A stretch of 64,000 nucleotides of DNA from Anaerolineales bacterium (GTDB lineage Bacteria > Chloroflexota > Anaerolineae > Anaerolineales > UBA11579): positions 322,234 to 386,233 of the forward strand of contig JAHCIJ010000002.1 in assembly GCA_026129255.1 (NCBI GenBank), given 5' to 3'. This document shows, piece by piece, positions 1 to 64,000 of the stretch. How positions within the stretch are numbered: the stretch's first letter is position 1; the number at the start of each line of letters is the position of its first letter. The notes beneath the pieces were generated by a model. That model was given only the letters and a program-made list of their open reading frames with translations, ran no database searches and had not been told where the DNA came from. Position numbers and translations under genes: made by a program.

Positions 1-750
1 TGCTCGTAGCCAAAGTCCAGCGGGCCGCCGAAGCGCGCCTGGTTGTAGGCCAGCAACGCCGCGGCTACCAGCAGAATCGGCAGCGCCGCCTGTGCGCCCC
101 AGAGCAGTAGCCCTTTCAGCTGGATGCGTTTCATATGCATGGCGGCGATGCCCAGCAGCAACGGGAAGCTCAGCGCTACGTTAGGGCGCGCCGCCACGGC
201 CAGCCCCAACGCCACGCCAGCCAACCAGGCCGGGCCGCCGCGCACAGCGGTGTACACGGAGAGCGCTACAAAGGTCACCGTGCAGATCTGCGCCACGAAC
301 CACACTTCGCCCAACGTGGCCATGTACCAGTGCACACTCCCTAGCCCAAACAACAGGGTCAGCCATAGGTTGTCGCTTGTGCTGAGCTGCGTCCATCCGC
401 GCCGGGCCAGCTCATTAAGAATGAGAAACACCAGCACCACACTGGCTGCACCCAACACGGCAGTGAACACGACGGTGTTGAGCGAGCCAACACCGAACAG
501 CGCTACCCACGGCAGCATAAGCAGAGCGGGCAGCGGCGGGAAGGGTACATACCACTGCCCGTTGTGCAGCGTCAGGTCAATCGTGGTGGGTGGATCGATC
601 AGATACAGGCGTCCCTGCACAAAGGCTTCAGCCAGTAGGTTGAAGTAAGCCGCAGAGGGGGTGTAGGCGCGCTCCCACAGGGCCACAGGGATCAGGTAAG
701 CTGCCAAGGCTAGAATAAAGCACAGCAATGCCAGGGTATACGTCTGTTTC
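1..750 (-). CDS. Polytopic membrane protein, probable GT-C/GT39-type (ArnT/PMT-like) glycosyltransferase; 3' end lies outside the window
   Basis: Own translation of the minus strand from ATG 750..748: MKQTYTLALLCFILALAAYLIPVALWERAYTPSAAYFNLLAEAFVQGRLYLIDPPTTIDLTLHNGQWYVPFPPLPALLMLPWV... The frame is open to position 1 and has many hydrophobic helices. It is missing from the ORF track because it runs off the edge. Confidence 0.55.
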
Positions 751-859
751 ATAGCTTCCTTGGTACTAAGCCTATCATTACTTTGCTGTGTAAGAATATG
801 CCCAGCGTATACGACTAAATTGAAACTCTTGCAAGGTATACTTGTGCGAAAGGGTACAA

Positions 860-1519
860 ATGACTGAAGCAAGCACTCAAGTATTGGACATTACTCAGGC
901 AGCCAGCGAGAAGATCGCTGAGCTGATCCGTACGCGTGGCAAACCCGGCTTGGCCGTGCGCGTGGGCATCCGCGGCACGCTGCCGGGTGGTGGCTACCAG
1001 ACCGAATTCAAGTTCCAGGATCGCAACGGCGCTTCGCCAGAGGACATTGTGCAGCCGGCCGGCGAGTTCGATTTCCTGTTCGCGCCCGACGTGGCCGACA
1101 AGGTGCAGGGCTGCCGCGTCGACTATGACGACCAGCGCTACGCCGCCGGTTTCAACATCGAGTATCCGCCCGCGCCCTTCGGCCCGCCCGCCGACCGTGT
1201 GCGCACGGACTGGAGCGATCCGCTGGCCATCCAGGTGCAGCAAGTCATCAACGAGTACATCAACCCCGGCGTCGCCGGCCACGGCGGCTGGGTGCTGTTG
1301 ACCGATGTGCGCAGCACATCGGTCTATGTCGAGATGGGCGGCGGCTGCCAGGGCTGCGGCCTCTCGGCCGTCACCCTGCGCCAGGGCATCGAGCGTGCCA
1401 TCATGGAAGCTGTACCCGAGGTCAAAGAAGTTATTGATATCACGGAGCACGGCGAGGGCGAGAACCCGTACTACTCACAGGAAGCGGCTCAAGATCTGGG
1501 CGCCTCGCCCTTGGCGTAA
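860..1519 (+). CDS. nfuA: Fe-S cluster biogenesis protein, NfuA-like (IscA/HesB-like N-domain plus NifU C-terminal domain)
   Basis: MTEASTQVLDITQAASEKIAELI...GLAVRVGIRG is an A-type carrier-like N-domain. The C-terminal HGGWVLL...VEMGGGCQGCGLSAVTL carries the Nfu CxxC motif. ATG at 860 preferred over TTG at 842. Confidence 0.8.
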   Translation: MTEASTQVLDITQAASEKIAELIRTRGKPGLAVRVGIRGTLPGGGYQTEFKFQDRNGASPEDIVQPAGEFDFLFAPDVADKVQGCRVDYDDQRYAAGFNIEYPPAPFGPPADRVRTDWSDPLAIQVQQVINEYINPGVAGHGGWVLLTDVRSTSVYVEMGGGCQGCGLSAVTLRQGIERAIMEAVPEVKEVIDITEHGEGENPYYSQEAAQDLGASPLA

Positions 1520-1555
1520 ACAAACCGCAGAAAGCCTTAACCACAAAGACACAAA

Positions 1556-1588
1556 GGACACAAAGATTAATCTTTGTGTCCTTTTTTT
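1556..1588 (+). terminator. Intrinsic terminator after nfuA
   Basis: ggacacaaaga-ttaa-tctttgtgtcc followed by ttttttt. Confidence 0.85.
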
Positions 1589-1699
1589 ATAGGGTAAGTG
1601 CTATGGAGAGTGCATGCCTGCCCTAGCCGCAAGAAATGCGTGCACCCCGAGCAAAGCGAGGGACCCCCGCTGGCATATGGATGAAACCTGCCTTACGTC

Positions 1700-2131
1700 G
1701 AAGATGTGCCAGCAAGGATTCCTTCGCTGGTCTGGGTTCGTGCGCTGCTGCGCAGCGCGGTCTGGCGAGGACGTAGAAACCCGCTCAGGATGACACATGG
1801 GGCTGATGTAGGGAGGTCTAAGACCCTCCCCTGCGCTCGACATAAGTATCGCTCTAAATGCAATACGCGCGGATAAAAAGTCTTATCTGTGTTTCTCCGT
1901 CCATCTCCTTATGTAGAAGATGTGCCAGCAAGGATCCTTCGCTGGTCTGGGTTCGTGCGCTGTTGCGCAGCGCGGTCTGGTGAGGACGTAGAAACCCACT
2001 CAGGATGACACGGGGATGTTGTAGGGGAGGGTCTAAGACCCTCCCCTACGCTCGACATAAAGTGTCGCTCTAAAGGTAATACGCGAGGGTAAAAAAAGTC
2101 TTATCTGTGTTCATCCGCGTCCATCTGCGGT
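1700..2131. repeat. Tandem direct repeat, about 216 bp x 2, each unit holding GC-rich hairpins
   Basis: gaagatgtgccagcaaggat(t/c)ccttcgctggtctgggttcgtgcgctg(c/t)tgcgcagcgcggtctgg... starts at 1700 and again at 1916. Each unit contains the hairpins gcgctg-ctgcg-cagcgc and ggggagggtc-taa-gaccctcccc. Confidence 0.9.
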
Positions 2132-2162
2132 TAAAGGTTTTTGCAGCTTAGCTTTTGCGCGC

Positions 2163-2735
2163 CTATGCCTTCAACCAATACTCGCCCGCCGCGCGCTCCA
2201 TCAGCTTCATCTCGATCAGGCCGCGGCGCAGGCTGGCCGTGTCCTCGTGCAGGTTCGCCAAAATTTTGTTGACCTCTTTTTCGGGGTAGCGTTTGCCTGG
2301 CTTGAACAGGGTGGCCGCGTGGCGCAATATCACCTCAAACTTCTTGCGCTGTACCGGCAACGCTTTGAGTTTGCCATCCGGCCCACTGAAGTTGCGCATC
2401 ACGGCGCGGTCATAGGCGTGCATGTCCACATCGTGCGCCACGGCGGGCAGCGTCTCCTTGGCGAGCAGCCGTTCGGCCATGCTCTCCAGCTGGTCCTTAC
2501 GGAGTTCATAGATGCTGTAGTGACCCTCGGCGCGGGCGCTCACCAACCCGGCGCGCCCGAGTACGGCCAGATGATGAGACACCGTGGGCTCGGTGAGCTC
2601 CAGCAGGCTGGCCAGCTCTTCGACAGCGCAGGGGCCTTGCGCCAGGATGCCGGCGATCTTGAGCCGCTTGGGCTCAGCCAGGGCTTTGAAAAAATCCAGT
2701 AGCTCAGTTTCCGTGCTGATCTTGTCTCGTCTAAT
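2163..2735 (-). CDS. ArsR-family HTH transcriptional regulator with a DUF2087-like C-terminal domain; start codon uncertain
   Basis: The frame upstream of the listed GTG (2582) reads ...ELLDFFKALAEPKRLKIAGILAQGPCAVEELASLLELTEPTVSHHLAVLGRAGLV, a classic ArsR wHTH. The frame is open back to the TAA at 2741..2739 but holds no ATG/GTG/TTG before the HTH. Confidence 0.7.
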   Translation of the reverse strand: MRRDKISTETELLDFFKALAEPKRLKIAGILAQGPCAVEELASLLELTEPTVSHHLAVLGRAGLVSARAEGHYSIYELRKDQLESMAERLLAKETLPAVAHDVDMHAYDRAVMRNFSGPDGKLKALPVQRKKFEVILRHAATLFKPGKRYPEKEVNKILANLHEDTASLRRGLIEMKLMERAAGEYWLKA

Positions 2736-2847
2736 TGATTAGATATGTGTCTAATTATATTGACCATTCAGAATGTGTCAAGAGCGTATTTGTTGTCCCG
2801 AATGAGGCGTGCGCTTCAGCGCGGCCGAGGAGGATCCCCAGTTGCCT

Positions 2848-2973
2848 GTCATTGCGAGGAGCATTGCCGCTGTGCGGCAAGCGGACGAAGCAATCTGGGC
2901 TTGGTCCTTAAAAGCAGACAAGATTGCTTCGTCGGTTCCAGCGCGTTAGCGCTGGAACACTCCTCGCAATGAC
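2848..2973. repeat. Nested palindromic intergenic element (cattgcgagg / cgaagcaatc family)
   Basis: gtcattgcgaggag...gacgaagcaatct...agattgcttcgtc...ctcctcgcaatgac. Outer and inner inverted repeats pair. Same family as 48825..49431 and a fragment at about 41028..41068. Confidence 0.85.
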
Positions 2974-2983
2974 ATAAGCAAAC

Positions 2984-3015
2984 AAAAAAAGCCGCTCCAT
3001 GGAGCGGCTTTTTGT
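2984..3015. terminator. Bidirectional intrinsic terminator (serves rpoD on the minus strand)
   Basis: aaaaaaagccgctcc-at-ggagcggcttttt. Confidence 0.8.
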
Positions 3016-3052
3016 TCTTTAGGTCTGTCTACTGTAAACTGTCGACTACCAA

Positions 3053-4213
3053 CTATCCACTGCCCTGCACATAATCGCGCAGCTGGCGGGCGCGCAGCGG
3101 GTGGCGCAGGCGGCGCAGCGCCTTGCCCTCGATCTGGCGAATGCGCTCACGCGTCAGGCCAAACTTCTCGCCCACTTCTTCCAGCGTGTAGTAGCGTCCG
3201 TTTTCCAGGCCAAAGCGCAGCCGCAAAATGCGTGCTTCGCGCGGGCTCAGCGTACCCAGCACCTCGTGCACCTTTTGCTCCATCATGTTCTTGTAGGCGG
3301 TCTGGCTGGGGCTGGGGCTGTTCTCGTCTTCCACGAACATGCCCAGCTCCGAGTCCTCCTCATCGCCCACCGGGCTCTCCAGCGAGAGCGGCAGCCAGCT
3401 GACGCGTAGCATCCAATCGATCTTGCCCACATCCTCTTTCATCTCTTTGGCCAGTTCTTCCAAAGAGGGCGGCTGGCCGTTCTTTTGCTCCAGCTGGTGG
3501 GCCGTCTTGTACAGCAAACGAATACGGTCGATCATGTGCACCGGCACGCGGATCGTGCGCCCCTGGTCGGCGATGGCACGCGTGATCGTCTGGCGGATCC
3601 ACCAGGTGGCATAGGTCGAGAAGCGGAAGCCACGCCGGTGGTCAAACTTGCTCACCGCTTTCATCAGGCCCAGGTTGCCCTCCTGGATCAAGTCCAGGAA
3701 CGGCACGCCGCGGCTCATGTACTTCTTGGCAATGCTCACCACCAGGCGGGTATTGGCGCGGATCAAGTGGTCACGCGCCTGGCGGCCGTCTTCCACCACC
3801 GCCTCCAGCTGGCTGCGCTTGTTGGCGTTGCTCTCCTGCTTCCTCAGCTGGCTGATGGCCTTCTTGGCGGCTTCCATGCGCTTGGCCAGGCTGACCTCCT
3901 GCTCCATGTTGAGCAGCGGCACAGCCGACATTTCCTTAAGGTACAGGCCCACCGTATCGATCACTTCGTCGGCGGGCAGCTCATAAGCTTCGGCAGCATC
4001 TGCATCCGGCTCGGCGGTGCCGAGGGCGGCCAGGCTGTCGTCGTCGGCCTCCTCGTCGCTGAGGTAGTGCCAGCGCAGACGCTCAAAGTCCTGCAGCTCG
4101 TCGCGCATGAAGCCGTCGGGGCTGCTGTTGTTGCTCAGCTCGTCCAACGGGTTACCTTCGAACAGTACGGGCTGCTCGTTTGAATCGTCATCAGGGTGGG
4201 ACTGAAAAGACAT
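3053..4213 (-). CDS. rpoD: Primary RNA polymerase sigma-70 factor
   Basis: Regions 1.2-4 are recognisable: ...RLVVSIAKKYMSRGVPFLDLIQEGNLGLMKAVSKFDHRRGFRFSTYATWWIRQTITRAIADQGRTIRVPVHM... and LTRERIRQIEGKALRRLRHP. Confidence 0.95.
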   Translation of the reverse strand: MSFQSHPDDDSNEQPVLFEGNPLDELSNNSSPDGFMRDELQDFERLRWHYLSDEEADDDSLAALGTAEPDADAAEAYELPADEVIDTVGLYLKEMSAVPLLNMEQEVSLAKRMEAAKKAISQLRKQESNANKRSQLEAVVEDGRQARDHLIRANTRLVVSIAKKYMSRGVPFLDLIQEGNLGLMKAVSKFDHRRGFRFSTYATWWIRQTITRAIADQGRTIRVPVHMIDRIRLLYKTAHQLEQKNGQPPSLEELAKEMKEDVGKIDWMLRVSWLPLSLESPVGDEEDSELGMFVEDENSPSPSQTAYKNMMEQKVHEVLGTLSPREARILRLRFGLENGRYYTLEEVGEKFGLTRERIRQIEGKALRRLRHPLRARQLRDYVQGSG

Positions 4214-4249
4214 AACTCCTCCTAGCGGTAGATCTCGTGCACTACCGAG

Positions 4250-4795
4250 CTACTCTTTTGGGTCCAGCAGGTCTTTCAACGCTGCAAAACGCGGGTCTTG
4301 GGTTTCTTCGGGCGAAGGGTCTGGCTCGGCAGGGTGCTGCGCGTGGCCGCAGTCATGCTCATTGAGGTTGGTGCCACATTCCACGCACAAGCCTTTGCAA
4401 TCCGGGCGGCACAGCGCGGTGATGGGCAGATCCAGCAGCAGATACTCACGTGCCAGCGGGGCCAGGTCGATCTGGTGGCTGGGCGGCACCAACAGCTGCG
4501 AATCGGTCACCGAGCGCTCGTCAAAGGCATACAGCTCGGTGAATTCGGTGGCGATCGCCAGGCTAAAGGGCTCCAGGCAGCGGGCGCAATCGGCGCCGGT
4601 GCGGCCGCTCAGCGTTACCTGGGCTACCAACCCCTGCGGGGTGCGGCCAAAGGTGACGCTGCCCTTGAGCTCGGTGACGGTAAAGTCTTCCGAGAGCACC
4701 ATTTCGCCCACATCAAATTCAATGGTACGGCTGTAACCAGCATCGGCTTTGACGAGAAAGCCAACATTTATGCGTAGGGGGTTACTTTTTGCCAT
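4250..4795 (-). CDS. yceD: DUF177/YceD-family protein
   Basis: The 181-aa protein has ...CARCLEPF... and ...LCRPDCKGLCVECGTNLN..., typical YceD/DUF177 Cys motifs and size. Confidence 0.75.
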   Translation of the reverse strand: MAKSNPLRINVGFLVKADAGYSRTIEFDVGEMVLSEDFTVTELKGSVTFGRTPQGLVAQVTLSGRTGADCARCLEPFSLAIATEFTELYAFDERSVTDSQLLVPPSHQIDLAPLAREYLLLDLPITALCRPDCKGLCVECGTNLNEHDCGHAQHPAEPDPSPEETQDPRFAALKDLLDPKE

Positions 4796-4832
4796 TTTTG
4801 ACCAGCCACAACAGGCGAAAATGCCGTCGATT

Positions 4833-4871
4833 CAAAAAGAATCCTTTGCGACCGTGATTGCAAAGGATTCT
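4833..4871 (-). terminator. Leader hairpin plus U-tract between the promoter and the yceD start
   Basis: Minus strand: agaatcctttgc-(10 nt loop)-gcaaaggattct followed by ttttt. It lies about 38 nt upstream of the yceD ATG and just downstream of the promoter at 4887..4915. Confidence 0.55.
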
Positions 4872-4886
4872 GAAAGAGTTTCGCAG

Positions 4887-4915
4887 ATTATAACAAAAAT
4901 TGCAGAATCGGTCAA
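4887..4915 (-). promoter_or_regulatory. Near-consensus sigma-70 promoter facing yceD-rpoD
   Basis: Minus strand: TTGACC (4915..4910), a 17-nt spacer, then TATAAT (4892..4887). Confidence 0.6.
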
Positions 4916-5030
4916 TAAGTGACGGAAAATACGGGTGGACTCAGAAGAATCCCCCTGTTAGTACGGGTAGGGTACTGTTGTGTAGAGTCTTTGTTCTGAT
5001 TCGTGCGCCACCCCGGTTTACAATGCAGCC

Positions 5031-5636
5031 ATGCCTCGCCTCCTGATCGCTACCAACAACGCCGGCAAAGTACGTGAGCTGCGAGCATTGCTGGCGCCGC
5101 TGCCCGCACTGACGCTATGCACGCCAGCCGAGCTCAACCTGGCGCTGGATCCGCCGGAAACGGGCAACACCTACGCCGAGAACGCCGCCATCAAGGCGCA
5201 GGCCTTTGCCCAGGCCGCCGGGTTACCGGCCCTGGCAGACGACAGCGGCCTTGAGGTCGCCGCCCTGGGCGGCGCGCCGGGCGTGCACTCCGCCCGTTAC
5301 TCACCACAGCCCGGCGCAACAGACGCTGACCGCCGCCAGTACCTGCTGGCGCAGCTGGCGGCTCTCGGCCAGCCGCAGCCCTGGCCGGGCCGCTTTGTCT
5401 CCACGGTGTGCCTGGCACTGCCGGACGGCCAGACCTATTTTGCAGAAGGGGAGTGCCGCGGCGAGATCACTGCGCAGGAGCGCGGCAGCGGTGGCTTTGG
5501 CTATGACCCCATCTTCATTGTGGAGGATACTGGCTGCACGATGGCGGAGCTCAGCTTTGACGACAAGAACCGCCTCAGCCACCGGGCGAGGGCGGTGCAG
5601 GCAATGTATGAGACGCTATTAGCACTGAAGGATTGA
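5031..5636 (+). CDS. rdgB: Non-canonical purine NTP pyrophosphatase (RdgB/HAM1 family)
   Basis: MPRLLIATNNAGKVRELRALL...ENAAIKAQA...ADDSGLEV...GGFGYDPIF... are family motifs. Confidence 0.9.
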   Translation: MPRLLIATNNAGKVRELRALLAPLPALTLCTPAELNLALDPPETGNTYAENAAIKAQAFAQAAGLPALADDSGLEVAALGGAPGVHSARYSPQPGATDADRRQYLLAQLAALGQPQPWPGRFVSTVCLALPDGQTYFAEGECRGEITAQERGSGGFGYDPIFIVEDTGCTMAELSFDDKNRLSHRARAVQAMYETLLALKD

Positions 5637-5730
5637 AACCTCACCACAAAGACACAAAGGGTCACGAAGAAATCAAATCATCTCAAAGAACTAAATACTC
5701 ACTTTGTGTTCTTTGTGCCTTTGTGGTTTG
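5637..5730. repeat. Long imperfect inverted repeat built from (C)ACAAAG octamer-like units
   Basis: ccacaaagacacaaaggg... pairs with ...cactttgtgttctttgtgcctttgtgg. The same accacaaagacacaaagg motif occurs at 1539..1560. Confidence 0.65.
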
Positions 5731-5807
5731 CCTTAGCTTACAGCTTACGGCTTATATGCGGCTATAATCAGATGAATCAACGATCACTCAACTAAAGGAC
5801 TCATTGA

Positions 5808-6296
5808 ATGACCTACGAAGAAGTGCTGGCAAAAGCAGTCACCGAGGGCGCCATCCGGGCTTTCCGTCTGAGTGACAACACTGCCTATGTATACCGCCTG
5901 AAGGATGGCAAATACGAGGCGCGCACGCTGCTTGCGCGTGACGGCGTGTGGGAGCTGGGGCCAGTGCTGGTGAGCGGCAAGAACGTGGGCCGCACGCCCG
6001 ATGGCTGGTATCCTGTGATCGGCTTGCCGCACCGCGCCAAGCCGATCGGAGATGAAGCCGCCGAGAAGAATGCGGGCTACTCTACCCAGAGCCTGCAACA
6101 GTGCTACAGCTGCAAGCAGTTCAAGCCCGAAGCCGAGTTTGTGCGCGAGGGCGGCGACTCCTTCCGCAACTGGGAGTGCAACGAGTGCTACGAGCGCCGC
6201 ACGCGCGAGTGGGCCATGCTGGCCCCCGGCCGCCGTGGCGACTTCCTGGATAAGGACACCCTGGTTTCCCCACCGCCGCAGCAGGGAAAGATCTAG
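5808..6296 (+). CDS. Hypothetical protein with a C-terminal CxxC...CxxC zinc-ribbon-like motif
   Basis: The 162-aa ORF carries CYSCKQF...WECNECYERR. Codon usage looks coding. No family recognised. Confidence 0.55.
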   Translation: MTYEEVLAKAVTEGAIRAFRLSDNTAYVYRLKDGKYEARTLLARDGVWELGPVLVSGKNVGRTPDGWYPVIGLPHRAKPIGDEAAEKNAGYSTQSLQQCYSCKQFKPEAEFVREGGDSFRNWECNECYERRTREWAMLAPGRRGDFLDKDTLVSPPPQQGKI

Positions 6297-6299
6297 TCG

Positions 6300-6479
6300 A
6301 TGTCGCTGCTCAAGCTGGTTGCCATTGCCCTCGGGCTCATGGGCCTTGTGTTCTTGGTGCAAGGGCTGGGGCTCACCGCCAGCCTTTTCCCCAGCTATAT
6401 GGATAACGATCTGCGCTGGTCGCTGGTGGGGATTGTGGCCATGATCGCCGCAGTCTTCCTCTGGCAGCGCAAAGCCTAA
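6300..6479 (+). CDS. Small (59 aa) two-helix membrane protein, below the ORF-track cutoff
   Basis: Own translation: MSLLKLVAIALGLMGLVFLVQGLGLTASLFPSYMDNDLRWSLVGIVAMIAAVFLWQRKA. It starts 4 nt after the upstream stop and is followed by a terminator. Confidence 0.5.
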   Translation: MSLLKLVAIALGLMGLVFLVQGLGLTASLFPSYMDNDLRWSLVGIVAMIAAVFLWQRKA

Positions 6480-6496
6480 AAGCAACCCGTGCTTCA

Positions 6497-6529
6497 AAAT
6501 GCGCCGAAGGTCTCGGCGCATTTCTTTTT
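6497..6529 (+). terminator. Intrinsic terminator
   Basis: aaatgcgccga-aggtc-tcggcgcattt followed by a T-rich run. Confidence 0.8.
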
Positions 6530-6651
6530 AATAAGCAACTTGTTCGCAAATTCACACCAAAAATAGATGCCAATTGGTGGAAGGTTTTGGCGTACTTTAT
6601 CGTTATAGTTGTGAAGTTAATACGAAGACATACAGCTTGGAGGTCATTCTG

Positions 6652-7473
6652 ATGCAATCCCGTACTTTTCTTTTCTCTTGTTTGCTCATTCTCGCCATTG
6701 TGCTGACCGCCTGCGGTGGGCAGAGCAGTGATGCTGCCATTGCCACAGGCATTGCCCAAACATTGCAGGTTAGCCAGCTGGAAACGGCCGCGGCTGCCAA
6801 CAATGACGCACAGCCTACGCCAGCGGTGGAGAACACTCCCCAGCCCGAGAACACCGAGGAGGCTGTGCCGGAGATCGCTCTGGTGTCTGTGTCCACAGAC
6901 ACCAACTGCCGTTCTGGCCCCAGCCAGCACTACAAGCTGATCACCACGGTGACCGTAGGCCAGCAGGTGGAGGTGCTCAAGACCTTTGCCGACTCTGATT
7001 ACGTTGTGGTCCAGAACCCCAACGGCGCAGGCGACTGCTGGCTGTGGCTGCGCTATGCAGACACCACAGACTTCACTGCCTATGACCTGCCCACGGCCAC
7101 CCAGCCGCCCACACCCACGCCCACCATCACGCCCTCGCCGACCCCGTCGTACGACTGGTCTGGCAACTGGACCATCCGCGTGTTCCACGGCGGTGTGGAG
7201 CGCACTGGCGCCATGAGCTGCTCGGTAACTGGCATGAGCGTCACCTGCAGCGCCGTCACCAACCCCGGCGCCTTCGCCTACTCCTTCACCGGCACGATTG
7301 CCCCCGGCCACCAGGATGCCAGTGGTACCTTTGGCGGCACGGGCAGCGGCAACTGGCAGGCGCGCATCACCGCGCCCGGCTCAGCGACGTTCATCGGCAA
7401 TCTGGATATGGGCAGTTGGGAGTTCTGTGGCGTCCGTTCTGGCGCCTTCCCCAGCCCGTGCAAGTGGCCGTAG
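6652..7473 (+). CDS. Secreted lipoprotein, SH3b-like domain plus Cys-terminated C-domain (paralog 1 of 4)
   Basis: GGAGG RBS. MQSRTFLFSCLLILAIVLTACGG has a lipobox. ATGIAQTLQVSQLETAAA is followed by VSVSTDTNCRSGPSQHYKLITTVTVGQQVEVLKTF..DYVVVQNPNGAGDCWLWL (SH3b-like), a PT-rich linker, and a C-terminal ...FCGVRSGAFPSPCKWP. Confidence 0.8.
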   Translation: MQSRTFLFSCLLILAIVLTACGGQSSDAAIATGIAQTLQVSQLETAAAANNDAQPTPAVENTPQPENTEEAVPEIALVSVSTDTNCRSGPSQHYKLITTVTVGQQVEVLKTFADSDYVVVQNPNGAGDCWLWLRYADTTDFTAYDLPTATQPPTPTPTITPSPTPSYDWSGNWTIRVFHGGVERTGAMSCSVTGMSVTCSAVTNPGAFAYSFTGTIAPGHQDASGTFGGTGSGNWQARITAPGSATFIGNLDMGSWEFCGVRSGAFPSPCKWP

Positions 7474-7508
7474 AAATAGGCGATTTTTATCCATTGTGAG
7501 GAGAGAGA

Positions 7509-8327
7509 GTGACTGTTCGTAAAGGCGCACTCGTAGTTTTGCTTGGGTTGGCTCTGTTGCTGGCCGCCTGTGGCGGCCAGATGGAAGCAGCGATTGCCAC
7601 CGGCATCGCCCAGACCATGCAGATCAGCCAGCTGGAAACGGCTGCGGCTGGCAACAGCAGCAGCAACAGCGGCGGCGTGCAGGCTACGCAAGCCCCGCAG
7701 AGCGATGAGCCAGCCCTCGGGGCGGCATGGGTGTCGGTATCCACAGACACCCATTGCCGCTCCGGCCCCAGTGCCGCGTACCAGCTGATCACCACGATCA
7801 CCACGGGGCAGCAGGTGGAGGTGCTCAAGACCTTCCCCAACTCTGAGTATGTGGTGGTACAGAACCCCAACAGCTCGGGTGACTGCTGGTTGTGGTTGCG
7901 CTACGCAGACACCAGCGATTTCTCGGTCTATGACCTACCCACCGCCACCCAGCCGCCCACGCCTACGGCTACCCTCACACCCACGGTGACGCCTACCCCC
8001 ACACCGCTGCCCAGCTTTGGCGGCACATGGACCGGTAGGTTGTACACGAACGCCATTAACGGCTACACCGACAGTATCACCTTCGTGATCTCTGGCAACA
8101 GCATCAGCGGAACCAGCCTTTGGTATGGGTCTACACACACCCTCGTTGGCACGCTGTCCAATAATGGCCAGCAGGCCAATGGCACCTGGACCAACACCTT
8201 CGGTCTGAGCGGAAACTGGGTAGCCTTTTTGCTGAATAACAATCAGTTCAATGGCAACGTCAGCGGCCAGGCCTTCTGTGGCTGGCGCGGCGGAGCCAAC
8301 CTGCCCAGCCCGTGCAATTCGCCGTAG
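7509..8327 (+). CDS. Secreted lipoprotein, SH3b-like (paralog 2 of 4)
   Basis: GTG start after GAGGAGAGAGA. Lipobox LLAACGG. Same ATGIAQTMQISQLETAAAG and DTHCRSGPS...GDCWLWLRYA blocks. C-terminal FCGWRGGANLPSPCNSP. Confidence 0.8.
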   Translation: MTVRKGALVVLLGLALLLAACGGQMEAAIATGIAQTMQISQLETAAAGNSSSNSGGVQATQAPQSDEPALGAAWVSVSTDTHCRSGPSAAYQLITTITTGQQVEVLKTFPNSEYVVVQNPNSSGDCWLWLRYADTSDFSVYDLPTATQPPTPTATLTPTVTPTPTPLPSFGGTWTGRLYTNAINGYTDSITFVISGNSISGTSLWYGSTHTLVGTLSNNGQQANGTWTNTFGLSGNWVAFLLNNNQFNGNVSGQAFCGWRGGANLPSPCNSP

Positions 8328-8364
8328 CACTGGCTCATGGGTTTAAACAACAAGGAGAGAGAAA

Positions 8365-9219
8365 GTGGCTATTCGTAAAGTCGCACTTGTAGTATTGCTT
8401 GGGTTGGCCTTGCTGCTGTCCGCCTGTGGCGGCCAGAGCACGGGCGATGCGATCGCCACTGGCATCGCCCAGACCCTGCAGATCAGCCAACTCGAAACCG
8501 CCGCAGCCGGCAACAGCGGCGGCGTGCAAGCTACCGCCGTGCCTGACTCCGGCGGCGCGGCCACCGAGGACAGCGGGGCAAGCGAGCCCACGCATACGCT
8601 GGAGCCGACCCTGGGCACGGCTTATGTGTCTGTAACACAAGACACCAACTGCCGCTCCGGCCCCAGCGTGGCCTACCGGCTGATCACTACCATCACCGCC
8701 GGGCAGCAGGTGGAGGTCATCAAGACCTTTGCTGGCTCGGACTATGTGGTCATCAACAACCCCAACAGCTCGGGTGACTGCTGGTTGTGGCTGCGCTACG
8801 CCACCGCTACCGACTTTTCGGCCTATGATCTGCCCACGGCCACCCAGCCGCCCACGCCCACCGCCACTTTCACGCCGACTGTGACCCCCACGCCGCTGCC
8901 CAGCTTTGGCGGTGGTGCTTGGACCGGCAAGACGCACAATGGCGCCACCAGCTATACCAACCCCATAACTTTCAACATCTCTGGCAACAGCATCAGCGGC
9001 TCTACCATCTGGGCCCTACAAACGTATACCTTCACCGGTACCGTCTCAGCCAATGGTCAACAAGCCAACGGCACCTGGAGCAGCAGCGGAGGCGGCGTTG
9101 GCAATTGGACTGCCTATCTGCTCAACAACAACCAGTTCAATGGCACCATCGGCGCCGGCTGGTCGTTCTGTGGTTGGCGCGGTGGCGCCGGCGAGCCTGG
9201 CGCCTGCCTGGCTCCGTAA
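8365..9219 (+). CDS. Secreted lipoprotein, SH3b-like (paralog 3 of 4)
   Basis: GTG start after AAGGAGAGAGAAA. Lipobox LLSACGG. Same conserved blocks. C-terminal FCGWRGGAGEPGACLAP. Confidence 0.8.
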   Translation: MAIRKVALVVLLGLALLLSACGGQSTGDAIATGIAQTLQISQLETAAAGNSGGVQATAVPDSGGAATEDSGASEPTHTLEPTLGTAYVSVTQDTNCRSGPSVAYRLITTITAGQQVEVIKTFAGSDYVVINNPNSSGDCWLWLRYATATDFSAYDLPTATQPPTPTATFTPTVTPTPLPSFGGGAWTGKTHNGATSYTNPITFNISGNSISGSTIWALQTYTFTGTVSANGQQANGTWSSSGGGVGNWTAYLLNNNQFNGTIGAGWSFCGWRGGAGEPGACLAP

Positions 9220-9241
9220 CCTGTCTGTGAACCCTTTATGC

Positions 9242-9275
9242 GGGGTGGCGCTGAACCAGCGCCACCCCGTTTGGG
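9242..9275 (+). terminator. Hairpin after paralog 3 (weak T-tract)
   Basis: ggggtggcgctg-aacc-agcgccacccc then gtttgggtt. Confidence 0.5.
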
Positions 9276-9356
9276 TTAACCCGCCCAAACGGTTTTTTTG
9301 TGCACGGGGTAAGATTGAACTGCCGTGTTAAGTACTCGTTTTTTCGGAGGAAGACA

Positions 9357-10208
9357 ATGACAGCAAGAAATGTGAGTCTACTTGTGGTGGTGGCGGCCGC
9401 GCTGCTCTTGCAAGCTTGCGCCCCCGCCGATGTGTCCGGCCTGGTGGCCACCGGCATTGCTGGCACCCAGCAGGCCAATGCCTTGCTGACTGAGGCTGCC
9501 GAAGCCAACCTGCCTACGGCTACTCCTGTGACCCCTGAGCCCACGCAGGCGCCTACTCTTGAACCGACGGCCCAACCCACGGTGGTCATCCCGCAGACCG
9601 GCAGCAACGCGCTGCTCACCGTCACGCAAGACACCAACTGTCGCTCCGGCCCGGGCGCGGGCTACGCCTGGCTCAGCACTGTGAAGGCGGGCACGCAGGT
9701 GCAGGTGCTCAAGACCTATAGTGGCGGCAACTACGCCGTCATCGCAGACCCCAACGGCTCTGGCGAGTGCTGGCTGTGGCTGGGCTACACCATGCACAGC
9801 AGCTTTGCTGGCCTGCCCGAGGCGGTCAGGCCGCCGCTGCCCGTGGTCCAAAACCCGGCTCCCACCGCCACCCCGATCTATACCTGGGTGGGTGAGTGGA
9901 ACGTGCGCGTCGTGGACCCCGGCACCGGCATGATCCGCAACGGCCAGATCTCCTTCCACCGTTCGGGCGAAGTCATTACCGGCACGGTCACCCTCGCTCC
10001 GGACAACATCGTCTACGAGCTGGCCGGCTCCATGATGCCCGGCCACGTCAAGGTGGCGGGTGACTACATTCAGGCCACCAATAAAGGCGGCTGGGCCGCT
10101 ACGATGAACCCCAGCCTGGTGCAGTTCTCCGGCAACATCAACGGCATCTACGAGATCTGTGGCTGGCGTGCGGGCAGCCAGATGCCCAACACCTGCTACG
10201 CTCCGTAG
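9357..10208 (+). CDS. Secreted lipoprotein, SH3b-like (divergent paralog 4 of 4)
   Basis: CGGAGGAAG RBS. MTARNVSLLVVVAAALLLQACAP has a lipobox. LVATGIAGTQQANALLTEAAEA, then VTQDTNCRSGPGAGYAWLSTVKAGTQVQVLKTY..GECWLWL, and C-terminal EICGWRAGSQMPNTCYAP. Confidence 0.75.
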   Translation: MTARNVSLLVVVAAALLLQACAPADVSGLVATGIAGTQQANALLTEAAEANLPTATPVTPEPTQAPTLEPTAQPTVVIPQTGSNALLTVTQDTNCRSGPGAGYAWLSTVKAGTQVQVLKTYSGGNYAVIADPNGSGECWLWLGYTMHSSFAGLPEAVRPPLPVVQNPAPTATPIYTWVGEWNVRVVDPGTGMIRNGQISFHRSGEVITGTVTLAPDNIVYELAGSMMPGHVKVAGDYIQATNKGGWAATMNPSLVQFSGNINGIYEICGWRAGSQMPNTCYAP

Positions 10209-10228
10209 GCACATTCCTCACGTTGACC

Positions 10229-10262
10229 AAACGGGCGGCTGATTCAGCCGCCCGTTTTTTTT
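10229..10262 (+). terminator. Intrinsic terminator
   Basis: aaacgggcggctg-attc-agccgcccgttt followed by tttttt. Confidence 0.85.
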
Positions 10263-10328
10263 GTGCTCCGAATGAGGGCACGGCTGGCACGATTCTTGTA
10301 TAGTCTCTAGGTAACTCTCAAAACAAAA

Positions 10329-11099
10329 ATGGAACGTGCTATGAAACTTTCACGAAATCATGCTTTGCTTCTGATGGCCGCCGTCTTGCTGGTGGTGGCG
10401 ATTGCCTGCGTGCGCTCGGCGCCGCTCGGCTCTGATGAAGACCCCGCTCGCGCCACCGAGAAGGTGGCCCAGACGGCCGATGCCCAGATCCAGCAGACGC
10501 TGGATGCCTTGCTCGGCCAGGCTACGCTGGAAAGCGCCGCCACCAACACGCCGCTGCCCACCGCCACAGCCACCACGGAGGTGACCGCGCCGCCCACCAC
10601 GCCCACCGTGACGTTGGAAGCCGCGCAGCTCACGGCGCTGGCCGCGGCCCTCACGCCGCAATCAGCCACCGCTACGCCGGAGGCGACCGCCACGGCAACC
10701 GGCGTGCCCTCTACGGCCACGCCGGCCTGCTACGCCGCTCGCTACGTCTACGATGAAACCTATCCTGACGGCACGCGCGTAGACCCTGGCCAAGCCATGG
10801 CCAAGACCTGGCGCCTGCAGAACGTGGGCACCTGTGATTGGCGTGCTGGCCAGTACGAGCTGTTCTTCGTCGCTGGCGACCGCATGAGTGGCACCTCCCC
10901 GCTCACCATCAACCAAAACGTGCCAGCGGGCGGCTATGCCAACTTCACCGTCAATCTGAGCGCTCCCACCACCCCCGGCACCTACCATGGCGACTGGGTG
11001 CTGCGCTTCGATGGCACGCAACAGGTGGGCGTTGGCCCAGACTTCAACCTGCCGTTCTGGGTCGAGGTTGTGGTGCGCGGCGCTACGCCCTCTCCATAA
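10329..11099 (+). CDS. Secreted or anchored protein with a C-terminal NBR1-type Ig-like (FW) domain
   Basis: N-terminal signal or anchor with Cys, a T/A/P-rich linker, then YDETYPDGTRVDPGQAMAKTWRLQNVGTCDWRAGQYELFFVAGD...VPAGGYANFTVNLSAPTTPGTYHGDWVLR, the N_BRCA1_IG pattern. Start at 10329 or 10341. Confidence 0.7.
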   Translation: MERAMKLSRNHALLLMAAVLLVVAIACVRSAPLGSDEDPARATEKVAQTADAQIQQTLDALLGQATLESAATNTPLPTATATTEVTAPPTTPTVTLEAAQLTALAAALTPQSATATPEATATATGVPSTATPACYAARYVYDETYPDGTRVDPGQAMAKTWRLQNVGTCDWRAGQYELFFVAGDRMSGTSPLTINQNVPAGGYANFTVNLSAPTTPGTYHGDWVLRFDGTQQVGVGPDFNLPFWVEVVVRGATPSP

Positions 11100-11120
11100 G
11101 CCAACGCATTCTTGCATTCA

Positions 11121-11156
11121 AAAAGGGCAGTACCTATGTGTACTGCCCTTTTTTGT
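11121..11156 (+). terminator. Intrinsic terminator
   Basis: aaaagggcagtac-ctatgt-gtactgccctttttt. Confidence 0.85.
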
Positions 11157-11201
11157 TGCTCATCTTGCCGGGGCCGGGCTTTTACAGTAGAGTACATACC
11201 C

Positions 11202-12380
11202 ATGCGCAAAACGGGGTTTCTTATTGCTTTGATGCTGTGGCTGGCGGCATGTACGCTGCCCATGGGGCCGGGTGGCGCGCCGCAAGCGGGCAACCAACCC
11301 GCCCAACCCGAGCCGCAAGCCTCGCCCACGCCTATCAGCTTTGACGCGGCCCTCTCGCTGGCCCAGGATGCTTCGAACCGCGCCGAGTGGGATGTTGCCC
11401 TGGCGTACTTGGATGCCGCGCTGCTTGCCCAGCCTGACAGCGCCCAGGCCCTGCGCCAGCGCGGGCTGACGCATCAATCGGCCGGCAACCTGGAGCAGGC
11501 GCTGGCCGATCTCAGCCAGGCCATCACGCTCGACCCGGCGCAGCCTGCGGCCTACGTCAGCCGCGGCTGGCTGTATGCCCAGCGCGGCGATTCGGCCGCC
11601 GCCCTGGCGGACCTCAACCACGCCATCCAGCTCTCGCCCACCTACGCCCAGGCCTACCGCAACCGCGCCGCGCTGCAGGTCAGCCTGGGGGACTTCACCG
11701 CCGCCAGCTTTGACCTGCAGGTCTATCTCAGCCTCGTGCCCGGCGCGGCGGACGCGGCTGCCGTGCAGGTCGAGCTGGCCGACCTGCAGCAGCAAGCCAG
11801 CGCCCAGGCGGGCGATGCCGGTTTGTTGTTCGTGGATGATTTTTCTGACCCGGCCAGCGGCTGGTACAGCAACGGCGGCCCGGAAACGCAGGCGCAATAC
11901 GTGGAGGGCGGCTACCTGCTTGGCCACAGCCAGCCCAATGCCGTGGTGTGGGCCTTGCCCGCCCGCCTGGTAACCGATACTCGCATCCAGGCCACGGCGA
12001 CCCGCGTCGGTGGCGATGATGACAACTTCTTCGGCCTGCTGTGCCGGGTGCAGGGTACCGGGCAAACCGGCGATTTTTACGCCTTCATTATTAGCAGTGA
12101 CGGCCACTTTGGCATCGCTAAGAAGAGCGGCAGCAGCCTGAGCCTGATCGGGCAGGAGATGATGATGCGCCACCCCGCCATCCGCCTGGGCAGCGAGCCC
12201 AACGTGATCACCGCCATTTGTGCGGGCAACCGGCTGGCGCTATATGTCAATGGGGAGTTTGTGACCGAAACCACGGATGATGAGTACGCCCTCGGTCAGG
12301 CGGGTCTGCTGGCAGGCACCTTTGATATTGGCGGCACCCAGATCCTGTTCGATGATTTCAGCGTCCACCGCGAGCCTTAG
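11202..12380 (+). CDS. TPR-repeat lipoprotein with an uncharacterised beta-rich C-terminal domain
   Basis: MRKTGFLIALMLWLAACTLP has a lipobox. Repeated A..AL.D...AI.L.P..A.AY..RG TPR units follow. ATG at 11202 chosen because the upstream part of the listed ORF overlaps the terminator. Confidence 0.75.
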   Translation: MRKTGFLIALMLWLAACTLPMGPGGAPQAGNQPAQPEPQASPTPISFDAALSLAQDASNRAEWDVALAYLDAALLAQPDSAQALRQRGLTHQSAGNLEQALADLSQAITLDPAQPAAYVSRGWLYAQRGDSAAALADLNHAIQLSPTYAQAYRNRAALQVSLGDFTAASFDLQVYLSLVPGAADAAAVQVELADLQQQASAQAGDAGLLFVDDFSDPASGWYSNGGPETQAQYVEGGYLLGHSQPNAVVWALPARLVTDTRIQATATRVGGDDDNFFGLLCRVQGTGQTGDFYAFIISSDGHFGIAKKSGSSLSLIGQEMMMRHPAIRLGSEPNVITAICAGNRLALYVNGEFVTETTDDEYALGQAGLLAGTFDIGGTQILFDDFSVHREP

Positions 12381-12404
12381 CGGCGGCCAATTCTCTGGCA
12401 AATA

Positions 12405-12433
12405 AAAAAGCCCCGCGGCGAGCGGGGCTTTTT
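12405..12433. terminator. Bidirectional intrinsic terminator
   Basis: aaaaagccccgc-ggcg-agcggggcttttt between convergent genes. Confidence 0.85.
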
Positions 12434-12442
12434 GCGTTGCAA

Positions 12443-12655
12443 TTAGTCGATCACTACAACGTCTTGTGCTTGAGGGCCTTTGTCGCTGTCGCCAACGACG
12501 AATTCCACCCGTTGGCCCTCTTTCAGGGTGCGGAAGCCCTCGGCCACAATCACGCTAAAGTGGACAAAGATGTCACCTCCCGAGTCGCGCTCTAAGAAGC
12601 CGTATCCCTTTGCGCTGTTGAACCACTTGACCGTCCCCTTTTCCTTCTCTGCCAT
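12443..12655 (-). CDS. cspA: Cold-shock protein (CspA family)
   Basis: MAEKEKGTVKWFNSAKGYGFLERDSGGDIFVHFSVI... carries the RNP1/RNP2 motifs. The 70-aa product starts at the internal ATG; the rest of the listed 117-aa ORF is 5' UTR. Confidence 0.9.
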   Translation of the reverse strand: MAEKEKGTVKWFNSAKGYGFLERDSGGDIFVHFSVIVAEGFRTLKEGQRVEFVVGDSDKGPQAQDVVVID

Positions 12656-12799
12656 GCTGCAAAATCTCCTCTCCGATGAAAGCAGGGCCCGGCTCTCTCC
12701 CAGCCGTGCTGGCCCAGGACAATCTCGAGCTTTCGAAATTGTTAAGCAGGATTGTACTTGTCGCCTAAGGCGTGTCAAGCAGAGTTGTAATAGCAAAAT

Positions 12800-12830
12800 A
12801 AAAACACGCTCCTGGCAGAAGCGTGTTTTT
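12800..12830 (-). terminator. Intrinsic terminator after the anti-sigma gene
   Basis: aaaaacacgc-(loop)-gcgtgttttt. Confidence 0.75.
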
Positions 12831-12858
12831 GTCTAGGGTACTAACACAAGCTGAGGGC

Positions 12859-13755
12859 TTACTTGTCTGTGAGATTCTCCAGCAAGCCCTTGATGCCATT
12901 CAAGGCGCTATCCAGATTGGTGCCAATGCTGAGAGACACCCCTTCTTGCTTGCTGACTACATCCAGGCTCACGCCGGGCTGCTCACTTGCCGTATTAACG
13001 GAAACACTCACCGACGGCGCCACCGGCACTACGGGCGAGACCAGCTGAATCGGGTTGGATGGGGTGGAGAGCGGCACCTGCATCGGGTTGTTGCTGATCA
13101 GGTTCTCGACCGTGGGCAGGATGGTGAAGAATTCCTCCACGGTGGAGCCAGCCGCTTCCAGCACGGTTTGCATCTGCTCACGCTGGGCGTGCAGCACGGT
13201 TTGCGCCGAGAGGGCCCGGTTGGGGAGGCTTTCCAGGTCGCGGCGCAGCACCTCCAAGGAGGAGGCGTAGGCGCTCATGGCATCCGGCACGCGCTCAGGG
13301 TTGCCTTCCACGGCCAGCAGCTCCTCCAGGCGGCGCTGGGCAATGCTCAGGTCAGCCTGTACGGGGTTGGTTTGCAGTGAGCGCCACACCTGTTCGCTAT
13401 ACAGCTTGACGGGGTGCAGCACGTCGCCCGGCAGGGCGCTCTGCGCCATGGCGGTGGTGGCGGTGACCAGGGCCAGGCCCACGGCGGCCAGGCCGGAGGC
13501 CAGGCGCGCCCAGCGGAAGCCAGGCGCGTGAAAACCCGGGCGCGCCGCCATATGGGCCTCGAGCGCGGCGCGCCCGCGGGTTTTGGCAGCGGCGGAGAGG
13601 CCCAGCGACTGGACCTGGCGCACCTGTAGCGCAGCCTCAAGCAGCGGCTCCAGTGCCTTGCGGTATTGTGGGTAGTGCTCGAGTGCTTCTGCGGGGGTTT
13701 TGCCCTCGTGCACCAGTGCGATCGCCCTTTCCAGGGCTGTGTCTAAGTTTGCCAC
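12859..13755 (-). CDS. Putative membrane-anchored anti-sigma factor (DUF5667-like)
   Basis: Start overlaps the stop of the ECF sigma gene. One TM helix (LASGLAAVGLALVTATTAMA) between a short N-domain and a helical extracytoplasmic part. No zinc anti-sigma motif seen. Confidence 0.45.
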   Translation of the reverse strand: MANLDTALERAIALVHEGKTPAEALEHYPQYRKALEPLLEAALQVRQVQSLGLSAAAKTRGRAALEAHMAARPGFHAPGFRWARLASGLAAVGLALVTATTAMAQSALPGDVLHPVKLYSEQVWRSLQTNPVQADLSIAQRRLEELLAVEGNPERVPDAMSAYASSLEVLRRDLESLPNRALSAQTVLHAQREQMQTVLEAAGSTVEEFFTILPTVENLISNNPMQVPLSTPSNPIQLVSPVVPVAPSVSVSVNTASEQPGVSLDVVSKQEGVSLSIGTNLDSALNGIKGLLENLTDK

Positions 13756-14351
13756 TATGTCTCCATCAGTTTGGCCAAGGTCTGCAGCCCCCGCATTTGC
13801 AGAGCCCGAACGGCTCCCTGACGCTTTCCTAATACTTTTGCTACTTCTTCCGTATCTAATCCGTGAACGAGCTTCAGGGTGAGCACGTTACGCTGGTCTT
13901 CGGTCAGACTCTCCATAAGCTGCAGGATCTTCTCTGCCTCTAATTTTAGGGATACGCCCTCAGATACCGAGTGCGCATTGCGGTCTGTGGAGTTGATCGC
14001 CGCCTCCAGCGGGGCGACCTCCTTGCGGGTACGGTAATGGTCGATCACCGCATTGCGGGCGATGCGGAACAGCCAGGCACGGAAGGGCAAACCGCGCTGT
14101 TGGTAGTTGCCCAGCTTTTCCCAGGCTCGCAAGAACACTCCAGAGGTGATGTCCTCGGCGGTTTGCTGGTCTTCCACCCGGATATAGATAAAGCGAAAGA
14201 TGCTGTCTACGTAGGTGTCATAAAGCAAGGCGAAGGCTTGTTGACCGCCTTGTATCGCTTCGCTGACAACTTGCTCTTCCTGGTGGAGCTGTTTTGTGTT
14301 TGGCAAATGGCGAACCGTTCTATTGTAGCCGCTAGAGTATATCGCAAGCAT
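13755..14351 (-). CDS. ECF (sigma-24 type) RNA polymerase sigma factor
   Basis: Region 2 reads FALLYDTYVDSIFRFIYIRV..AEDITSGVFLRAWEKL...RAWLFRIARNAVIDHYR. Region 4 reads QRNVLTLKLVHGLDTEEVAKVLGKRQGAVRALQMRGLQTL. Confidence 0.9.
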   Translation of the reverse strand: MLAIYSSGYNRTVRHLPNTKQLHQEEQVVSEAIQGGQQAFALLYDTYVDSIFRFIYIRVEDQQTAEDITSGVFLRAWEKLGNYQQRGLPFRAWLFRIARNAVIDHYRTRKEVAPLEAAINSTDRNAHSVSEGVSLKLEAEKILQLMESLTEDQRNVLTLKLVHGLDTEEVAKVLGKRQGAVRALQMRGLQTLAKLMET

Positions 14352-14362
14352 CGCCCCAGAAT

Positions 14363-14437
14363 TGTTGGCTCAACATTTGTTGAGCACAACACTTGTTGAG
14401 CACAATGCTGTTGAGCATAACGCTGTGGGCATAACTT
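14363..14437. promoter_or_regulatory. Array of about 5 tandem 15-16 bp units, each a TGTTG-N4-CAACA-like palindrome, just upstream of the ECF sigma gene
   Basis: ttgttggctcaaca / tttgttgagcacaaca / cttgttgagcacaatg / ctgttgagcataacg / ctgtgggcataact. Confidence 0.6.
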
Positions 14438-14571
14438 GCATGTACACCAGCTCGTTGTAGTTTCCAATGCGGCACTTGCTGCAGGCACAAGATACCCGCG
14501 ATCCCCGCTGGTGGCTGTGTACATTGGTACTGTTTGTGTCACCGCGTGCTAACAAAGGAGGGTAGCTTCTG

Positions 14572-14697
14572 ATGGAACTGTTGGCCCACTACCAACCCAT
14601 GAGCAATGAATTGCCCCAGGTGGCGCTATTTTTGCTGGTGGTCGCCATCGGGCTGGGGGCGGGCGCAGCGGTGCTGCTCTCGCGCCGGCTCAGCTAG
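14572..14697 (+). CDS. Small (41 aa) single-TM protein, below the ORF-track cutoff
   Basis: AAAGGAGGG RBS 9 nt upstream. MELLAHYQPMSNELPQVALFLLVVAIGLGAGAAVLLSRRLS. Confidence 0.4.
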   Translation: MELLAHYQPMSNELPQVALFLLVVAIGLGAGAAVLLSRRLS

Positions 14698-14724
14698 TAG
14701 CCTAGCGCCTCGCTATCGCTTCGG

Positions 14725-15087
14725 CTAGCCTAGCTGGGCGTCTACCGCTTCCATGAAACTGCTGAGACGATAGGGCTTGTGCAACAGACCGCTGAAGCCA
14801 TCTGCGCCCAGGCCGGGCTGGATGGCGCTGGCCGGTGTAGCCGTACACGCCAGCACGGGCGTGTGTTCCAGCCCCGCCATGGCGCGTAACCGCGTGAGGA
14901 AGCTGCGCGCGTCAATATCTGGCAGCCAGTAGTCATACACGATCAGGTCTGGCCGGTATTTGTTGGCCAGGATCAGGCCATCTTCCCCCGTTGCTGCGAT
15001 CACAACTTCGTGGCCATAGCGGCGCAAAATTTGGGCTGCCAGCTCAGCGCTGTCTGGCATGTCCTCTACTACAAGAATTTTTGACAT
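14725..15087 (-). CDS. Stand-alone response-regulator receiver protein (CheY-like)
   Basis: MSKILVVEDMPDSAE...PDLIVYDYWLPDIDA...PVLACTA...HKP shows receiver-domain acidic pocket and Lys positions. Confidence 0.85.
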   Translation of the reverse strand: MSKILVVEDMPDSAELAAQILRRYGHEVVIAATGEDGLILANKYRPDLIVYDYWLPDIDARSFLTRLRAMAGLEHTPVLACTATPASAIQPGLGADGFSGLLHKPYRLSSFMEAVDAQLG

Positions 15088-15374
15088 ATTTGTAAGTGTC
15101 CCAGCCTTACTCAGGAGCGTATGCTATCGTAGCACGCCCTACTTTGGCCTTTCACTATCATTTTTGTCAGAATAGGCGTTGTGTTCAGTTCCCATCCTGG
15201 TTTTGCCCTCTGTTTTGGTGTGCAATCCGCCAATACTCAGATGATTGACAGCCAACTTTCGCCCATGCTAGAATTTTGTCCAGTGCTAGCAGTTGTCAAG
15301 GCAGTTGGGTGTTCCACTGATCGACGAGCCATCGTCAGACCTTCTAGCAACTTTGAGAAAGGAGGCTCCGGATC

Positions 15375-15590
15375 ATGGCTGAACGCGTAACCGGCGAAGT
15401 CAAGTGGTTCAATGCGACCAAAGGCTTTGGCTTCATCAAGCGGGACGATGGCGAAGATGTGTTTGTACACTTCAGCGCCATTGTGGGTGAGGGCTATCGC
15501 TCCTTGGAGGAAGGCCAGCGGGTAGAGTTCGTTGTTGTCCAGGGCCAAAAAGGCCCACAGGCGCAAGACGTAACCCCTGTACTTTCCTAA
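15375..15590 (+). CDS. cspA: Cold-shock protein (CspA family), second copy
   Basis: [36 protein letters not shown]... Confidence 0.9.
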
Positions 15591-15615
15591 AGACCCCACT
15601 TTTGCTTGCCCACAC

Positions 15616-15644
15616 AAAAGCGGCGCCCATCAGGCGCCGCTTTT
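15616..15644. terminator. Bidirectional intrinsic terminator (overlaps the 3' end of the HD-GYP gene)
   Basis: aaaagcggcgcc-catc-aggcgccgctttt. Confidence 0.8.
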
Positions 15645-17066
15645 ATTATGCATGGTGTGGATCCTGCCCTCTTGTACTAACCGCACCCAACGCTCTACCA
15701 GAGCAGGCTCAAACTGCGTTCCGCTGTTCTGCTGCAGATAGCTCAACGCTTCGTCTACCGACCATGCGTGGCGGTAGGCGCGGCTGGAGGTGAGCGCATC
15801 GAACACATCACTCACTGCCATGATGCGCGCCAACAGCGGGATCGCGTCGCCCACCAATCCATCGGGATAGCCCTGGCCATCCAGGCGCTCGTGGTGCCAG
15901 CGCACAATGCCGAGCTCCTCATCCATGAAGCCGAGGCGCGCACACATGGCATAGCCCGCCAGCGTGTGCGCTTCGATGGTTTTGCGCTCGGCGGCGGTGA
16001 GCGGACCGACCTTGTTGAGCAGCTCGCCCGGCACTTCCAGCTTGCCTATGTCGTGCATCACGCCGCCTTGCACCAGCGCCCGCAGCTGCTCTGGGCGCAG
16101 CGCCAAAGCCTGGCCCAGGCGCAGCGCACCCAGCGCTACGCGCTGTTGGTGGCCGGCCGTATACGGATCACGCGCCTCGGTGGCCGCCACCAGGTTGCGC
16201 ACAGAGTCGGAGATGCCAGCCTGAATTTGCTCATCCGGATTGGTGCTGAACAAACCCTGCAGCGCCAGCATGGGTGCGCCGGGTTGGCGGTATTGGTACA
16301 CAATGCCGATCACGCAAGCGATGACGCAGAACAACAACAAGAAGTGATATGTCCACCAGCTGAGATAGAAGGCCTGGCCGGTGGTGATGATGAATTGTGA
16401 AACCGCCACCCAGCCCGCAGTATAGGCGACCGCCAGCTGGAAGGGGAAGCGCGAGTAGCGGTAGGAGCGCCAGTAACGCCAAAAGGCGATGGCCGACATG
16501 AGGATAGTAAGCACGGTGACCAACAGCCGCAACGGCTGCTCATGCACTGGCAGCCAGGCAACGATCTCAGGCTGGTTCAGCGCCCAGATGCCGAATACCA
16601 GCAGCGCCAAGGGGTATAGCGTGAGTAAAGCGCGCGGCGAACGGCCCAGCCAGGCGTTGATCGGGTTGTGGCTGGGCAGGGCTGAGATCAGCAGCCAGAA
16701 GCTGGTGGTGAGCACCGCCAACTCAGCCGCCGCGCCCACCAGCACGTTGGGGCCGAGCACAAAGCCGGGGGTCGCCAGCCCGTGCACGCTGAACAACCCC
16801 GCCAATGAGATAAAGGCCAGCGCAACATACAGCACCTGCAGATTGCGCTGCCGTACGCCGACCACGCCCACCACCAGCGCGATGCTCAAAGAGATCAGCG
16901 CAGTGATGCTGACAATGTGAAAGTGATGGGCGGCATGGCGCAGCAGCACATCGCTTTGCGGCGCCAGGTAGCGGATGAAGATATACAAGAAGAAAGGGAG
17001 GAAGATCCCAAGGAACGGATTGCGATACGTCAGCAAACCCGTGAGGTGCCGCCGAATGCTGCTCAT
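15630..17066 (-). CDS. Membrane-bound HD-GYP domain protein (putative c-di-GMP phosphodiesterase)
   Basis: About 8 N-terminal TM helices, then ...TAGHQQRVA...GVMHDIGKLEVP...RWHHERLDGQGYPDGL... (HD and GYP motifs). Confidence 0.85.
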   Translation of the reverse strand: MSSIRRHLTGLLTYRNPFLGIFLPFFLYIFIRYLAPQSDVLLRHAAHHFHIVSITALISLSIALVVGVVGVRQRNLQVLYVALAFISLAGLFSVHGLATPGFVLGPNVLVGAAAELAVLTTSFWLLISALPSHNPINAWLGRSPRALLTLYPLALLVFGIWALNQPEIVAWLPVHEQPLRLLVTVLTILMSAIAFWRYWRSYRYSRFPFQLAVAYTAGWVAVSQFIITTGQAFYLSWWTYHFLLLFCVIACVIGIVYQYRQPGAPMLALQGLFSTNPDEQIQAGISDSVRNLVAATEARDPYTAGHQQRVALGALRLGQALALRPEQLRALVQGGVMHDIGKLEVPGELLNKVGPLTAAERKTIEAHTLAGYAMCARLGFMDEELGIVRWHHERLDGQGYPDGLVGDAIPLLARIMAVSDVFDALTSSRAYRHAWSVDEALSYLQQNSGTQFEPALVERWVRLVQEGRIHTMHNKSGA

Positions 17067-17116
17067 AAGGCACTGAGATTATAGCACTGGCCTATGGGGC
17101 GTTTATACTCGTGCGC

Positions 17117-18118
17117 ATGAAGTTTGCATGGCTTGCTCTGCCCTTGTGCCTGCTGCTGGGCTGTGCTGTGCCGCAGCCCAGCGCCACTGTGCAGCCCAGC
17201 GCCACGGTGGGCGTAGCCCCGCACGTGGAAGAGGCGCCTGCGCCCACCGCCGCGCCAACTGAAGTGCCCACGCCGGCGGTCACCGGGTTGCCCACTACCC
17301 GCGACACCGATCAGCCCTACGCCACCGAGGACCGCTCGGATGACGTAGACGGCTACCAAGTGCACTTCATCTACGCGCTGCCCAGTGACGGCGTCGACGC
17401 TTTTCTGGACATCACCGGCGAGATCGAATTGTCGGCCACTGCCATGAACCATTGGCTGCATACCCAAACCGGCTCTCGCCTGCGCTACGACACCTACGAA
17501 GGCGCGCTGGACATTACCTTCATGCGCCTGCCCTATACCGCCGAGCAGATCAGCGAAGTGCACAGCCGCATCAATGACTTGCTGGAGCACTGGATCAAGA
17601 TCACCGACCTGGCCCAGGAGAACAAGCTTTACGTCGTGCACTACGATGGCTTCTTCGTCACGCCGGAGGGTTACTGCGGCCTGGCGCCGCTGCCGCCGCG
17701 CGGCATTGGCCAAACCGCGGTGCTGTTGCTGCGCGCCTACAATCCCACGCACGATCTGACCTGCCCGCGCAACTTCACTCGCTCCGCCGATTTCACCGGC
17801 TTCTTTGAGGTCACCATCCTGCACGAGGTGCTGCATGCCATCGGTCTGGTGGCCGAGTGCGCCCCGCACGCTGATGGCGGCCACGTCACCGACAATTCGC
17901 AAGATCTCATGTACTTTGCTTACGACGGCAGCTACTCCCCGCTGTTCACCCATTTGGATTACGGCAACGACGATTATTTTGATCACGGGCAGGCGGATTG
18001 CCCAGACCTGGCCCGCTCCGCCTTCCTGGATCCGCTGCCCGCGCAGGCCGAGCTGCCACCGCGCTGGCAAGACAGCCTGCGCAACCTCCCGCCTGACCCT
18101 GTAGGGGGCATGCAATGA
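17117..18118 (+). CDS. Lipoprotein with an HExxH zincin motif (putative metallopeptidase)
   Basis: MKFAWLALPLCLLLGCAV has a lipobox. FEVTILHEVLHAIGLV carries HExxH. No subfamily recognised. Confidence 0.55.
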   Translation: MKFAWLALPLCLLLGCAVPQPSATVQPSATVGVAPHVEEAPAPTAAPTEVPTPAVTGLPTTRDTDQPYATEDRSDDVDGYQVHFIYALPSDGVDAFLDITGEIELSATAMNHWLHTQTGSRLRYDTYEGALDITFMRLPYTAEQISEVHSRINDLLEHWIKITDLAQENKLYVVHYDGFFVTPEGYCGLAPLPPRGIGQTAVLLLRAYNPTHDLTCPRNFTRSADFTGFFEVTILHEVLHAIGLVAECAPHADGGHVTDNSQDLMYFAYDGSYSPLFTHLDYGNDDYFDHGQADCPDLARSAFLDPLPAQAELPPRWQDSLRNLPPDPVGGMQ

Positions 18119-18912
18119 GGCAGGGGCAGCGCGTGTCCAGCACCTGGCTGCTGGTGCTGCCCGGGCTGGCGCTCACCCTCGTGCTGGGGCTGCCGGTGGC
18201 CGCCCTGCTGCTGGAGGGCGTGGATACCCAGCTGCTGGCGCGCCTGGGGCAAGCCCAGGCGCTGGCCGCCCTGCGCCTGAGCCTGAGCACCAGCGTGGTC
18301 TCCACGCTGCTGGCTGTGCTCATGGGTACGCCGCTGGCTTTTGCGCTGGCGCGCTGGCGCTTCCGCGGCCGGGCGCTTATCGAGCTCATGGTGGATCTGC
18401 CCATCGTGCTGCCGCCCTCGGTCGCCGGCCTGGCCTTGCTGCTGGCCTTTGGCCGCCGCGGCCTGCTGGGCGAAAGCCTGACCGCCATGGGCATCAGCCT
18501 GCCCTTTACCACGGCCGCAGTGGTGCTGGCGCAGTTGTTTGTGGCCGCCCCGTTGTTTGTGCGCTCGGCGCGGCTGGGCTTTATCAATGTAGACAAGCAA
18601 CTCGAAGAGTCGGCCATCACCGAGGGCGCTACCCATTGGCAGCTCTTCCGCTATGTGATGGTGCCCACGGCTGGCACCAGCCTGGTCAGTGGCGCGCTGT
18701 TATGCCTGGCGCGCGCGCTGGGCGAGTTTGGCGCCACACTGCTGTTTGCTGGCAATCTCATGGGCCGCACGCAGACCATGCCCCTGGCGATCTATGTGGG
18801 CTTGGAGAGCGACCGCGGCGTGGCGGTGGCTCTCTCGCTGATCCTGCTGGGCGTATCCGCTGTGTTGTTGGCGGTGCTGCGTAGCCTGGAGCGCAATTGG
18901 AAGCTTGGCTAG
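18115..18912 (+). CDS. modB: Molybdate/sulfate-type ABC transporter permease, ModB-like
   Basis: DLPIVLPPSVAGLALLLAFGRRGLLG and LGEFGATLLFAGNLMGRTQTMPLAIY match ModB/CysT signature regions. The ATGA overlaps the upstream gene stop. Confidence 0.75.
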   Translation: MRQGQRVSSTWLLVLPGLALTLVLGLPVAALLLEGVDTQLLARLGQAQALAALRLSLSTSVVSTLLAVLMGTPLAFALARWRFRGRALIELMVDLPIVLPPSVAGLALLLAFGRRGLLGESLTAMGISLPFTTAAVVLAQLFVAAPLFVRSARLGFINVDKQLEESAITEGATHWQLFRYVMVPTAGTSLVSGALLCLARALGEFGATLLFAGNLMGRTQTMPLAIYVGLESDRGVAVALSLILLGVSAVLLAVLRSLERNWKLG

Positions 18913-19050
18913 TGGCCGTTACTTGCAGCACTGTCACTTATGAGGAGCTTGGCTAGTGGCCGTTACTTGCAGCCCCGTCACTTATGAGGAGCCTGGCTAA
19001 TGGCAGTTGTTTGCAGCCTGCTCGTTATATGGGGCCAGGGCTAGTGGCAC
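18904..19050. repeat. 44-bp tandem repeat (2 near-identical copies plus 1-2 degenerate), starting inside the last codons of modB
   Basis: cttggctagtggccgttacttgcagc(a/c)c(t/c)gtcacttatgaggag x2, then ctggctaatggcagttgtttgcagcctgctcgttatatggggccaggg, then ctagtggcacgtgg... Confidence 0.85.
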
Positions 19051-19718
19051 GTGGTCGCTACCTGGGCCGGCTCAAACTGCGCCCTTTGCCGCCCCAGCTA
19101 GCCGAGCGCTACCTACTGGAGTGGCATCCGCGCCTGCTGGCGCTGGAGCCGCAGCGCTTCCCCCCGCTTACTTCGCAGGCTTTGTTCGAGAACGACCTGC
19201 CGCTGGAGGTGGAAATTGGCGCTGGGTCAGGCGAGTACACCTGCAGCCTGGCTGCGGCCGACCCGGCGGCCAACTTCCTGGCCATCGAGATCTCCAACCG
19301 TGCCGCCCAGCGGGCGGCCTGGTTGGCTGCCGAGGCCGAGCTGCCGAATATGAAGGTGCTACGGGCAGATTTCAAGCTGCTCGGCCCCAAGCTGCCTGAG
19401 GCGGGCTGGCGGCGGGTCTATCTGCATTTCCCAGACCCGCAGTTCAAGCCAGCCGACGCCAAACGCATCCTGTTCACCGCTGAGTTTCTGGACGCCATGG
19501 CGCACAGCCTGCCCCCCGGCGGCGAGCTCAGCGTCGTGAGCGACCAGCCGGCCTTCTTTCTGCAGATGCTCGAGCTGGCCGAGGGGGATGCCCGCTTTAC
19601 CAAAACCCATCCCGAACGCTACTTGGAAGGCTTTGAGCCCACCGTAAAGTCACGCTTTCAGCATGTCTGGGAGCGTAAAGGCCGTACGCCCTGCCAGTTT
19701 GTGCTCAAAAGGGTCTAG
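18984..19718 (+). CDS. trmB: tRNA (guanine-N7)-methyltransferase
   Basis: LEVEIGAGSGEYTCSLAAADPAANFLAIEIS...VYLHFPDPQFKPADAKRILFT are TrmB motifs. The true start is probably downstream of 18984, because the 5' part overlaps the tandem repeat. Confidence 0.85.
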   Translation: MRSLANGSCLQPARYMGPGLVARGRYLGRLKLRPLPPQLAERYLLEWHPRLLALEPQRFPPLTSQALFENDLPLEVEIGAGSGEYTCSLAAADPAANFLAIEISNRAAQRAAWLAAEAELPNMKVLRADFKLLGPKLPEAGWRRVYLHFPDPQFKPADAKRILFTAEFLDAMAHSLPPGGELSVVSDQPAFFLQMLELAEGDARFTKTHPERYLEGFEPTVKSRFQHVWERKGRTPCQFVLKRV

Positions 19719-19763
19719 TCTTGCGGGCGTTACGCCCAGTCAGTTTGTGCTCCAAAGGGTCTA
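19681..19763. repeat. Imperfect direct duplication of the last ~38 nt of trmB (including the stop)
   Basis: gccgtacgccctgccagtttgtgctcaaaagggtctag (gene end) versus ggcgttacgcccagtcagtttgtgctccaaagggtctag, 6 nt downstream. Confidence 0.8.
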
Positions 19764-19787
19764 GCCTTTAAGGCGGCTAGAGGCAAC

Positions 19788-19822
19788 AAAAAACAGCGCA
19801 TTTCTGCGCTGTTCTTTGTTTC
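19788..19822. terminator. Intrinsic terminator between convergent genes
   Basis: aacagcgca-tttc-tgcgctgtt flanked by an A-run and a T-rich run. Confidence 0.7.
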
Positions 19823-19840
19823 TCAGTGGTGCAACCGAGG

Positions 19841-20047
19841 CTAGGCCGCCGGCTGGGTCTTCTTCAAAACCGGCAAGCCGGTCTTCATCTCGGCTACTTC
19901 GTAGCCAGAGGGCAGGGCGTCTACTGCACCTTCCTTGACTTCCTTAGAGAAAAAGTACAGGGTGGTCACGCCGCCGCTCTTGTTCGGCCTGGAGCGGGAG
20001 TGCAGATAGTACGTGGTGCCTTTTGAATTCGTAAACGGATACGCCAT
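19841..20047 (-). CDS. Small hypothetical protein (68 aa)
   Basis: AAAGGAGAGG RBS 4 nt before the ATG at 20047. MAYPFTNSKGTTYYLHSRSRPNKSGGVTTLYFFSKEVKEG... Confidence 0.6.
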   Translation of the reverse strand: MAYPFTNSKGTTYYLHSRSRPNKSGGVTTLYFFSKEVKEGAVDALPSGYEVAEMKTGLPVLKKTQPAA

Positions 20048-20193
20048 AGTCCTCTCCTTTATGAGGTGTGGGGATTTGCTGCCGGGCGTATTTTCCCGAA
20101 GCTGGTTAAGTTTAACATTCACACCCTACAGGTGCAAACAAAAATCCCCCCTAAAAAGTAGTACAAATGTTTGACTTTTCAGGGGCGATGTGG

Positions 20194-20724
20194 TTACTCG
20201 GCTTCCTCTTCAGGGGCCAGGATCTCCTCTATACGGGCCACAAAGGCGTCGTGGTCGCCGCTCTCCAGGCCCTCACGGGGGATGTACAGCATCTGGTCAC
20301 TGAGGGTCAGCAGCCAGGTGCTATCACCCCGGTACTGTACCGATTGGATGTGCTCCACCGGCAAGCGCACCTTCTCGCCGCCTTGCTCTACATGCAAGGT
20401 CTTGCCCCGCAGGCTCATGCTCGTAGGGGGCAGGTGGCTGCCGAACAGCCGCTCGCGCCGTAAGTACACCAGGGCGATGTTGAACAGCGGCCCCAACGTG
20501 TAGGCCAGGCCGCGCCAGAAGACGTACAGCCCCAGCAGCACAGCGGGCAGCCGCAGCCACAGGGAGGCCGTGCGGTCAAACACCACAACAATAATGAGAG
20601 AGCCAAGGAACATGACCAGCGGCCCCCCGGCAGCCCGGCGCAGGGTGTTTACGCCGCCAGAGTAGTAGGTGGCCAGGTAGTTGTCCGCAAACTGCGCAAA
20701 GGTGGGTTGGTAGCGTACTTTCAT
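20194..20724 (-). CDS. Membrane protein, YcxB-like (two TM helices plus a soluble C-domain)
   Basis: GPLVMFLGSLIIVVVF and LPAVLLGLYVFWRGLAY are the helices. The family call is tentative. Confidence 0.45.
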   Translation of the reverse strand: MKVRYQPTFAQFADNYLATYYSGGVNTLRRAAGGPLVMFLGSLIIVVVFDRTASLWLRLPAVLLGLYVFWRGLAYTLGPLFNIALVYLRRERLFGSHLPPTSMSLRGKTLHVEQGGEKVRLPVEHIQSVQYRGDSTWLLTLSDQMLYIPREGLESGDHDAFVARIEEILAPEEEAE

Positions 20725-21209
20725 GGGGTGGCTTGCTCCGGCGGCTCAGGGATGCGTACGCCCAGCACCTCGCCACGCGCGGTCTCTACGCCATCCGCCA
20801 GCAGGCGGCAGCGCACGAAGGTTTTGCGCCCTTCGGTGCGCTCGACGACGGCGCGCAGCTCCAGCGGGTGGCCGTTGAGCGGGGTGGGCTTGAGGTAATC
20901 TACCTTGAGCGAGCCGGTGACATAGGTGATCAGCGGCTGGCTGCCGATCTGGCGTCCCTCCTCGCGGTGGGCGTAGGCCATGGCCAGGCCGATGCTGTGG
21001 CAGTCTATCAGGGTAGCGATGATGCCGCCGTTGAGCACGCCCTTGTGCCCGCTGAAGTGCTCCTCAGGCAAGAAGTGCGCCACGGCCTCATCGCCCTCCC
21101 AGTGGCTCTTGATGTGCAGGCCGTGCGCGTTGTTGCGCCCGCAGCCCCAGCAGTCGGCACGGGCATCCAGGTATTGGTCTTGAAAGGGAATTGTGGATAT
21201 GGCAGGCAT
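20721..21209 (-). CDS. PaaI-family (hotdog fold) thioesterase
   Basis: CWGCGRNNAHGLHIK...GHKGVLNGGIIATLIDCHS... fits the PaaI/4HBT pattern. Confidence 0.75.
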   Translation of the reverse strand: MPAISTIPFQDQYLDARADCWGCGRNNAHGLHIKSHWEGDEAVAHFLPEEHFSGHKGVLNGGIIATLIDCHSIGLAMAYAHREEGRQIGSQPLITYVTGSLKVDYLKPTPLNGHPLELRAVVERTEGRKTFVRCRLLADGVETARGEVLGVRIPEPPEQATP

Positions 21210-21232
21210 GCACCTAGTTTAACCGCGTGCAG

Positions 21233-22708
21233 CTAGTGCGGCAAAACTTCGGTGACATCTACGGGGTGGCTACGGTCTTTGATCTGCTGCGGGCCTAGTG
21301 CGCGGGTTTTGAACTGGCCCTGGACCACGGCAGCCGTCTCCGGGCCGAGCAGGATGCGGTTGGGGCGCGCCAGCGCCTCCAGCCCGGCCGCCACGTTCAC
21401 CGCGTCGCCCACCACGGTGAGCTCCACGCGCTCTTTGGTGCTCACATAGCCCGCCAACGTATTGCCGGTGTTGATGCCGATGCCGATATCGATGTTGCGC
21501 TCCGGGCTGCGGTAGCGCCCCTCGACCTGGCGCAGGATCTCCAGCGCCGCCTCGACGGCGCGCGCCTCAGGCTGGCCCTTGCCGCCCATGCCGAATATCG
21601 CCATCACGCCATCGCCCAGGTATTTGTCCAGCAAGCCGCCGTATTGGAAGATGATGTCGGTAATGTCCTGGTAATAGCGTTCGAGCAGCCCGCCAAAGGC
21701 GCGCGCCCCCATGCGCTCGGCCAGCCCGTTGGAACCGGCAATGTCTACAAACAGCACCGTCAGACGCTGCTCGCTCAGCTCAGGCAGATTGCCGGTGTTG
21801 AGGTAGTTGCGCAGCAGGAACTCGGCCTCCACCGGGGCCACGAAGCGCTGCAGCAGTTGGCGGATGCGCTGCTCCTCGCGCACGCGCTCCATCAGGCTGA
21901 CGCGCTCGATGGTCAACGCTGCCAGGTGGCTCACTGCCACCGCCAGCTGCATATCGCGCTGGCCGAAGTAGCGCGTGTCTTTGCGCGTCTTGAACAGGTA
22001 GATGAGGGCGATGGGCTTGTCGTTACTGATGACGGGCACACACAGCACGGTGTGAATGTTAAGCTGGCGCGCCGTGTTCTCCAGCAGACTGCGTGTTTGC
22101 GGTTCCTGGCTGGGCAGCAGGATGGCGCTGCGTTGGTCAATGGCCGTTTGGGCGATGCTGCGCGGGAAGCCCAGCTCCTCCAGCCGCGAGAAATCTTCGG
22201 CCCGGATCACCTCACACTTGTCGGCGCCCAAGGTGACCTTAAGCAGGCGGCTGACCTCTTTGAGGGCTACCTCAATATCCAGAATGTTGTTGAGCTGCTG
22301 AATGACCTCGTACAGTAGGATGGCATGGTTATCAAATGATTCGAGCAGCAGCTCGCGGCTGTAGGGCTGCAGGCCGTTGGCGGCCAGCTCCTGCTCCCGG
22401 CTGGGGGATTGTTGCGTCACCAGCAGCTCGAACAGGCCGATGCGCACCACATCGTTGGGGCTGAGCTTGAAGTCAAAATTCTCGGTCAGGCGGCGGCGGT
22501 TGATGTAGGTGCCATTGCGGCTGCCCAAATCACGGATGGTAAGCGTCTCGGTCTTGTCATCGAGGAAGGCCTGGGCGTGCAGGCGCGAGGCAGCCTCATC
22601 GGAGACAAGGATGTCGTTATCTTGCCGCCGCCCGATGCTGTTGATGCCCGGCTTGAGTAAGTACTCGCTGGGCTTGCTGTCTGGCGAGCGTACCGTGAGG
22701 ATCCACAT
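21233..22708 (-). CDS. FHA-GAF-class III adenylate/guanylate cyclase
   Basis: N-terminal FHA (INSIGRRQDNDILVSDEAASRLHAQ...IRDLGSRNGTYIN), a central GAF-like region, and a C-terminal cyclase (TVLFVDIAGSNGLAE...KYLGDGVMAIFG...GINTGN...GDAVNVAAGLE). Confidence 0.85.
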   Translation of the reverse strand: MWILTVRSPDSKPSEYLLKPGINSIGRRQDNDILVSDEAASRLHAQAFLDDKTETLTIRDLGSRNGTYINRRRLTENFDFKLSPNDVVRIGLFELLVTQQSPSREQELAANGLQPYSRELLLESFDNHAILLYEVIQQLNNILDIEVALKEVSRLLKVTLGADKCEVIRAEDFSRLEELGFPRSIAQTAIDQRSAILLPSQEPQTRSLLENTARQLNIHTVLCVPVISNDKPIALIYLFKTRKDTRYFGQRDMQLAVAVSHLAALTIERVSLMERVREEQRIRQLLQRFVAPVEAEFLLRNYLNTGNLPELSEQRLTVLFVDIAGSNGLAERMGARAFGGLLERYYQDITDIIFQYGGLLDKYLGDGVMAIFGMGGKGQPEARAVEAALEILRQVEGRYRSPERNIDIGIGINTGNTLAGYVSTKERVELTVVGDAVNVAAGLEALARPNRILLGPETAAVVQGQFKTRALGPQQIKDRSHPVDVTEVLPH

Positions 22709-22776
22709 AGGCGAAAGTACTCAACATTCTACGGTCTTCACCAGGGCAATGCAAGCCGTTTGCATATAATGACGCC

Positions 22777-23985
22777 ATGTTGACGCGTCGTGTGATCGTT
22801 TGCCTGTTGTTGGCTGTGCTGCTGGTGGGTTGCAGCCCGCCGCCTGCCGAGCCAGCCGTGTTGCCACCCAGCACACCCGCGCCCAGCCTTGTGCCGCAAC
22901 CCACGCCAACGCTGACGTCCGGCCAGCCGCCGGTGGATGCCTGCCAGCGCCAAACCTTTGCACATCTCGGGCTGGGCTTTCCGCGCTCCGAGCACCGCCT
23001 GCCGTCCCTCGGTGCGGTGCAGGTGGTTGTGCTGTTTGCCGATTATGACGACGCGCCCGCTGCACAAAGCCCGCAAGACCTTTTTGCCATTATTTCGCCG
23101 CAGGCTGAGCAATTCTTTGCCGCGCAGTCTTACGGGCGCTTCACCCTCGAGCTGCAGCCGCACTTCGTTTGGCTGCGGCTCAGCCAGCCCTCCGCGCACT
23201 ACGGCGCCAGCCTGACCAGCTATTTTGAGCATCTCGCCTTCTTGCAAGAAGCGGTAGACCTGGCGGATGCGGAGGTGGACTTCTCGCAAGCCGATGCGGT
23301 GGTGCTGCTCAGCAACCCGGACGCGTACGAGATCATCTATGGGCCAACCTATACAGGGTTCTTGGACTCAGGCCTGACGGCAGACGGCGTCATCATCCCC
23401 AACGGCACAACCTCCGGCCGCGATCTGATCCATTGGGGCTATCTGTGGCTCAACCACGAGATGGGACACAGCCTGGGCTTGCCCGACCTGTACGCCTACG
23501 ACAACGGCGAGCACATCTTCCGTTACAACGGCGGCTACAGCCTGATGGGCAACATCTTTGGCCACGCGCCTGAGCTCACCGCCTACGAGCGCTGGATACT
23601 GGGTTGGCTGGATGATGAGCAGATCTATTGCCTGCCCGCGCATGACACCACACAGCAGACCCTGACTGCGATCGAGACGGCGGGTGGTCTCAAAGCGTTG
23701 GTGGTGGCCCTGGATGAGAGTCGCTCACTGGTGGTGGAGGCACGCCGTGCCCTGGGCTACGACGAGCGGCTGGAGCAGCCAGGCGTGCTGGTCTACGTGG
23801 TGGACGCCAGCATTGCCAGCGGCTACGGGCCGCTGGTGGTGCTGCCGCAAGACGATCCGCTGGACAATGAGCGCTGGCAGGCCACGCTCCAGCGCGGCGA
23901 GACGCTGGAGTTCGAAGGCCTGATCGTGCATGTCGTCGAGAGCGGTGACACCTACGACACGGTCGTGGTGCAGCCTAGCCCTTAG
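22777..23985 (+). CDS. Secreted lipoprotein metallopeptidase, M6 (immune inhibitor A)-like
   Basis: MLTRRVIVCLLLAVLLVGCSP has a lipobox. LNHEMGHSLGLPDLY is an HExxH...LPD motif typical of M6-like peptidases. Confidence 0.65.
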   Translation: MLTRRVIVCLLLAVLLVGCSPPPAEPAVLPPSTPAPSLVPQPTPTLTSGQPPVDACQRQTFAHLGLGFPRSEHRLPSLGAVQVVVLFADYDDAPAAQSPQDLFAIISPQAEQFFAAQSYGRFTLELQPHFVWLRLSQPSAHYGASLTSYFEHLAFLQEAVDLADAEVDFSQADAVVLLSNPDAYEIIYGPTYTGFLDSGLTADGVIIPNGTTSGRDLIHWGYLWLNHEMGHSLGLPDLYAYDNGEHIFRYNGGYSLMGNIFGHAPELTAYERWILGWLDDEQIYCLPAHDTTQQTLTAIETAGGLKALVVALDESRSLVVEARRALGYDERLEQPGVLVYVVDASIASGYGPLVVLPQDDPLDNERWQATLQRGETLEFEGLIVHVVESGDTYDTVVVQPSP

Positions 23986-24190
23986 CGCTTTCCGTGCTGA
24001 GTTGAAACTCCATCACTGTCTCCACCTTCACCACGCGCCCTTGGTGCGCCGCGCAGCTCAGCAGCCATTTGCGCTCCAACTGGCTGGCTTCGATGCGCGT
24101 GGTGGTGCAGCCGCAGGCGTAGTGCTCCACGCGCGTCACCTCAACTTCTACGCTGCCTGCGGACTTGGCTTTCTGCTTTTTGTCCCCCAT
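23975..24190 (-). CDS. Small Cys-containing hypothetical protein (71 aa)
   Basis: MGDKKQKAKSAGSVEVEVTRVEHYACGCTTTRIEASQLERKWLLSCAAHQGRVV... ATG at 24190 is preceded by CAGGGGGAC. It overlaps the 3' end of the upstream ORF by 50 nt. Confidence 0.45.
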   Translation of the reverse strand: MGDKKQKAKSAGSVEVEVTRVEHYACGCTTTRIEASQLERKWLLSCAAHQGRVVKVETVMEFQLSTESAKG

Positions 24191-24563
24191 ACTGTCCCCC
24201 TGTGAGTGTGATCTCGTCACTGCTGCTCAGTGCCCGGCGGCCGATCTCGGTAAGCGGCTCGTATTCCTCCGGGTGCATCGCAGCCAGAATGTCGGCCGCA
24301 AACTCCCCGCGCCAATCAAAACGCGCCACCTTGGCCAGGCGCATCATCAGCAGCGTGTCTGGCAGGTATAGGCGATCCTGCCAGTTCTTGATGCTCTGGT
24401 AGCTCACGCTGCGCCCGATGGGCTGCAGCGCCTCGCTGAGCGCGTGGGCAAAGTCTCGCAAGGTGGCGGGCTTGTAGGACGTGCCCGCCAGGATGCGATA
24501 GTTCTGCACGATCAGTGCAACGGCAGTCTTGCTGCGGTGGGTGGTTTTCAAGATAGCGATCAT
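24141..24563 (-). CDS. Putative HTH DNA-binding protein
   Basis: The segment TLRDFAHALSEALQPIGRSVSYQSIKNWQDRL resembles an XRE-type HTH. The start codon sits inside a palindrome. Confidence 0.45.
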   Translation of the reverse strand: MIAILKTTHRSKTAVALIVQNYRILAGTSYKPATLRDFAHALSEALQPIGRSVSYQSIKNWQDRLYLPDTLLMMRLAKVARFDWRGEFAADILAAMHPEEYEPLTEIGRRALSSSDEITLTGGQYGGQKAESQVRRQRRS

Positions 24564-24582
24564 AGAACGATTGTTCTATGAT
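24559..24582. promoter_or_regulatory. 10-bp inverted repeat overlapping the start codon of the HTH gene (candidate operator)
   Basis: atcatagaac-gatt-gttctatgat. Confidence 0.5.
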
Positions 24583-24670
24583 AATAAAGTGCCTCGCACT
24601 TTTTTACAAGGGGTGTCAAGTCATTGGACAATTTTTGGGCGCCATACCGGCACAGCTATAATGCTGCTGC

Positions 24671-26263
24671 ATGAGCTTTGTCGTCAAATACAAGCGCTGG
24701 CTGACCCTCATCGCGCTGGTGGCGCTGTTCGCTGCCGTGCGGTTGCCCGGGCTGGGGCGCTACGTCACCACAGATGAAGCGCTGTGGTTTTTGCGTTCGG
24801 CCAACTTTTACCTGGCCGTGGAGCGCCAGGATTGGCCTGCCACCTTTCAGTCAGAGCATCCCGGCGTAGTGACCCTGTGGGCTGGCGCCAGCGCATTCTT
24901 GCGGCACACTCCCGATCTGGCGGAGCAGGTGGCAGGCGATGTGCACGACACCACCTTGCTGCAATTGCTGGAAAACCGTGGCCTGAACCCGGCCAACGTG
25001 CTTTCCACGGCACGCACCACGTTGGTGCTGGTGCACGCCGCTGCTTTTGCCCTGCTGGGCATCTTTGCTTTCCGCCAGTTGGCAATGGGGCCAGCCAGTA
25101 TCGGGTTGGCCCTGCTGGCTGCAGCCCCCTTCTTGGCCGCCCATCAGCGTCTGCTGCACCTGGACGGCCTTCTCGCCAGTTTCATGCTGCTGGCTGTGCT
25201 GGCCTATTGGGATTATTGGAATTCTCGCCAACCGCTCAGCCTGCTGGCCTCCGCCCTGGCTGCTGGGTTGGCTTTGTTGACCAAGACCCCCGCCTGGTTC
25301 TTGTTCCCATTCATCTTGTTGCTGACACTGTGGCAGCTGCGCAGCGAGCGCACGGTACGCAGCTGGCTGGCCGGCCTGGCCATCGCTGCCCTATGGGCGC
25401 TGCTGGCGCTCGTGCTCCTTACGGCCGCTTTCCCGGCTATGTGGCTTGCGCCACTGGAAACGGTGGGGCGTATGTTGGGCTATGCCCTCGGCACGGCCCA
25501 GGGCGAATTTAGCGGCCCGGTGTTTTTTAACGGACACATCTACCCGGATGGCGATCTGGGCACGGCGAGCTGGTACTTTTATCCGCTGGCCTACCTCTGG
25601 CGCAGCACGCCACTGACGCTGATCGGTCTCGGTCTGGCTCTCTGGAAATTAAAGCAGGCACCCGCAAGCGTACGCCTGCTGCTTGCGTTTGCACTGGCTT
25701 TCATGCTGTTCATGGGCCTGGCGGATAAACAATTCGATCGTTACCTGCTGCCAGCCATGCCCGCCTTGTTGCTGGCTGCTGGCTGGGGCTGGTGGGCCGC
25801 TGCAGTGGCCTGGCGGCCCCAGCGGCAGTGGGCCATGCTGGCTGCGGTAATTGCCCTGCAACTGGGCAGTGCATTCACCAGTTTTCCGTATTACCTGAGT
25901 TACTACAATTCGGTACTACGCCTGCTCACGCCAGTAGAGCGCCACATGATGATCGGCTGGGGCGAAGGCTTGGATCAGGCCGCCGCCTATCTCAACACGC
26001 ATCCAGGCAGCGTAGCCTCCTGGTATAGCAACAGCTTTAACCTGATGTTCCCGCGCGCGGCCGATGATATTCCCATTGCGCTCGAACTCAGCGAACCACA
26101 GCTGGCCGACCTGCTGGCCCACGATTATCTAGTGATCTATGTGCACCAGTGGCAGCGCCAGACCCCGCAGAATCTACTGGAGGCGTTGGCCGGGCTGCAG
26201 CCGGTGCATACGGTGGTGGTGGATGGAATTGAGTATGTGAGGGTTTATAAGCTTGGGCCATAA
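24671..26263 (+). CDS. Glycosyltransferase family 39-like (ArnT/PMT-type) polytopic membrane protein
   Basis: The 530-aa protein has more than 10 TM helices. The N-terminus ...RLPGLGRYVTTDEALWFLRSANF... is typical of GT-C lipid-carrier-dependent glycosyltransferases. Confidence 0.7.
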   Translation: MSFVVKYKRWLTLIALVALFAAVRLPGLGRYVTTDEALWFLRSANFYLAVERQDWPATFQSEHPGVVTLWAGASAFLRHTPDLAEQVAGDVHDTTLLQLLENRGLNPANVLSTARTTLVLVHAAAFALLGIFAFRQLAMGPASIGLALLAAAPFLAAHQRLLHLDGLLASFMLLAVLAYWDYWNSRQPLSLLASALAAGLALLTKTPAWFLFPFILLLTLWQLRSERTVRSWLAGLAIAALWALLALVLLTAAFPAMWLAPLETVGRMLGYALGTAQGEFSGPVFFNGHIYPDGDLGTASWYFYPLAYLWRSTPLTLIGLGLALWKLKQAPASVRLLLAFALAFMLFMGLADKQFDRYLLPAMPALLLAAGWGWWAAAVAWRPQRQWAMLAAVIALQLGSAFTSFPYYLSYYNSVLRLLTPVERHMMIGWGEGLDQAAAYLNTHPGSVASWYSNSFNLMFPRAADDIPIALELSEPQLADLLAHDYLVIYVHQWQRQTPQNLLEALAGLQPVHTVVVDGIEYVRVYKLGP

Positions 26264-26425
26264 GCCATAAGCTGTTAGCAATTAGCTGTTAGCGGTTGAT
26301 TGCTTTTCCGCAGGCTGACCTCAGATACAGAGTCTATGATTGCCCTTCGCTTCGCTCAGGGCGACACTTATGAAGGCAGTCAGGGTTTGCTAATCACTAA
26401 TCACTAATCACTATTCCCGACTATC
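26264..26425. repeat. Heptamer-phased tracts flanking a GCCCTTCGCTTCGCTCAGGGCGAC element
   Basis: gccataa gctgtta gcaatta gctgtta gcggttg ... taatcac taatcac taatcac tattccc. The central element is the reverse complement of the one at about 40886..40910. Confidence 0.75.
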
Positions 26426-26974
26426 CCATAGCGGCTCACTAATGCCGCGCTGCAAATTCTCATAACGGGCCATTACGAACAGAGCGTCTGACAACCGGTT
26501 GAGGTAGGTGACGGACTCGCTGCGCACCTCATCCTGGCGCGCCAGGGTCACCAGGCGGCGCTCCGCCCGGCGGCACACCGCGCGCGCCACCTGCAGGGTG
26601 GCTGCGCCCAGGCTGCCGCCCGGCAGAATGAAATTCTGCAGCGGGCCGAGCTCGGCGTTCATCTCGTCGATCAGCGTTTCCAACGCGTCCACATGGCGCT
26701 GCTCGATGCGCGGCACCTTGAACTCCTCAGCCTCGTCGGGCGGGAAGGATAGGTCGCTGCCTAAATGAAAGAGCTGGTTCTGGATGGGGGGCAGCGCCTG
26801 GCTCAGCTTGTCGCACAGCCCCTGGGCCAGCGCCTGGCCAATGAATGAATTGAGCTCATCCACCGCACCGTAGGCGCGCACACGCGGGTGGTCCTTGGGC
26901 ACGCGCTGCTTGGTGCCTAGCGCGGTCGTGCCGTCGTCTCCGGTCTTGGTGTAGATCTTGGTCAGGCGGGGCAT
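26411..26974 (-). CDS. pduO: ATP:cob(I)alamin adenosyltransferase, PduO type
   Basis: [20 protein letters not shown]...[16 protein letters not shown]... Confidence 0.9.
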
Positions 26975-27003
26975 GCGGTCATTATAGCTGGCGCTCTGTT
27001 ATC

Positions 27004-28707
27004 ATGCCTTGCATGCGTGCAGACTTGGCTGGCTACGCCATTCTCTCCCGTTGGGTGCTCTTGCTGGCCCTGGGCGTGCACCTTTCGCTCATTGGCGCAG
27101 GCGTCATTACTATTCCCCTGTTGCTGGTGGCCGCCGGGCTGTGGAACGCGCTGCTGAGCTTGCGTTGGTTGCAGGGCAAGACCTGGCGTAGGCAAACCCT
27201 CATTGATATTGCTGGCGACTTTGTGTTCGCCATCGCGCTCTTCTATTTCAGCCGCACGCTGTTGGGCGCCTTCACCTGGGCGGGCATCTTCCCCGTGGTC
27301 AGCGCCGCATGGGCCTTGGGGCTGGGCGGCGGGCTAGCGGTGGGCCTGCTGACGGCGGCCGCCTTCGCCGCCCTGGCGGCCATCGACCTGCCGCTGGCGC
27401 AGATTCCGTTGCGTATGCTTTTACCCGCGCTGGCTTTCCTCACCGTGGGCAGCCTGCTGGGCTTCGGGGGGCGCCAGCTACAGTTTGGCCTGCGTGAGCG
27501 CTACGAAACCGAGGAATTTCAGCGCCTGGAGGCGGCCCGCCGCGAGCGTGAGCGCGCCCAGGCCGTCTTCGCCATCACACAGCAGATAAATTCCAGCCTG
27601 GTGTTTGAGCAAGTGCTGGAGAACGCGCTGGACGTAGGCACCAAGCTGTTTGTCACGTCTTCAGACAACGTCACGCGCACGGCGGGCGGCGTATTGCTGT
27701 TTGACGAGGGCGGGTTGCGCGTGGCCGCGGCCCGCGGCTTGACCGCGCAGGACATTGGCCGCATCCTGCCCGGGCAGCAGGGCGCACTGGCCGAGCTGAT
27801 GCAGCACGGCGAGCCGCGCCAAGTACTTGCGCCTGCCAGCGACGAAGAGTTCAAGTTGCTGGCCGGGTTGCACAACGCGCAGAGCCTGTATGCGCTGCCG
27901 CTGGTGTCTGGGTTGGATCTGTTCGGCGTGCTGTTCTTTGCCCACCCGGAGGCCAATTTCTTTGACGTGGAGCGTTGCGAGCTCTCGGCTTTGATCGCCC
28001 GCCAACTTATGGGCGCACTGCAGAATGCCCAGCTCTACGAAGCGCTCACTGAAGAGAAAGAGCGCATTGCCCACATTCAAGAGCAGGCACGCCAACAATT
28101 GGCGCGCAACCTGCATGACGGCCCTATCCAGAATGTGGCCGCCATCGCCATGCGCATCAACCTGGTGCGCCGCCTGATGGCCAAAGACTCCGCCGGGGCC
28201 AGCGAAGAACTCTACAAGGTTGAGGACCTCTCGCGGCGCACCACTAAAGAAATGCGCCACATGCTGTTCACGTTGCGTCCCCAGGCGCTGGAAACCAGCG
28301 GCCTGGTGGTGGCGCTGCAAGACCTGGCCAAGCATGCCCAGGAGAGCTACGGCATCCACGTCTTAGTAGACGCGCCTGAGGGTGCGGATGCGCGCATGGA
28401 GCGTGGCAAACAGGGCGTGCTGTTCTCCATCGCCAGCGAGGCGCTGGACCGCGCCCAGCGTGAGGCGCAAGCGCGCAACGTGGTCGTGCGTTTGCACAAG
28501 CTCGAGGACAACATCACTCTGCTTGAAGTGCAGGATGATGGCGCCCAGACCGAGGCTAGTGAAGGGCTGGACATCCTGCGCGAGCGTACCAACCTCATCA
28601 GCGGCGTGCTGCGTTGGGATGCACAACCCAGCGGAGGCTCGCGCCTGCGTGTGTGGGTGCCGCTCACCGAGCAGGCCGCCGACCGGCTGCGCCGGGGCGA
28701 GCTGTGA
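27004..28707 (+). CDS. Membrane sensor histidine kinase (TM - GAF - HisKA_3 - HATPase_c)
   Basis: N-terminal TM helices and a GAF-like region. QQLARNLHDGPIQNVAAI is the HisKA_3 H-box. C-terminal ATPase region. No cognate response regulator is adjacent. Confidence 0.85.
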   Translation: MPCMRADLAGYAILSRWVLLLALGVHLSLIGAGVITIPLLLVAAGLWNALLSLRWLQGKTWRRQTLIDIAGDFVFAIALFYFSRTLLGAFTWAGIFPVVSAAWALGLGGGLAVGLLTAAAFAALAAIDLPLAQIPLRMLLPALAFLTVGSLLGFGGRQLQFGLRERYETEEFQRLEAARRERERAQAVFAITQQINSSLVFEQVLENALDVGTKLFVTSSDNVTRTAGGVLLFDEGGLRVAAARGLTAQDIGRILPGQQGALAELMQHGEPRQVLAPASDEEFKLLAGLHNAQSLYALPLVSGLDLFGVLFFAHPEANFFDVERCELSALIARQLMGALQNAQLYEALTEEKERIAHIQEQARQQLARNLHDGPIQNVAAIAMRINLVRRLMAKDSAGASEELYKVEDLSRRTTKEMRHMLFTLRPQALETSGLVVALQDLAKHAQESYGIHVLVDAPEGADARMERGKQGVLFSIASEALDRAQREAQARNVVVRLHKLEDNITLLEVQDDGAQTEASEGLDILRERTNLISGVLRWDAQPSGGSRLRVWVPLTEQAADRLRRGEL

Positions 28708-29105
28708 ACGGCGAGAGCCGCCAGTGGACTTCGCCGCTCGTGCTGCGCGCTCTGGGTGCTGGCTGGCTGGTCTTCTTCCTGATCTGGCTGCCTTTTGAGG
28801 ACACGCACATTGTGTTGCCATTCGTCCTGGCGCTCGACTTGTGTGTCTGGATTGCCCTGCGCATGTGGCGCTTTTGGTCTACACTCACCGACGTAACCGT
28901 GGCCGCGCTGGCGGCCGGAGCCTGGTTGGCAGCGGTGCCAGTCTTCACCCTTGGGTTGATGTTGTTCAAGGGTGGCGTGCACGGCCACGGCTTTCCAGAC
29001 TTTGCTTTGCGCCAGTTTGGCTGGGTCCTGCTGGCCATCCCAGTGTGTGCCGCACTGGGAGCCATCCTGGGGGCCGGCACACATTTGAGTATCCATAGGA
29101 AATGA
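28704..29105 (+). CDS. Hypothetical 4-TM membrane protein
   Basis: The GTG at 28704 overlaps the kinase stop (GTGA). VNGESRQWTSPLVLRALGAGWLVFFLIWLPF... Confidence 0.5.
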   Translation: MNGESRQWTSPLVLRALGAGWLVFFLIWLPFEDTHIVLPFVLALDLCVWIALRMWRFWSTLTDVTVAALAAGAWLAAVPVFTLGLMLFKGGVHGHGFPDFALRQFGWVLLAIPVCAALGAILGAGTHLSIHRK

Positions 29106-29153
29106 TGGTCTAAGGGGCTGAAGGGGCAGTAGACCGCATCTCGGGGAGGCGCT

Positions 29154-29921
29154 ATGCCGAGAAGCGGGGGGCTGTACTACACAAGCCAGACGCCGGCGCG
29201 GGGCATGCCCGCGCTGCTTCTTATCCATGGAGCCGGTGGCAGCTCTGCCAGCTGGCCGTATCAACTTCGCCGTTTGCCAGGTTGGCAGGTGTTTGCGCCC
29301 GATCTGCCCGGCCACGGCAACAGTTCCCTCATTGGCCTCAAAGGTTCATTGCAAGCCTATGCTGATGCGGTGTGGGAGTGGGCAGATGGCATGGGCCTGC
29401 AGGAGGCCGTGCTGTGCGGCCATTCCATGGGCGCGGCCATCGCCTTGCTCATGGCGCACGCCGCGCCGCAGCGTACGCGCGGCGTGATGCTGCTAGGCTC
29501 CGCAGCACGCTTTAGCATCAACCCCCAACTGCTGGAAAAGCTCTATAACCCGGCGCGGCATCAGGATGCAGTACGCAGCCTGGTGCAATGGTCATTTGCG
29601 CGGCGCACCCACAATGCCCTGCGCCTGGCCTACAGCCGCCAGCTGATGAACAACGCGGGTGGAGTGCTGTATCGCGATTTCAAGGCCTGCGCTGAGTTTG
29701 ATTTCACACAGCAGGCTGCGCAGTTGCGCATCCCTGCGCTGGTGTTGAGTGGGGCAGAGGACCAGATGGTAGCTGCTCATCTCTCGGCAGCCCTGGCTGC
29801 GGCACTGCCTCTGGCCGTGGAGGAAACCGTGGCGGATGCGGGGCATATGCTCATGCAGGAGCAACCCGACGCGGTGGCTGCGATCTTGGAAAAAACCTTG
29901 CAAAGCTGGAAACCAGACTAA
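29154..29921 (+). CDS. Alpha/beta-fold hydrolase
   Basis: LLLIHGAGGSSASW and the nucleophile elbow CGHSMGAAIALLMA. Late Asp/His (...DAGHMLMQEQP). Confidence 0.8.
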   Translation: MPRSGGLYYTSQTPARGMPALLLIHGAGGSSASWPYQLRRLPGWQVFAPDLPGHGNSSLIGLKGSLQAYADAVWEWADGMGLQEAVLCGHSMGAAIALLMAHAAPQRTRGVMLLGSAARFSINPQLLEKLYNPARHQDAVRSLVQWSFARRTHNALRLAYSRQLMNNAGGVLYRDFKACAEFDFTQQAAQLRIPALVLSGAEDQMVAAHLSAALAAALPLAVEETVADAGHMLMQEQPDAVAAILEKTLQSWKPD

Positions 29922-29936
29922 AATTAATGCTTAGCG

Positions 29937-32033
29937 ATGATAGAACGTCTTCAGCGCTGGCTATCTCTGCCCACATTCGAAAACTCAGACCTTCGCCGGG
30001 AGGCTGAGATTTTGTTCTCCATCCTGGTGGTGTTGATCCCCACCACGGCTGGGTTTGTTGTCGCGCTCATGCTGCTGGCGCCGGAGAACAAGATCAGCCA
30101 TGTGGTGGCGATAACCATCCTGCTCTCTCAAGTGTGTTCGTACATTCTTTTGCGCCGCCGCCGCTTGGTGGCCGCGGGCATGGGTATGTTGTCACTGATC
30201 TGGGTGTTTGTCACCTTTTCGGTCTACCTGGGGGATGGCGTGCGCAGCGTCTCGGTCATTGGCCAGCTGCTCATAGTGCTGATGGCCGGGCTGCTGGTCA
30301 AACGTTCGTTTGCCGCCGGCCTGGCTGCACTCACCGTATTGATCAATCTTGTCATCCTGCGTTTGCACCAACAAGGCTTACGCCTTGGGTCCACTGTGCT
30401 GAGCGATGAAGCCTATTGGGCGGCTCAGGGTCTGTTCTTTGTGGTTGCCGTGGGGCTGGCTTATGTGTACATCCGTGGGCTGAACCGTGCGTTCGCCATT
30501 GCCCAGGCCAAGGAAGATTCTCTGCGCGAGAGCGTGGAAGAACTGCGCCAGGCCCAAACCCTGCAGACAGTCGAGAAGGAAAATCTGCATCGTCGCGAAG
30601 CAATTTTTGCCACGGTCTCTGCCGCGGCAGAGCGCTTGTTCCGCGAGGGCTCGTTTGCTGAGAGCATCAACACCATCGCCCAGTCGTTGGGTGAGGCCAC
30701 TGGTGTGGACCGCGTACGCATCTTTGAGAACGCCATCAATCCCGGCGGAGAACTCATGTCACATGAGATGTATTCCTGGTCGGCACCCAACGTGGGCAGC
30801 TATATGCAGTTGGGGCGCTTCAAATCTACCCATTTTCGTGAGGCGGGCTTGCTGCGCTGGGTGGACCTGCTCTCCAACAACCAGGTCGTGAAGGCTAATG
30901 TACAGGACCTGCCGGATCACGAGCGCCGTCGTTTGCAGTCTCAGGGGCTGAAGGCCATCCTGGTGGTGCCTATCTTGGTGGGTGACGAGTGGTGGGGCTT
31001 TATTGGTTTTGATGATGTTAAAGAAGAGCGCAGCTGGTCTCCTGAAGAGGAAGACGCCCTGCGTGGGGCGGCTGGCATTCTGGGCGGCGCGCTCCAGCGC
31101 CAGCGCGTGGAGCGCGCCTTGTACCGTAGTGAGCAGCAGTACCTTGCCATATTGCAAGACCAGACCGACATGATTTGCCGGTACACTCCTTTGGGTCAGA
31201 TTACGTTTGCCAACGACGCCTATGAGCGCTTTTTTGGTCTGCAGATCGATGAGACCGGCAAGCGAATGATCTGGAACCGCGTGCTTCTTGAAGAAGACCG
31301 CCAGGCGCTCCAGTCAAAGATCGAAAAAATCACCCCTGAGCGCCCTTCCATCACCACCCGCAGCCATGACCGCCGCGAAGACGGCGCGCTGCGCTGGATC
31401 GAGTGGACGGCACGCGGCATCTTTGATGAGAACGGTGTGCTGATCGAAGTGCAATCTGCCGGGCGGGATGTGGACAACGAGGTGCACCTGCGCCAGCAAC
31501 TGGAGCGCAACCTGCGCGCTTCGGAAGAGCAGGCCATGACGGACGAGCTCACCGGGTTGCTCAACCGGCGCGCCATCACCGAGCGGGCCGAGATCGAGTG
31601 GCAGCGTGCCCTGCAGGAGAACCTGCCGCTGAGCCTGGTGCTGATGGATCTTGACCACCTCAAGAACATCAACGACTCCCACGGCCATCTGGTGGGCGAT
31701 GAGGCCCTGCGCACCATCGGCAACCTGCTGCAAACCAGCATGCGCCGCAATGACTGGGCCGGTCGCTGGGGCGGCGACGAGTTCATGCTGCTGCTGCCCG
31801 GCGCAGAGCTGCTGATGGCGCGGCAGGTGGCGGAGCGCTTACACCAGCGCATCAGCCGCAGCCATGTGCGCCTGGAAGACGGCACGCAGGTGCAGCTGCA
31901 GGTCAGCCTGGGTGTGGTGTCCAGCCCGGCTGGCCCAAAGCGCACGGAAACGCTGGATGAACTCTTCGCTCGTGCGGATGGCGCCCTGTATAGCGCCAAG
32001 CAAGCCGGGCGTAATCAAGTAGGTATCGCCTAA
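29937..32033 (+). CDS. Membrane sensor diguanylate cyclase (TM - GAF - PAS - GGDEF)
   Basis: GRWGGDEFMLLLPG, with an RxxD I-site (RRND) 5 residues upstream. LTGLLNRRA. GAF- and PAS-like segments. Confidence 0.85.
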   Translation: MIERLQRWLSLPTFENSDLRREAEILFSILVVLIPTTAGFVVALMLLAPENKISHVVAITILLSQVCSYILLRRRRLVAAGMGMLSLIWVFVTFSVYLGDGVRSVSVIGQLLIVLMAGLLVKRSFAAGLAALTVLINLVILRLHQQGLRLGSTVLSDEAYWAAQGLFFVVAVGLAYVYIRGLNRAFAIAQAKEDSLRESVEELRQAQTLQTVEKENLHRREAIFATVSAAAERLFREGSFAESINTIAQSLGEATGVDRVRIFENAINPGGELMSHEMYSWSAPNVGSYMQLGRFKSTHFREAGLLRWVDLLSNNQVVKANVQDLPDHERRRLQSQGLKAILVVPILVGDEWWGFIGFDDVKEERSWSPEEEDALRGAAGILGGALQRQRVERALYRSEQQYLAILQDQTDMICRYTPLGQITFANDAYERFFGLQIDETGKRMIWNRVLLEEDRQALQSKIEKITPERPSITTRSHDRREDGALRWIEWTARGIFDENGVLIEVQSAGRDVDNEVHLRQQLERNLRASEEQAMTDELTGLLNRRAITERAEIEWQRALQENLPLSLVLMDLDHLKNINDSHGHLVGDEALRTIGNLLQTSMRRNDWAGRWGGDEFMLLLPGAELLMARQVAERLHQRISRSHVRLEDGTQVQLQVSLGVVSSPAGPKRTETLDELFARADGALYSAKQAGRNQVGIA

Positions 32034-32056
32034 ACAGGCGAAGGTACACAGCCTCC

Positions 32057-33547
32057 ATGCAGATCAACCGTCGTTTCAGAGAATTGCTGCGCCTGAGCCG
32101 TGGCGGATACATTCCAGAAGAGTTGCGCACGCGCTACTTTTATTTTGTCTTTTGGGTGATCGCCGTCATGGTGCCGCTCGGCTGGGGGTTGAGCGGGCGC
32201 ATTGTTGAAGCTCCGCTGTTTGTGCGTACGTTGCAGGTAGGCAGTTTTGCCGTCCTGATCTTTATCTGGCTACTGGGGCGCCGCGGCCGGATCACCCTGG
32301 CCACCAACATTCTGGTGTGGGCCTTTTGGCTGCTGGCTACCGGCGTGGTGCTCGTTGAGGCCAACACCAACAACATCTGGCTGGTGCCGCAGTTTCTGCT
32401 CATTGTGCTGACGCGCTTGCTCTTGAGCGGGCGCGTGGCGCTAAGTATGGCGCTGATGACCCTGGTGGCGGATGTCCTCATTTTCTACCTCGCCCTGCAC
32501 ACCCATCTGCCGCCAGAGTTGGCCCAAATGGCTCAGGACGCGGAATGGACCCCGCTGGTGCTGAGCTTCTTCTCACTGCTGGTGATCTTCTTTCTGGGTG
32601 ATCTGGCGCTGCGCGACAGCCTGGTGCAGGCGCGCCGCAATGAGGGGCGCTATCGTTCGCTGTTCGACCACACCAATGATGCCGTCTTCCTGATCGATCC
32701 GGCTTTGCGTTATCTGGATGTCAACAAACAAGGCGGCGCACTGCTGGGCTATGAGCCGTCTGAGTTGGTGGGCAAACCCATTTCCGAAGTGATCGCCCCC
32801 ACCGAGGTAGCCGCCACGAAAGCCAACTTTGCGCGCTTGCAGCGCGAGGGCATGATCCCGCTGTTTGAGCGCACCATGATCCGCAAAGATGGCAGCCGCA
32901 TCATTACCGAAGTGGGCATCTCATTGGTGAGGGATGAAGATGGGGAGCCGCTCTATCACCAGAGCGTGGTGCGCGACATTACCGAGCGCAAACGCCTGGA
33001 GGATCAGCTGCGCTTCTCGCTGGAGGAGATGCAAGCCCTGGCGATGCAAGACCCGCTCACCGGGTTGCTCAACCGCCGCGCTGTATCAGAAAACGCCGAA
33101 GCGGAGTGGTTCCGTGCTCAACGTGAGACCCGCCCCATGTGCCTGGTGATCATCGACCTGGACAATCTCAAGATCATCAACGACAAGCACGGCCACGCCA
33201 TGGGTGACCAGGTGATCCTGGAGCTGGCGCGCGCCATCAAGACCCAGCGCCGCCGTTACGATTGGGCCGGGCGTTGGGGCGGCGACGAATTCCTGCTGGT
33301 GCTACCCGGCGCCACGCTGAGCGAGGCGGGCGAGGTGGCCGAGCGCGTGCACAGCCAGTATGTGCAGAGCCCGCTGGTGGCCGACCTTGGCGAGGATGCC
33401 TCAGTCAGCTTGGGCGTAGCGTGCTACTCCGGCCGCAAAGGGGATGTGACCGACGTGTCCACGCTGCTCAACCAGGCGGATGAAGCGTTGTATAAAGCCA
33501 AGCAAGACGGCAAGAGCCAGGTGCAGCTCTACCGCACAGAGACATAA
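32057..33547 (+). CDS. Membrane sensor diguanylate cyclase (TM - PAS - GGDEF)
   Basis: GRWGGDEFLLVLPG with an RRYD I-site. The PAS segment is YRSLFDHTNDAVFLID...DITERKRLE. Confidence 0.85.
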   Translation: MQINRRFRELLRLSRGGYIPEELRTRYFYFVFWVIAVMVPLGWGLSGRIVEAPLFVRTLQVGSFAVLIFIWLLGRRGRITLATNILVWAFWLLATGVVLVEANTNNIWLVPQFLLIVLTRLLLSGRVALSMALMTLVADVLIFYLALHTHLPPELAQMAQDAEWTPLVLSFFSLLVIFFLGDLALRDSLVQARRNEGRYRSLFDHTNDAVFLIDPALRYLDVNKQGGALLGYEPSELVGKPISEVIAPTEVAATKANFARLQREGMIPLFERTMIRKDGSRIITEVGISLVRDEDGEPLYHQSVVRDITERKRLEDQLRFSLEEMQALAMQDPLTGLLNRRAVSENAEAEWFRAQRETRPMCLVIIDLDNLKIINDKHGHAMGDQVILELARAIKTQRRRYDWAGRWGGDEFLLVLPGATLSEAGEVAERVHSQYVQSPLVADLGEDASVSLGVACYSGRKGDVTDVSTLLNQADEALYKAKQDGKSQVQLYRTET

Positions 33548-33580
33548 AAAAAACGCCGGGCAATTGCCCGGCGTTTTTTT
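33546..33580. terminator. Bidirectional intrinsic terminator
   Basis: aaaaaaaacgccgggc-aatt-gcccggcgttttttt. Confidence 0.9.
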
Positions 33581-33595
33581 ATGCAGCGGTCAGAA

Positions 33596-33760
33596 TTAGT
33601 TCTTGCCGCCAAAGGCGCCCAGCAGGCCGCCTGCGCCGCCGAGGACACCGGCGATGCCCGTCAGCGTGTCGGCGAAAGGAATGTTAACGCCGAAGTACTG
33701 CAGGCCCATCAAAAGAAAAAAGATTGCTTGCAATGCAGTGGTGGGTTTCTGAAGGTTCAT
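33596..33760 (-). CDS. Small (54 aa) Gly-rich membrane protein, below the ORF-track cutoff
   Basis: AAGGAG RBS. MNLQKPTTALQAIFFLLMGLQYFGVNIPFADTLTGIAGVLGGAGGLLGAFGGKN. Confidence 0.5.
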   Translation of the reverse strand: MNLQKPTTALQAIFFLLMGLQYFGVNIPFADTLTGIAGVLGGAGGLLGAFGGKN

Positions 33761-33874
33761 CAGAATCTCCTTGTGGTAGTTATACGGAATACCGTATGTA
33801 CATATATAAACACGCAGCTCCCTGCGGGGTTGCGCGGCTCAGCGTGCTATAGTTGAGGCCGTGGAGGCTCCATT

Positions 33875-34501
33875 TTGAAGATCCGTGTACTTGCATTACT
33901 GGCATTTGTACTGGTTGGGCTAGTAGCCTGCGGGCAGCCGGCGGAGGCCAAAGCTGAGCCGACGCGCGTGCCTTTCCAGATGGCAGGCGAGAACTTTCTC
34001 AGCGCCCCGCAGGATTTCCTGATGCCGCCAGCGCTCACCAACGGAGCCTACGCCGTGATGAGCACTGGCACCGAGTCGCCCAACAGCCGCATCCTTGAGC
34101 TGCGCGCGGATGGCCAGGCCTACATCGCCGCCACGGGGCGCCTGATGGGCTGGCAGCGCCAACTCAACCGCCAGTCTGGTGAGGGGCCGCTGTATCTGGT
34201 GAATATTGTCAATCTATACGAGACCGCCAACGGGCCGATCACCGTGCTCAGCCGTGAGTGGCATGCGGATGTATGGGCGCGCCTGGACAGCGGCGAGCTG
34301 ACCCTGTTACCGGATCTCCCCGGAGTGGACGCCGAGCACCTGGTGTGGCAGGATGGTACTGGCGGCATCGGCGTCGAGATCGCTTATCACAACCTCTACC
34401 TGCTGCTCACCGGCCCAGGCGATGGCACCGACCAATACGGTTTCTTTGCCCAGCTGGTGCCGCGCTATTTGCAGTGGATCCGGGAAGGGGAAACCCAGTA
34501 A
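33875..34501 (+). CDS. Hypothetical lipoprotein
   Basis: GGAGG RBS, TTG start. MKIRVLALLAFVLVGLVACGQ has a lipobox. Confidence 0.6.
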   Translation: MKIRVLALLAFVLVGLVACGQPAEAKAEPTRVPFQMAGENFLSAPQDFLMPPALTNGAYAVMSTGTESPNSRILELRADGQAYIAATGRLMGWQRQLNRQSGEGPLYLVNIVNLYETANGPITVLSREWHADVWARLDSGELTLLPDLPGVDAEHLVWQDGTGGIGVEIAYHNLYLLLTGPGDGTDQYGFFAQLVPRYLQWIREGETQ

Positions 34502-34502
34502 G

Positions 34503-34530
34503 AAAATCCCGCCTAGCGGCGGGATTTTTG
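34503..34530. terminator. Bidirectional terminator; the stem includes the last codons of the Pr6Pr gene
   Basis: aaaatcccgcc-tagc-ggcgggatttt, identical to 35742..35770. Confidence 0.8.
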
Positions 34531-35232
34531 TTTAGCAGTTTTCTTTGTAGTCTTCTTTGCGGTCTTCTTCGCCGCTTTCTTGGCTGCCCTTTTAGGCGCG
34601 GCCTTTTTCTTGGGTGTGCTTTCTGGCTTGGCGGGGGTGGCGATGCGGATCACTATCCAACTGAATGCCAGGAAAACCGCCAGGATGGCGACGCTGTATA
34701 GCGCCACGGCTCCGTAGCCACCAGCGGTAGCCGGGTTGAGGAACGGGTAGGGATACCAGTTCACCAGCGCACCGCGCACCAGCGTGTAAGCCAGGTACAC
34801 CAGCGGGAAGAGCAGCCAGACACGCGTCTTTGGCAGGCTTAGCTTGCTCTTGGGCGGGCTAATGATCCAGTCAGCAATGCCCACTACCGGGTTGATGTAG
34901 TGGAGCAGCGTATTGATCCAGGGTGCCAATGAACCCAGGTCAATATCGCGCAGCAAGATGCCGTAGACGATACCTACCACGGCGATGTAGACCACCGATC
35001 CGCCGCGCACCAGATCCTGCTCGGGCGTGGGTTTGCGGCGCTGCCACAGGTTGAGTGCGCCGATCACAAACACTACGGCCAGAATGATGTTGCTAAGGTT
35101 GGTGAAATAGCTGAAGTAATTGACCGGGTCAAAGCCCAGGCGCAGATGAGTGCCCAACTGTACGCCAATGGCATACAAGGTCAGCAAACCAAAGAAGAGG
35201 CGAACTACGATAAGTGCTTTGCGTTTGTCCAT
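34513..35232 (-). CDS. Pr6Pr-family (FAR-17a/AIG1-like) 6-TM membrane protein with a lysine/alanine-rich C-terminal tail
   Basis: MDKRKALIVVRLFFGLLTLYAIGVQ...FSYFTNLSNIILAVVF...NTLLHYINPVVGIADW... The tail is PKKKAAPKRAAKKAAKKTAKKTTKKTAKQKSRR. Confidence 0.6.
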   Translation of the reverse strand: MDKRKALIVVRLFFGLLTLYAIGVQLGTHLRLGFDPVNYFSYFTNLSNIILAVVFVIGALNLWQRRKPTPEQDLVRGGSVVYIAVVGIVYGILLRDIDLGSLAPWINTLLHYINPVVGIADWIISPPKSKLSLPKTRVWLLFPLVYLAYTLVRGALVNWYPYPFLNPATAGGYGAVALYSVAILAVFLAFSWIVIRIATPAKPESTPKKKAAPKRAAKKAAKKTAKKTTKKTAKQKSRR

Positions 35233-35292
35233 GCTTGGATTGTAGGCTAGCCTAGGCCAGCTACGCAAGGGACAAACAGAGGCAGATGGGCT

Positions 35293-35622
35293 TCATAGGG
35301 GTTTCCCTGTGCGTCGAGGACGCTCCCGTCGGATAGCCAGCCTGGTTTGGAGTTCTTTCGGATAGATGGAGATTGCCTTTCTGATCAGTGCCCTGAGCTC
35401 ACTTGAAAAGAAATATGTAGGATTAAAAGAGTACACGCGCGTTCGGCCAATTTTCTGTGAGGATAACACGCCCCCATGTTCCAGTCGTTGCAGCTGCTTT
35501 TGTATGCCGCGTAAATTGGTCGAGTAAAACTTGGCGATCTCGTACGCGTAGCCGCGCTGGCGCATTTCAATGAAAGCCAGTATTTTTTCTGCTTCAGTGC
35601 TTCCCAGGATAGGCGTCAACAT
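35293..35622 (-). CDS. Winged-helix transcriptional regulator (small, MarR/ArsR-like fold)
   Basis: ILAFIEMRQRGYAYEIAKFYSTNLRGIQKQLQRLEHGGVLSSQKIGRTRVY. GC is visibly lower than in the flanks. Confidence 0.6.
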   Translation of the reverse strand: MLTPILGSTEAEKILAFIEMRQRGYAYEIAKFYSTNLRGIQKQLQRLEHGGVLSSQKIGRTRVYSFNPTYFFSSELRALIRKAISIYPKELQTRLAIRRERPRRTGKPL

Positions 35623-35664
35623 AGTACTACCAATAGTAGTAATATTACTACTATTGGTAGTACT
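35621..35664. promoter_or_regulatory. Perfect 44-bp palindrome abutting the wHTH start codon (candidate operator)
   Basis: tagtactaccaatagtagtaatattactactattggtagtacta equals its own reverse complement (checked base by base). Confidence 0.7.
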
Positions 35665-35741
35665 ATGTCAGCTGGACTGGCGCTTAGTTCTTACCCTGAC
35701 GCGGCTGGCTGCAAGACTTGCACTTTGTTGCCCCAGCATAC

Positions 35742-35770
35742 AAAAATCCCGCCTAGCGGCGGGATTTTTG
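35742..35770. terminator. Intrinsic terminator, a duplicate of the one at 34503
   Basis: aaaaatcccgcc-tagc-ggcgggattttt. Confidence 0.8.
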
Positions 35771-36559
35771 TTTAGCAGTCTTCTTAGCGGCTTTTTTGGT
35801 AGCCGTTTTCTTGGCAGCCGTCTTCTTTGTAGCTTTCTTGGCAGCCTTCTTCACAGTCTTCTTGGCCGGTGCTTTGGCTTTTGTCTTTGCCTTGATTTGG
35901 ATCGTGATTGGCTCAGGCACGCGATTGTGCCTGAACTTTAGCACCCCAGTGATTGGCTCAGGTACAGGTGTGCGCGTGAGCTTTAGCACCAGCGCGCTGA
36001 ACAACAGGAACAGGATGGTGATGCCCACACTGTAGAGGGCCACACCGCCATAGCCACCTTGCTCAATCGGATTCAGGAAACCATAGGGATACCAGTTGGC
36101 CAGCGGGCCGCGCAGCAAAGTGTAGAACAGGTAAGCCAGCGGGTAGATCAACCAGTACAGCCAGGTGTTCTTGGGCAGCTTGTCCTGCGGAGGGTAGACC
36201 AGCCAATCCACCAACGCCATCACCGGGTTGATGTAGTGCACCACCAGGTTGCTCCACGAGTAGAGCGACTCGATGCTGCTGCGCAGCATCACTTCGTAGA
36301 CCAGGCCCACCACCAGGATGAACACCACCGAGCCGCCGCGCAGCATTTCCTGCTTCACGGTGGGCTTGCGGTATTGGATCAGCGTCCAGGCTCCGCTGAG
36401 GTACACAAACACCAGCAGGATGTTTGTGAGGTTGGTGAAGTAGCTGAAGAAATTGGCCGGGCTGCCACCACTGCCCAGATTGAACTGTCTGATCAGGGCG
36501 GCAATCGTCGCTACTCCTAAAATAATGCGTAATGCGATAATGAATTTGCGTTTGTCCAT
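35753..36559 (-). CDS. Pr6Pr-family membrane protein paralog with a longer lysine-rich tail
   Basis: MDKRKFIIALRIILGVATIAALIRQ...FSYFTNLTNILLVFVY...NLVVHYINPVMALVDW... The tail is KAKTKAKAPAKKTVKKAAKKATKKTAAKKTATKKAAKKTAKQKSRR. Confidence 0.6.
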   Translation of the reverse strand: MDKRKFIIALRIILGVATIAALIRQFNLGSGGSPANFFSYFTNLTNILLVFVYLSGAWTLIQYRKPTVKQEMLRGGSVVFILVVGLVYEVMLRSSIESLYSWSNLVVHYINPVMALVDWLVYPPQDKLPKNTWLYWLIYPLAYLFYTLLRGPLANWYPYGFLNPIEQGGYGGVALYSVGITILFLLFSALVLKLTRTPVPEPITGVLKFRHNRVPEPITIQIKAKTKAKAPAKKTVKKAAKKATKKTAAKKTATKKAAKKTAKQKSRR

Positions 36560-36611
36560 TGCGACATTGTAGATGAGGAAACGCTCCTAGGCAATCGCCA
36601 AACGGTGGCTG

Positions 36612-38057
36612 TCAGCGGCGCGCCAGGCTGCGGAAGGGGTTGGGGTGCGCCGCCCGCGCCAGGGGCGCCGCCGCCAGGTGGCCGCTGCCCACATGCAGCA
36701 TCCAGGCCACTGCATCCAGCGTATCGTCGTGCTCGCCGTGCGGCCAGCGCAGCCACTCTTCGCGGAAGCTGCGCAGGAAGGGTGTCTCCACGTCCGCCAC
36801 GCGGGCGCGCCCGCTCTGGAACAGCGGCGCCATACCCGCTTCAAAGCGGCGGCCTTTGCTCTTGCCGCCCGGGTGCAGCGGCAGCAGCGGCAGGCTGGAG
36901 GTGCGCAGCATCAGGTGATAGAACTCCTCGCCTTTGCCCACCGCCTCCACGCCGATCATTTGCGTAGACGGGTACAACGCCGCCAGGGCGCGTAGCTGCT
37001 GCTCGGCTTCACCCTGGCTCACATGGGCGCGGAAGCCATCCACCAGCACGATGCCGCCGCCGGGCAGCACGCGGCCGATGGCCACTGCAAAATAGTCGCG
37101 CTGGCGGCCGTGCAGCTCATCGGCCGTGCTGGCATAGTCCACGCCCATCACCACCGGCCAGGCGATCTGGATCTTCTCGTGCGGGTAGGGTTGCAGCCAC
37201 TCGGGCCGCAGGTGCAGACCCTGCGCGGCTTTGAGGTCGAGCAGGTACATGCGCGCAAACTCAGCCTCGCCGCTCAGCTGGCGCAGCTTGCGGATGGCGG
37301 CGGCCGGATACTTGCTGGCCCACTGCGAGCGCCCGTTGCGTAGGATCGGTGTGTTGGCGCTGTGGAAGCGGCCGGTGGCGGCCAGATAGGCCAGCGCGTC
37401 GTTGTCACGCCACGGCGTGCCCACCACCAGCTGCCAGGTCTCCGGCGTGGCCGTGGGCAGGATGGTGCCGGTGAGGATCTTGATCACCATCTCCAGCTCG
37501 CGCGCCGAGCGCGTGTTGTTCTCATCGTGAATATCGTCCAGCAGCAGCAGGCCGGTGGGGTGTTTGCCGATCACGGCGCGTGACTTATAGCCCAGGCCGA
37601 GCAGGGTCGGGTCTTTGCCTTTCTCGCGGGCACAGGTGGCACGCCATTCGGCGTAGTTTGTGACCGCGGTGTTATTGACCTCGTAGCCATCCGCGCCCCA
37701 GCTCACTTTACGGTCCGGCACGATGTGCTTGAACGCGGCCTTCCAGCCCTGATTGTGCTCGATGAGTTCGGCCACCTGGGCGGCGGTGTCGCTAGCGGCG
37801 CGGTCACCCGCCTGGATGATGAGATGACTCTTGTGCGGCTGCTGCCCGATACGGAAGGCGGTGAAGGCGGTGCTCAGCGTAGTGGTCTTGCTGGAGCCGC
37901 GGAAGGCCGTCACCACCAGGCCTTTGTTGGCGGCGCGTGCCGCGTACAGCGGCTCGATCCAATCACGCAGGGCGTGTTTGGGCAGCGGCCGCTGGTAGAG
38001 CAGCTTGTAAAAGTGCGCAAAGCCTTCTGCGCTGTCTGGCAGGTTGTTGGTTTCCAT
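36612..38057 (-). CDS. terL: Phage terminase large subunit (Terminase_6-like ATPase plus RNaseH-like nuclease)
   Basis: Start ATG at 38057 after CAAAGGGGGAATC. Walker A is AFRGSSKTTTLS and Walker B is GLLLLDDIHDE. Nuclease motifs are VMGVDYAST... and GEHDDTLDAVAWML. The upstream part of the listed ORF has no coding character. Confidence 0.85.
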   Translation of the reverse strand: METNNLPDSAEGFAHFYKLLYQRPLPKHALRDWIEPLYAARAANKGLVVTAFRGSSKTTTLSTAFTAFRIGQQPHKSHLIIQAGDRAASDTAAQVAELIEHNQGWKAAFKHIVPDRKVSWGADGYEVNNTAVTNYAEWRATCAREKGKDPTLLGLGYKSRAVIGKHPTGLLLLDDIHDENNTRSARELEMVIKILTGTILPTATPETWQLVVGTPWRDNDALAYLAATGRFHSANTPILRNGRSQWASKYPAAAIRKLRQLSGEAEFARMYLLDLKAAQGLHLRPEWLQPYPHEKIQIAWPVVMGVDYASTADELHGRQRDYFAVAIGRVLPGGGIVLVDGFRAHVSQGEAEQQLRALAALYPSTQMIGVEAVGKGEEFYHLMLRTSSLPLLPLHPGGKSKGRRFEAGMAPLFQSGRARVADVETPFLRSFREEWLRWPHGEHDDTLDAVAWMLHVGSGHLAAAPLARAAHPNPFRSLARR

Positions 38058-38167
38058 GATTCCCCCTTTGGAATGTGAAACGCGGCTGTGTGGTAGCACA
38101 GACCCGCCACACATGGCCAAAATGGCCGGTATCATCAACTTGCTTGACGGCTCACAAAGGAGGATGG

Positions 38168-38746
38168 ATGAAGCTGCGTACATTCTTCGTAGGGCTGCTG
38201 GCTGTGCTGTTGGCCGCCTGCCAACCGGCGCCCCAGCCAACGACGCCGCCCACGGCGCGGCAAACTGTGTTGCCCACGCCGCGGCCAACCCGCACGCCTA
38301 CCGCGGCGCCCAGCGCGGCGCCCAGCGCCACGCGGGCGCTGGACGCGCTGCAAGCGGCCATTGCGCAGCAGGATGCAGCGGCCATCGTTGCCTTGGTCAA
38401 TATGGACTACCGCTTTGGCTACGCCTCTTATATTGAAGGCGGCCAATCCGTAACATTGGATGAATTCCGTGCTGATCTGGAAGCGCGCCTGCCCAGCGTG
38501 CCGGTTTGCCTGGGTTATTGGGAAGAGGACAATACCCTGCAGGTGTGGTTCGAGGGCTGGTCACCCGCTTGGGAGATCCACGAGCACTGCTACGCAGAGT
38601 GCCAGCCATTGGATGAGATCTGGTACAGCACTACCGCGGGCTTCTTGCTCAATAACGAGGAGGGTGCATGGGTGCTTAAGGCGTTGTTTCTAAATGAGCC
38701 GGGGGCTTATTACTACCGAGAGGTAGCTTTACAAGCCTGTGACTAG
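38168..38746 (+). CDS. Hypothetical lipoprotein
   Basis: AAAGGAGGA RBS. MKLRTFFVGLLAVLLAACQP has a lipobox, followed by a PT-rich linker. Confidence 0.6.
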   Translation: MKLRTFFVGLLAVLLAACQPAPQPTTPPTARQTVLPTPRPTRTPTAAPSAAPSATRALDALQAAIAQQDAAAIVALVNMDYRFGYASYIEGGQSVTLDEFRADLEARLPSVPVCLGYWEEDNTLQVWFEGWSPAWEIHEHCYAECQPLDEIWYSTTAGFLLNNEEGAWVLKALFLNEPGAYYYREVALQACD

Positions 38747-38823
38747 GTGACTGCCCTCACAACCGGAGCGCGCCTCTGCTATAATGAAGCGACTTTAGGC
38801 CCTGCCACTGCAGGGTCTTTTTA

Positions 38824-40692
38824 ATGGAAAGACTTATGCAAAAATCTCGTACTGATCTCCGTAATATTGCCATTATTGCCCATGTAGACCATGGGAAGAC
38901 CACCCTGGTGGATGGCCTGCTGCGCCAGGCGCGTGTGTTCCGTGACAATCAGCAGGTAGCTGAGCGCATCATGGACTCCAATGACCTGGAGCGTGAGCGC
39001 GGCATCACCATCTTGTCCAAGAACACCGCTGTGCAGATCACCGACCCGGCCAGCGGCCAGCTCGTCAAGATCAACATCGTAGACACCCCCGGCCATGCCG
39101 ACTTTGGCGGCGAGGTGGAGCGCGTGATGAACATGGTGGACGGTGTGCTGCTGCTGGTGGACGCTGCCGAAGGCCCGCGTCCGCAGACCCGCTTTGTGCT
39201 CAAGAAAGCGCTGGAGCTGGGCCTGCGCGCCATCGTGGTTATCAACAAAGTAGACCGCCGCGATGCGGATGTGGCCCGCACGCTCAACGATACTTTTGAC
39301 CTGTTCGTAGACCTCGGTGCCACAGACGAGCAAGCCGATTTCCCGGTGGTGTACGCCGTCGGCTCGCAGCAGCGTGCTGGCCTGACCCCCGAGCTCGGCC
39401 CAGACCTGCAGCCTCTGTTCGAGACGATCCTCAAAGAAGTGCCGCCGCCGCTGGTGGACGCGGACGCACCCCTGCAGATGCTGGTCACCACGCTGGACTA
39501 TGACAATTACCGCGGCCAAACCGCCATCGGCCGCATCTTTGCCGGCCGCATGCAGGTCAACCAGCCGGTGATGCGCATCAAGCTCGATGGGCAGCAACTG
39601 CCCGAGGTGCTGCGCTACCTGTACCTGCAAGATGGCTTGCAGCGCGTCGAAGTGCAAGAGGCCAACGCCGGCGACATTGTCGCCGTGGCGGGCCTGGAAG
39701 GCATCGGCATCGGCGAGACGCTGGCCGACCGCGAGCAGCCCGTGGCGCTGCCCGGCATCCATGTCGAGGAGCCCACCGTACGCATGGCCTTCGGCGTCAA
39801 CACGTCGCCCTTTGCCGGGCGCGAGGGCAAATGGGGCACCAGCCGCAAACTGCGCGAGCGCTTGTACAACGAGCTGCGCAGCAACCTCTCGCTGCGCGTG
39901 CAGGATACCGATAGCGCCGACACCTTCATCGTCTCCGGACGCGGCGAGTTGCATCTGGCGATCCTCATCGAAACCATGCGCCGTGAAGGCTACGAGTTTC
40001 ACGTGGCCCGCCCCGAAGTGATCCTCAAAAAAGACGACGAGGGCAATATGCTCGAGCCGTTTGAAGAAGTGCACATTGAAACCAGCCCGGAGACGGCCGG
40101 TGTGGTGGTGGAGATGATGGGCAAGCGCCGCGGCGAAATGCAGCAGATGATAGAAGGCCCCGGTGGAAGCACCCTGATGACCTTTGTCGTGCCTACGCGC
40201 GGCTTGCTGGGCTTCCGCCAGCAGTTCCTCACTGCCACGCGCGGCCGCGGCATCATGAACACCCTCTTCGCCGGCTACCGGCCAGTGGCCGGGGTGATCA
40301 CCTCGCGGGCGCGCGGCTCGCTGATCGCCTATGAGACCGGCATGGCGGTCACGTATGGTTTGCGCGCCGCCGAGGAGCGCGGCACGCTGTACATCGCCGC
40401 CGGCACCGAAGTCTACGCCGGCATGGTGGTGGGCGAGCAACCGCGCGAGGGTGACCTTGAGGTCAATGTGTGCAAGACCAAGAAGCTCACCGGTGTGCGC
40501 GCCGACTCGCGTGGCGAGATCGAGCAGCGCCTCTCGCCGCCGCGCATCATGAGCCTGGACGAAGCCATTGAGCAGCTCGGTGATGATGAGCTGCTGGAAG
40601 TTACGCCGCAGAGTCTGCGCATCCGCAAGAAGATCCTGGATATGCATGTGCGCGGCCGCGAAACCAAGCGCGCCAAGCAGGCACTTGAATAG
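38824..40692 (+). CDS. typA: Translational GTPase TypA/BipA
   Basis: [19 protein letters not shown]...[14 protein letters not shown]...NKVDR... and a full-length EF-G-like architecture. The start may be the second ATG at 38836. Confidence 0.95.
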
Positions 40693-40720
40693 TACGTAGC
40701 GCCGCCAGGCGCTACGTACT
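40691..40720 (+). terminator. Strong hairpin after typA (no clear T-tract)
   Basis: agtacgtagcgc-cgccag-gcgctacgtact. Confidence 0.5.
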
Positions 40721-40759
40721 TAGTCAACTAGTCGTTTTGGTCGCTGGCTTGTGGGCAGG

Positions 40760-41070
40760 GTTGTCATGAAGTAGTCCTCCGCTGGATACCCCACCGCTTG
40801 CGGTGGGGAGGAAAGCGGAGTTGTTTTCCCTACCTTAGGGGAGGGAAAACTGAAGAAAGGGTGGGGGAATTTTTAGGTCGTGTCGCCCTGAGCAGAGCGA
40901 AGGGCAATCATAGAGTTGGTAAAAAAAGTCACTACGCAGATGGTAAGTTGTCTGACTTGGAAGTATTTTTTAGAGAAGCAGGCGAGCCGGGCGCAAGGAC
41001 CAAAGCCCCCCGCTTGCGGCGGGGTTCGTTACTGCGAGCGAAGCGAAGCAATCTGCTTCACTCTAGTCAA
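40760..41070. repeat. Cluster of short GC-rich hairpin elements (REP-like) in a ~400-bp intergenic region
   Basis: ctccgctggataccccaccg-cttg-cggtggggaggaaagcggag; gttttccct...agggaaaac; gtcgccctgagcagagcgaagggc (reverse complement of the 26343 element); ccccccgcttgcggcgggg; tgcgagcgaagcgaagcaatct. Confidence 0.7.
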
Positions 41071-41121
41071 TGGTTGACGCAGTGTAGGTGTATAAGTAAG
41101 ATACCCAGGGTTAATGATCCG

Positions 41122-41889
41122 ATGCGAGTACTCAAAGCGGCTGCCTTCTTGGCTATTATTGTGTTTTGTGGCTGGGCCTTGTGGAGCAGCAGCCGTAGCC
41201 CTGCGCCTACGGTGATCTTAGCCATCCCCACGCCAGAGTGCTCGCCGCAAGCCTTGCCGCCCAGCTACTACACCCTGACCAACTCGATGCGCGCCTTTGA
41301 CGATGCCTTGCTGCTGGCGGTCAACTTGCCGCGTGAGCAAGTGGTGCAGCAGGTGGAGCGCTTGCAGGAGCTGCGCCGCACGGTGGAGGCCGAGACCGCC
41401 CCCGCCTGCATGCAGACCTTCAAATCCAGCTTGCTGGCGTACATGAACCGGGTATTGGAGCTGCTGGTAGCCTTTGTGGGCGGCGCCGCCCCAGACTTGG
41501 TGATGCGCGGGCTGACCCAGGCGACCGAGCTACGCCTGCCGATCCAAGAGGCCATCGCCGCCCTCACTGGGGTGACGGTGACCCCGTACCCCACGATGCA
41601 GCCCCTCCCTGAGGCCACCCAGAGCTCGGATGTATCGATCCCTGTCACCGGCGCCAGCACGCTGCAAGCCATCGTAAGCCACACCGAGGGGGTCAACCTG
41701 CGCGAAGGGCCAGGGGTGCTGTTCAGCTTTGATGTGGTGCTGGCGTCTGGCACCCCGCTGCAGGTGCTAGGCAGCGATAGCAGCCGCCAATGGCTGCTGG
41801 TGAGCGACCCTCAGGGGCAGCAGGGCTGGGTTTTCCTGCCGTTGGTGACCCTGGAGGGCGATGTGAACAGCCTGAGTGTGGTTGAGTAG
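41122..41889 (+). CDS. Membrane-anchored protein with a C-terminal SH3b domain
   Basis: MRVLKAAAFLAIIVFCGWALW is the anchor. The C-terminal LQAIVSHTEGVNLREGPGVLFSFDVVLASGTPLQVLGSDSSRQWLLVSDPQGQQGWVF is SH3b. The 5' part of the listed ORF lies in the repeat cluster. Confidence 0.65.
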   Translation: MRVLKAAAFLAIIVFCGWALWSSSRSPAPTVILAIPTPECSPQALPPSYYTLTNSMRAFDDALLLAVNLPREQVVQQVERLQELRRTVEAETAPACMQTFKSSLLAYMNRVLELLVAFVGGAAPDLVMRGLTQATELRLPIQEAIAALTGVTVTPYPTMQPLPEATQSSDVSIPVTGASTLQAIVSHTEGVNLREGPGVLFSFDVVLASGTPLQVLGSDSSRQWLLVSDPQGQQGWVFLPLVTLEGDVNSLSVVE

Positions 41890-42030
41890 CGAATATTTAC
41901 TCATTGACAGAGTACTGAACTCGCTGAACGGGGTTGAGTAAGGAATTTACTCATTGACAGAGTACTAAACTCGCTGAACGGGGTTGAGTAGCGAATATTT
42001 ACTCATTGACAGAGTACTAAACTCCTAGTA
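41882..42030. repeat. About 52-bp tandem repeat x about 2.8, beginning at the stop codon of the SH3 gene
   Basis: ttgagtagcgaatatttactcattgacagagtactgaactcgctgaacgggg / ttgagtaaggaatttactcattgacagagtactaaactcgctgaacgggg / ttgagtagcgaatatttactcattgacagagtactaaactcc... Confidence 0.9.
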
Positions 42031-42034
42031 AATT
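42006..42034 (+). promoter_or_regulatory. Candidate sigma-70 promoter for the beta-helix gene, formed by the last repeat copy
   Basis: TTGACA (42006..42011), a 17-nt spacer, then TAAATT (42029..42034). The two earlier copies keep TTGACA but lack a -10. Confidence 0.45.
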
Positions 42035-42119
42035 ACTAACAATTTTGTAAGCGTGATCCAACCGGCAGGGAACCTACACAGCCGCCACCACGGGGGGTCA
42101 CTAAAAACTAGGAGTATGT

Positions 42120-44510
42120 ATGAACTTCGGATTTCGTTTTAAGCTGTTGAGCGCCCTCACTGCGTTGGTGCTCATTTTTTCGTTGGCGGCGCCGATCACG
42201 GTCTACGCCAATGAACCCACCCCTGAGGAGCCTACAGAAGAAGCGCCCCTGGGTGAAGAAACCCCAGAGGCTGCAGAAGCCTCGGAAACTGAGACTGATC
42301 CCGAAGAGCAGCTCAGCCTGGCCGAAGTGGTGGAAGTGCTGGCGGAAACCGGCACTGTGCTGCTGGACTCTGCGGGCGCAGAGATCCCGATGACTTCGGA
42401 GCTGGCAGTGGCCGCGCTCACGATGCCAGACCCGATCGGCTGCCCGCCGGGCGTCACTCCCGTCACCTGGGGTGGCACGGGTATCGGCTGCACTATCTCC
42501 TATGCTTCCATCCAGGATGCCATCAATGATGCCGCTGTCACCACCGGATGGACGATCTACATTGACCCCGGCACGTTCTTTGAGAATGTCAACGTGAACA
42601 AATCGGTCACGCTGCAAGGTTCTGGCCAGGGCCTCACCATTGTGAAGCCTGCCGTCACCGGCGTGAACACCTGCCAGGGCTCGTGCCCCAGCGCCACCAA
42701 CACCGTGATCCTGGTTTCGGCCAACGGTGTCTCCATCTTTGATCTGACAGTGGATGGGGATAACGAGAATCTTAATAACGGAATCACTGTGGGCGGCGTG
42801 GACGTGAATGCACACAACGGCATCATCACCAACACCCACACCAACCTCACCGTGCAGGATGTCACCGTGAAGAACGTGTATGCACGCGGTATCCAAATGG
42901 GTACCAGCGGCGGCACGTTCAACTTTAGCAACAATACCGTTGACAATGTGCAAGGCGATTTCTTCTCCATGGGCATCTTCGGTTTTACCAGTGGCGGCGT
43001 GATCGATGGCAACACCATCAGCAATGTGGGCGATGGTATCGCCGTCAACTGGTCCACGGGAACACAAATCACCAACAACAGCGTAACCAACGCCAGTAGT
43101 GGTATCCACACTGATAACAGCGCGGGCAACGATGTGATCAGTGGCAACACGATCAGCAACGGCAAGAGCAACTCGTATGGCATCTTCGTGTTCGCGCCGT
43201 ACGGCCCTGTCACAGTGGACAACAACAGCGTGACGAATGTAGATCTGGGCCTGACCCTTGTGGGCAGCGCCGTAAACCCGGCCCCGGAGATCCAATTCTC
43301 CAACAACACGGTGAACGCCAACATCGTCGGCGCCTTGGTAAGTACCGATGTGTGGTACTACTTCAAGAGCGATGCGAAGGCTACCTTCAGCGATAACACC
43401 ATCGCAGGCGGTCTGTACGGCTTGCTGTTGGAAGCGCAGGCCGGCGCTGACTATGTGCCCGGCGGCTATGCCCACAGCTGTGCTGGCGTTGACTGCATGG
43501 TGGAAGTTACCCTGATCTGCAACACCATCACGGGCGGCGTGGTTGAAGCGACCGGGATGGCTTTCTGGGATGGCAACCTCACTCCCAACTACAACGGTAT
43601 CTACCTCGTAGATGACAGCGGCAATGTGTGCACGGTGACCCCGTCACCCACAAGCACTGGCGACGATGATGCTCCAGGGATCGTGCCGCCCGTTGGCACC
43701 CTCGGCGGTTTGTTCATCCCGGTGACTGGTGGCAATACGCGCCTGCTCAACCTGGACACCCCCAGCATCCTGGCGTTGTTGAGCCAGGTGGCCGATAACA
43801 GCTTCCCGTTGGAAGCTGAGGGTGGCCTGTACAGCTTTACTTGTGTGCTCAAGAGCGTGACCACCCTGACGCCTGACCAGTACATCGTGCAGGGTGACAA
43901 GACCATCACCTCCGTGGGCCAGTGCAGCTACTGGGTCAATGGCGTGGAGCGCACCATCACCCTGGCGCTGACCTACCTCGGCCAGGGCGGCAGCTACGAC
44001 CCCGGTGATGTCCTGCTGGTGGGCCTGGATCAGGAAGGCTTTGCGGCCTTCGCCAACAGCGGCAACCCGTTTGACGCCAACAACTTCATGCTGGCCAACT
44101 CCCTGGAACTGAAGGGCAAGACCTTCACCACCGAGTTGGAATCGGCTGCGCTGCGCCAGGCGCTGGAAGAGCACGCCAATGTCAATGTTCCGCTTGAGGA
44201 GCAGGATGGCGAGTACAACCTCTCCTGCGTGCTCGAAGGCGTGACTGAGTTGGATGAGGCCATTACGCTGGAAGACGGCTCGGCGGTCACCGCCCTGGGC
44301 GTGTGCAGTTACCTGGTGGGCGGCGCCAAGCACTCCGTGCTGGTGGCGCTCAACCTGGATGGCCAGGGCGGCTCGTACAGCCCCGGCCAGGTGCTGACGT
44401 TGGGCCTCTCGGGCGACAACGTGGCCAGCTTCGTGGGCACCGGCAACCCTGAGGACCTGAACGGGGTGCTGCAGCCCTCCTCGATCGATACGGACGGCAG
44501 CGTAGACTAA
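42120..44510 (+). CDS. Large secreted protein: signal peptide, acidic linker, right-handed parallel beta-helix (PbH1) repeats, duplicated Cys-containing C-terminal module
   Basis: MNFGFRFKLLSALTALVLIFSLAAPITVYA is the signal. The linker is PEEPTEEAPLGEETPEAAEASETETDPEE. Repeated ..N.V.NV..GI....S.G..I.NN.. turns follow. There are two ~95-aa homologous modules (about 43795..44090 and 44185..44470). Confidence 0.75.
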   Translation: MNFGFRFKLLSALTALVLIFSLAAPITVYANEPTPEEPTEEAPLGEETPEAAEASETETDPEEQLSLAEVVEVLAETGTVLLDSAGAEIPMTSELAVAALTMPDPIGCPPGVTPVTWGGTGIGCTISYASIQDAINDAAVTTGWTIYIDPGTFFENVNVNKSVTLQGSGQGLTIVKPAVTGVNTCQGSCPSATNTVILVSANGVSIFDLTVDGDNENLNNGITVGGVDVNAHNGIITNTHTNLTVQDVTVKNVYARGIQMGTSGGTFNFSNNTVDNVQGDFFSMGIFGFTSGGVIDGNTISNVGDGIAVNWSTGTQITNNSVTNASSGIHTDNSAGNDVISGNTISNGKSNSYGIFVFAPYGPVTVDNNSVTNVDLGLTLVGSAVNPAPEIQFSNNTVNANIVGALVSTDVWYYFKSDAKATFSDNTIAGGLYGLLLEAQAGADYVPGGYAHSCAGVDCMVEVTLICNTITGGVVEATGMAFWDGNLTPNYNGIYLVDDSGNVCTVTPSPTSTGDDDAPGIVPPVGTLGGLFIPVTGGNTRLLNLDTPSILALLSQVADNSFPLEAEGGLYSFTCVLKSVTTLTPDQYIVQGDKTITSVGQCSYWVNGVERTITLALTYLGQGGSYDPGDVLLVGLDQEGFAAFANSGNPFDANNFMLANSLELKGKTFTTELESAALRQALEEHANVNVPLEEQDGEYNLSCVLEGVTELDEAITLEDGSAVTALGVCSYLVGGAKHSVLVALNLDGQGGSYSPGQVLTLGLSGDNVASFVGTGNPEDLNGVLQPSSIDTDGSVD

Positions 44511-44526
44511 GCTGCTGCTTGCAAAC

Positions 44527-44565
44527 AAACAGGGCCGTGCTGCACTAGCAGCACGGCCCTGTTTT
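44527..44565. terminator. Bidirectional intrinsic terminator
   Basis: aaacagggccgtgctgc-acta-gcagcacggccctgtttt. Confidence 0.85.
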
Positions 44566-44582
44566 GTATCCGGCGAAGCGGG

Positions 44583-44963
44583 TCAGCTCTTGCCTTCGAG
44601 CTGCTCCAGACGCTTTTGGGCGCTGATGTCCAGCGAGAGGATCATGGCGCCATCCGGCCAGGGGAGGATCTTGAGGTCAAACCAGCCTTGGCTGCCATCC
44701 GGGTAGGTGAAGTGGTTGAGCATATGGTGGGGTTGGCCGCTTGCCATCACCTCTTTGAGGCGGGCGAACATCTCCGTGTTCTCGATGCCGGGGTAGGCAT
44801 CCATCATGGTCTTGCCCAGTAGATCCTCCCAGCTTTGTTTGCCCTGCTCAAGAATGACTTCATTTAGAAAGAGGTACTTAAAATCCCGGCTGATGATCTG
44901 GCAGCCTTCCAGCAGATGGTTGAAGAAGGCATAGTCTTGTAGTGTGATGCGGTCTTTTTCCAT
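44583..44963 (-). CDS. Stand-alone PAS-domain protein (126 aa)
   Basis: GGAGGGAG RBS before the ATG at 44963. MEKDRITLQDYAFFNHLLEGCQIISRDFKYLFLNEV...GWFDLKILPWPDGAMILSLDISAQKRLE. Confidence 0.65.
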   Translation of the reverse strand: MEKDRITLQDYAFFNHLLEGCQIISRDFKYLFLNEVILEQGKQSWEDLLGKTMMDAYPGIENTEMFARLKEVMASGQPHHMLNHFTYPDGSQGWFDLKILPWPDGAMILSLDISAQKRLEQLEGKS

Positions 44964-45042
44964 GGCTCCCTCCCGTTGGTGCAGGTGATTGCGGCTGCGA
45001 TGCAGTATCTTATAATAACGTGATACGAGGAGATCTCCTACT

Positions 45043-45723
45043 ATGATGCCAATTGGTGATGACAACAGCGGCCGCCACCGCACTCCCGTGGTGACCTATG
45101 CGTTGGTGGCGATCAACGTGATCGTGTTCCTGCTGGAGCTGATGCTGGGGGACGCCTTCATTGTAGAGTGGGCTTTTGTGCCGGCGCGCTTCGTGCAGAA
45201 CCCGTTCTGGGAATCGACCACGATCTTCAGCGCCATGTTCATGCATGCTGGTGTTGTGCACCTGGGCGGCAACCTGCTGTACCTGTGGATCTTTGGCGAC
45301 AATGTAGAGGACAACTTTGGCCGCCTCAAGTTTTTGATCTTTTATCTCGTCTGCGGCGTCGGCGCCACCTTCCTGCAGTTTTACTTCACGCCCAACTCCA
45401 ACATCCCCAACCTGGGCGCCTCAGGCGCCATTGCCGGTGTGCTGGGCGCCTACCTGGTGATGTTCCCCGGCCGCCGCATCAATGTGCTGGTGGGGCGCTT
45501 CATCACGCAGATGAATGCGTTGATCGTGATCGGCTTGTGGTTCGTGCTGCAGCTGTTCAGCGGCATCGGCTCGCTGGACCCCAGCGCCGCCGATGTGGGC
45601 GGCGTGGCCTACATGGCGCACATCGGCGGCTTCATTGCTGGTTTTGTGCTCTCGTTTATCTTCCGGGATAGCAGCCGCCTGCGGCAGTTGCCGCCGCCGA
45701 GTAGTGGGCGCTACTTGGGTTAG
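45043..45723 (+). CDS. Rhomboid-family intramembrane serine protease
   Basis: FMHAGVVHLGGNLLYLWIFG...GASGAIAGVLGAYL...AHIGGFIAGF carries the catalytic Ser and His motifs. Confidence 0.9.
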   Translation: MMPIGDDNSGRHRTPVVTYALVAINVIVFLLELMLGDAFIVEWAFVPARFVQNPFWESTTIFSAMFMHAGVVHLGGNLLYLWIFGDNVEDNFGRLKFLIFYLVCGVGATFLQFYFTPNSNIPNLGASGAIAGVLGAYLVMFPGRRINVLVGRFITQMNALIVIGLWFVLQLFSGIGSLDPSAADVGGVAYMAHIGGFIAGFVLSFIFRDSSRLRQLPPPSSGRYLG

Positions 45724-45772
45724 GGTGCAGTTTATCTAAGACAGATTCATCCACAGATGAACACAGATGAGT

Positions 45773-45809
45773 AAAGGGATGCAAATAGATACATCCCTTT
45801 ATTCTTTTT
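45773..45809. terminator. Bidirectional intrinsic terminator
   Basis: aaagggatg-caaatagata-catcccttt followed by attcttttt. Confidence 0.75.
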
Positions 45810-45825
45810 AACTACAGGAGACGGA

Positions 45826-46197
45826 TTATTTCGATTGGCGCAGCCCGAAGTGGGTGAAGAGCGCTGAGATCAGGACGCGTAGCGCCACATTCGCCCAGAT
45901 GAGGGGTGACAAGCCCTGGAGGTTGGCATAGACCTCTAAGATGGCGGTGGTCATGTGGAAGACGATGAAACTCAGTACGATCGCTCTGCGTGCCCCGTGA
46001 TCGGAGATCCTGGTGGCGACGAAGGATAAATAGGCAACGCCAAATTCGGCCCCGGCCAGTAGGTAGGCGATGATAAATTGCCCTTCATCGAGCTTGACGC
46101 CCACCGTGGACGGGATGGCGTTAGGCACCACAACCAATGCAATGCCTGCTGCAAGGGTGACCAGGGCGTGAAAGATAAAGAGCCGGTTTAGAGTCAC
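45826..46197 (-). CDS. Small 4-TM membrane protein
   Basis: GTG at 46197 lies 7 nt after AAGAGG. (M)TLNRLFIFHALVTLAAGIALVVVPN... Confidence 0.5.
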   Translation of the reverse strand: MTLNRLFIFHALVTLAAGIALVVVPNAIPSTVGVKLDEGQFIIAYLLAGAEFGVAYLSFVATRISDHGARRAIVLSFIVFHMTTAILEVYANLQGLSPLIWANVALRVLISALFTHFGLRQSK

Positions 46198-46337
46198 ATG
46201 CACCTCTTGTTTTGCTTCTAGTAGCCTACAACAGTTTATTGCATTAATCGGTCTGGCTACAAGATACAGCTGGGTTGCCCCGCCAAGGCGATGATTCCGG
46301 CTCCAGGCCCTCAAAGCCTAGATGCTATAATTGAACT

Positions 46338-46493
46338 GTGAAGAAGAAGAAGGCTGTGAAGATTAAAGAAACGAAGCAAGCCTATAGCTCTGCTCCCCAA
46401 AAGCAGACGGCTATGCGCGCCGAAGTGCGCAAGGCCTTTGAGAAAGTTTTTGAGCGCAATAAAAAGGCTTGGCAGGAATTAGCAAAGCGCTAG
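46338..46493 (+). CDS. Putative antitoxin (51 aa, basic/helical) upstream of doc
   Basis: Own translation: VKKKKAVKIKETKQAYSSAPQKQTAMRAEVRKAFEKVFERNKKAWQELAKR. It overlaps the doc ORF start and lies in a low-GC patch. Confidence 0.4.
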   Translation: MKKKKAVKIKETKQAYSSAPQKQTAMRAEVRKAFEKVFERNKKAWQELAKR

Positions 46494-46895
46494 TATTTCT
46501 TACCTTTCGGGATGTCCTCTCGATCAATGAGACGGTCATCCAAAGGAGCGGGGGTTTCTTTGCCCCGCCTGATAATCTACTCAACACAAATAGCCTGCTA
46601 TGGGTTCTGGAAGCAATTCAAGGGCAAACTGTTTTTGGCTCTGATTCATATGCCGCTCTAAGCGATAAGGCCTCGTTAATCGCTTGGACAATTATCAATG
46701 ACCATGTCTTTAACGATGGCAACAAGCGCACTGGCATGCTATGCATGGCGATATTCCTGGAAATCAAATGGAGTCAGCCTACTAACCTCCGATGACCAAA
46801 TTGTCACAATGGCATTGAAAATTGCAACTCACCGAGAACAAAACTTCACCAGGTCAATGCTTGTCACTTGGATCAGTGAGCATGGTGCCGGATAG
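46469..46895 (+). pseudogene. doc: Fic/Doc-family toxin (death-on-curing), interrupted by a 1-nt frameshift
   Basis: HVFNDGNKRTGMLCMAIFLEI is the Fic/Doc HxFxDGNKR motif. The reading continues in another frame as NGVSLLTSDDQIVTMALKIATHREQNF...(46698..46895 ORF). The shift maps to the A-run at about 46766. Confidence 0.7.
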
Positions 46896-47022
46896 CGGCC
46901 CCGCGTACATCTGAAATTTAAAGACAGACCAGCACATAGGTAAAGAGTTTGCTTGACAGCCTCATCTGATGAGACTGAGTTTGCGCTTGATGACTTACAC
47001 TTAGGCAATAAAAGGGGGAACT

Positions 47023-48777
47023 ATGCAAGAGCTAGCGTATTTTCAATCTATAGCACAAAACATGATTGCGGCAGACCGGGAGCGCGATGAGATGTTGCGC
47101 GCCATGGACGCCATGTGGCACAACCGCTGGCAACTGCCGCCGCCGCTGCAGGCGGTGGGCTGGGTGCACAAGGTGGTCAGCACGGACCCGCACGACGCCG
47201 TGAGGGCTGGGACGCGCGTGCTGAGCGCCGTGGCGCCGCGCATCAGCGTGCAACCGCTGAACGAAGACGCCGCCGGGCGCGGCCAGGCCGAGCGCATGGA
47301 GCGAGCGCTGGCCTGGCACTTCCGCAATGCCACCCGCCGCCGTCGCGCCAGCGTGCTGCGCGATGTGGTGCTGAGCGCGCTGCTGTACGACGAGGTGGTG
47401 GCGCAGGTGGTGTACCTGCCAGCCCAGCAGCAGGCTGTGCGCACCCTGGGCGCCTCCGCCTTAGCCGGCGGCTTAGCCCACAGCTTGCGCTTTGGGCCCT
47501 TCGCTATCATCGTGCGCAACCCGCAGCATGTGCATGTGCGCTACTCTGACTGGCAGCCGGAGGCGGTGCTGCTGAAGCAGGTGATGCGCGTGGACGAGGC
47601 GGCCGCCTTTTGGGGGGATGTACTGGTCGAGAAACTGCAAAAACCAGCCAGGGGATTGCTTCGTCGCCCCGCTGCCGTGCAGCGTACCGCTGCGCAGCAG
47701 CGTACTCCTCGCAATGACGAAATGGCGACCCATCTGACTATTTTCGACTACATGGATACTGAGCAGCGCGCCGTGTGGGCTGTGCTGCAGCCGGATGCGG
47801 CCGCAGTGGCTGAGCCGACCGGCAGCGAGCAAGCGGCCGCCATCGAGATCCTGCGTGAGGCGCACGGCCTGGGCTTTTTGCCGTGGGCGGCCAAGGTGGG
47901 CGGCACCACGCTGCATGGCGGCGGCTTGCAGCGCATCCCGCTGCTGGCCTCGGTGTACCAGTCTCGGCAATGGGATACCCAAAATATTGTCGAGACGCTG
48001 CTGGCTTCGGAGGTGATCGCCTACGCGGCAGCGCCGCGCCTCAAGGTGGAGGGGCCGAGCGCTGAGGTGGATGTGGATTACGGCGAGCCGGGCCGCGTGG
48101 TGCATGTGCCACCCGGCCACCAGCTCAACCCGCTGGCCGCGCCGGGGCTGGACGAGAGCCTGGCGCGCATCGCTGAGCGCGTGGCCGAGCGCATGGGCAA
48201 GAGCACGGTGCCACGCGTGCTGCAGACCGCAGACTTCCCGGGCGGCACGGCCTTCGCCACGCTCAACTTGGCCACGCAAAGCGGCATCAAGAGTCTGACG
48301 CCTTACAAGGAGCTGGCCGAAGACGCGCTGGCCGAGGTGTTTCACCTGATGCTGCACTGGGTGCAGCACAGCGGCGAGCCATTGAGCGCCTATGTGAGCA
48401 AACGCGGCCGCCGCGAGACGATCGCGCTCGATCCGGCGGAGGGCGATCTGACGCAGGTGCTGATCGATGTGGAGTTGACCGCCGATGTGCCCACCGATCG
48501 CATGGCGCGTATCAATGCCGCCAGCATGGCGGTGCGTGACCTGGGCTACAGCCGTGAGCGGGCGCTGGAGCAGATCGGCGAGACGGATGCGAAAGAGGTG
48601 ATGGCGCAGGCCGAGCAGGAGCAGTTGGCCGCGGCGCGGCTGGAAGCACGCAAGCGCCGCCTGCTGGCGGATGCGGAGCCGCCGGAACCTAACCGCCGCG
48701 GCTTTGACCCGGCGGCGGGCGGCCTGCCGCCGGTGATGGCGGACCCGGAGGGCGTGGCAGGGGCGAATACGGAGTAG
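47023..48777 (+). CDS. Putative phage portal protein
   Basis: The 584-aa ORF follows AAAAGGGGGAACT. Size, an acidic/helical C-terminus (EQEQLAAARLEARKRRLL) and co-occurrence with terL and the capsid gene suggest a portal. No motif-level proof is possible by eye. Confidence 0.5.
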   Translation: MQELAYFQSIAQNMIAADRERDEMLRAMDAMWHNRWQLPPPLQAVGWVHKVVSTDPHDAVRAGTRVLSAVAPRISVQPLNEDAAGRGQAERMERALAWHFRNATRRRRASVLRDVVLSALLYDEVVAQVVYLPAQQQAVRTLGASALAGGLAHSLRFGPFAIIVRNPQHVHVRYSDWQPEAVLLKQVMRVDEAAAFWGDVLVEKLQKPARGLLRRPAAVQRTAAQQRTPRNDEMATHLTIFDYMDTEQRAVWAVLQPDAAAVAEPTGSEQAAAIEILREAHGLGFLPWAAKVGGTTLHGGGLQRIPLLASVYQSRQWDTQNIVETLLASEVIAYAAAPRLKVEGPSAEVDVDYGEPGRVVHVPPGHQLNPLAAPGLDESLARIAERVAERMGKSTVPRVLQTADFPGGTAFATLNLATQSGIKSLTPYKELAEDALAEVFHLMLHWVQHSGEPLSAYVSKRGRRETIALDPAEGDLTQVLIDVELTADVPTDRMARINAASMAVRDLGYSRERALEQIGETDAKEVMAQAEQEQLAAARLEARKRRLLADAEPPEPNRRGFDPAAGGLPPVMADPEGVAGANTE

Positions 48778-48784
48778 GGGGTAG

Positions 48785-48820
48785 CCAAGGGGCGAGGCGG
48801 TAACAAGCCTCGCCCCTTGG
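48785..48820 (+). terminator. 13-bp-stem hairpin after the portal gene
   Basis: ccaaggggcgagg-cggtaacaag-cctcgccccttgg. Confidence 0.55.
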
Positions 48821-48824
48821 TTGC

Positions 48825-49431
48825 CATTGCGAGGCGCAAGCTCCGCAGGAGCTGCGCACGAAGCAATCTGCTAGTTTAGGTTGAGGACCACTTGTGAGGG
48901 TAGGTGGACACCTTGCTTTGGGATTGCTTCGTCCGCGCTGCTGCGCAGCGCTGTCCTCACAATGACAGTAGATGTAAGGGGCGTACGCGCTGGTGACCTG
49001 ACTCGACTTTGCTTGCCCTAAAAGGATTCCTCGGTTAGCGCAACTCACAACTGGCTATTCGTAAAAACACCACCTCGGAATGACGTAGAACACAAGACGC
49101 AGCATGCTGCGCACGCTGTAAGTCTGTCATTGCGAGGCGCAAGCTCCGCAGGAGCTGCGCACGAAGCAATCTGCTAGTTTGGGTTGAGGACCACTTGTGA
49201 GGGTAAGTGGACATCTGGCTTGGGGATTGCTTCGTCCGCGCTGCTGCGCAGCGCAGTCCTCGCAATGACAGTAGATGTAGGGCGTACGCGCTGGCGACCC
49301 TGACTCGACTTTGCTTGCCCTAAAGGATTCCTCGGTTAACGCAACTGACAAACTGGCTATTCGTAAAAATGCCACCTCGGAATGACGTAGAACACAAGGC
49401 GCAGCATGCTGCGCACGAAGCAATCTGCTAG
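48825..49431. repeat. About 303-bp tandem repeat x 2, each unit a nested palindromic element
   Basis: cattgcgaggcgcaagctccgcaggagctgcgcacgaagcaatctgctagttt...gggattgcttcgtccgcgctgctgcgcagcgc.gtcctc.caatgacagtagatgta... The unit starts at 48825 and again at 49128. Confidence 0.9.
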
Positions 49432-50223
49432 TTACATTGTGAGCCCGATGTCGAAGGTGGTGGAGTAGCCTTCGGCTTGAGGGGTCAGAGTCAGCAGAGT
49501 CTGTCCGCCGCTTTGGCCGTAGATGCCATCCTGGCTGTTGCGCAAAAAGCTTCCCGCCTTGGCATAGTCGGTCTGGCTGGCATAGATCTGCTCCGAGAGG
49601 GAATCCTCGAAGAAGACCTGCGAGGTGAAATCGAAGCCAGAGTCTGCTGGCGGGTAGTTGCGGATCTTGAAATGGATATGCACGGCGCGGCCTTGGTACC
49701 AGCCGGGGTAAATGGTGGTGAAGCGTGCCAGGCCATTGGCATCGGTGACCTGGTAGCCGCGCAGGAACTTCTGCCCGGCTGTGCTGCCAAAGTTGGGATC
49801 GGAGGCGTCTGAGTACACGCCCTGGGCGTCACAATGCCAGATGTCCACCATGGCGCCTGAGAGGGGCTGGCAGGCGTTGTCTTTCACCGTGGAGACCAGA
49901 AAGGTGAGCGCCAGCGGGACGCCTGCTCGCACCGAGCCATCGCTCGGATCACTGCGGATGTCTGCGCGCTCCAGGCGCTCGTCTACGAAATACGGCCCTT
50001 CGGTGAGCTCCGGGCGGGCGATGCAGGCCGGCAGGCTGGCTGCGGTGGCCGGAGCGCCGGTGGCGGCCGTGGTGCTGGTGGCGGCTGCCGTGGAAGTTGC
50101 CAGTGCCTGCTGCACGGCCTCTGGGGCGCAGGCGGCCAAGAGTGCGGCGCCACTTAGCCCGAACAGCGTGAGCGCCTCGCGCCGTGAGAGGATTTGACCT
50201 ATGGGCTTGTCGTCGTTGTCCAT
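49432..50223 (-). CDS. Tat-exported intradiol ring-cleavage dioxygenase-family protein
   Basis: SRREALTLFGLSGAALLAACAP is a twin-arginine signal. The dioxygenase core is ...YFVDERLERADIRSD...DIWHCDAQGVYS...GWYQGRAVHIHFKI. Confidence 0.75.
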   Translation of the reverse strand: MDNDDKPIGQILSRREALTLFGLSGAALLAACAPEAVQQALATSTAAATSTTAATGAPATAASLPACIARPELTEGPYFVDERLERADIRSDPSDGSVRAGVPLALTFLVSTVKDNACQPLSGAMVDIWHCDAQGVYSDASDPNFGSTAGQKFLRGYQVTDANGLARFTTIYPGWYQGRAVHIHFKIRNYPPADSGFDFTSQVFFEDSLSEQIYASQTDYAKAGSFLRNSQDGIYGQSGGQTLLTLTPQAEGYSTTFDIGLTM

Positions 50224-50360
50224 GCTTGGATACTACTGCAGCCAGATGAAAGAAAACTGTGAACTTGTACTGGATCTGCTAAGCAGGGCAAGTGTGTTGT
50301 GAGAACGGGACGAAAGCAGTTAACCATTACAATTTCCATAAGAAGGGAGTGTTTAAAAAA

Positions 50361-50939
50361 ATGACGTATTCCAAAATTGCCTGGATCATGCTGATTGGTT
50401 CTAGCCTGTTTTTACTGGCTGCTTTTAATCCCTCCGCCATGGCTTTTGCGGCGCGCACCCCGGAGACCAAGCTCGACATACTGAACAAACTGCCCAGATT
50501 ATGGGTGGTTTCTCAATTTGGATTTGGCTTTGGGGCCATTCTTCCGGCCATCGGTTATCTGCTTTTGGCGCGCGGCCCCTATGGAGCCAATACGCCGTTT
50601 CCAGGCATCCTTACCGCGGTATCGATCGGCATGCTGATCGGCGCGGGCTTGTGGGGTATCAACTTGGTCCAACGCGCAAGCGATTTTGAAGGCTTTGCCC
50701 GCGGCGCTCATGCCAATTGGCCTTTTGTGGTCTACACGGTTTTGACCTTAGTGGGTTTGGCGGTCTGGGGCTATGCGTATCTTCAGGGAAACATGCCCGC
50801 TTGGATCGGTTGGGGCACTTTAGGGCCGGCGGTGGCTCTGTTTGTGTTGTTCATCGTTTTTAAAGATATGCCGCCCTTTGTTTACTATCTCGTGAACCTG
50901 GAGCTTATCTGGGTGCTGTTCAAGCACGCGCCGAAATAA
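50361..50939 (+). CDS. Hypothetical multi-TM membrane protein
   Basis: AAGAAGGGAG RBS. MTYSKIAWIMLIGSSLFLLAAFNPS... GC is lower than in the flanks. Confidence 0.55.
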   Translation: MTYSKIAWIMLIGSSLFLLAAFNPSAMAFAARTPETKLDILNKLPRLWVVSQFGFGFGAILPAIGYLLLARGPYGANTPFPGILTAVSIGMLIGAGLWGINLVQRASDFEGFARGAHANWPFVVYTVLTLVGLAVWGYAYLQGNMPAWIGWGTLGPAVALFVLFIVFKDMPPFVYYLVNLELIWVLFKHAPK

Positions 50940-50943
50940 CTGG

Positions 50944-51447
50944 CTACTCAGCTTCGCTGAGCGACGCTTCTGCAGTCAACGGTTGGCTGGCGTCAATAGT
51001 CCAAGCAGAGAGGGTGCTGCGTGCTCCGCACGCGGTGCTGCGCACGCGGCAGAAGCTACTCAGCTTCGCTGAGCGACGCTTCTGCGGTGAGCGATTGCCC
51101 CAGCATCGATAATCCAGGCAGAGAGGTGCTGCGTGCTGCGCACGCGGCAGAAGCTACTCAGCTTTCGCTGAGCGACGCTTCTGCAGTCAACGGTTGGCTG
51201 GCGCCAATAATCCATGCGCTGGGGTGCTGCGTGCTACGCACGCGGCAGAAGCTACTCAGCTTCGCTGAGCGACGCTTCTGCGGTGAGCGATTGCCCAGCA
51301 TCGATAATCCAGGCGGAGAGGGTGCTGCGTGCTGCGCACGCGGCAGAAGCTACTCAGCTTCGCTGAGCGACGCTTCTGCGGTAAGTGATTGCCCAGCGTC
51401 AATAGTCCAGGCAGAGGGGTGTTGGGTGAAGCCGATGTGGGGGTAAT
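50944..51447. repeat. Five tandem ~98-112-bp units; the last is the real 3' end of the GNAT gene and the other four are downstream ghost copies
   Basis: ctactcagcttcgctgagcgacgcttctgc... starts at 50944, 51056, 51154, 51252 and 51350. Two sequence variants alternate. 51350 is the GNAT stop codon. Confidence 0.9.
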
Positions 51448-51790
51448 AGTCCACCGCGGCGGGGGCGGCCAGCAGGATCAGCTTGGCCTCAGGTTGCAGA
51501 GCGGCTTGCGTGTGGCGGATGAGTTGCTTGCCGATGCCGCCTTTTTGGTGGCTGGCGCGTACGGCCAGGTCAGACAGATAGCAGCAATAGACCCAATCGG
51601 TCACTGAGCGGGCAATCCCCACCAGCAGCTTGCCATCCCAGGCGGTTACGGTGAGGTTGGCGTTGGCCAGCATTTTGGCCATGCGCTCGGCGTCATCCAC
51701 CGGGCGGCGGACGCCGAGGGTGCTGGCGCGGTACAGCTCGATAGCGGCGTCCAGCTCCAGGGGGACATTTAGGCGGTATTCAACGGGCAT
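51350..51790 (-). CDS. GNAT-family N-acetyltransferase
   Basis: AGGAG RBS. MPVEYRLNV...YLSDLAVRASHQKGGIGKQLIRH carries the acetyl-CoA motif A (Q/RxxGxG/A). Confidence 0.8.
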   Translation of the reverse strand: MPVEYRLNVPLELDAAIELYRASTLGVRRPVDDAERMAKMLANANLTVTAWDGKLLVGIARSVTDWVYCCYLSDLAVRASHQKGGIGKQLIRHTQAALQPEAKLILLAAPAAVDYYPHIGFTQHPSAWTIDAGQSLTAEASLSEAE

Positions 51791-51909
51791 GCAAGCTCCT
51801 GAAGGGTAGGATGGGACAAAATGCCATCTTGGGCGGGATAATAGCACCTAACCTCGTTGGTGCCTCTCCTTTATTGTAGTGGGACTATCTGTATCCCGAG
51901 GAGAGCTAT

Positions 51910-53394
51910 ATGCCACAAACAAAACACGTCCTTCCTATTTTCTTCATCCTGCTGTTGACCGTTTTGCTCACGGGGTGCTACTCCATCCAGCGTGAGCAGG
52001 TCTCGATCCAGGCCACGTTGAGCGCCATGCAGGACCAGATGCAAGGCACAGGCATGGGCGGCGACCATGCGATGGGTGGCACCAGCAGCGTCCCGGTCAG
52101 CCCGGCCGAGGTGCCGGATGGCCCGGCGGATGTCTCCTACACGCTCACCACCGGCACCAGCGGTCACAACCTGGTGTTCATTGGCGTAGGCGGGGAGATC
52201 GACGGCGCGCTCAACCCCACGTTGGTAGCGCAGCCCGGCGACATTGTGGAGATCACCCTGGTCAATGCCGAAGCCGTGCAGCACAACTTGCAGATTGACG
52301 ACTTTGGAGTGGACACCGGCTTTTTGACCTCGCAGGGCGAGGAGCAAACCATCAAGTTCGTTGTGGATCGCGAAGGCAGCTTCACCTACTATTGCATTGT
52401 CCCCGGCCACCAGGCCGCCGGCATGCAGGGCACCCTGCAGGTGGGCAGCGGTGACAGCGCCTCAGCGGCCACGGTGGTGAAGCACCCGGCCGACATCCCC
52501 GCGCCGGTTGGCGCCCGCGGCCCGCAGTTGGTGCAGGCCGAGCTGGTAGCCCAGGAGGTTGTGGGGCAGCTGGCGGATGGCACCACCTATCCGTATTTCA
52601 CCTTCAATGGCAGCGTGCCTGGGCCGTTCATCCGTGCCCGCGTAGGTGACACCGTAGAGATCACCCTGCGCAACGAGACCGAGAGCGCCTTCGTGCACTC
52701 GGTCGACCTGCATGCGGCCACCGGCCCCGGTGGCGGTGGCGATGTGTCGCAGGTGCAGCCCGGCGAGACCAAGGTCTTCACCTTTACGGCTTTGCAGCCG
52801 GGCATCTATGTGTATCACTGCGCCACGCCCAGCGTGCCGCACCACATTGCCAGCGGCATGTTCGGCCTGATCCTCATCGAGCCGGCAGGCGGCTTGCCGC
52901 CGGTGGACCGCGAGTTCTATGTGATGCAGAGCGAGATCTATACGCTGGAGCCGTTCGGCACGCCAGGCGAGCTGACCTTTAGCCATGAGAAGATGTCCAA
53001 CGAGCGGCCGGAGTACTTTGTGTTCAATGGCGCGGTGGGCGCGATGGGTCTGGCGAGCGAAGACTTCATGCTCAACGCCAATGTGGGCGAAACCGTGCGC
53101 ATCTTTATGGGCGTGGGTGGGCCAAACTTCACCTCCTCGTTCCATGTCATCGGTGAGATCTTTGACCGGGCGTATGCGTTCGGGTCGCTGACGGCGCCTC
53201 CGCTCACAGATGTGCAGACGATCAGTGTGCCACCCGGCGGGGCGGTGATGGTGGAGTTCCGCGTGGACTACCCCGGTCATTATGTGCTGGTGGACCATGC
53301 GCTCAGCCGCTTGGAGCGCGGTCTGGTGGGTATCCTGCATGTGGACGGCACGGCGAACCCCAACATCTTCAAAGAAGGGCCAGCTAACCCGTAG
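51910..53394 (+). CDS. nirK: Copper-containing nitrite reductase NirK with an N-terminal cupredoxin domain and a lipoprotein signal
   Basis: LLLTVLLTGCYS has a lipobox. The extra type-1 Cu domain is ...VQHNLQI...YYCIVPGHQAAGMQG. The NirK core is HSVDLHAATGPGGGG...YVYHCATPSVPHHIASGMFGLILIEP. Confidence 0.9.
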   Translation: MPQTKHVLPIFFILLLTVLLTGCYSIQREQVSIQATLSAMQDQMQGTGMGGDHAMGGTSSVPVSPAEVPDGPADVSYTLTTGTSGHNLVFIGVGGEIDGALNPTLVAQPGDIVEITLVNAEAVQHNLQIDDFGVDTGFLTSQGEEQTIKFVVDREGSFTYYCIVPGHQAAGMQGTLQVGSGDSASAATVVKHPADIPAPVGARGPQLVQAELVAQEVVGQLADGTTYPYFTFNGSVPGPFIRARVGDTVEITLRNETESAFVHSVDLHAATGPGGGGDVSQVQPGETKVFTFTALQPGIYVYHCATPSVPHHIASGMFGLILIEPAGGLPPVDREFYVMQSEIYTLEPFGTPGELTFSHEKMSNERPEYFVFNGAVGAMGLASEDFMLNANVGETVRIFMGVGGPNFTSSFHVIGEIFDRAYAFGSLTAPPLTDVQTISVPPGGAVMVEFRVDYPGHYVLVDHALSRLERGLVGILHVDGTANPNIFKEGPANP

Positions 53395-53407
53395 CAGTGA
53401 GTAAACT

Positions 53408-53440
53408 AAAAGAGCGCAGCCATTTGGCTGCGCTCTTTTT
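53408..53440. terminator. Bidirectional intrinsic terminator between nirK and nnrS
   Basis: aaaagagcgcagcc-attt-ggctgcgctcttttt. Confidence 0.85.
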
Positions 53441-53448
53441 GATTCATA

Positions 53449-53494
53449 CACGTTGTGTGTGCACGTTGTGTGTGCACGTTGTGTGCACATTGCG
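53449..53494. repeat. 13-bp microsatellite-like tandem repeat
   Basis: cacgttgtgtgtg cacgttgtgtgtg cacgttgtgtg cacattgcg. Confidence 0.85.
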
Positions 53495-54571
53495 TTATTG
53501 CCCCGAGCGATTGTTGCGGAACGAGATCGCCATTGAAATGAAGAAGAGCAGGATAGCGATGCCGTTGAGCATGCCGCCCCAACGGCGGATGCTGGCCTCT
53601 TGCAGCAGGTTGCCGATGATGCGCACGATGAGCGAAGTGTGCAGCAAGGCCAGCGGGGCGTAGAGCACCGGGTGATAGACGGCGGTGCGTGCCAGGATGG
53701 CAGGCAGGATGATCGGCCCGTGGGCAAACACCATGGAGAGTACGAAGCCCACGAACAGGCCGTGCCAATAGGCATCGTAGATCAGGCCGGCCACCTGCGG
53801 CCCGTGCAGCAGGCCGAGGGTGGCGCTGAACACCATCCACACATAGCCGAGCCCCAATGCGCAGGCGATGTAGCGCGGCAGGCCGCGGGAGCGCAGGGTG
53901 ACGCGCACAACGTCGTAGCGCATGAACCACAGGCCGAGCGCCAACAGGCCGATGTTGTACACGCGTGCGCCGAGGGCAAAGTCGAATGCCACCAGGCTGG
54001 CGCCTCCAAGTATGGCCGCAGTGGCCAGTAAGAAGGCTGACTGGGCGGCGCGGCTAGGGCGCAGCAGGCGGCCGAGCTCCAGGCGCTCACCGGCGATGGT
54101 GAGCACCAGGAAGGCGGCCCACCAGTACACCACAATGGAAAGCGGCAGGCCTGCCACCCACAGCAGGTTGCCTACCAGCCAGCTGGTGGCGCCCAGCGCC
54201 ATGATGGTGGTGTAGTTGGCGGGCACTTGGCGCACGATGCGCCAGCCCACCAAGGCGAAGCTGGCGCTGGCGGCCAGGATGAGCAGGCCGCCGGGCAGCG
54301 AGCGCCCAGCGACGAGCAGCAGGCCGCCCACGGCGCTGAGCACCGGGCCGAGGTACATCCAGCGCCGCCCGAGCGCTACGGCGCGCTCCAGGGCGATGAG
54401 CGTGCCAAAGAAGCCGCAGATCATTAGTGGGCCGTGGGCGATGGGCAGCTGGCTGGGCAGGCTGGGCAGCGCCCAGCCGATGCGCGCCAGCCCGGCCAGC
54501 ACGGCCAACACCAGCAGGGCCACGCTGGCGGCCAGGATGGGGAGACGAAACTTGATGTTTGGAGCGTTCAT
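53495..54571 (-). CDS. nnrS: NnrS-family membrane protein
   Basis: The 358-aa protein has about 10-12 TM helices. ...AHGPLMICGFFGTLIALERAVAL... and conserved His positions. Convergent with nirK, the usual genomic partner. Confidence 0.7.
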   Translation of the reverse strand: MNAPNIKFRLPILAASVALLVLAVLAGLARIGWALPSLPSQLPIAHGPLMICGFFGTLIALERAVALGRRWMYLGPVLSAVGGLLLVAGRSLPGGLLILAASASFALVGWRIVRQVPANYTTIMALGATSWLVGNLLWVAGLPLSIVVYWWAAFLVLTIAGERLELGRLLRPSRAAQSAFLLATAAILGGASLVAFDFALGARVYNIGLLALGLWFMRYDVVRVTLRSRGLPRYIACALGLGYVWMVFSATLGLLHGPQVAGLIYDAYWHGLFVGFVLSMVFAHGPIILPAILARTAVYHPVLYAPLALLHTSLIVRIIGNLLQEASIRRWGGMLNGIAILLFFISMAISFRNNRSGQ

Positions 54572-54650
54572 TGCCTGTAGTCTACTGCGATTTGCTGGGT
54601 AGGCGTAGAGCGCACCGCGCGGTCTCTATCAATTCTTTAAGCTTTTGGCA

Positions 54651-54797
54651 TTGCTTTTTGCGCTCAACCTAATAAAATATGCAAAATGACGGTGGATGGA
54701 GACTGTCCTGTCCCAGCTGCTATGGGGGAGCCAAGTAGCGAAACTGTACGGGCGAAGTCGTGGCCACGGCTGCGGAACCCCAGGTACAGTTTTTTTG
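54651..54797 (+). promoter_or_regulatory. Candidate promoter plus ~140-nt leader ending in an intrinsic terminator, immediately upstream of the ABC-transporter operon
   Basis: TTGCTT (54651..54656), 16 nt, then TAAAAT (54673..54678). The hairpin aaactgtac...cgtggccacg...gtacagttt is followed by ttttttt (54741..54797), 29 nt before the ATG at 54826. No + strand gene lies upstream for it to terminate. Confidence 0.5.
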
Positions 54798-54825
54798 TTT
54801 AACAATGTTTAAGGAGAAAGAGAGA

Positions 54826-55887
54826 ATGGCATTGAACAAAATCAAGAATGTTGTATTACTGCTGCTGGCGGCGGCCTTGTTGGCTGCCTGTGGGGGCAGC
54901 GCAGCTGCCCCCAACTCCAAGTTGGTGGTGCTGGAGTGGTCGGGCTATGAGGAGCCCAGCTATTGGGAACCCTTTGCCCTGCAACATCCGGACATTTCGC
55001 CGGAATACAGCTTTTTTGGTGAGGACGCCGAAGCCTTTTCCAAAGCGCAGAGCGGCTTCCAGTTTGATGTGGTGCACCCCTGCGGCAGTTGGTGGGGTTT
55101 GTATGTAGAGGCCGGCCTGGTGCAGCCTTTGGATGTATCGCGCCTCTCCAATTTTGACCAGCTGTTTCCCGAGTTGACCGCGCATGGCGTCATCAACGGC
55201 GAGCAATACTTCATCCCGTGGGACTGGGCGTACGAGTCGATCACTGTGCGCACGGACCTGGTGGACGAAGTGCCGGACGCCTGGGCTGACCTGTGGGACC
55301 CGCAGTACGCTGGCAAAGTCGCCATCTTCGACTCGGGCGAATCGACCTTCCTGACCGCGGCGTATGCGTTGGGTTATGACCCGTACGACACCACGCCGGA
55401 GCAGCAGCAGGAGATCAAGCAGCACCTGATCGCCCTGAAGCCTAACCTGCTGACCTACTGGGTGGATTACACCGAGATCAACCAGCTGCTGGCCGCTGGC
55501 GATGTGGCCGTGGGCGCCAACACTTGGAACGACGCCTGGGCCACTTTGGCTGACGAAGGCTACGAGGTGGAGTACGTTGACCCGATCGAGGGCCGCATCA
55601 GCTACGCGTGTGGCTTTGGTATCGCCACCAACTCCACCAATGTGGACCTGGCGTATGACTACATCAACGCCCTGATCGATGCGCAGTCCAACGCCAACAT
55701 GGCCAACGACTTCTACTACGGCGCCGCCAACATGGACTCGGTCCCGCTGTTGGACCCGGCCCTGGTAGCCCGCTTCCAGTTTGATGATCCGTCTGTGCTG
55801 GCCAGCAGCAACTTCCAGCACCCGCTGACGCAAGCGCAGCGCGAGATGATGACCGCCATCTGGAATGAAGTCAAGGCGGGGCAGTAA
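54826..55887 (+). CDS. ABC transporter substrate-binding lipoprotein, PotD/PotF-like family
   Basis: AAGGAGAAAG RBS. MALNKIKNVVLLLLAAALLAACGG has a lipobox. Overall polyamine/Fe3+-type SBP pattern. Ligand unknown. Confidence 0.7.
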   Translation: MALNKIKNVVLLLLAAALLAACGGSAAAPNSKLVVLEWSGYEEPSYWEPFALQHPDISPEYSFFGEDAEAFSKAQSGFQFDVVHPCGSWWGLYVEAGLVQPLDVSRLSNFDQLFPELTAHGVINGEQYFIPWDWAYESITVRTDLVDEVPDAWADLWDPQYAGKVAIFDSGESTFLTAAYALGYDPYDTTPEQQQEIKQHLIALKPNLLTYWVDYTEINQLLAAGDVAVGANTWNDAWATLADEGYEVEYVDPIEGRISYACGFGIATNSTNVDLAYDYINALIDAQSNANMANDFYYGAANMDSVPLLDPALVARFQFDDPSVLASSNFQHPLTQAQREMMTAIWNEVKAGQ

Positions 55888-55988
55888 CGCTCGTCTGAGT
55901 TGTATGTAGTGTGAGCGATCACTGATGCAAATGGAGCAGGGCGGGAGGCTTACGCGCATCCCGCCCTGCTCTCTGCTAAGGACCAAGC

Positions 55989-56840
55989 ATGGAAAACAAG
56001 CGCCGCCTGTTTACTTTGATCACGCCGCCCTCGGTGTTTTTGCTGTTCTTCTTTATGGTGCCGTTGGTCATCATGGCGCTGTATGCATTTAAATCAAGTA
56101 GCTTCGGCCCGCTGTTTCCGCTTTCGCTCAATGCGTTCAATAACTTTTTTTCCAACCCCGCTTACTTTGTCCTTCTTATAAACTCCAGCCAGCTGGCGCT
56201 GCTCACTGCGGTGCTCTCCATTGTGCTGGCCTTCCCGGTTTCCTATTACTTGGTGTTTTACACCGGCTCGCGCCGCGTGATGCTGCTGACGTTGTTGATC
56301 TTGCCGGCCTGGATCAGCTACCTGCTGCGTGTGCTGGCCTGGAAAGTGATCCTGGGTTCTGAGGGTTTGCTGAACCAGCTGCTCCTCGCTACAGGCTTGA
56401 TCCAGGATGGTGCGCCGATCCTGCTGTACAGCCAGGCGGCGGTGCTGATCACGCTGGTGTATGTGTGGATCCCGTTTGCGGCGCTGCCGATCTTTGCCGC
56501 TATGGAGCGCATTGACCCGCGCCTGCACGAGGCAGCCGCCGACCTGGGCGCCTCGCCCAGCGTTACCTTTTGGCGGGTGACCGCGCCGCTGACGATGCCG
56601 GGTGTGGCTTCGGCGTTCTTCTTTGTGTTCATCCCCACGCTGGGCGAGTGGGTCACGCCCACGCTGGTGGGCGGGGTGAGCGGCATCATGTATGGCAACC
56701 TGATCCAGGACCAGTTTGGGCGCGCGCTCAACTGGCCGCTCGGCGCCCTGATGAGCATGGTCTTGCTGGTGCTGGTGGGCGTGTTCAGTTACGTCTTCAA
56801 CCGCTTTATCCCGATCACCGAAGTGCCGGTGTCAAGCTAA
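55989..56840 (+). CDS. ABC transporter permease (PotB-like)
   Basis: Six TM helices and the EAA-type loop ...MERIDPRLHEAAADLGASPSVTFWRVTAPL... Confidence 0.8.
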   Translation: MENKRRLFTLITPPSVFLLFFFMVPLVIMALYAFKSSSFGPLFPLSLNAFNNFFSNPAYFVLLINSSQLALLTAVLSIVLAFPVSYYLVFYTGSRRVMLLTLLILPAWISYLLRVLAWKVILGSEGLLNQLLLATGLIQDGAPILLYSQAAVLITLVYVWIPFAALPIFAAMERIDPRLHEAAADLGASPSVTFWRVTAPLTMPGVASAFFFVFIPTLGEWVTPTLVGGVSGIMYGNLIQDQFGRALNWPLGALMSMVLLVLVGVFSYVFNRFIPITEVPVSS

Positions 56841-56865
56841 ATATGAAGGCGCAAGCTATGCAAAG

Positions 56866-57672
56866 GTGCCGCCAATGAGGCAGACGGGCAAGTGGGTGGG
56901 GCTGGGCTATTACCTGCTGCTGCTGCTATTTTTGCAGCTGCCGATTTTGTTATTGATCGTATTCTCGTTCAATGACTCGGTGCTGCTGGTGTTCCCGCTC
57001 AAGGGGTTCACCTTGCAGTGGTACCGCGAGCTGTTGCAGGCCACCGAGCTGATCAATGCCGCCAAGAACAGCCTGATCATTGGCCTGGTCTCCTCGGTGG
57101 TGGCCACGGTGTTGGGCAGCGCGGCGGCGATCGCCATTGCGCGCTACAACTTCCCTGGGCGTGCGTTCTTCCTCAATATTGCGACGCTGCCGCTGGTGAT
57201 CCCGTATGTAGTGTTGGCGGTGGCCTTGCTGCTGATGTTCCAGGCGTTGAATGTGGAACTCAGCCTGTGGACGATCATGATCGGCCACACGATCATCAAC
57301 ATGCCGTATGTCATGCTCATCGTAGCGGCGCGCCTTTCTGGGTTCGCCAATAATCTCGAAGAAGCGGCGATGGACCTGGGCGCCACGTACTGGGGCACGC
57401 TGATGCGCGTGACCCTGCCGATCTCCATGCCGGCGCTGGTGGCGGCGTTCTTGTCTTCGTTCACCATGTCGTTCGACGAGTTCTCGCTGGCGTTCTTCCT
57501 GGCGGGCACGCAGAATACGTTGCCGGTGTACTTGTACTCGCAGCTGCGCTTCCCCAGCCGTTTGCCGCTGGCAGTGACCACGGCAGCAGTGGTTATTATG
57601 GTGTCTGTGGTGATCTTGCTCTTCAGTGAGTGGTTACGGCGCATTGGGACGGGTAGGGTGCCGAAGAGTTAG
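56866..57672 (+). CDS. ABC transporter permease (PotC-like)
   Basis: ...NNLEEAAMDLGATYWGTLMRVTLP... is the EAA loop. The start may be the ATG at 56875. Confidence 0.8.
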   Translation: MPPMRQTGKWVGLGYYLLLLLFLQLPILLLIVFSFNDSVLLVFPLKGFTLQWYRELLQATELINAAKNSLIIGLVSSVVATVLGSAAAIAIARYNFPGRAFFLNIATLPLVIPYVVLAVALLLMFQALNVELSLWTIMIGHTIINMPYVMLIVAARLSGFANNLEEAAMDLGATYWGTLMRVTLPISMPALVAAFLSSFTMSFDEFSLAFFLAGTQNTLPVYLYSQLRFPSRLPLAVTTAAVVIMVSVVILLFSEWLRRIGTGRVPKS

Positions 57673-57785
57673 GAATAGAGATAGAGAGAATAGAGATTGG
57701 AGATTTGTAACTGGTAACTAGCAATTGGTACTCGTGCGAGCTAGTGCAATTCCTGATTACTGGTTACGAATTACTGATGACGAGG
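57673..57785. repeat. Heptamer-phased intergenic tract inside the ABC operon
   Basis: aatagag atagaga gaataga gattgga ... tgtaact ggtaact agcaatt ggtactc ... gattact ggttacg aattact. Confidence 0.7.
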
Positions 57786-57789
57786 ATCT

Positions 57790-59058
57790 ATGAAACCATT
57801 GGCAGTTGAGCTCAAGAACGTAAGCAAGGTCTTCTCCGGCGCGGGGCGCGGGGAGGGGTTGATGCATGCCGTCAAAGGCGTGGACCTGGAGATCAAGCAG
57901 GGTGAATTCTTCACCATGCTTGGCCCCAGTGGTTGCGGCAAGACCACTACGCTGCGCATGATCGCCGGTTTTGAGTTCCCCACCAGTGGTGACATCTACT
58001 TGAATGGCGAGCTATCCAACGATGTGCCGCCCTACAAGCGCCCGGTGAACACCGTGTTCCAAAGCTATGCGCTGTTCCCGCATCTCACTGTGGCGCAGAA
58101 TGTGGGTTTTGGCCTGGCGGTCAAGCGCGTACCCAAGGCGGAGCGCGACGTACGCGTGCGTGAGGCGCTAGAGCTGGTGAAGCTGGGCCAGTTGGGTGAG
58201 CGCAAGCCCAACCAACTCTCCGGCGGCCAGCAGCAACGCGTGGCGCTGGCGCGTGCGCTGGTGAACCGCCCGGCGGTGCTGCTGCTGGATGAGCCGCTGG
58301 GTGCGCTGGACCTCAAGCTGCGCGAGACCATGCAGCACGAGCTGAAGGACCTGCAAAGGCGCGTGGGCATTACCTTTATTTATGTGACCCACGATCAGGA
58401 AGAAGCGCTCACGATGAGCGACCGGATTGCCGTGATGAACGAAGGCCGCGTGCAGCAGGTCGGGTCGCCGGAGCAGATCTACAACTTCCCCGCCAATCAC
58501 TTTGTGGCTGACTTCATTGGTGATACCAACTTCCTTGAAGGCAAAGTGGTGTCCTTGCATCAAGACCGCACGGTGCTCAAAGTGGGCCGTGAAGACGTGA
58601 CCGCCGCGCCGGCCAACTTCCCGTTGATGCCGGGGCAAAAGGTCACCATGGTGATCCGGCCCGAGAAACTGGGCGTGGCGCGCGAGCTGGCGCCGGCCCT
58701 GGCGCCGGGCGCCGAAGCGCCGCCAGCGGCGCCGAGCAACCCGGCCAAGGCGCCGCAGCCGCGTGTGAACGCGGTGATGAATGCGCGCGTGCTGGATTCG
58801 GTGTTCCTGGGCACTGATACGCGTGTAGAAGTGACGCTGAAAGGCGGCACGGAGCTGACCGTGCTGGTGCGCAATCTGGACGATGACGAGGAGTTCAAGA
58901 AGGGCGAGAAAGTGGTGTTGACGTATGATGCGTTCGACTCGCGCTTGTTGCCTGCGGCGCAACTAGGCACCACGGAGGAAACCTACATTGGCAATGGGGA
59001 GCATCCATTGCCGCCACCCAGTGAGCCAGCCAAGGATGAATCAAAAAAGACGCCATAA
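57790..59058 (+). CDS. ABC transporter ATP-binding protein (PotA-like) with an extended C-terminus
   Basis: [17 protein letters not shown] (Walker A), [15 protein letters not shown] (signature), [11 protein letters not shown] (Walker B). The C-terminal part holds TOBE-like and low-complexity regions. Confidence 0.9.
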
Positions 59059-59071
59059 GGCGTCTTTTTTT
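59043..59071. terminator. Bidirectional intrinsic terminator
   Basis: aaaaaagacgcc-ataa-ggcgtcttttttt. Confidence 0.85.
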
Positions 59072-59083
59072 GTCGCGTTTTGC

Positions 59084-59863
59084 TTAGCTCAATACGTTTT
59101 GTACGTGGAAGCGCTTTTGTATAACAGCAGGTGGGAAGTAGGCGATATAGATCAGTGCCAGGGCAGCGATGCCTATCAAGCGAATGGTGAGCGGCCACCA
59201 GGTGGTGGCGTTGGGGTTGATGCCGAACGCTACGATGAAAATGAGCGGGATGAAGTAACCCAGGCCAAAGATGGTGAACAAACCCAGCGGCACAAGCAGG
59301 GCGCGGAACTTTGCACTGGGTTCTGTGATGCGGAAGTACAGGCTGAACATGCCGATGCTGGCCACGATGGGCGGCAGGCTCATCAACGCGATCAGCGCAA
59401 TACCGAACAGCAGGCCAAACACGCCCTGCGGCTCGTTTTGGTATTGGATCAAAGCTTCCCAGGTGCCCATGCTGACGCCGATGGGGCGCAGCAGATAAAT
59501 GGACGCCAGCAGCCCAACGCCGAAGGCGATGTAGAAGCCCGCGATCCAGCCGGAGAAACGGTGAGAGCCCTTGAAGATATACATGAGGTAGGTGAGCAAG
59601 CCCCACAGGGCGGGAGCCGCCGACAGCGTGGCGGCCAGGCTGAAGAGCACGAAGAGGGGCAGGTAATCGATGCCCAGGCCGAGGGCCAGCACAGACAGGC
59701 CGTTGATGCCGGTGTTGGCGGCCATGCCGTACCACCAGACGCGGAAGGCGCGCCAGGCGCGTGCATCTTGTGGGTCTGCGAAGCGCTTGCGGCTTAGTGA
59801 GTGCCCAATAAAAAAGTACAGTGCGCTGTTGGCAAAGAAGATTGCGAGTGAGGGAAAGTTCAT
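59084..59863 (-). CDS. Hypothetical polytopic membrane protein
   Basis: The 259-aa protein has about 8 hydrophobic helices (MNFPSLAIFFANSALYFFIGHSL...). The listed overlapping ORFs are alternative-frame artefacts. Confidence 0.6.
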   Translation of the reverse strand: MNFPSLAIFFANSALYFFIGHSLSRKRFADPQDARAWRAFRVWWYGMAANTGINGLSVLALGLGIDYLPLFVLFSLAATLSAAPALWGLLTYLMYIFKGSHRFSGWIAGFYIAFGVGLLASIYLLRPIGVSMGTWEALIQYQNEPQGVFGLLFGIALIALMSLPPIVASIGMFSLYFRITEPSAKFRALLVPLGLFTIFGLGYFIPLIFIVAFGINPNATTWWPLTIRLIGIAALALIYIAYFPPAVIQKRFHVQNVLS

Positions 59864-59902
59864 TGTGGTGTGTGGCCTAAAGCCGCCATCCTGTGAATAG
59901 CA

Positions 59903-60055
59903 TCATATGAGCCGGGCGGCGCGTTGAGCCAGCGTGTCGCCCAATTGCTTGGCGGCTGGAAGCGGTGGAGCCTGGATGGGCTTCACTTTGTTTTGGCTGA
60001 GCTTGCGCGGCGGGCGCGCTTTGCGCTTGGAGCCTTTGGCTGGGGGCTTCGCCAT
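59903..60055 (-). CDS. Possible small basic protein (50 aa), below the ORF-track cutoff
   Basis: Own translation: MAKPPAKGSKRKARPPRKLSQNKVKPIQAPPLPAAKQLGDTLAQRAARLI. No convincing RBS. Confidence 0.25.
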   Translation of the reverse strand: MAKPPAKGSKRKARPPRKLSQNKVKPIQAPPLPAAKQLGDTLAQRAARLI

Positions 60056-60208
60056 CGTTGTCCTATCAGCGATGATAGTGGAAATTCATATTGGCGCAAA
60101 TGACCTTGCATAACTGTTAGGTCGTCCAGCAGCTTGATAGCGGCGCCGGATCCGGGGAGGGAACCAGCAGCCTGTGCTATACCGTGGTTCAAAGGGGGAA
60201 TGATAGAC

Positions 60209-60760
60209 ATGGATGCAGACGTTTCAGTGGGGGAGCAAGAGCCGACAGCGGCAACGGCGAGCAGCTCGGGGAGCACCTCGGGGAGCAAGAAACAGCAACG
60301 CATCGCTGACCTTGTGAAGGCGCAACTGCGCGACCAGCTGAAGGAGGAGCTGGCGGAGGTGTTGGAAGCGCGCCTGGAGGCGCTGGCGGCCGAGCGCGGT
60401 GACGCCAGCGAGCCGGACGCGCCGCCTGAGCTGCAAGTGCTGGACGCCTTGCAGCAGGCGGGCTTGGAGCACGACCCAGGCGTGCGGCGCCTGCTGCAGC
60501 AGGCGCAAGCCGGGGAGCCGCAGGCCGAGTTGCGTGCGCTGGCAGACCTGGCCAGCTTGGCGCTGGCGCGCATTACGCGCATCGGCGGGGCGGGCACGGC
60601 ACGTGCCAGCCGGGCCATCCCGCCCGGTGGAGCAGGCGCACCCGCGCCCGACCTGCGCGCTGAGTATGCACGGCGGCTGGCGGCAGTGCGCGCCGGGGAT
60701 GTGAGCGGCCTGCTGGAGGTCAAGCGCGAGTTCAGGAAGCGGGGGCTGGAAGTGTATTAA
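60209..60760 (+). CDS. Putative phage scaffolding-like protein
   Basis: CAAAGGGGGA lies 9 nt before the ATG at 60209. The product is acidic and Ala/Leu/Glu-rich helical (QLRDQLKEELAEVLEARLEALAAERG...). It sits immediately upstream of the capsid gene. The call rests on position and composition only. Confidence 0.4.
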   Translation: MDADVSVGEQEPTAATASSSGSTSGSKKQQRIADLVKAQLRDQLKEELAEVLEARLEALAAERGDASEPDAPPELQVLDALQQAGLEHDPGVRRLLQQAQAGEPQAELRALADLASLALARITRIGGAGTARASRAIPPGGAGAPAPDLRAEYARRLAAVRAGDVSGLLEVKREFRKRGLEVY

Positions 60761-60774
60761 ATGCAAGGATGAGG

Positions 60775-61025
60775 GATGAAGAAGAAGGGAGAAGGGAGAA
60801 GAGAGTGGAGATTGCTGATCGCTGATTGTTGATTTGAGAGCGGCAAGGAAGGAGAAAGGAGAAGGGAGAAGGGAGTGAGATTGCTGATGGCTGACTGTTG
60901 ATTTGAAAGCGGCAAGGAGAAGGGAGAAGGGAGTGGGGATTGCTGATGGCTGACTGTTGATTGTTGATTTGAAAGCTGGCTGCTGATTGCTGGCAGCTAA
61001 TGGCTAACGGCTAATAGCTAACAGC
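60775..61025. repeat. About 65-70-bp tandem repeat x3, heptamer-phased throughout, between the scaffold-like and capsid genes
   Basis: (aagggag aagggag tg.gagat tgctgat ggctgac tgttgat ttgaaag cggcaag) x3, then gctaatg gctaacg gctaata gctaaca gctaaaa. Confidence 0.85.
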
Positions 61026-61041
61026 TAAAAGGGGGATTTGA

Positions 61042-62172
61042 ATGGCAATTTACGATGGTATGAAGACAACTTATGCGGACACTGCGGCGCAGGCGCGGGC
61101 GATCAGCAATGTGGTGCAGATGATCGATCCGCGCGATACGCCGCTGCTGGCGCGCCTGGGGCTGGACAGCGCCCGCGAGAAGTTCAAGATCCGTATGAAC
61201 GGGCACAAGGTGGAGCTGCTGGAAGACGAGCTCGATCCGCTGGTGACGGCCGCCAACAACGGCGAGACGATCACCACCTCGGCCACCAGCTTTGTGGTGG
61301 CGGATGCGTCTGTGTTTCAGGATGGGTACGTCATCCTGATCGATGCGGAGTACATGGTGGTCAAGAGCGTGGACCTGGGCACCAACACCGTGACGGTGTA
61401 CAGCCGCGCCTATGGCGGCACGAACGCCACGCATGCCGCCACGGCGGCGATCCAGATCACGGCGATGGCGCGCCTGGAGGGCGAAGATGCCGACTACGGC
61501 CCGCTGGTGGCGCTGAACGCGCCGTTCAACTACACCAGCATCTTCCAGAAGGCGGTGCAGGTGAGTGGCACGCAGCAAGCCATCAGCCAATACGGCATCG
61601 AGGACGAGTTCCAGTATCAAGCCAATAAGGCCGTGCCGCACCTGCTGCGCCTGGTGGAAGGCGCAGCCTTCCACGGCGTGCGTGCGGCGGGCTCGGCGAG
61701 CACGCCGCGCTCGATGGGCGGGCTGGGCACCTTCATCACCAACAATACGGTGGATGCCGGCGGGGCCATCGCCAAGGCGGATGTGGACGGGCTGATGGAA
61801 GAGATCGTGATGGATGGCGGCAACCCGGACCTGCTGGTGATGAACCCGCGCGTCGCCAATGATCTGCGCGGCCTGCTGGACAACAGCAGCTTCGTACGCG
61901 TGAACCAGGATGAAAGCAAGCTGGGCTTGCGGCCGATCGAGCGCGTGGTGACGCAGTACGGCGAGCTGGAGCTGGTGATGGATCGCTGGTGCCCGGTGCA
62001 CACGGCCTATGTGCTGGAGAGCGGCAAGGTGGGCTTCTATACCTTGCGCGGCTTCGAGGCCAAAGAGCTGGCGCGCTCCGGTGACAGCCTGAAGGGTGAG
62101 GTGGTGGGTGAGCTCAGCCTGTTGGTGGCCAACAACAAGGCGCACGGCAAGATCACGGGGATCACGACGTAG
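61042..62172 (+). CDS. Phage major capsid protein, SU10/DUF5309-type (HK97 fold)
   Basis: CTAAAAGGGGGATTTGA precedes the ATG. ...DTPLLARLG...VELLEDELD...ARLEGEDADYG...NYTSIFQKAVQVSGTQQAISQYGIEDEFQYQ...RSMGGLGTFI...GGNPDLLVMNP...VVTQYGELELVMDRW... matches my recollection of this capsid family. Confidence 0.75.
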   Translation: MAIYDGMKTTYADTAAQARAISNVVQMIDPRDTPLLARLGLDSAREKFKIRMNGHKVELLEDELDPLVTAANNGETITTSATSFVVADASVFQDGYVILIDAEYMVVKSVDLGTNTVTVYSRAYGGTNATHAATAAIQITAMARLEGEDADYGPLVALNAPFNYTSIFQKAVQVSGTQQAISQYGIEDEFQYQANKAVPHLLRLVEGAAFHGVRAAGSASTPRSMGGLGTFITNNTVDAGGAIAKADVDGLMEEIVMDGGNPDLLVMNPRVANDLRGLLDNSSFVRVNQDESKLGLRPIERVVTQYGELELVMDRWCPVHTAYVLESGKVGFYTLRGFEAKELARSGDSLKGEVVGELSLLVANNKAHGKITGITT

Positions 62173-62199
62173 TGAAGAGTGAGCGGTGAGCAGGAAGAC

Positions 62200-62300
62200 T
62201 CGTTGCTTGGTCGCCTGGTTGCTTAGTCGCTTAGTCACCTAGTTACTGTTTACTGTTTACTGATCACTAATCACTGATTACTGATCACTTGCTTACTGAG
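62200..62300. repeat. Heptamer-phased tract downstream of the capsid gene
   Basis: gttactg tttactg tttactg atcacta atcactg attactg atcactt gcttact. Confidence 0.8.
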
Positions 62301-62312
62301 TGAATTCTGGAA

Positions 62313-62403
62313 GTGGGGTGTGGCTGGCTGCAGCCAGCCACACCCCACAGCGCGGCGATATCGCGCGCGTAGGCCTGGGCGAGGGGGAGCCCAGGCCTAT
62401 TTA
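62313..62403 (+). terminator. Two strong hairpins after the capsid gene
   Basis: gtggggtgtggctggc-tgca-gccagccacaccccac (16-bp stem), and taggcctgggc-gaggggga-gcccaggccta followed by ttt. Confidence 0.65.
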
Positions 62404-62462
62404 ATCCACCCTGTTTCTGTTTTTGATGTATAACTAATGAAACTAGATGGGGGCGAAAATTT

Positions 62463-64000
62463 TTGATTAGTAGAACTACTGCAGCTTTGCGATCATGGAG
62501 TACCTTTGCCTCACGGGCGGTGCGCTTTGCGCTGGTCCTGATGATCGGCGCTGAGGGGCCGCTGCTGGCGCTGCAAGTGCAGGGCGCCTCGCTGGAGGCT
62601 GCTGAGAGCCTGATCCCGCAGGAAGCCAGTACGTTTTATCCCGTTTACACAGATGTTGAATACACGCCGGATTACGGCACCACGCTCCAGAGGACGCTGC
62701 CTGCAAAAGAAGAGGCTGCGCTTGTCTTTGAGCTGATCGCCGAGCCCGGCCTGGTGGGCAAGGATGGGCTGCTCTCACTGCGTGTGCGCATTGTCAACAA
62801 CACGGGCGATGCGCTCAAGACGGTGCGCTTTGTGGATACGCTTGAGCCTGGGCTTGAGTTTGTTGATGCAGAGCCGCGCGAGGTGCAATACAACGCGCGG
62901 TTGCGAGAGGTTGTCTTCACGCAGGCGGAATTGGCGGCAGGGGCAACGCTTGAGATCAGGTTCAGGTTGCGCGTCACGGCGACTGATTTCACAGCGGATG
63001 AGATCTGGCTGCATACGGCCAATCTGGGCGTAGGCTCGCAGGAATACACAGCCAGCACGGTTTTCTCGGTCGGGGAGCTTTCGCTAGCGGCGCTTGAGCT
63101 CGGCGTAGTTTCGGAGCGCGGTGGCTGGGTGCAGGGCGAGCGCACGGCGATCTACTTCCCGGCGGATGCCGTGGCGGAGAGCGCTGTGGTGCGCGTGAGC
63201 GAGCTGGCGCAGCGTATTGCCGGCGGGCCGGAGTTGCAATTTGAGGTTGAGCTGCTGGGTGCGCCGGGGCTAGTGCAGGCGCAGGGCGTGGTTGAGGAAT
63301 CTCAGCGGATCGCGCTGGGCGAAGAACTGGAAGGCAGCCTCCGTGAGCCCGCTTTGCTCGAAGTCAGTTTTGATCCCATTGTGGACCTGAGCGCGATACC
63401 AGCAGGCAAGGAGCCGTATGTGGCCACCTATGACCCCGAGTACGAAGTGTGGGTCAAGGCGCCGATCGTGGCTGTGGATGCACACAGCAACACGGTGACG
63501 GTGGAGACCCATCACTTCTCCACCTGGGGCGGCGGGCTGGGCGACAGCCTGCCGCAGAATGGGGCAGGCGCCCTGTTGTTTGACCAGCCCTATACGGCGC
63601 TGTTCACGGGTGGTGCGCAATACTCGATCCCGATCTGGACGCCGCCGGGCAGAGCGGGCATGCAGCCGGATATCCGCCTGAGCTATTCGAGCCGCACGGT
63701 GGACGGTGTGCTGGGCGATGTGCAGGCGCCGTGGGTGGGCGTGGGCTGGAACATCGATGCGGTCGAGATCGTGCGCAAGATCACCACCAGCCCCACGGGC
63801 TATGGCTACGTCAATGAGTTTGCGCTGACGTTCAACGGTGAGGAGCACAAGCTGGTGGCCGATGCGCAGAACCCCAGCCGCTACTACACCGAGCGGGCCT
63901 CTTTTCTTTACATTGAGCGCCACAATGCGGCGTTGGAAAATGGGCCAGCCCCCAACACCACGGGGGAGTGGTGGGAGATCGTGGCCACGGATGGCACACG
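62463..64000 (+). CDS. 5' part of a giant secreted protein: signal peptide, DUF11-like repeat domain, SpvB/TcaC-N-like domain (RHS/YD-repeat toxin architecture expected downstream)
   Basis: Own translation; the frame is open from 62427 to the window end and is absent from the track. (TTG)ISRTTAALRSWSTFASRAVRFALVLMIGAEG...LRVRIVNNTGDALKTVRFVDTLEPGLEFVDAEP (DUF11-like) ...PPGRAGMQPDIRLSYSSRTVDGVLGDVQAPWVGVGWNI (SpvB-type motif). Confidence 0.65.
   Translation, partial: MISRTTAALRSWSTFASRAVRFALVLMIGAEGPLLALQVQGASLEAAESLIPQEASTFYPVYTDVEYTPDYGTTLQRTLPAKEEAALVFELIAEPGLVGKDGLLSLRVRIVNNTGDALKTVRFVDTLEPGLEFVDAEPREVQYNARLREVVFTQAELAAGATLEIRFRLRVTATDFTADEIWLHTANLGVGSQEYTASTVFSVGELSLAALELGVVSERGGWVQGERTAIYFPADAVAESAVVRVSELAQRIAGGPELQFEVELLGAPGLVQAQGVVEESQRIALGEELEGSLREPALLEVSFDPIVDLSAIPAGKEPYVATYDPEYEVWVKAPIVAVDAHSNTVTVETHHFSTWGGGLGDSLPQNGAGALLFDQPYTALFTGGAQYSIPIWTPPGRAGMQPDIRLSYSSRTVDGVLGDVQAPWVGVGWNIDAVEIVRKITTSPTGYGYVNEFALTFNGEEHKLVADAQNPSRYYTERASFLYIERHNAALENGPAPNTTGEWWEIVATDGT

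Follow-up and report, generated by a model that had tools for sequence, protein, structure and literature searches.

The window, that is, the whole 64-kb stretch of Anaerolineales DNA that was analysed, holds four phage-type genes, for a large terminase, a portal protein, a scaffold-like protein and a major capsid protein. All four are intact, uninterrupted open reading frames (ORFs) and lie where the original prediction had placed them. The large terminase, TerL (packaging ATPase plus nuclease, 481 amino acids), is encoded at 36612-38057 on the minus strand and matches phrog_38 (E=1e-51), while its score against Pfam Terminase_6C (17.2 bits) is under the cut-off of 22.6. The Walker A motif AFRGxxKTT (residues 51-59), the Walker B residues D174/D175 and the nuclease acidic residues D307, D444, D445 and D448 do not vary among 26 homologues, the most distant of which are 50% identical. 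TerL therefore has both the ATPase motifs and the RNaseH-like nuclease residues of a large terminase, and it has kept them as predicted. Its homologues in Anaerolineales metagenome-assembled genomes are 50-91% identical, and dN/dS is 0.10 at a dS of 0.57 (against the L038 orthologue).

The original prediction saw no small terminase. This is probably wrong. An ORF on the minus strand at 24141-24563, 12 kb from TerL, encodes a helical protein of 140 amino acids with an HTH-like core that is 43-46% identical to the product of a gene of about 131 codons located directly 5' of TerL in three other genomes. In a fourth, L028, the homologue is near the capsid gene. The protein has no match in PDB or PHROG and its single-sequence AF2 model is poor (pLDDT 53), so that it is a candidate TerS by conserved position only.

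The product of 47023-48777 (plus strand, 584 amino acids) has no sequence-family match in Pfam or PHROG. An AlphaFold2 model built from 28 homologues is of moderate confidence (pLDDT 68, pTM 0.62). All 50 of its 50 PDB matches at E<=0.001 are portals of phages or archaeal viruses, each at probability 1.00, with Pan3 the best (E=6e-9) and SU10 also present (7z4a_J, 1.3e-7), although the TM-scores normalised to the query are only 0.23-0.43. The modelled fold thus identifies the protein as a phage portal. Its homologues on chromosomal contigs are 42-88% identical and its dN/dS is 0.16.

The remaining two genes form a pair on the plus strand. The first (60209-60760) encodes an acidic, helical protein of 183 amino acids without a family match. 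In the majority of related loci covering that stretch, a homologue immediately precedes the capsid gene, the C-terminal motif ...GDV..L...KREFR.KGL.V[YF] is kept and dN/dS is 0.2. Position and composition suggest a scaffolding role. The second (61042-62172) encodes a 376-residue major capsid protein of the SU10/DUF5309 type (SU10_MCP, E=4e-62; phrog_1328, E=2e-52). It scores 210.9 bits against PF17236, where the cut-off is 24.1, and covers positions 2-292 of the 292 in the profile. At least 120 homologues are 68-93% identical among the matches listed, and 115 of 120 are 375-379 amino acids long; the others are shorter, partial entries. The capsid dN/dS is 0.06-0.09 at dS 0.42-0.55. Profile and fold searches therefore confirm the predicted identities of TerL, portal and capsid, and their phage ancestry.

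The setting of these genes is cellular. As predicted, the phage-type loci are 9-11 kb apart (9-12 kb counting the candidate TerS), and the gaps hold typA/BipA and genes for a beta-helix protein, a rhomboid protease, a dioxygenase, a GNAT protein, a copper nitrite reductase (nirK), a membrane protein and an ABC transporter. Codon-position GC is host-like, again as expected, with GC3 of 0.82-0.87 for the phage genes, 0.80 for typA and 0.82 for nirK. The window yielded neither tRNA genes nor Rfam matches. The prediction that no integrase is present agrees with the ORF scan, which covered most of the genes called between 32 and 64 kb and ten ORFs from the first 36 kb; the rest of those 36 kb was inspected by eye only. 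No replication, lysogeny or regulatory modules were found in or beside the loci. A prophage should be a contiguous block with an integrase, attachment sites and replication or lysogeny modules, or, if decaying, should show pseudogenes and relaxed selection. Here, typA, nirK, the ABC transporter and other genes intervene, and the ORFs are intact with dN/dS of 0.06-0.2.

One feature common to the scattered genes is found at their starts. The 9-mer AAAGGGGGA occurs four times in 64 kb, once just before the ATG of each of the four phage genes. The expected count is 0.27, and none of 100 shuffles gave four. It lies 3 nt 5' of the ATG of TerL (38061-38069, minus strand) and of the portal gene (47011-47019, plus), 9 nt 5' of that of the scaffold-like gene (60191-60199, plus) and 5 nt 5' of that of the capsid gene (61028-61036, plus). 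It also precedes orthologues of these genes in one, three, five and three related loci, respectively. The core AAGGGGG in relatives is mostly found just 5' of the starts of element genes, and none was seen there before host gene starts. AAAGGGGGA may be a strong, element-specific ribosome-binding signal common to the modules. A second conserved signal lies 3' of the capsid gene (62371-62398, plus strand), a terminator-like hairpin with a 10-bp stem, the invariant loop GAGGGGGA and a T-rich tail. Across six sequences 96.7% of cells are paired and four of the ten pairs show compensatory changes.

The original prediction also noted large repeats beside the phage genes and suggested that they may have mediated dispersal. 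The repeat blocks exist. They are local tandem arrays, and similar arrays occur away from the phage genes at 18902, 41880 and 51035. Repeat-mediated dispersal found no support, since the repeats are mutually unrelated and are absent from relatives with the same gene order.

This dispersed order is conserved and is common to three related species. In JAHBVE010000001.1 and DAOMSJ010000002.1 it runs TerL, typA, beta-helix, rhomboid, portal, dioxygenase, nirK, ABC transporter, capsid, and separate studies recovered it in independent assemblies (GCA_019637675.1, GCA_035446285.1, GCA_964623375.1 and CP075367.1). The source is a metagenome-type assembly, which might raise the suspicion that phage contigs were wrongly placed in a host scaffold during assembly or binning. 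Given the independent assemblies and the host-like codon usage, the chance of this is negligible. Nor did the split arise recently in this lineage, since the three species that have it differ at dS 0.4-0.9.

Other arrangements are found further away. On the complete chromosome OY776212.2 a TerS-TerL-portal locus is about 167 kb from the capsid-tail locus. The portal gene is less than 10 kb from the capsid gene in five of about 21 loci, and TerL in two of about 21. In the distant relative L025 the genes are contiguous and run on into genes for an adaptor-like, an 860-aa tail-like and holin-like products, with a restriction-modification methylase and Fic/DUF302/methyltransferase genes as flanks. 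The ORFs scanned in this 21-kb locus include no integrase or replication genes. Thus the relatives do not show the contiguous, complete prophage that would point to a recent rearrangement in this genome. The breaks fall between transcription units, and the scaffold-capsid and adaptor-tail pairs were not seen to be split.

What lies after the capsid gene differs between this genome and its relatives. The prediction that tail and lysis genes are absent holds inside the window but not beyond it, since in the five closest relatives a tail-like and holin-like module begins 0.2-2 kb 3' of the capsid gene. The extra genes of relatives encode an adaptor-like protein (280 aa), the tail-like protein (860 aa), small tail-cluster proteins and holin-like membrane proteins, the last at the end of the cluster, sometimes with a GH25 lysozyme/endolysin. 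The adaptor-like and 860-aa proteins have no sequence match in Pfam, PHROG or PDB, Pfam gave no family for the portal, scaffold and tail-cluster genes, and no sheath or tube gene in the element is recognisable by Pfam or PHROGs. The 860-aa protein is called tail-like because of its position and because the gene has homologues in phage contigs. The module is not in the window and was not located in this genome, where it might have been lost. In its place, a large ORF runs off the window end (62520-64000, plus strand) with SpvB (E=3e-7) and DUF11 (E=3e-4) Pfam matches, resembling a Tc/Rhs-type toxin. It has no tblastn match in any related locus. This toxin-like ORF is outside the element and marks a break where relatives carry the tail module. 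The insertions here and in L011 both begin just past the post-capsid hairpin.

Homologues of these genes are present on hundreds of Anaerolineales contigs, nearly all of them full length and 45-94% identical. For capsid, portal and TerL there are at least 120 listed homologues each, on chromosomal contigs of up to 4.4 Mb. Capsid conservation alone is weak evidence because this protein evolves slowly even in free phage relatives (54-64% identity). The dS of the element genes (0.42-0.86) is like that of the flanking typA, nirK and ABC genes (0.44-0.9), and distances co-vary across contigs in Mantel comparisons (portal vs TerL, r=0.86; capsid vs portal, r=0.75; both p=0.0002). Within the window's clade, then, the element has diversified together with its hosts. 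The identities, the shared order and the low dN/dS support the core of the original prediction, which saw in the split loci a conserved, domesticated set of phage genes and not a decaying prophage.

Could the genes nevertheless be relics of an ancient prophage that make no particle, either co-opted singly for unrelated host roles or decaying very slowly? Four of the related loci long enough to show it (L012, L016, L019 and L028) lack the adaptor and 860-aa genes within 10 kb of the capsid gene, as does the 1.8 kb of the window left after that gene, and the TerL gene of L025 is split by a frameshift. However, the whole morphogenesis set has been retained across the order, nearly all of it at full length and at dN/dS 0.06-0.2, with invariant catalytic motifs, co-varying distances and a common translation signal, and separate co-option would not keep scaffold, portal and terminase as a set. 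We consider this explanation improbable. Still less probable is that related temperate phages infected Anaerolineales repeatedly and left the loci as separate remnants. Related free phage contigs are indeed found in IMG/VR, and two loci binned as Planctomycetota and Dehalococcoidia (L031 and L034) look phage-like. Yet each locus set has a single copy of each gene, three species have the genes in identical chromosomal surroundings, dS matches that of host genes and there is no integrase or att site in the regions examined.

SU10-like podophages and the uncultured IMG/VR relatives (L041-L046) have the SU10_MCP capsid, the portal fold, the order portal...scaffold-capsid and a downstream homologue of the 860-aa protein at 23-33% identity. 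The free phage contigs differ from the element in being 15-42 kb long and lower in GC (48-53%), with a capsid 54-64% identical; in cultured phages capsid identity is at most 33%. They also carry an ORF of 1867-2942 amino acids 5' of the scaffold gene, in the portal-scaffold interval of those contigs in which a portal could be recognised. Such an ORF is missing at that place from every locus labelled Anaerolineales or Chloroflexota, which again argues against repeated infection.

The sequence comparisons point, with a fair degree of likelihood, to an old, vertically inherited GTA-like element derived from a short-tailed phage and kept under purifying selection in Anaerolineales chromosomes. In the definition of Kogay et al. 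2022, the proteins of gene transfer agents (GTAs) derive from tailed phages and form phage-like particles, which package mostly random host DNA and deliver it to other cells. The genes are endogenised, often at several loci, with a head too small for all of them, and inheritance is mostly vertical, with co-diversification with hosts (PMC9662315). Here at least four loci are spread over 38 kb amid housekeeping genes, and three-species synteny, dS equal to that of flanking host genes and co-divergence (r 0.75-0.86) correspond to the vertical pattern. Because the element genes are spread over 38 kb here, and over 167 kb in another genome, one particle would probably not hold all of them.

The element's content appears confined to morphogenesis, namely candidate TerS, TerL, portal, scaffold and SU10-type capsid. 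The ancestral state was probably a single block, some 15 kb long and like that of L025, from which insertions and inversions between transcription units later scattered the modules, giving in this genome at least four loci over 38 kb and a displaced tail module. A subpopulation of cells would express the modules under host control. Scaffold and capsid would build proheads on the portal, TerS and TerL would pack DNA into these by the headful mechanism, a short tail would be added, and holin and lysozyme would free a GTA-like, short-tailed particle able to deliver its DNA to other cells.

The same domesticated genes might instead make a killer or defective-phage particle like PBSX, which packages host DNA without delivering it and has a role in competition or linked to lysis. 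The gene content (head, packaging, short tail, lysis, no replication genes) fits equally, PBSX-like prophages are also chromosomally fixed, and PBSX is treated as GTA-like in PMC12946183, though it injects no DNA. However, PBSX-type elements are contiguous, carry their own repressor and regulators and have long contractile tails, whereas this element is dispersed, with no recognisable contractile-tail or regulator genes. We regard a PBSX-like role as unlikely. Encapsulins, too, are domesticated capsid-fold shell proteins inherited by cells, but they lack portal, terminase and scaffold, while the Anaerolineales element keeps all DNA-packaging parts with catalytic motifs intact.

Very few GTA-like systems are known, nearly all in Alphaproteobacteria (PMC12946183; PMC9662315). 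Among the closest in description is FpGTA of Faecalibacterium prausnitzii, which is also short-tailed-phage-like, has only TerS, TerL, portal, scaffold, capsid, tail and lysis genes in split operons about 125 kb apart, lacks replication genes and is near-ubiquitous in its host genus (PMC12946183). It differs in being from Bacillota, in having two loci only and in that particles and 8.4-8.9 kb of packaged DNA have been shown experimentally (PMC12946183), whereas the Anaerolineales element, known from its genes, has at least four or five loci; the two are compared by description only. RcGTA-type elements (Rhodogtaviriformidae) likewise combine a head-tail cluster of about 15 kb with extra loci, vertical inheritance and purifying selection, and lack integrase and replication genes (PMC9662315). 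By description, they are siphovirus-like, whereas the Anaerolineales element has an SU10_MCP/DUF5309 capsid and a podovirus-like layout. The RcGTA capsid belongs to another Pfam family. The element was not filed under the RcGTA lineage because SU10_MCP is the only significant Pfam family of its capsid and its portal, scaffold and tail-cluster genes match none. Its origin would be independent. We know of no CtrA-type regulation in Chloroflexota.

No GTA-like system in Chloroflexota was described in the literature searched. Anaerolineales, which abound in activated sludge, digesters and sediments, are hard to culture, and to our knowledge there are no genetic tools for them. For such communities, a conserved DNA-packaging particle under host control would open a route of gene exchange, and it might serve as a genetic tool. 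Across the family, the arrangements also form a natural series that begins with a single 15-kb block, ends with four or five scattered loci and records how a virus is dismantled after host takeover. A bolder and more doubtful proposal is that this is an order-wide Anaerolineales GTA, the first in Chloroflexota, exapted independently from an SU10-like short-tailed phage, whose scattered modules are tied together by a post-transcriptional signal, AAAGGGGGA at every start codon echoed by the GAGGGGGA loop. If so, particle production would have a specific regulator acting at the RNA level. The start signal is a simple handle for finding the remaining element genes.

The four phage-type genes said to lie scattered among housekeeping genes are indeed there. 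About 58 likely genes are called in the window by a codon-position GC screen, and profile searches identify two of the four directly. The large terminase gene TerL (36612-38057, minus strand) matches PHROG 38 'terminase large subunit' (E=1e-51), with a sub-threshold match only to Pfam Terminase_6C, and 26 homologues, with identity down to 50%, all keep its Walker A and Walker B residues and the acidic residues of the nuclease. The capsid gene (61042-62172, plus strand) matches Pfam SU10_MCP (E=4e-62). The expectation that profiles would recognize a portal family as well does not hold; neither the portal nor the scaffold has a Pfam or PHROG family. Sequence searches of Pfam, PHROGs and PDB also give no match for these two proteins, the candidate small terminase, or the adaptor-like and 860-aa proteins of the tail side (see below).

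The portal call (47023-48777, plus strand) is nevertheless correct. Homologues were collected, 28 were aligned and a structure was predicted (pLDDT 68, pTM 0.62). A Foldseek search of PDB with this model yields 50 matches at E<=0.001, and the call is secure because every one of the 50 is a portal protein of a tailed virus. The top match is cyanopodophage Pan3 (E=6e-9), and the portal of phage SU10 (7z4a_J) is matched at 1.3e-7. The putative scaffold gene (60209-60760, plus strand) rests on its acidic and helical character, a conserved C-terminal motif and its position: most related loci covering that stretch have a homologue immediately 5' of the capsid gene. One peculiarity of the portal gene is a stretch (47669-47718) resembling the 303-nt repeats just downstream, with 77-84% identity to 48936-48966 and 49239-49269. 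It corresponds to a variable, low-confidence loop of the model (residues about 195-235) and may have arisen when a piece of repeat was inserted in frame.

The genes lying between the four are plainly cellular, as had been claimed. They include typA/BipA, beta-helix, PAS, rhomboid, dioxygenase, GNAT, copper nitrite reductase (nirK) and membrane protein genes and a four-gene ABC transporter. The claim of host-like GC is borne out too, since the phage genes, with GC3 of 0.82-0.87, are level with typA and nirK. The ORFs scanned include no integrase (some of the first 36 kb was judged by eye only), and the window has no tRNA genes or Rfam matches. Two sets of lipoprotein genes were seen in passing. 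One gene (38165-38746, 193 aa, with a AAAGGAGGA ribosome-binding site) is divergent from TerL across a 107-nt spacer, and a 188-aa version is found in the related locus L038. The other set, four tandem paralogues at 6574-10208 (272-302 aa), has a conserved central segment in common and is unrelated to the phage genes.

It is clear that the phage-derived genes are not decaying. For each of capsid, portal and TerL, homologues number in the hundreds among MAGs with the label Anaerolineales, Anaerolineaceae or Chloroflexota, on chromosomal contigs of up to 4.4 Mb. Nearly all of the 120 homologues listed per gene are full length, and identity to the window among those listed is 68-93% for capsid, 42-88% for portal and 44-91% for TerL. 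Nei-Gojobori comparison of the window with close relatives gives dN/dS values well below 1: 0.06-0.09 for capsid (dS 0.42-0.55), 0.10 for TerL (dS 0.57), 0.16 for portal (dS 0.70) and 0.20-0.21 for scaffold (dS 0.77-0.86). Corresponding values for host genes are 0.06-0.08 for typA (dS 0.64-0.73), 0.05-0.07 for the ABC ATPase (dS 0.68-0.81) and 0.06-0.14 for nirK (dS 0.65-0.80). In other words, synonymous divergence of the phage-derived genes matches that of the host genes around them, and they are equally constrained. In Mantel tests on contigs carrying both genes of a pair, pairwise distances co-vary for portal and TerL (r=0.86, 18 contigs, p=0.0002) and for capsid and portal (r=0.75, 10 contigs, p=0.0002). 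Some TerL homologues are longer, about 600 aa (P0263, P0301, P0313 and others). Inteins were considered as a reason, but P0263, the one examined, instead has about 100 aa of low-complexity sequence inserted in the ATPase-nuclease linker.

A further link between the scattered genes is a shared start signal. The 9-mer AAAGGGGGA has exactly four copies in the 64 kb (0.27 expected; none of 100 shuffles reached four), one upstream of each of TerL, portal, scaffold and capsid at a distance of 3-9 nt from the ATG, and it precedes no other called gene of the window. The start codons originally proposed for the four genes are thereby confirmed. Only the 9-mer is enriched; the shorter motifs AAGGGGG and AGGGGGA are not enriched overall in the window. 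Related loci of the clade carry AAGGGGGA-N3-4-ATG before the scaffold, capsid, 274-aa, portal, TerL and small tail-cluster genes. Most AAGGGGG occurrences in these loci are those element gene starts, and none was seen before a host gene start. AAAGGGGGA marks the scattered genes as one set. It would pair with the standard anti-Shine-Dalgarno through one G-U wobble, going by the general consensus, as the window contains no 16S rRNA. It may be a strong ribosome-binding site alone or a regulator target as well. In many host genes a TATAAT-like box stands 6-8 nt ahead of the start codon and a Shine-Dalgarno is lacking (e.g., starts 22777, 24671, 26974(-), 27004, 36559(-) and 46314(-)), which suggests that leaderless transcripts are widespread in this organism. 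A few host genes have GGAGG-type sites.

The dispersed order is conserved within the window's clade, whereas the arrangement varies across the order. Two contigs, JAHBVE010000001.1 (loci L037 and L009) and DAOMSJ010000002.1 (loci L038 and L007), have the same series as the window with almost equal spacing: TerL, typA, HTH, SH3, beta-helix, PAS, rhomboid and portal, followed by dioxygenase, GNAT, nirK, membrane protein, ABC transporter and capsid. The only contiguous locus is L025, where TerL, portal, scaffold, capsid, the adaptor-like gene and the 860-aa gene onwards occupy about 15 kb. Its flanks carry a restriction-modification methylase and Fic/DUF302/methyltransferase genes, with no integrase or replication genes in the ORFs scanned. 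Its TerL (3847-5374) is split into two ORFs of 149 aa and 334 aa, through either a frameshift or an assembly error. Intermediate arrangements exist. The portal gene is 1.3-1.6 kb upstream of the capsid gene in two loci (L013 and L019) and is separated from it by 7.4 kb of peptidase and beta-propeller genes in another (L002). On the complete 4.43-Mb chromosome OY776212.2 (L006), the TerS-TerL-portal locus is about 167 kb from the capsid-tail locus. Among the roughly 21 loci with enough upstream sequence, portal is within 10 kb of the capsid gene in five and TerL in two. No scaffold-capsid or adaptor-860-aa pair is split in any locus with both members detected. Breaks fall between units.

Just upstream of the window's portal gene is a low-GC (about 52%) insertion (46338-46895), absent from the relative L037. 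Within it are a small ORF resembling an antitoxin (46338-46493) and the gene of a Fic/Doc toxin (46469-46795; Pfam Fic E=3.5e-11) whose C-terminus goes on in another frame (46698-46895), reflecting a frameshift or sequencing error. The toxin is 47% identical to the Doc gene (18653-19078) closing the contiguous element in L025.

The statement that tail and lysis genes are absent is true within the window, but the five closest relatives, whose capsids are 93-94% identical, have a tail side after the capsid gene. There the capsid gene is succeeded by 274-aa, 851-aa, 141-aa, 455-aa and 109-aa genes and by small membrane proteins, which resemble holins in having one to three hydrophobic helices. 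A more distant genome adds a Laminin_G_3 protein and a GH25 lysozyme matching phage endolysin PHROGs to this cluster. Homologues of the 860-aa protein lie downstream of the capsid gene in free phage contigs too. In the window, homology to the closest relatives ends 21 nt past the capsid stop codon, and the exact place of the tail-like module is occupied by a large ORF (62520-64000, running off the end) with SpvB and DUF11 domains, a Tc/Rhs-type polymorphic toxin. Therefore, the tail module has been displaced or lost in this genome. Four other loci (L012, L016, L019 and L028) likewise have no tail module within 10 kb of the capsid gene. A terminator-like hairpin 3' of the capsid gene (62371-62398) has a 10-bp stem, four pairs with compensatory changes and an invariant loop, GAGGGGGA. 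The insertions in the window and in the related locus L011 begin right after it.

Distant genomes suggest where the small terminase might be. In L005 and L006 a 131-aa gene is followed by TerL, then by a pair of GGDEF genes on the opposite strand and by portal; the 131-aa gene also adjoins TerL in L027. Its window homologue (24141-24563, minus strand) is 43-46% identical and 12 kb from TerL. By conserved position this ORF is likely a small terminase. Sequence and structure searches give no confirming match, and the single-sequence structure model (pLDDT 53) is too poor for a fold search. A nearby 71-aa ORF (23975-24190) with a ACAGGGGGA signal was considered as an element gene and dropped, having no homologue in related loci. 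GGDEF (diguanylate cyclase) genes recur beside the packaging genes (29937-33547 in the window, 8244-9904 in L005 and 8316-9956 in L006). L005 and L006 have two of them between TerL and portal; the window and L038 have two at 3 kb from TerL. Alignment is confined to the GGDEF domains (31-40% identity), which leaves orthology unproven, and any regulatory link through c-di-GMP is speculation.

How does the element relate to phages? IMG/VR contigs of 15-42 kb, with lower GC (48-53%), encode capsids 54-64%, portals 29-37% and 860-aa homologues 23-33% identical. Capsid identity to cultured phages is at most 33%. Upstream of their scaffold gene the IMG/VR relatives have a giant ORF (1867-2942 aa), between portal and scaffold where portal is detected. 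These giant ORFs have no Pfam or PHROG match, and no locus labelled Anaerolineales or Chloroflexota has one in that position. Because the capsid is slow-evolving in the whole group, its conservation by itself says little; the argument depends on synteny, dS, gene content and the other genes. Capsid genes 62-70% identical also occur in bins from Planctomycetota (L031, with phage-like portal spacing, 8.8 kb upstream), Dehalococcoidia (L034) and Gemmatimonadota (L030). These may be true (pro)phages of the related family or mis-binned contigs.

Taken together, the data fit a phage-derived element, vertically inherited, of which only genes for morphogenesis and lysis are left, dispersed over the chromosome. 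Gene content, vertical inheritance and scattering make up the genomic definition of a GTA-type viriform (PMC9662315). Two of six defining GTA features were found, endogenization in multiple loci and vertical inheritance. As for particles built of phage-derived proteins, phage ancestry is shown and the particles are putative. Packaging of all the element's own genes in one particle would be unlikely, whatever the head size. Random packaging of host DNA and its delivery, the last two features, are predictions of the GTA reading. No description of a GTA-type element in Chloroflexota was found in the literature searched, nor anything relevant on GTAs in Anaerolineae or on DUF5309 domestication. 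The closest described analogue, likened by its published description, is FpGTA of Faecalibacterium, a podovirus-like system whose two operons are about 125 kb from each other (PMC12946183). Judged by Pfam families, the element seems not to belong to the RcGTA lineage: SU10_MCP is the single family matched significantly by the capsid, and the other genes match none.

The original prediction of domestication thus stands, with GTA function a putative one, but its proposal that repeats drove the dispersal does not. The blocks (48822-49431, 60775-61025 and 62200-62403) are real. However, each is a local tandem array, and the three share no similarity, which rules out repeat-mediated dispersal; on their sequences, they cannot have recombined the loci apart. 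Relatives of the same gene order also do without them, except for the conserved terminator hairpin and a stretch just before the capsid start. Similar arrays at 18902, 41880 and 51035 adjoin ordinary genes. A 98-nt tandem repeat in five copies (50914-51457) adjoins and overlaps the 3' end of the GNAT gene, and its unit has a single match at the same place in the related loci L001, L007 and L037.

Follow-up and report, generated by a model that had tools for sequence, protein, structure and literature searches.

Heptamer-phased arrays with gene-relative polarity in the intergenic spacers of an Anaerolineales genome

Tandem heptanucleotide arrays have been reported for 35 years from cyanobacteria, Xanthomonas, Burkholderia and Beggiatoaceae, and we know of no agreed function for them. 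In heterocystous cyanobacteria they include the short tandemly repeated repetitive (STRR) sequences, whose families STRR1-3 have the unit consensus CCCCAGT, TTGGTCA and CAACAGT, and which occupy many dispersed non-coding loci with several unit families per genome. The REP/BIME elements of Escherichia coli, which are linked to RAYT transposases, are scattered copies of one defined palindrome of 35-40 nt; the malE-malF REP stabilises upstream mRNA.

The survey of prokaryotic long SSRs by Mrazek, Guo and Shah (2007), as it is represented in PMC4679880 and PMC4692102, found the heptamer to be the commonest unit and proposed polymerase slippage as the origin. By the same accounts, the repeats are tandem units of 5-11 nt in arrays longer than expected by chance, with a scattered phylogeny and with units that are not a multiple of three kept out of genes, and the survey predates Anaerolineae genomes. 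The GGGAATC and GGGGA(C/T)T repeats of Xanthomonas and Nostoc are biased to non-coding DNA, vary in length between strains, are fewer between divergent genes and prefer four units, giving four G-tracts that form G-quadruplexes (Rehm et al. 2015; PMC4692102). The TAACTGA direct repeats of marine Beggiatoaceae, some cyanobacteria and Bacteroidetes point toward start codons and overlap the expected ribosome-binding site, mostly without one being present (MacGregor 2015; PMC4679880). Modest reporter effects of heptamer repeats are described in a Nostoc preprint. A full-text literature search on heptamer repeats in combination with Chloroflexi or Anaerolineae yielded no report.

The window analysed here is a stretch of 64,000 nt from an Anaerolineales metagenome-assembled genome (MAG), in which the original prediction listed six intergenic segments keeping a strict 7-nt period and likened them to cyanobacterial STRR. 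Each segment was compared with 2000 dinucleotide-preserving shuffles, at lag 7 and at any lag from 2 to 14, and period-7 arrays were called with Tandem Repeats Finder (Table 1). The lag-7 match fraction was 0.63 at 26264-26300, 0.71 at 26385-26425, 0.48 at 57673-57785, 0.64 at 60775-61025 and 0.49 at 62200-62300, and none of the 2000 shuffles reached these values at any lag. The sixth segment (5733-5768, about three units) gave 0.41, which was equalled by 85 of 2000 shuffles at lag 7 and by 842 of 2000 when any lag was allowed, so that it is not significant as delimited. In each of the five other segments, lag 7 ranks first or second among lags. The period-7 signal therefore survives comparison with shuffles in five of the six segments; the word strict was too strong for 57673-57785, which is an imperfect hairpin with heptamer-phased arms, and for 62200-62243, where the period is 8. 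The gene context is as the prediction had it, with one tract between the permease and ATPase genes of an ABC transporter and arrays on both sides of a capsid gene.

Table 1. Repeat arrays, stem-loops and neighbouring genes in the window (TRF, Tandem Repeats Finder).
Feature	Position	Strand	Remarks
AGCTTAC array	5735-5754	not assigned	2.9 units; short, individually weak
GCCATAA and AGCTGTT-type array	26257-26297	+	GCCATAA x2, then AGCTGTT-type x4
CTAATCA array	26390-26413	-	3.4 units, 100% matches
Period-7 arrays	5735-5754, 26257-26272, 26270-26297, 26390-26413		TRF
ABC permease gene	56875-57672		second permease
Permease stop to ATPase start spacer	57673-57789	+	117 nt
ABC ATPase gene	57790-59058		
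Main heptamer-phased array	60765-61031	not assigned	lag-7 match 0.64, 0/2000 shuffles
Higher-order copy 1	60778-60845		(AGAAGGG-type)x3-4 + (GATTGCT-type)x4 + GAGAGCGGC
Higher-order copy 2	60846-60914		
Higher-order copy 3	60915-60981		has one extra GATTGTT unit and one less purine-rich unit than copy 2
AGCTAAN array	60994-61028	+	5 units, C>G on sense strand
Period-7 arrays	60783-60805, 60810-60834, 60849-60875, 60916-60933, 60938-60992, 60994-61028		TRF
SU10-type major capsid protein gene	61042-62172	+	Pfam PF17236, E 3.7e-62; PHROG 1328 major head protein
GTGAAGA/GTGAGCG/GTGAGCA units	62172-62195	+	G-rich on sense strand; begin at capsid stop codon
Octamer-phased T(A/G)GT(C/T)GC(T/C)-type run	62205-62243	not assigned	four to five units
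Period-8 array	62205-62236		TRF
TTACTGT/TCACTAA/TCACTGA array	62243-62299	+	about 8 units
Period-7 arrays	62243-62262, 62259-62289		TRF
Perfect GC-rich stem-loop	62315-62346	+	14-16 bp; downstream of arrays
Stem-loop with GAGGGGGAG loop	62371-62398	+	strong GC stem-loop; followed by ATTTAAT

Other repeats in the window include an inverted pair of 8-9-nt repeat runs at 5650-5730 (CACAAAGA-type, then CTTTGTG-type), forming a hairpin whose arms are repeat-phased, immediately ahead of the weak AGCTTAC array. Further tandem arrays have units of 98 nt (x4.0, 84% matches, 51035-51428, upstream of a copper nitrite reductase gene at 51910-53394), 50 nt (x2.8, 41880-42024), 44 nt (x2.7, 18902-19018) and 45 nt (x1.9, 35904-35990).

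The autocorrelation scan that had been suggested as a check was run over the whole genome (2.38 Mb in 7 contigs, 60% GC), using gene calls from a simple codon-bias ORF scorer (2135 genes, 87.6% coding), with which distances to start codons are approximate. Period 7 is enriched in the 1246 spacers of 30 nt or more (z 8.3 at lag 7 and 9.4 at lag 14); lags 8 and 16 stand out too, and lags 10, 11, 13, 17, 19 and 20 do not. A strict local scan at lag 7 found 37 tracts, with 94% of their bases non-coding, versus 1 in shuffles, and a relaxed scan found 109 tracts, 89 of them non-coding, versus 8.5 in local shuffles; in all, 85-94% of the bases in lag-7 tracts are non-coding. The window holds nine of the 89 non-coding tracts, five of them around the capsid gene. 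The relaxed scan gave 62 tracts at lag 8 (47 non-coding, versus 7 in shuffles) and 11-21 tracts at lags 5, 10, 11 and 13 versus a shuffle level of 7-9.5, and the tracts at lags 6, 9, 12 and 15, the multiples of 3, are mostly coding. The reading of the periodicity as an artefact of composition or chance, expected of AT-richer spacers in a GC-rich genome, would fit the segment at 5733-5768 taken alone. It retains practically no probability next to the five segments that beat every shuffle, the genome-wide excess of tracts and the background level of lags 5, 10, 11 and 13, and we consider it already refuted by the shuffle tests and genome-wide scans. Helical phasing, in which three 7-nt units (21 bp) would span about two turns, was considered but dropped, since neither lag 10 nor lag 11 is enriched.

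A non-coding octamer-phased class parallels the heptamers, with examples at 62205-62243 in the window and at C1:323634-323682 and C2:624638-624696 elsewhere in this genome (G000). Many octamer arrays are built from palindromic units (GACTAGTC, GATTAATC), so that the whole array is a long palindrome, and the class is far commoner here than in three same-genus samples (10 vs 2 per 400 kb). The longest array in the genome, a perfect CAGTGAG x19 at G000 C2:519281-412, lies 30 nt past a gene end without an inverted partner and looks like a recent expansion.

Four unit families recur among the non-coding lag-7 tracts of the genome, each alongside its own complement: AGTGAnn with nnTCACT, AGCTGTT with AGCTAAC, a GATTGCT type, and purine-rich AAGGGAG, AAGGATG and GGAGATT with pyrimidine-rich complements. 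The families grade into one another within single arrays. Tandem heptamers dispersed over many non-coding loci, the coexistence of several unit families in a genome and variable copy number are shared with STRR, and to that extent the cyanobacterial likeness holds in kind. However, the host belongs to the Chloroflexota, its closest genomes are Anaerolineales/Anaerolineaceae MAGs, and not one doublet of any of the three STRR consensus units occurs in the whole genome. The arrays are therefore an analogue of STRR, or a generic heptameric SSR, rather than members of STRR1-3.

The properties of generic heptameric long SSRs are all found here, namely tandem 7-mers beyond chance, an excess of length 7 and copy-number change by whole units; the differences lie in strongly degenerate, drifting units, the octamer class and many inverted pairs. 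With the GGGAATC repeats the arrays share a non-coding bias, the same polarity, and occupation of the same intergenic site in relatives with extensive variation in length and sequence. The units here are G-poor, in contrast to the GGGAATC type, which is absent in tandem from this genome, and the depletion between divergent genes amounts to a non-significant trend only (14 arrays observed vs about 21 expected, chi-square p about 0.18). The TAACTGA repeats resemble these arrays in their TNACTNA-type heptamer, intergenic and start-facing placement, 'split' sets with related 7-mers and patchy occurrence among relatives. TAACTGA itself has 0 doublets (90 singletons) in the whole genome, and the units here are instead TCACTGN, TTACTGN and TAATCAC. 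The present arrays also leave a normal Shine-Dalgarno (SD) site, and many have an inverted partner, unlike the TAACTGA repeats. Hairpin arms, the parallel octamer class and a fixed polarity relative to genes all go beyond what the original prediction described. Together, the arrays are a new phylum-level host record and a somewhat richer variant, with degenerate units, octamers and polar hairpins, and not a new kind of element.

Placement of the arrays follows gene ends closely. Stop-proximal arrays lie at a median of 5 nt from the stop (35 of 53 within 10 nt), and start-proximal arrays at a median of about 26 nt from the start. In the convergent spacer 26264-26410, the stop codons of both flanking genes fall inside the first array unit: that of a PMT-like glycosyltransferase gene (26261-26263) lies in the first unit of the GCCATAA and AGCTGTT-type array, and the CTAATCA array ends on the stop of a minus-strand cobalamin adenosyltransferase gene, on whose sense strand it reads as TAGTGAT-type units directly after the stop. 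Unit orientation differs between the two gene ends. On the sense strand, AGTNA and TNACT occur 17:7 near stops and 3:10 near starts (Fisher p 0.0075), so that TNACT units near starts (10 sense vs 3 antisense) have the forward orientation of the TAACTGA repeats; AGCT plus T-rich units follow stops 8:1, and AGCT plus A-rich units precede starts 4:0. Stop triplets after stops are more frequent on the sense strand, and ATG/GTG triplets near starts are depleted three-fold (0.31 per 21 nt sense vs 0.93 antisense). GC skew is the common denominator of array polarity: near stops, 36 tracts have a positive and 14 a negative skew (Mann-Whitney U p 0.002, stops vs starts), the average before starts is -0.18 (15 positive, 20 negative), and in unpaired arrays the skew remains positive after stops (24:5).

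This skew, positive after stops and negative before starts, is consistent with a reading in which the arrays would act on DNA structure or transcription, with G-rich non-template strands after genes forming R-loops or G4-like structures that slow or end transcription, and C-rich, G-poor RNA before starts loading Rho and coupling transcription to translation. Rho is encoded in 23 of 23 genomes of the genus, and the similarly placed G-rich heptamer family of Xanthomonas and Nostoc forms G4 in vitro (PMC4692102). Nevertheless, four G3 tracts at 7-nt spacing were matched at a single place in the genome, outside any array, most units carry one or two G, and many C-rich arms are locked in hairpins, and we judge this reading to be quite improbable.

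The most extensive array in the window fills the capsid leader, a 281-nt spacer that is almost wholly heptamer-phased. It begins 5 nt past the stop of the upstream gene (60758-60760), an uncharacterised gene of 183-208 aa in scaffold position, with AAGGATG/AGGGATG units, continues through three higher-order copies and closes with AGCTAAN. The higher-order repeat of about 65-70 bp that had been proposed at 60775-61025 is real: its three copies measure 66-69 nt, each with an AGAAGGG/AAGGAGA run followed by a GATTGCT/GACTGTT run and a short GAAAGCGGC linker, and they share 88% mean column identity, the differences being whole heptamers. The AGCTAAN array adjoins a Shine-Dalgarno-like AGGGGGA (61030-61036) ahead of the capsid ATG at 61042, and the leader arrays stop 5 nt short of the capsid ribosome-binding site. 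The leader RNA folds no more stably than shuffles (z -0.44), and no inverted repeats or inverted termini were found around the main tract; a hairpin reading of this tract was rejected on both grounds. A search of the leader for a promoter or terminator consensus found none. The 281-nt leader is an unpaired, unstructured and recently expanded example, made up of three tandem 66-69-nt blocks.

The leader offers one example for an alternative in which the arrays are dedicated cis-regulatory RNA elements, multi-site platforms on which an RNA-binding protein or the ribosome would set translation or stability. The AAGGAG/GGGAG units could serve as SD-like 30S standby sites ahead of the capsid gene; about nine SD-like motifs in the leader are complementary to the genus 16S 3' end, GGATCACCTCCTTTCT (taken from the same-genus genome G011, the 16S rRNA gene being absent from the 92% complete assembly studied here). 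Units of the nnTCACT/TNACTNA type could likewise be sites for S1 or a cold-shock protein, as proposed for the TAACTGA repeats. Polarity relative to genes, the position of arrays directly before the ribosome-binding site or after the stop, persistence at the same site across species, and published proposals with limited reporter data for Beggiatoaceae and Nostoc are all consistent with such a role. A CsrA decoy of the CsrB/RsmZ type, with AAGGATG units as its GGA arrays, was rejected on the ground that no CsrA is encoded: no CsrA/RsmA was found in the genome, the best PF02599 match, in a 243-aa frame, reaching 23.6 bits and so missing the cut-off. This lack of CsrA also tells against RNA elements in general, as does the presence of purine-rich arrays in convergent spacers, where no downstream gene exists to be controlled. 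Moreover, neither unit sequence nor copy number is conserved from species to species at a shared site, several relatives are nearly array-free before the same capsid gene, and the array-poor species of the genus manage without most arrays. We therefore regard dedicated RNA elements as an unlikely explanation, although the least unlikely of the rivals weighed here.

Comparison with relatives shows how the arrays change. The tract-length comparison that had been proposed gave differences in multiples of 7 (7, 14, 21 and 28 nt): between G016 and G018, whose flanking DNA is 93-96% identical, arrays at other loci differ by gaps of 28, 14, 21 and 14 nt, and in the capsid leader AAGGATG occurs twice in G018 and three times in G016, while the leader of G019 exceeds that of G021 by one 7-nt unit. 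At one site, AAGCTAT x8 in G005 corresponds to CAGCTAT x7 in G016, a concerted unit change. Across 12 same-genus genomes the capsid leader ranges from about 45 to 281 nt, and the capsid protein stays 73-94% identical. AAGGATG-type units follow the upstream stop in the leaders of G018, G016 and G005, AGCTAAN-type units precede the capsid ribosome-binding site in G017, G002, G005 and G009, and GTGA-type units follow the capsid stop (as at 62172-62195) in G017, G002, G018 and G016; G011 and G014 have almost no array in the leader. The present length of the leader is probably tolerated without being needed.

Array load per 400 kb ranges from 18 in this genome and 16 in G016 to 5 in G021 and 4 in G011, and the same unit families are seen throughout the genus samples, array-rich and array-poor. 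Loss of mismatch repair as the cause of array richness was rejected, as 21 of the 23 genus genomes, array-rich and array-poor alike, encode MutL, and a repair defect therefore gives no account of the differences in load. Beyond single species, 10 of 22 other members of the genus have TCACTNN x4, as do 3 of 18 other genomes from the order (the reversed-pattern control is uninformative here, TCACT being identical when read backwards), and AGCTNNN x5 occurs in 11 of 301 Chloroflexota genomes sampled.

The capsid gene and the gene before it (60134-62172) are kept in 16 of 23 genus genomes at 73-94% amino acid identity; capsid homologues in the same identity range were found in Anaerolineales/Anaerolineaceae MAGs, one of them a closed 2.24-Mb chromosome. 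The locus is syntenic in five relatives (G016, G018, G002, G005 and G011), where the distance between the capsid gene and the ABC transporter ATPase gene found in the window is about 2-3 kb. It looks like a long-resident or domesticated one and not like a recent prophage. Relatives have a conserved gene (starting MSYTLSELLQDAY) after the capsid gene; in this genome the capsid locus is instead directly followed by a giant ORF (about 3100 aa, weak matches to SpvB and DUF11 domains), which runs from 62520 to the window end and on to about 71831 in window-frame coordinates.

A considerable fraction of the arrays is paired. An inverted partner, defined as a reverse complement no more than 130 nt away that outscores each of 50 flank shuffles, accompanies 34 of the 89 non-coding lag-7 tracts (about 38%), which form 30 loci. 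The purine-rich arm is 5' and the pyrimidine-rich arm 3' in 28 of the 30, and this polarity is strand-independent, since an inverted repeat reads identically on both strands. The median folding z-score of the paired loci is -2.84, with 22 of 30 below -2. The array hairpins have no U-tracts and are thus not canonical intrinsic terminators. Both arms of one hairpin occur at the same site in five species, their lengths varying independently, and this persistence hints at more than passive tolerance. Position, folding z-scores and persistence across species together suggest that the paired arrays likely act as RNA stem-loops. Rfam covariance models run on 54000-64000 gave no family at the gathering score, only sub-threshold chance matches.

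Two members of the paired class lie in the window, and the capsid leader is not among them. In the 3' region of the capsid gene, the GTGA-type units at the stop codon are the 5' arm of an imperfect hairpin, the octamer run makes up its apical part, and the start of the TTACTGT/TCACTAA/TCACTGA array is the pairing 3' arm (inverted-partner score 13 vs a null of 6.3). The stem-loop with the GAGGGGGAG loop farther downstream is a likely terminator; of the 12 same-genus genomes inspected, most have kept it after the capsid gene, where it persists even though the surrounding spacer has turned over completely. The other member is the permease-ATPase spacer, where a long imperfect hairpin, its arms heptamer-phased (TGTAACT GGTAACT ... 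GATTACT GGTTACG), comes after purine-rich AGAGATA/GGAGATT units; the fold z is -2.55 (2/200 shuffles). At the same junction G018 has an orthologous but diverged heptamer hairpin, and G002, G016 and G011 have unrelated hairpin repeat families; stem-loops thus have, in this position between cistrons, either a general sink or a selected slot. The repeats at the relatives' junction (L109-L113, from G018, G002, G016 and G011) include GGGAGAACGGGC...GCCCGTTCTCC hairpins and tandem GACGGGCAAGCCGTCC modules.

Imperfect stem-loops in intercistronic and 3' spacers, an ABC operon among them, and fast turnover recall REP/BIME, with the difference that the arms here are slippage-type heptamer arrays of variable length. 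If the tracts were small mobile elements of the MITE or REP kind, spread by a transposase or a REP-associated enzyme and not grown in place, the other hairpin families at this junction in relatives would fit in. However, the arrays lack conserved ends and a fixed length, change in place by whole units at orthologous sites and have unit families that intergrade within one array, and the main tract is without inverted termini. Mobile elements are accordingly a very improbable source, even less so favoured than an effect on DNA structure or Rho.

The explanation that we consider probable is that these are heptanucleotide arrays of the STRR or long-SSR kind, which slippage generates and selection in transcribed spacers filters; those that are paired are likely stem-loops. 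They would arise and turn over through slipped-strand mispairing in non-coding DNA, with whole units gained or lost and variant units spreading along an array, which would leave degenerate, 'drifting' arrays that differ between close species at the same intergenic site. Because a unit of 7 nt changes the reading frame and a stop triplet is present in most units, arrays would survive only outside genes, expanding up to the stop codon on one side and halting short of the ribosome-binding site on the other. In spacers that we infer to be transcribed, selection at the level of mRNA would filter orientation, leaving G-rich, stop-bearing units (AGTGAnn, AAGGGAG, AGCTGTT) on the sense strand after stops and C-rich, start-codon-poor units (nnTCACT, AGCTAAC) before starts. 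Such a polarity is expected if G-rich, GTG- or SD-like sequence does harm when it lies directly ahead of a real start, and stop-bearing sequence after a stop would be harmless or useful. About four in ten arrays are inverted pairs that would fold into long imperfect RNA stem-loops after stops or between cistrons, most likely 3'-end or intercistronic hairpins of stabiliser or terminator type, whose stem length may be tunable by slippage. Slippage alone does not explain why 7 and 8 beat 5, 10 and 11.

The same class of repeat is now found in the Chloroflexota, in the small genomes of a genus associated with wastewater and anammox. In MAGs of the Anaerolineae such tracts will confuse assemblers, gene-start calls and repeat annotators. 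The polarity shared with other systems and the split into unpaired arrays and polar hairpin pairs strengthen the view that general rules are at work, and the genus, whose array-rich and array-poor species share synteny, makes a compact set for comparison. A bolder and rather doubtful reading is that the arrays would not be junk but would form an evolvable, lineage-wide layer of expression tuning, with slippage-prone heptamers as adjustable intercistronic stem-loops and leaders. This idea draws on the fixed polarity, that is, stop-joined G-rich units, start-free C-rich leaders and hairpins that are purine-first in 28 of 30 loci. If it were true, the arrays would determine how stable mRNA 3' ends are, how far Rho gains access or how often re-initiation occurs, one example being the ratio of scaffold to capsid expression, and a change in copy number would act as a fast rheostat in Anaerolineales with small genomes.
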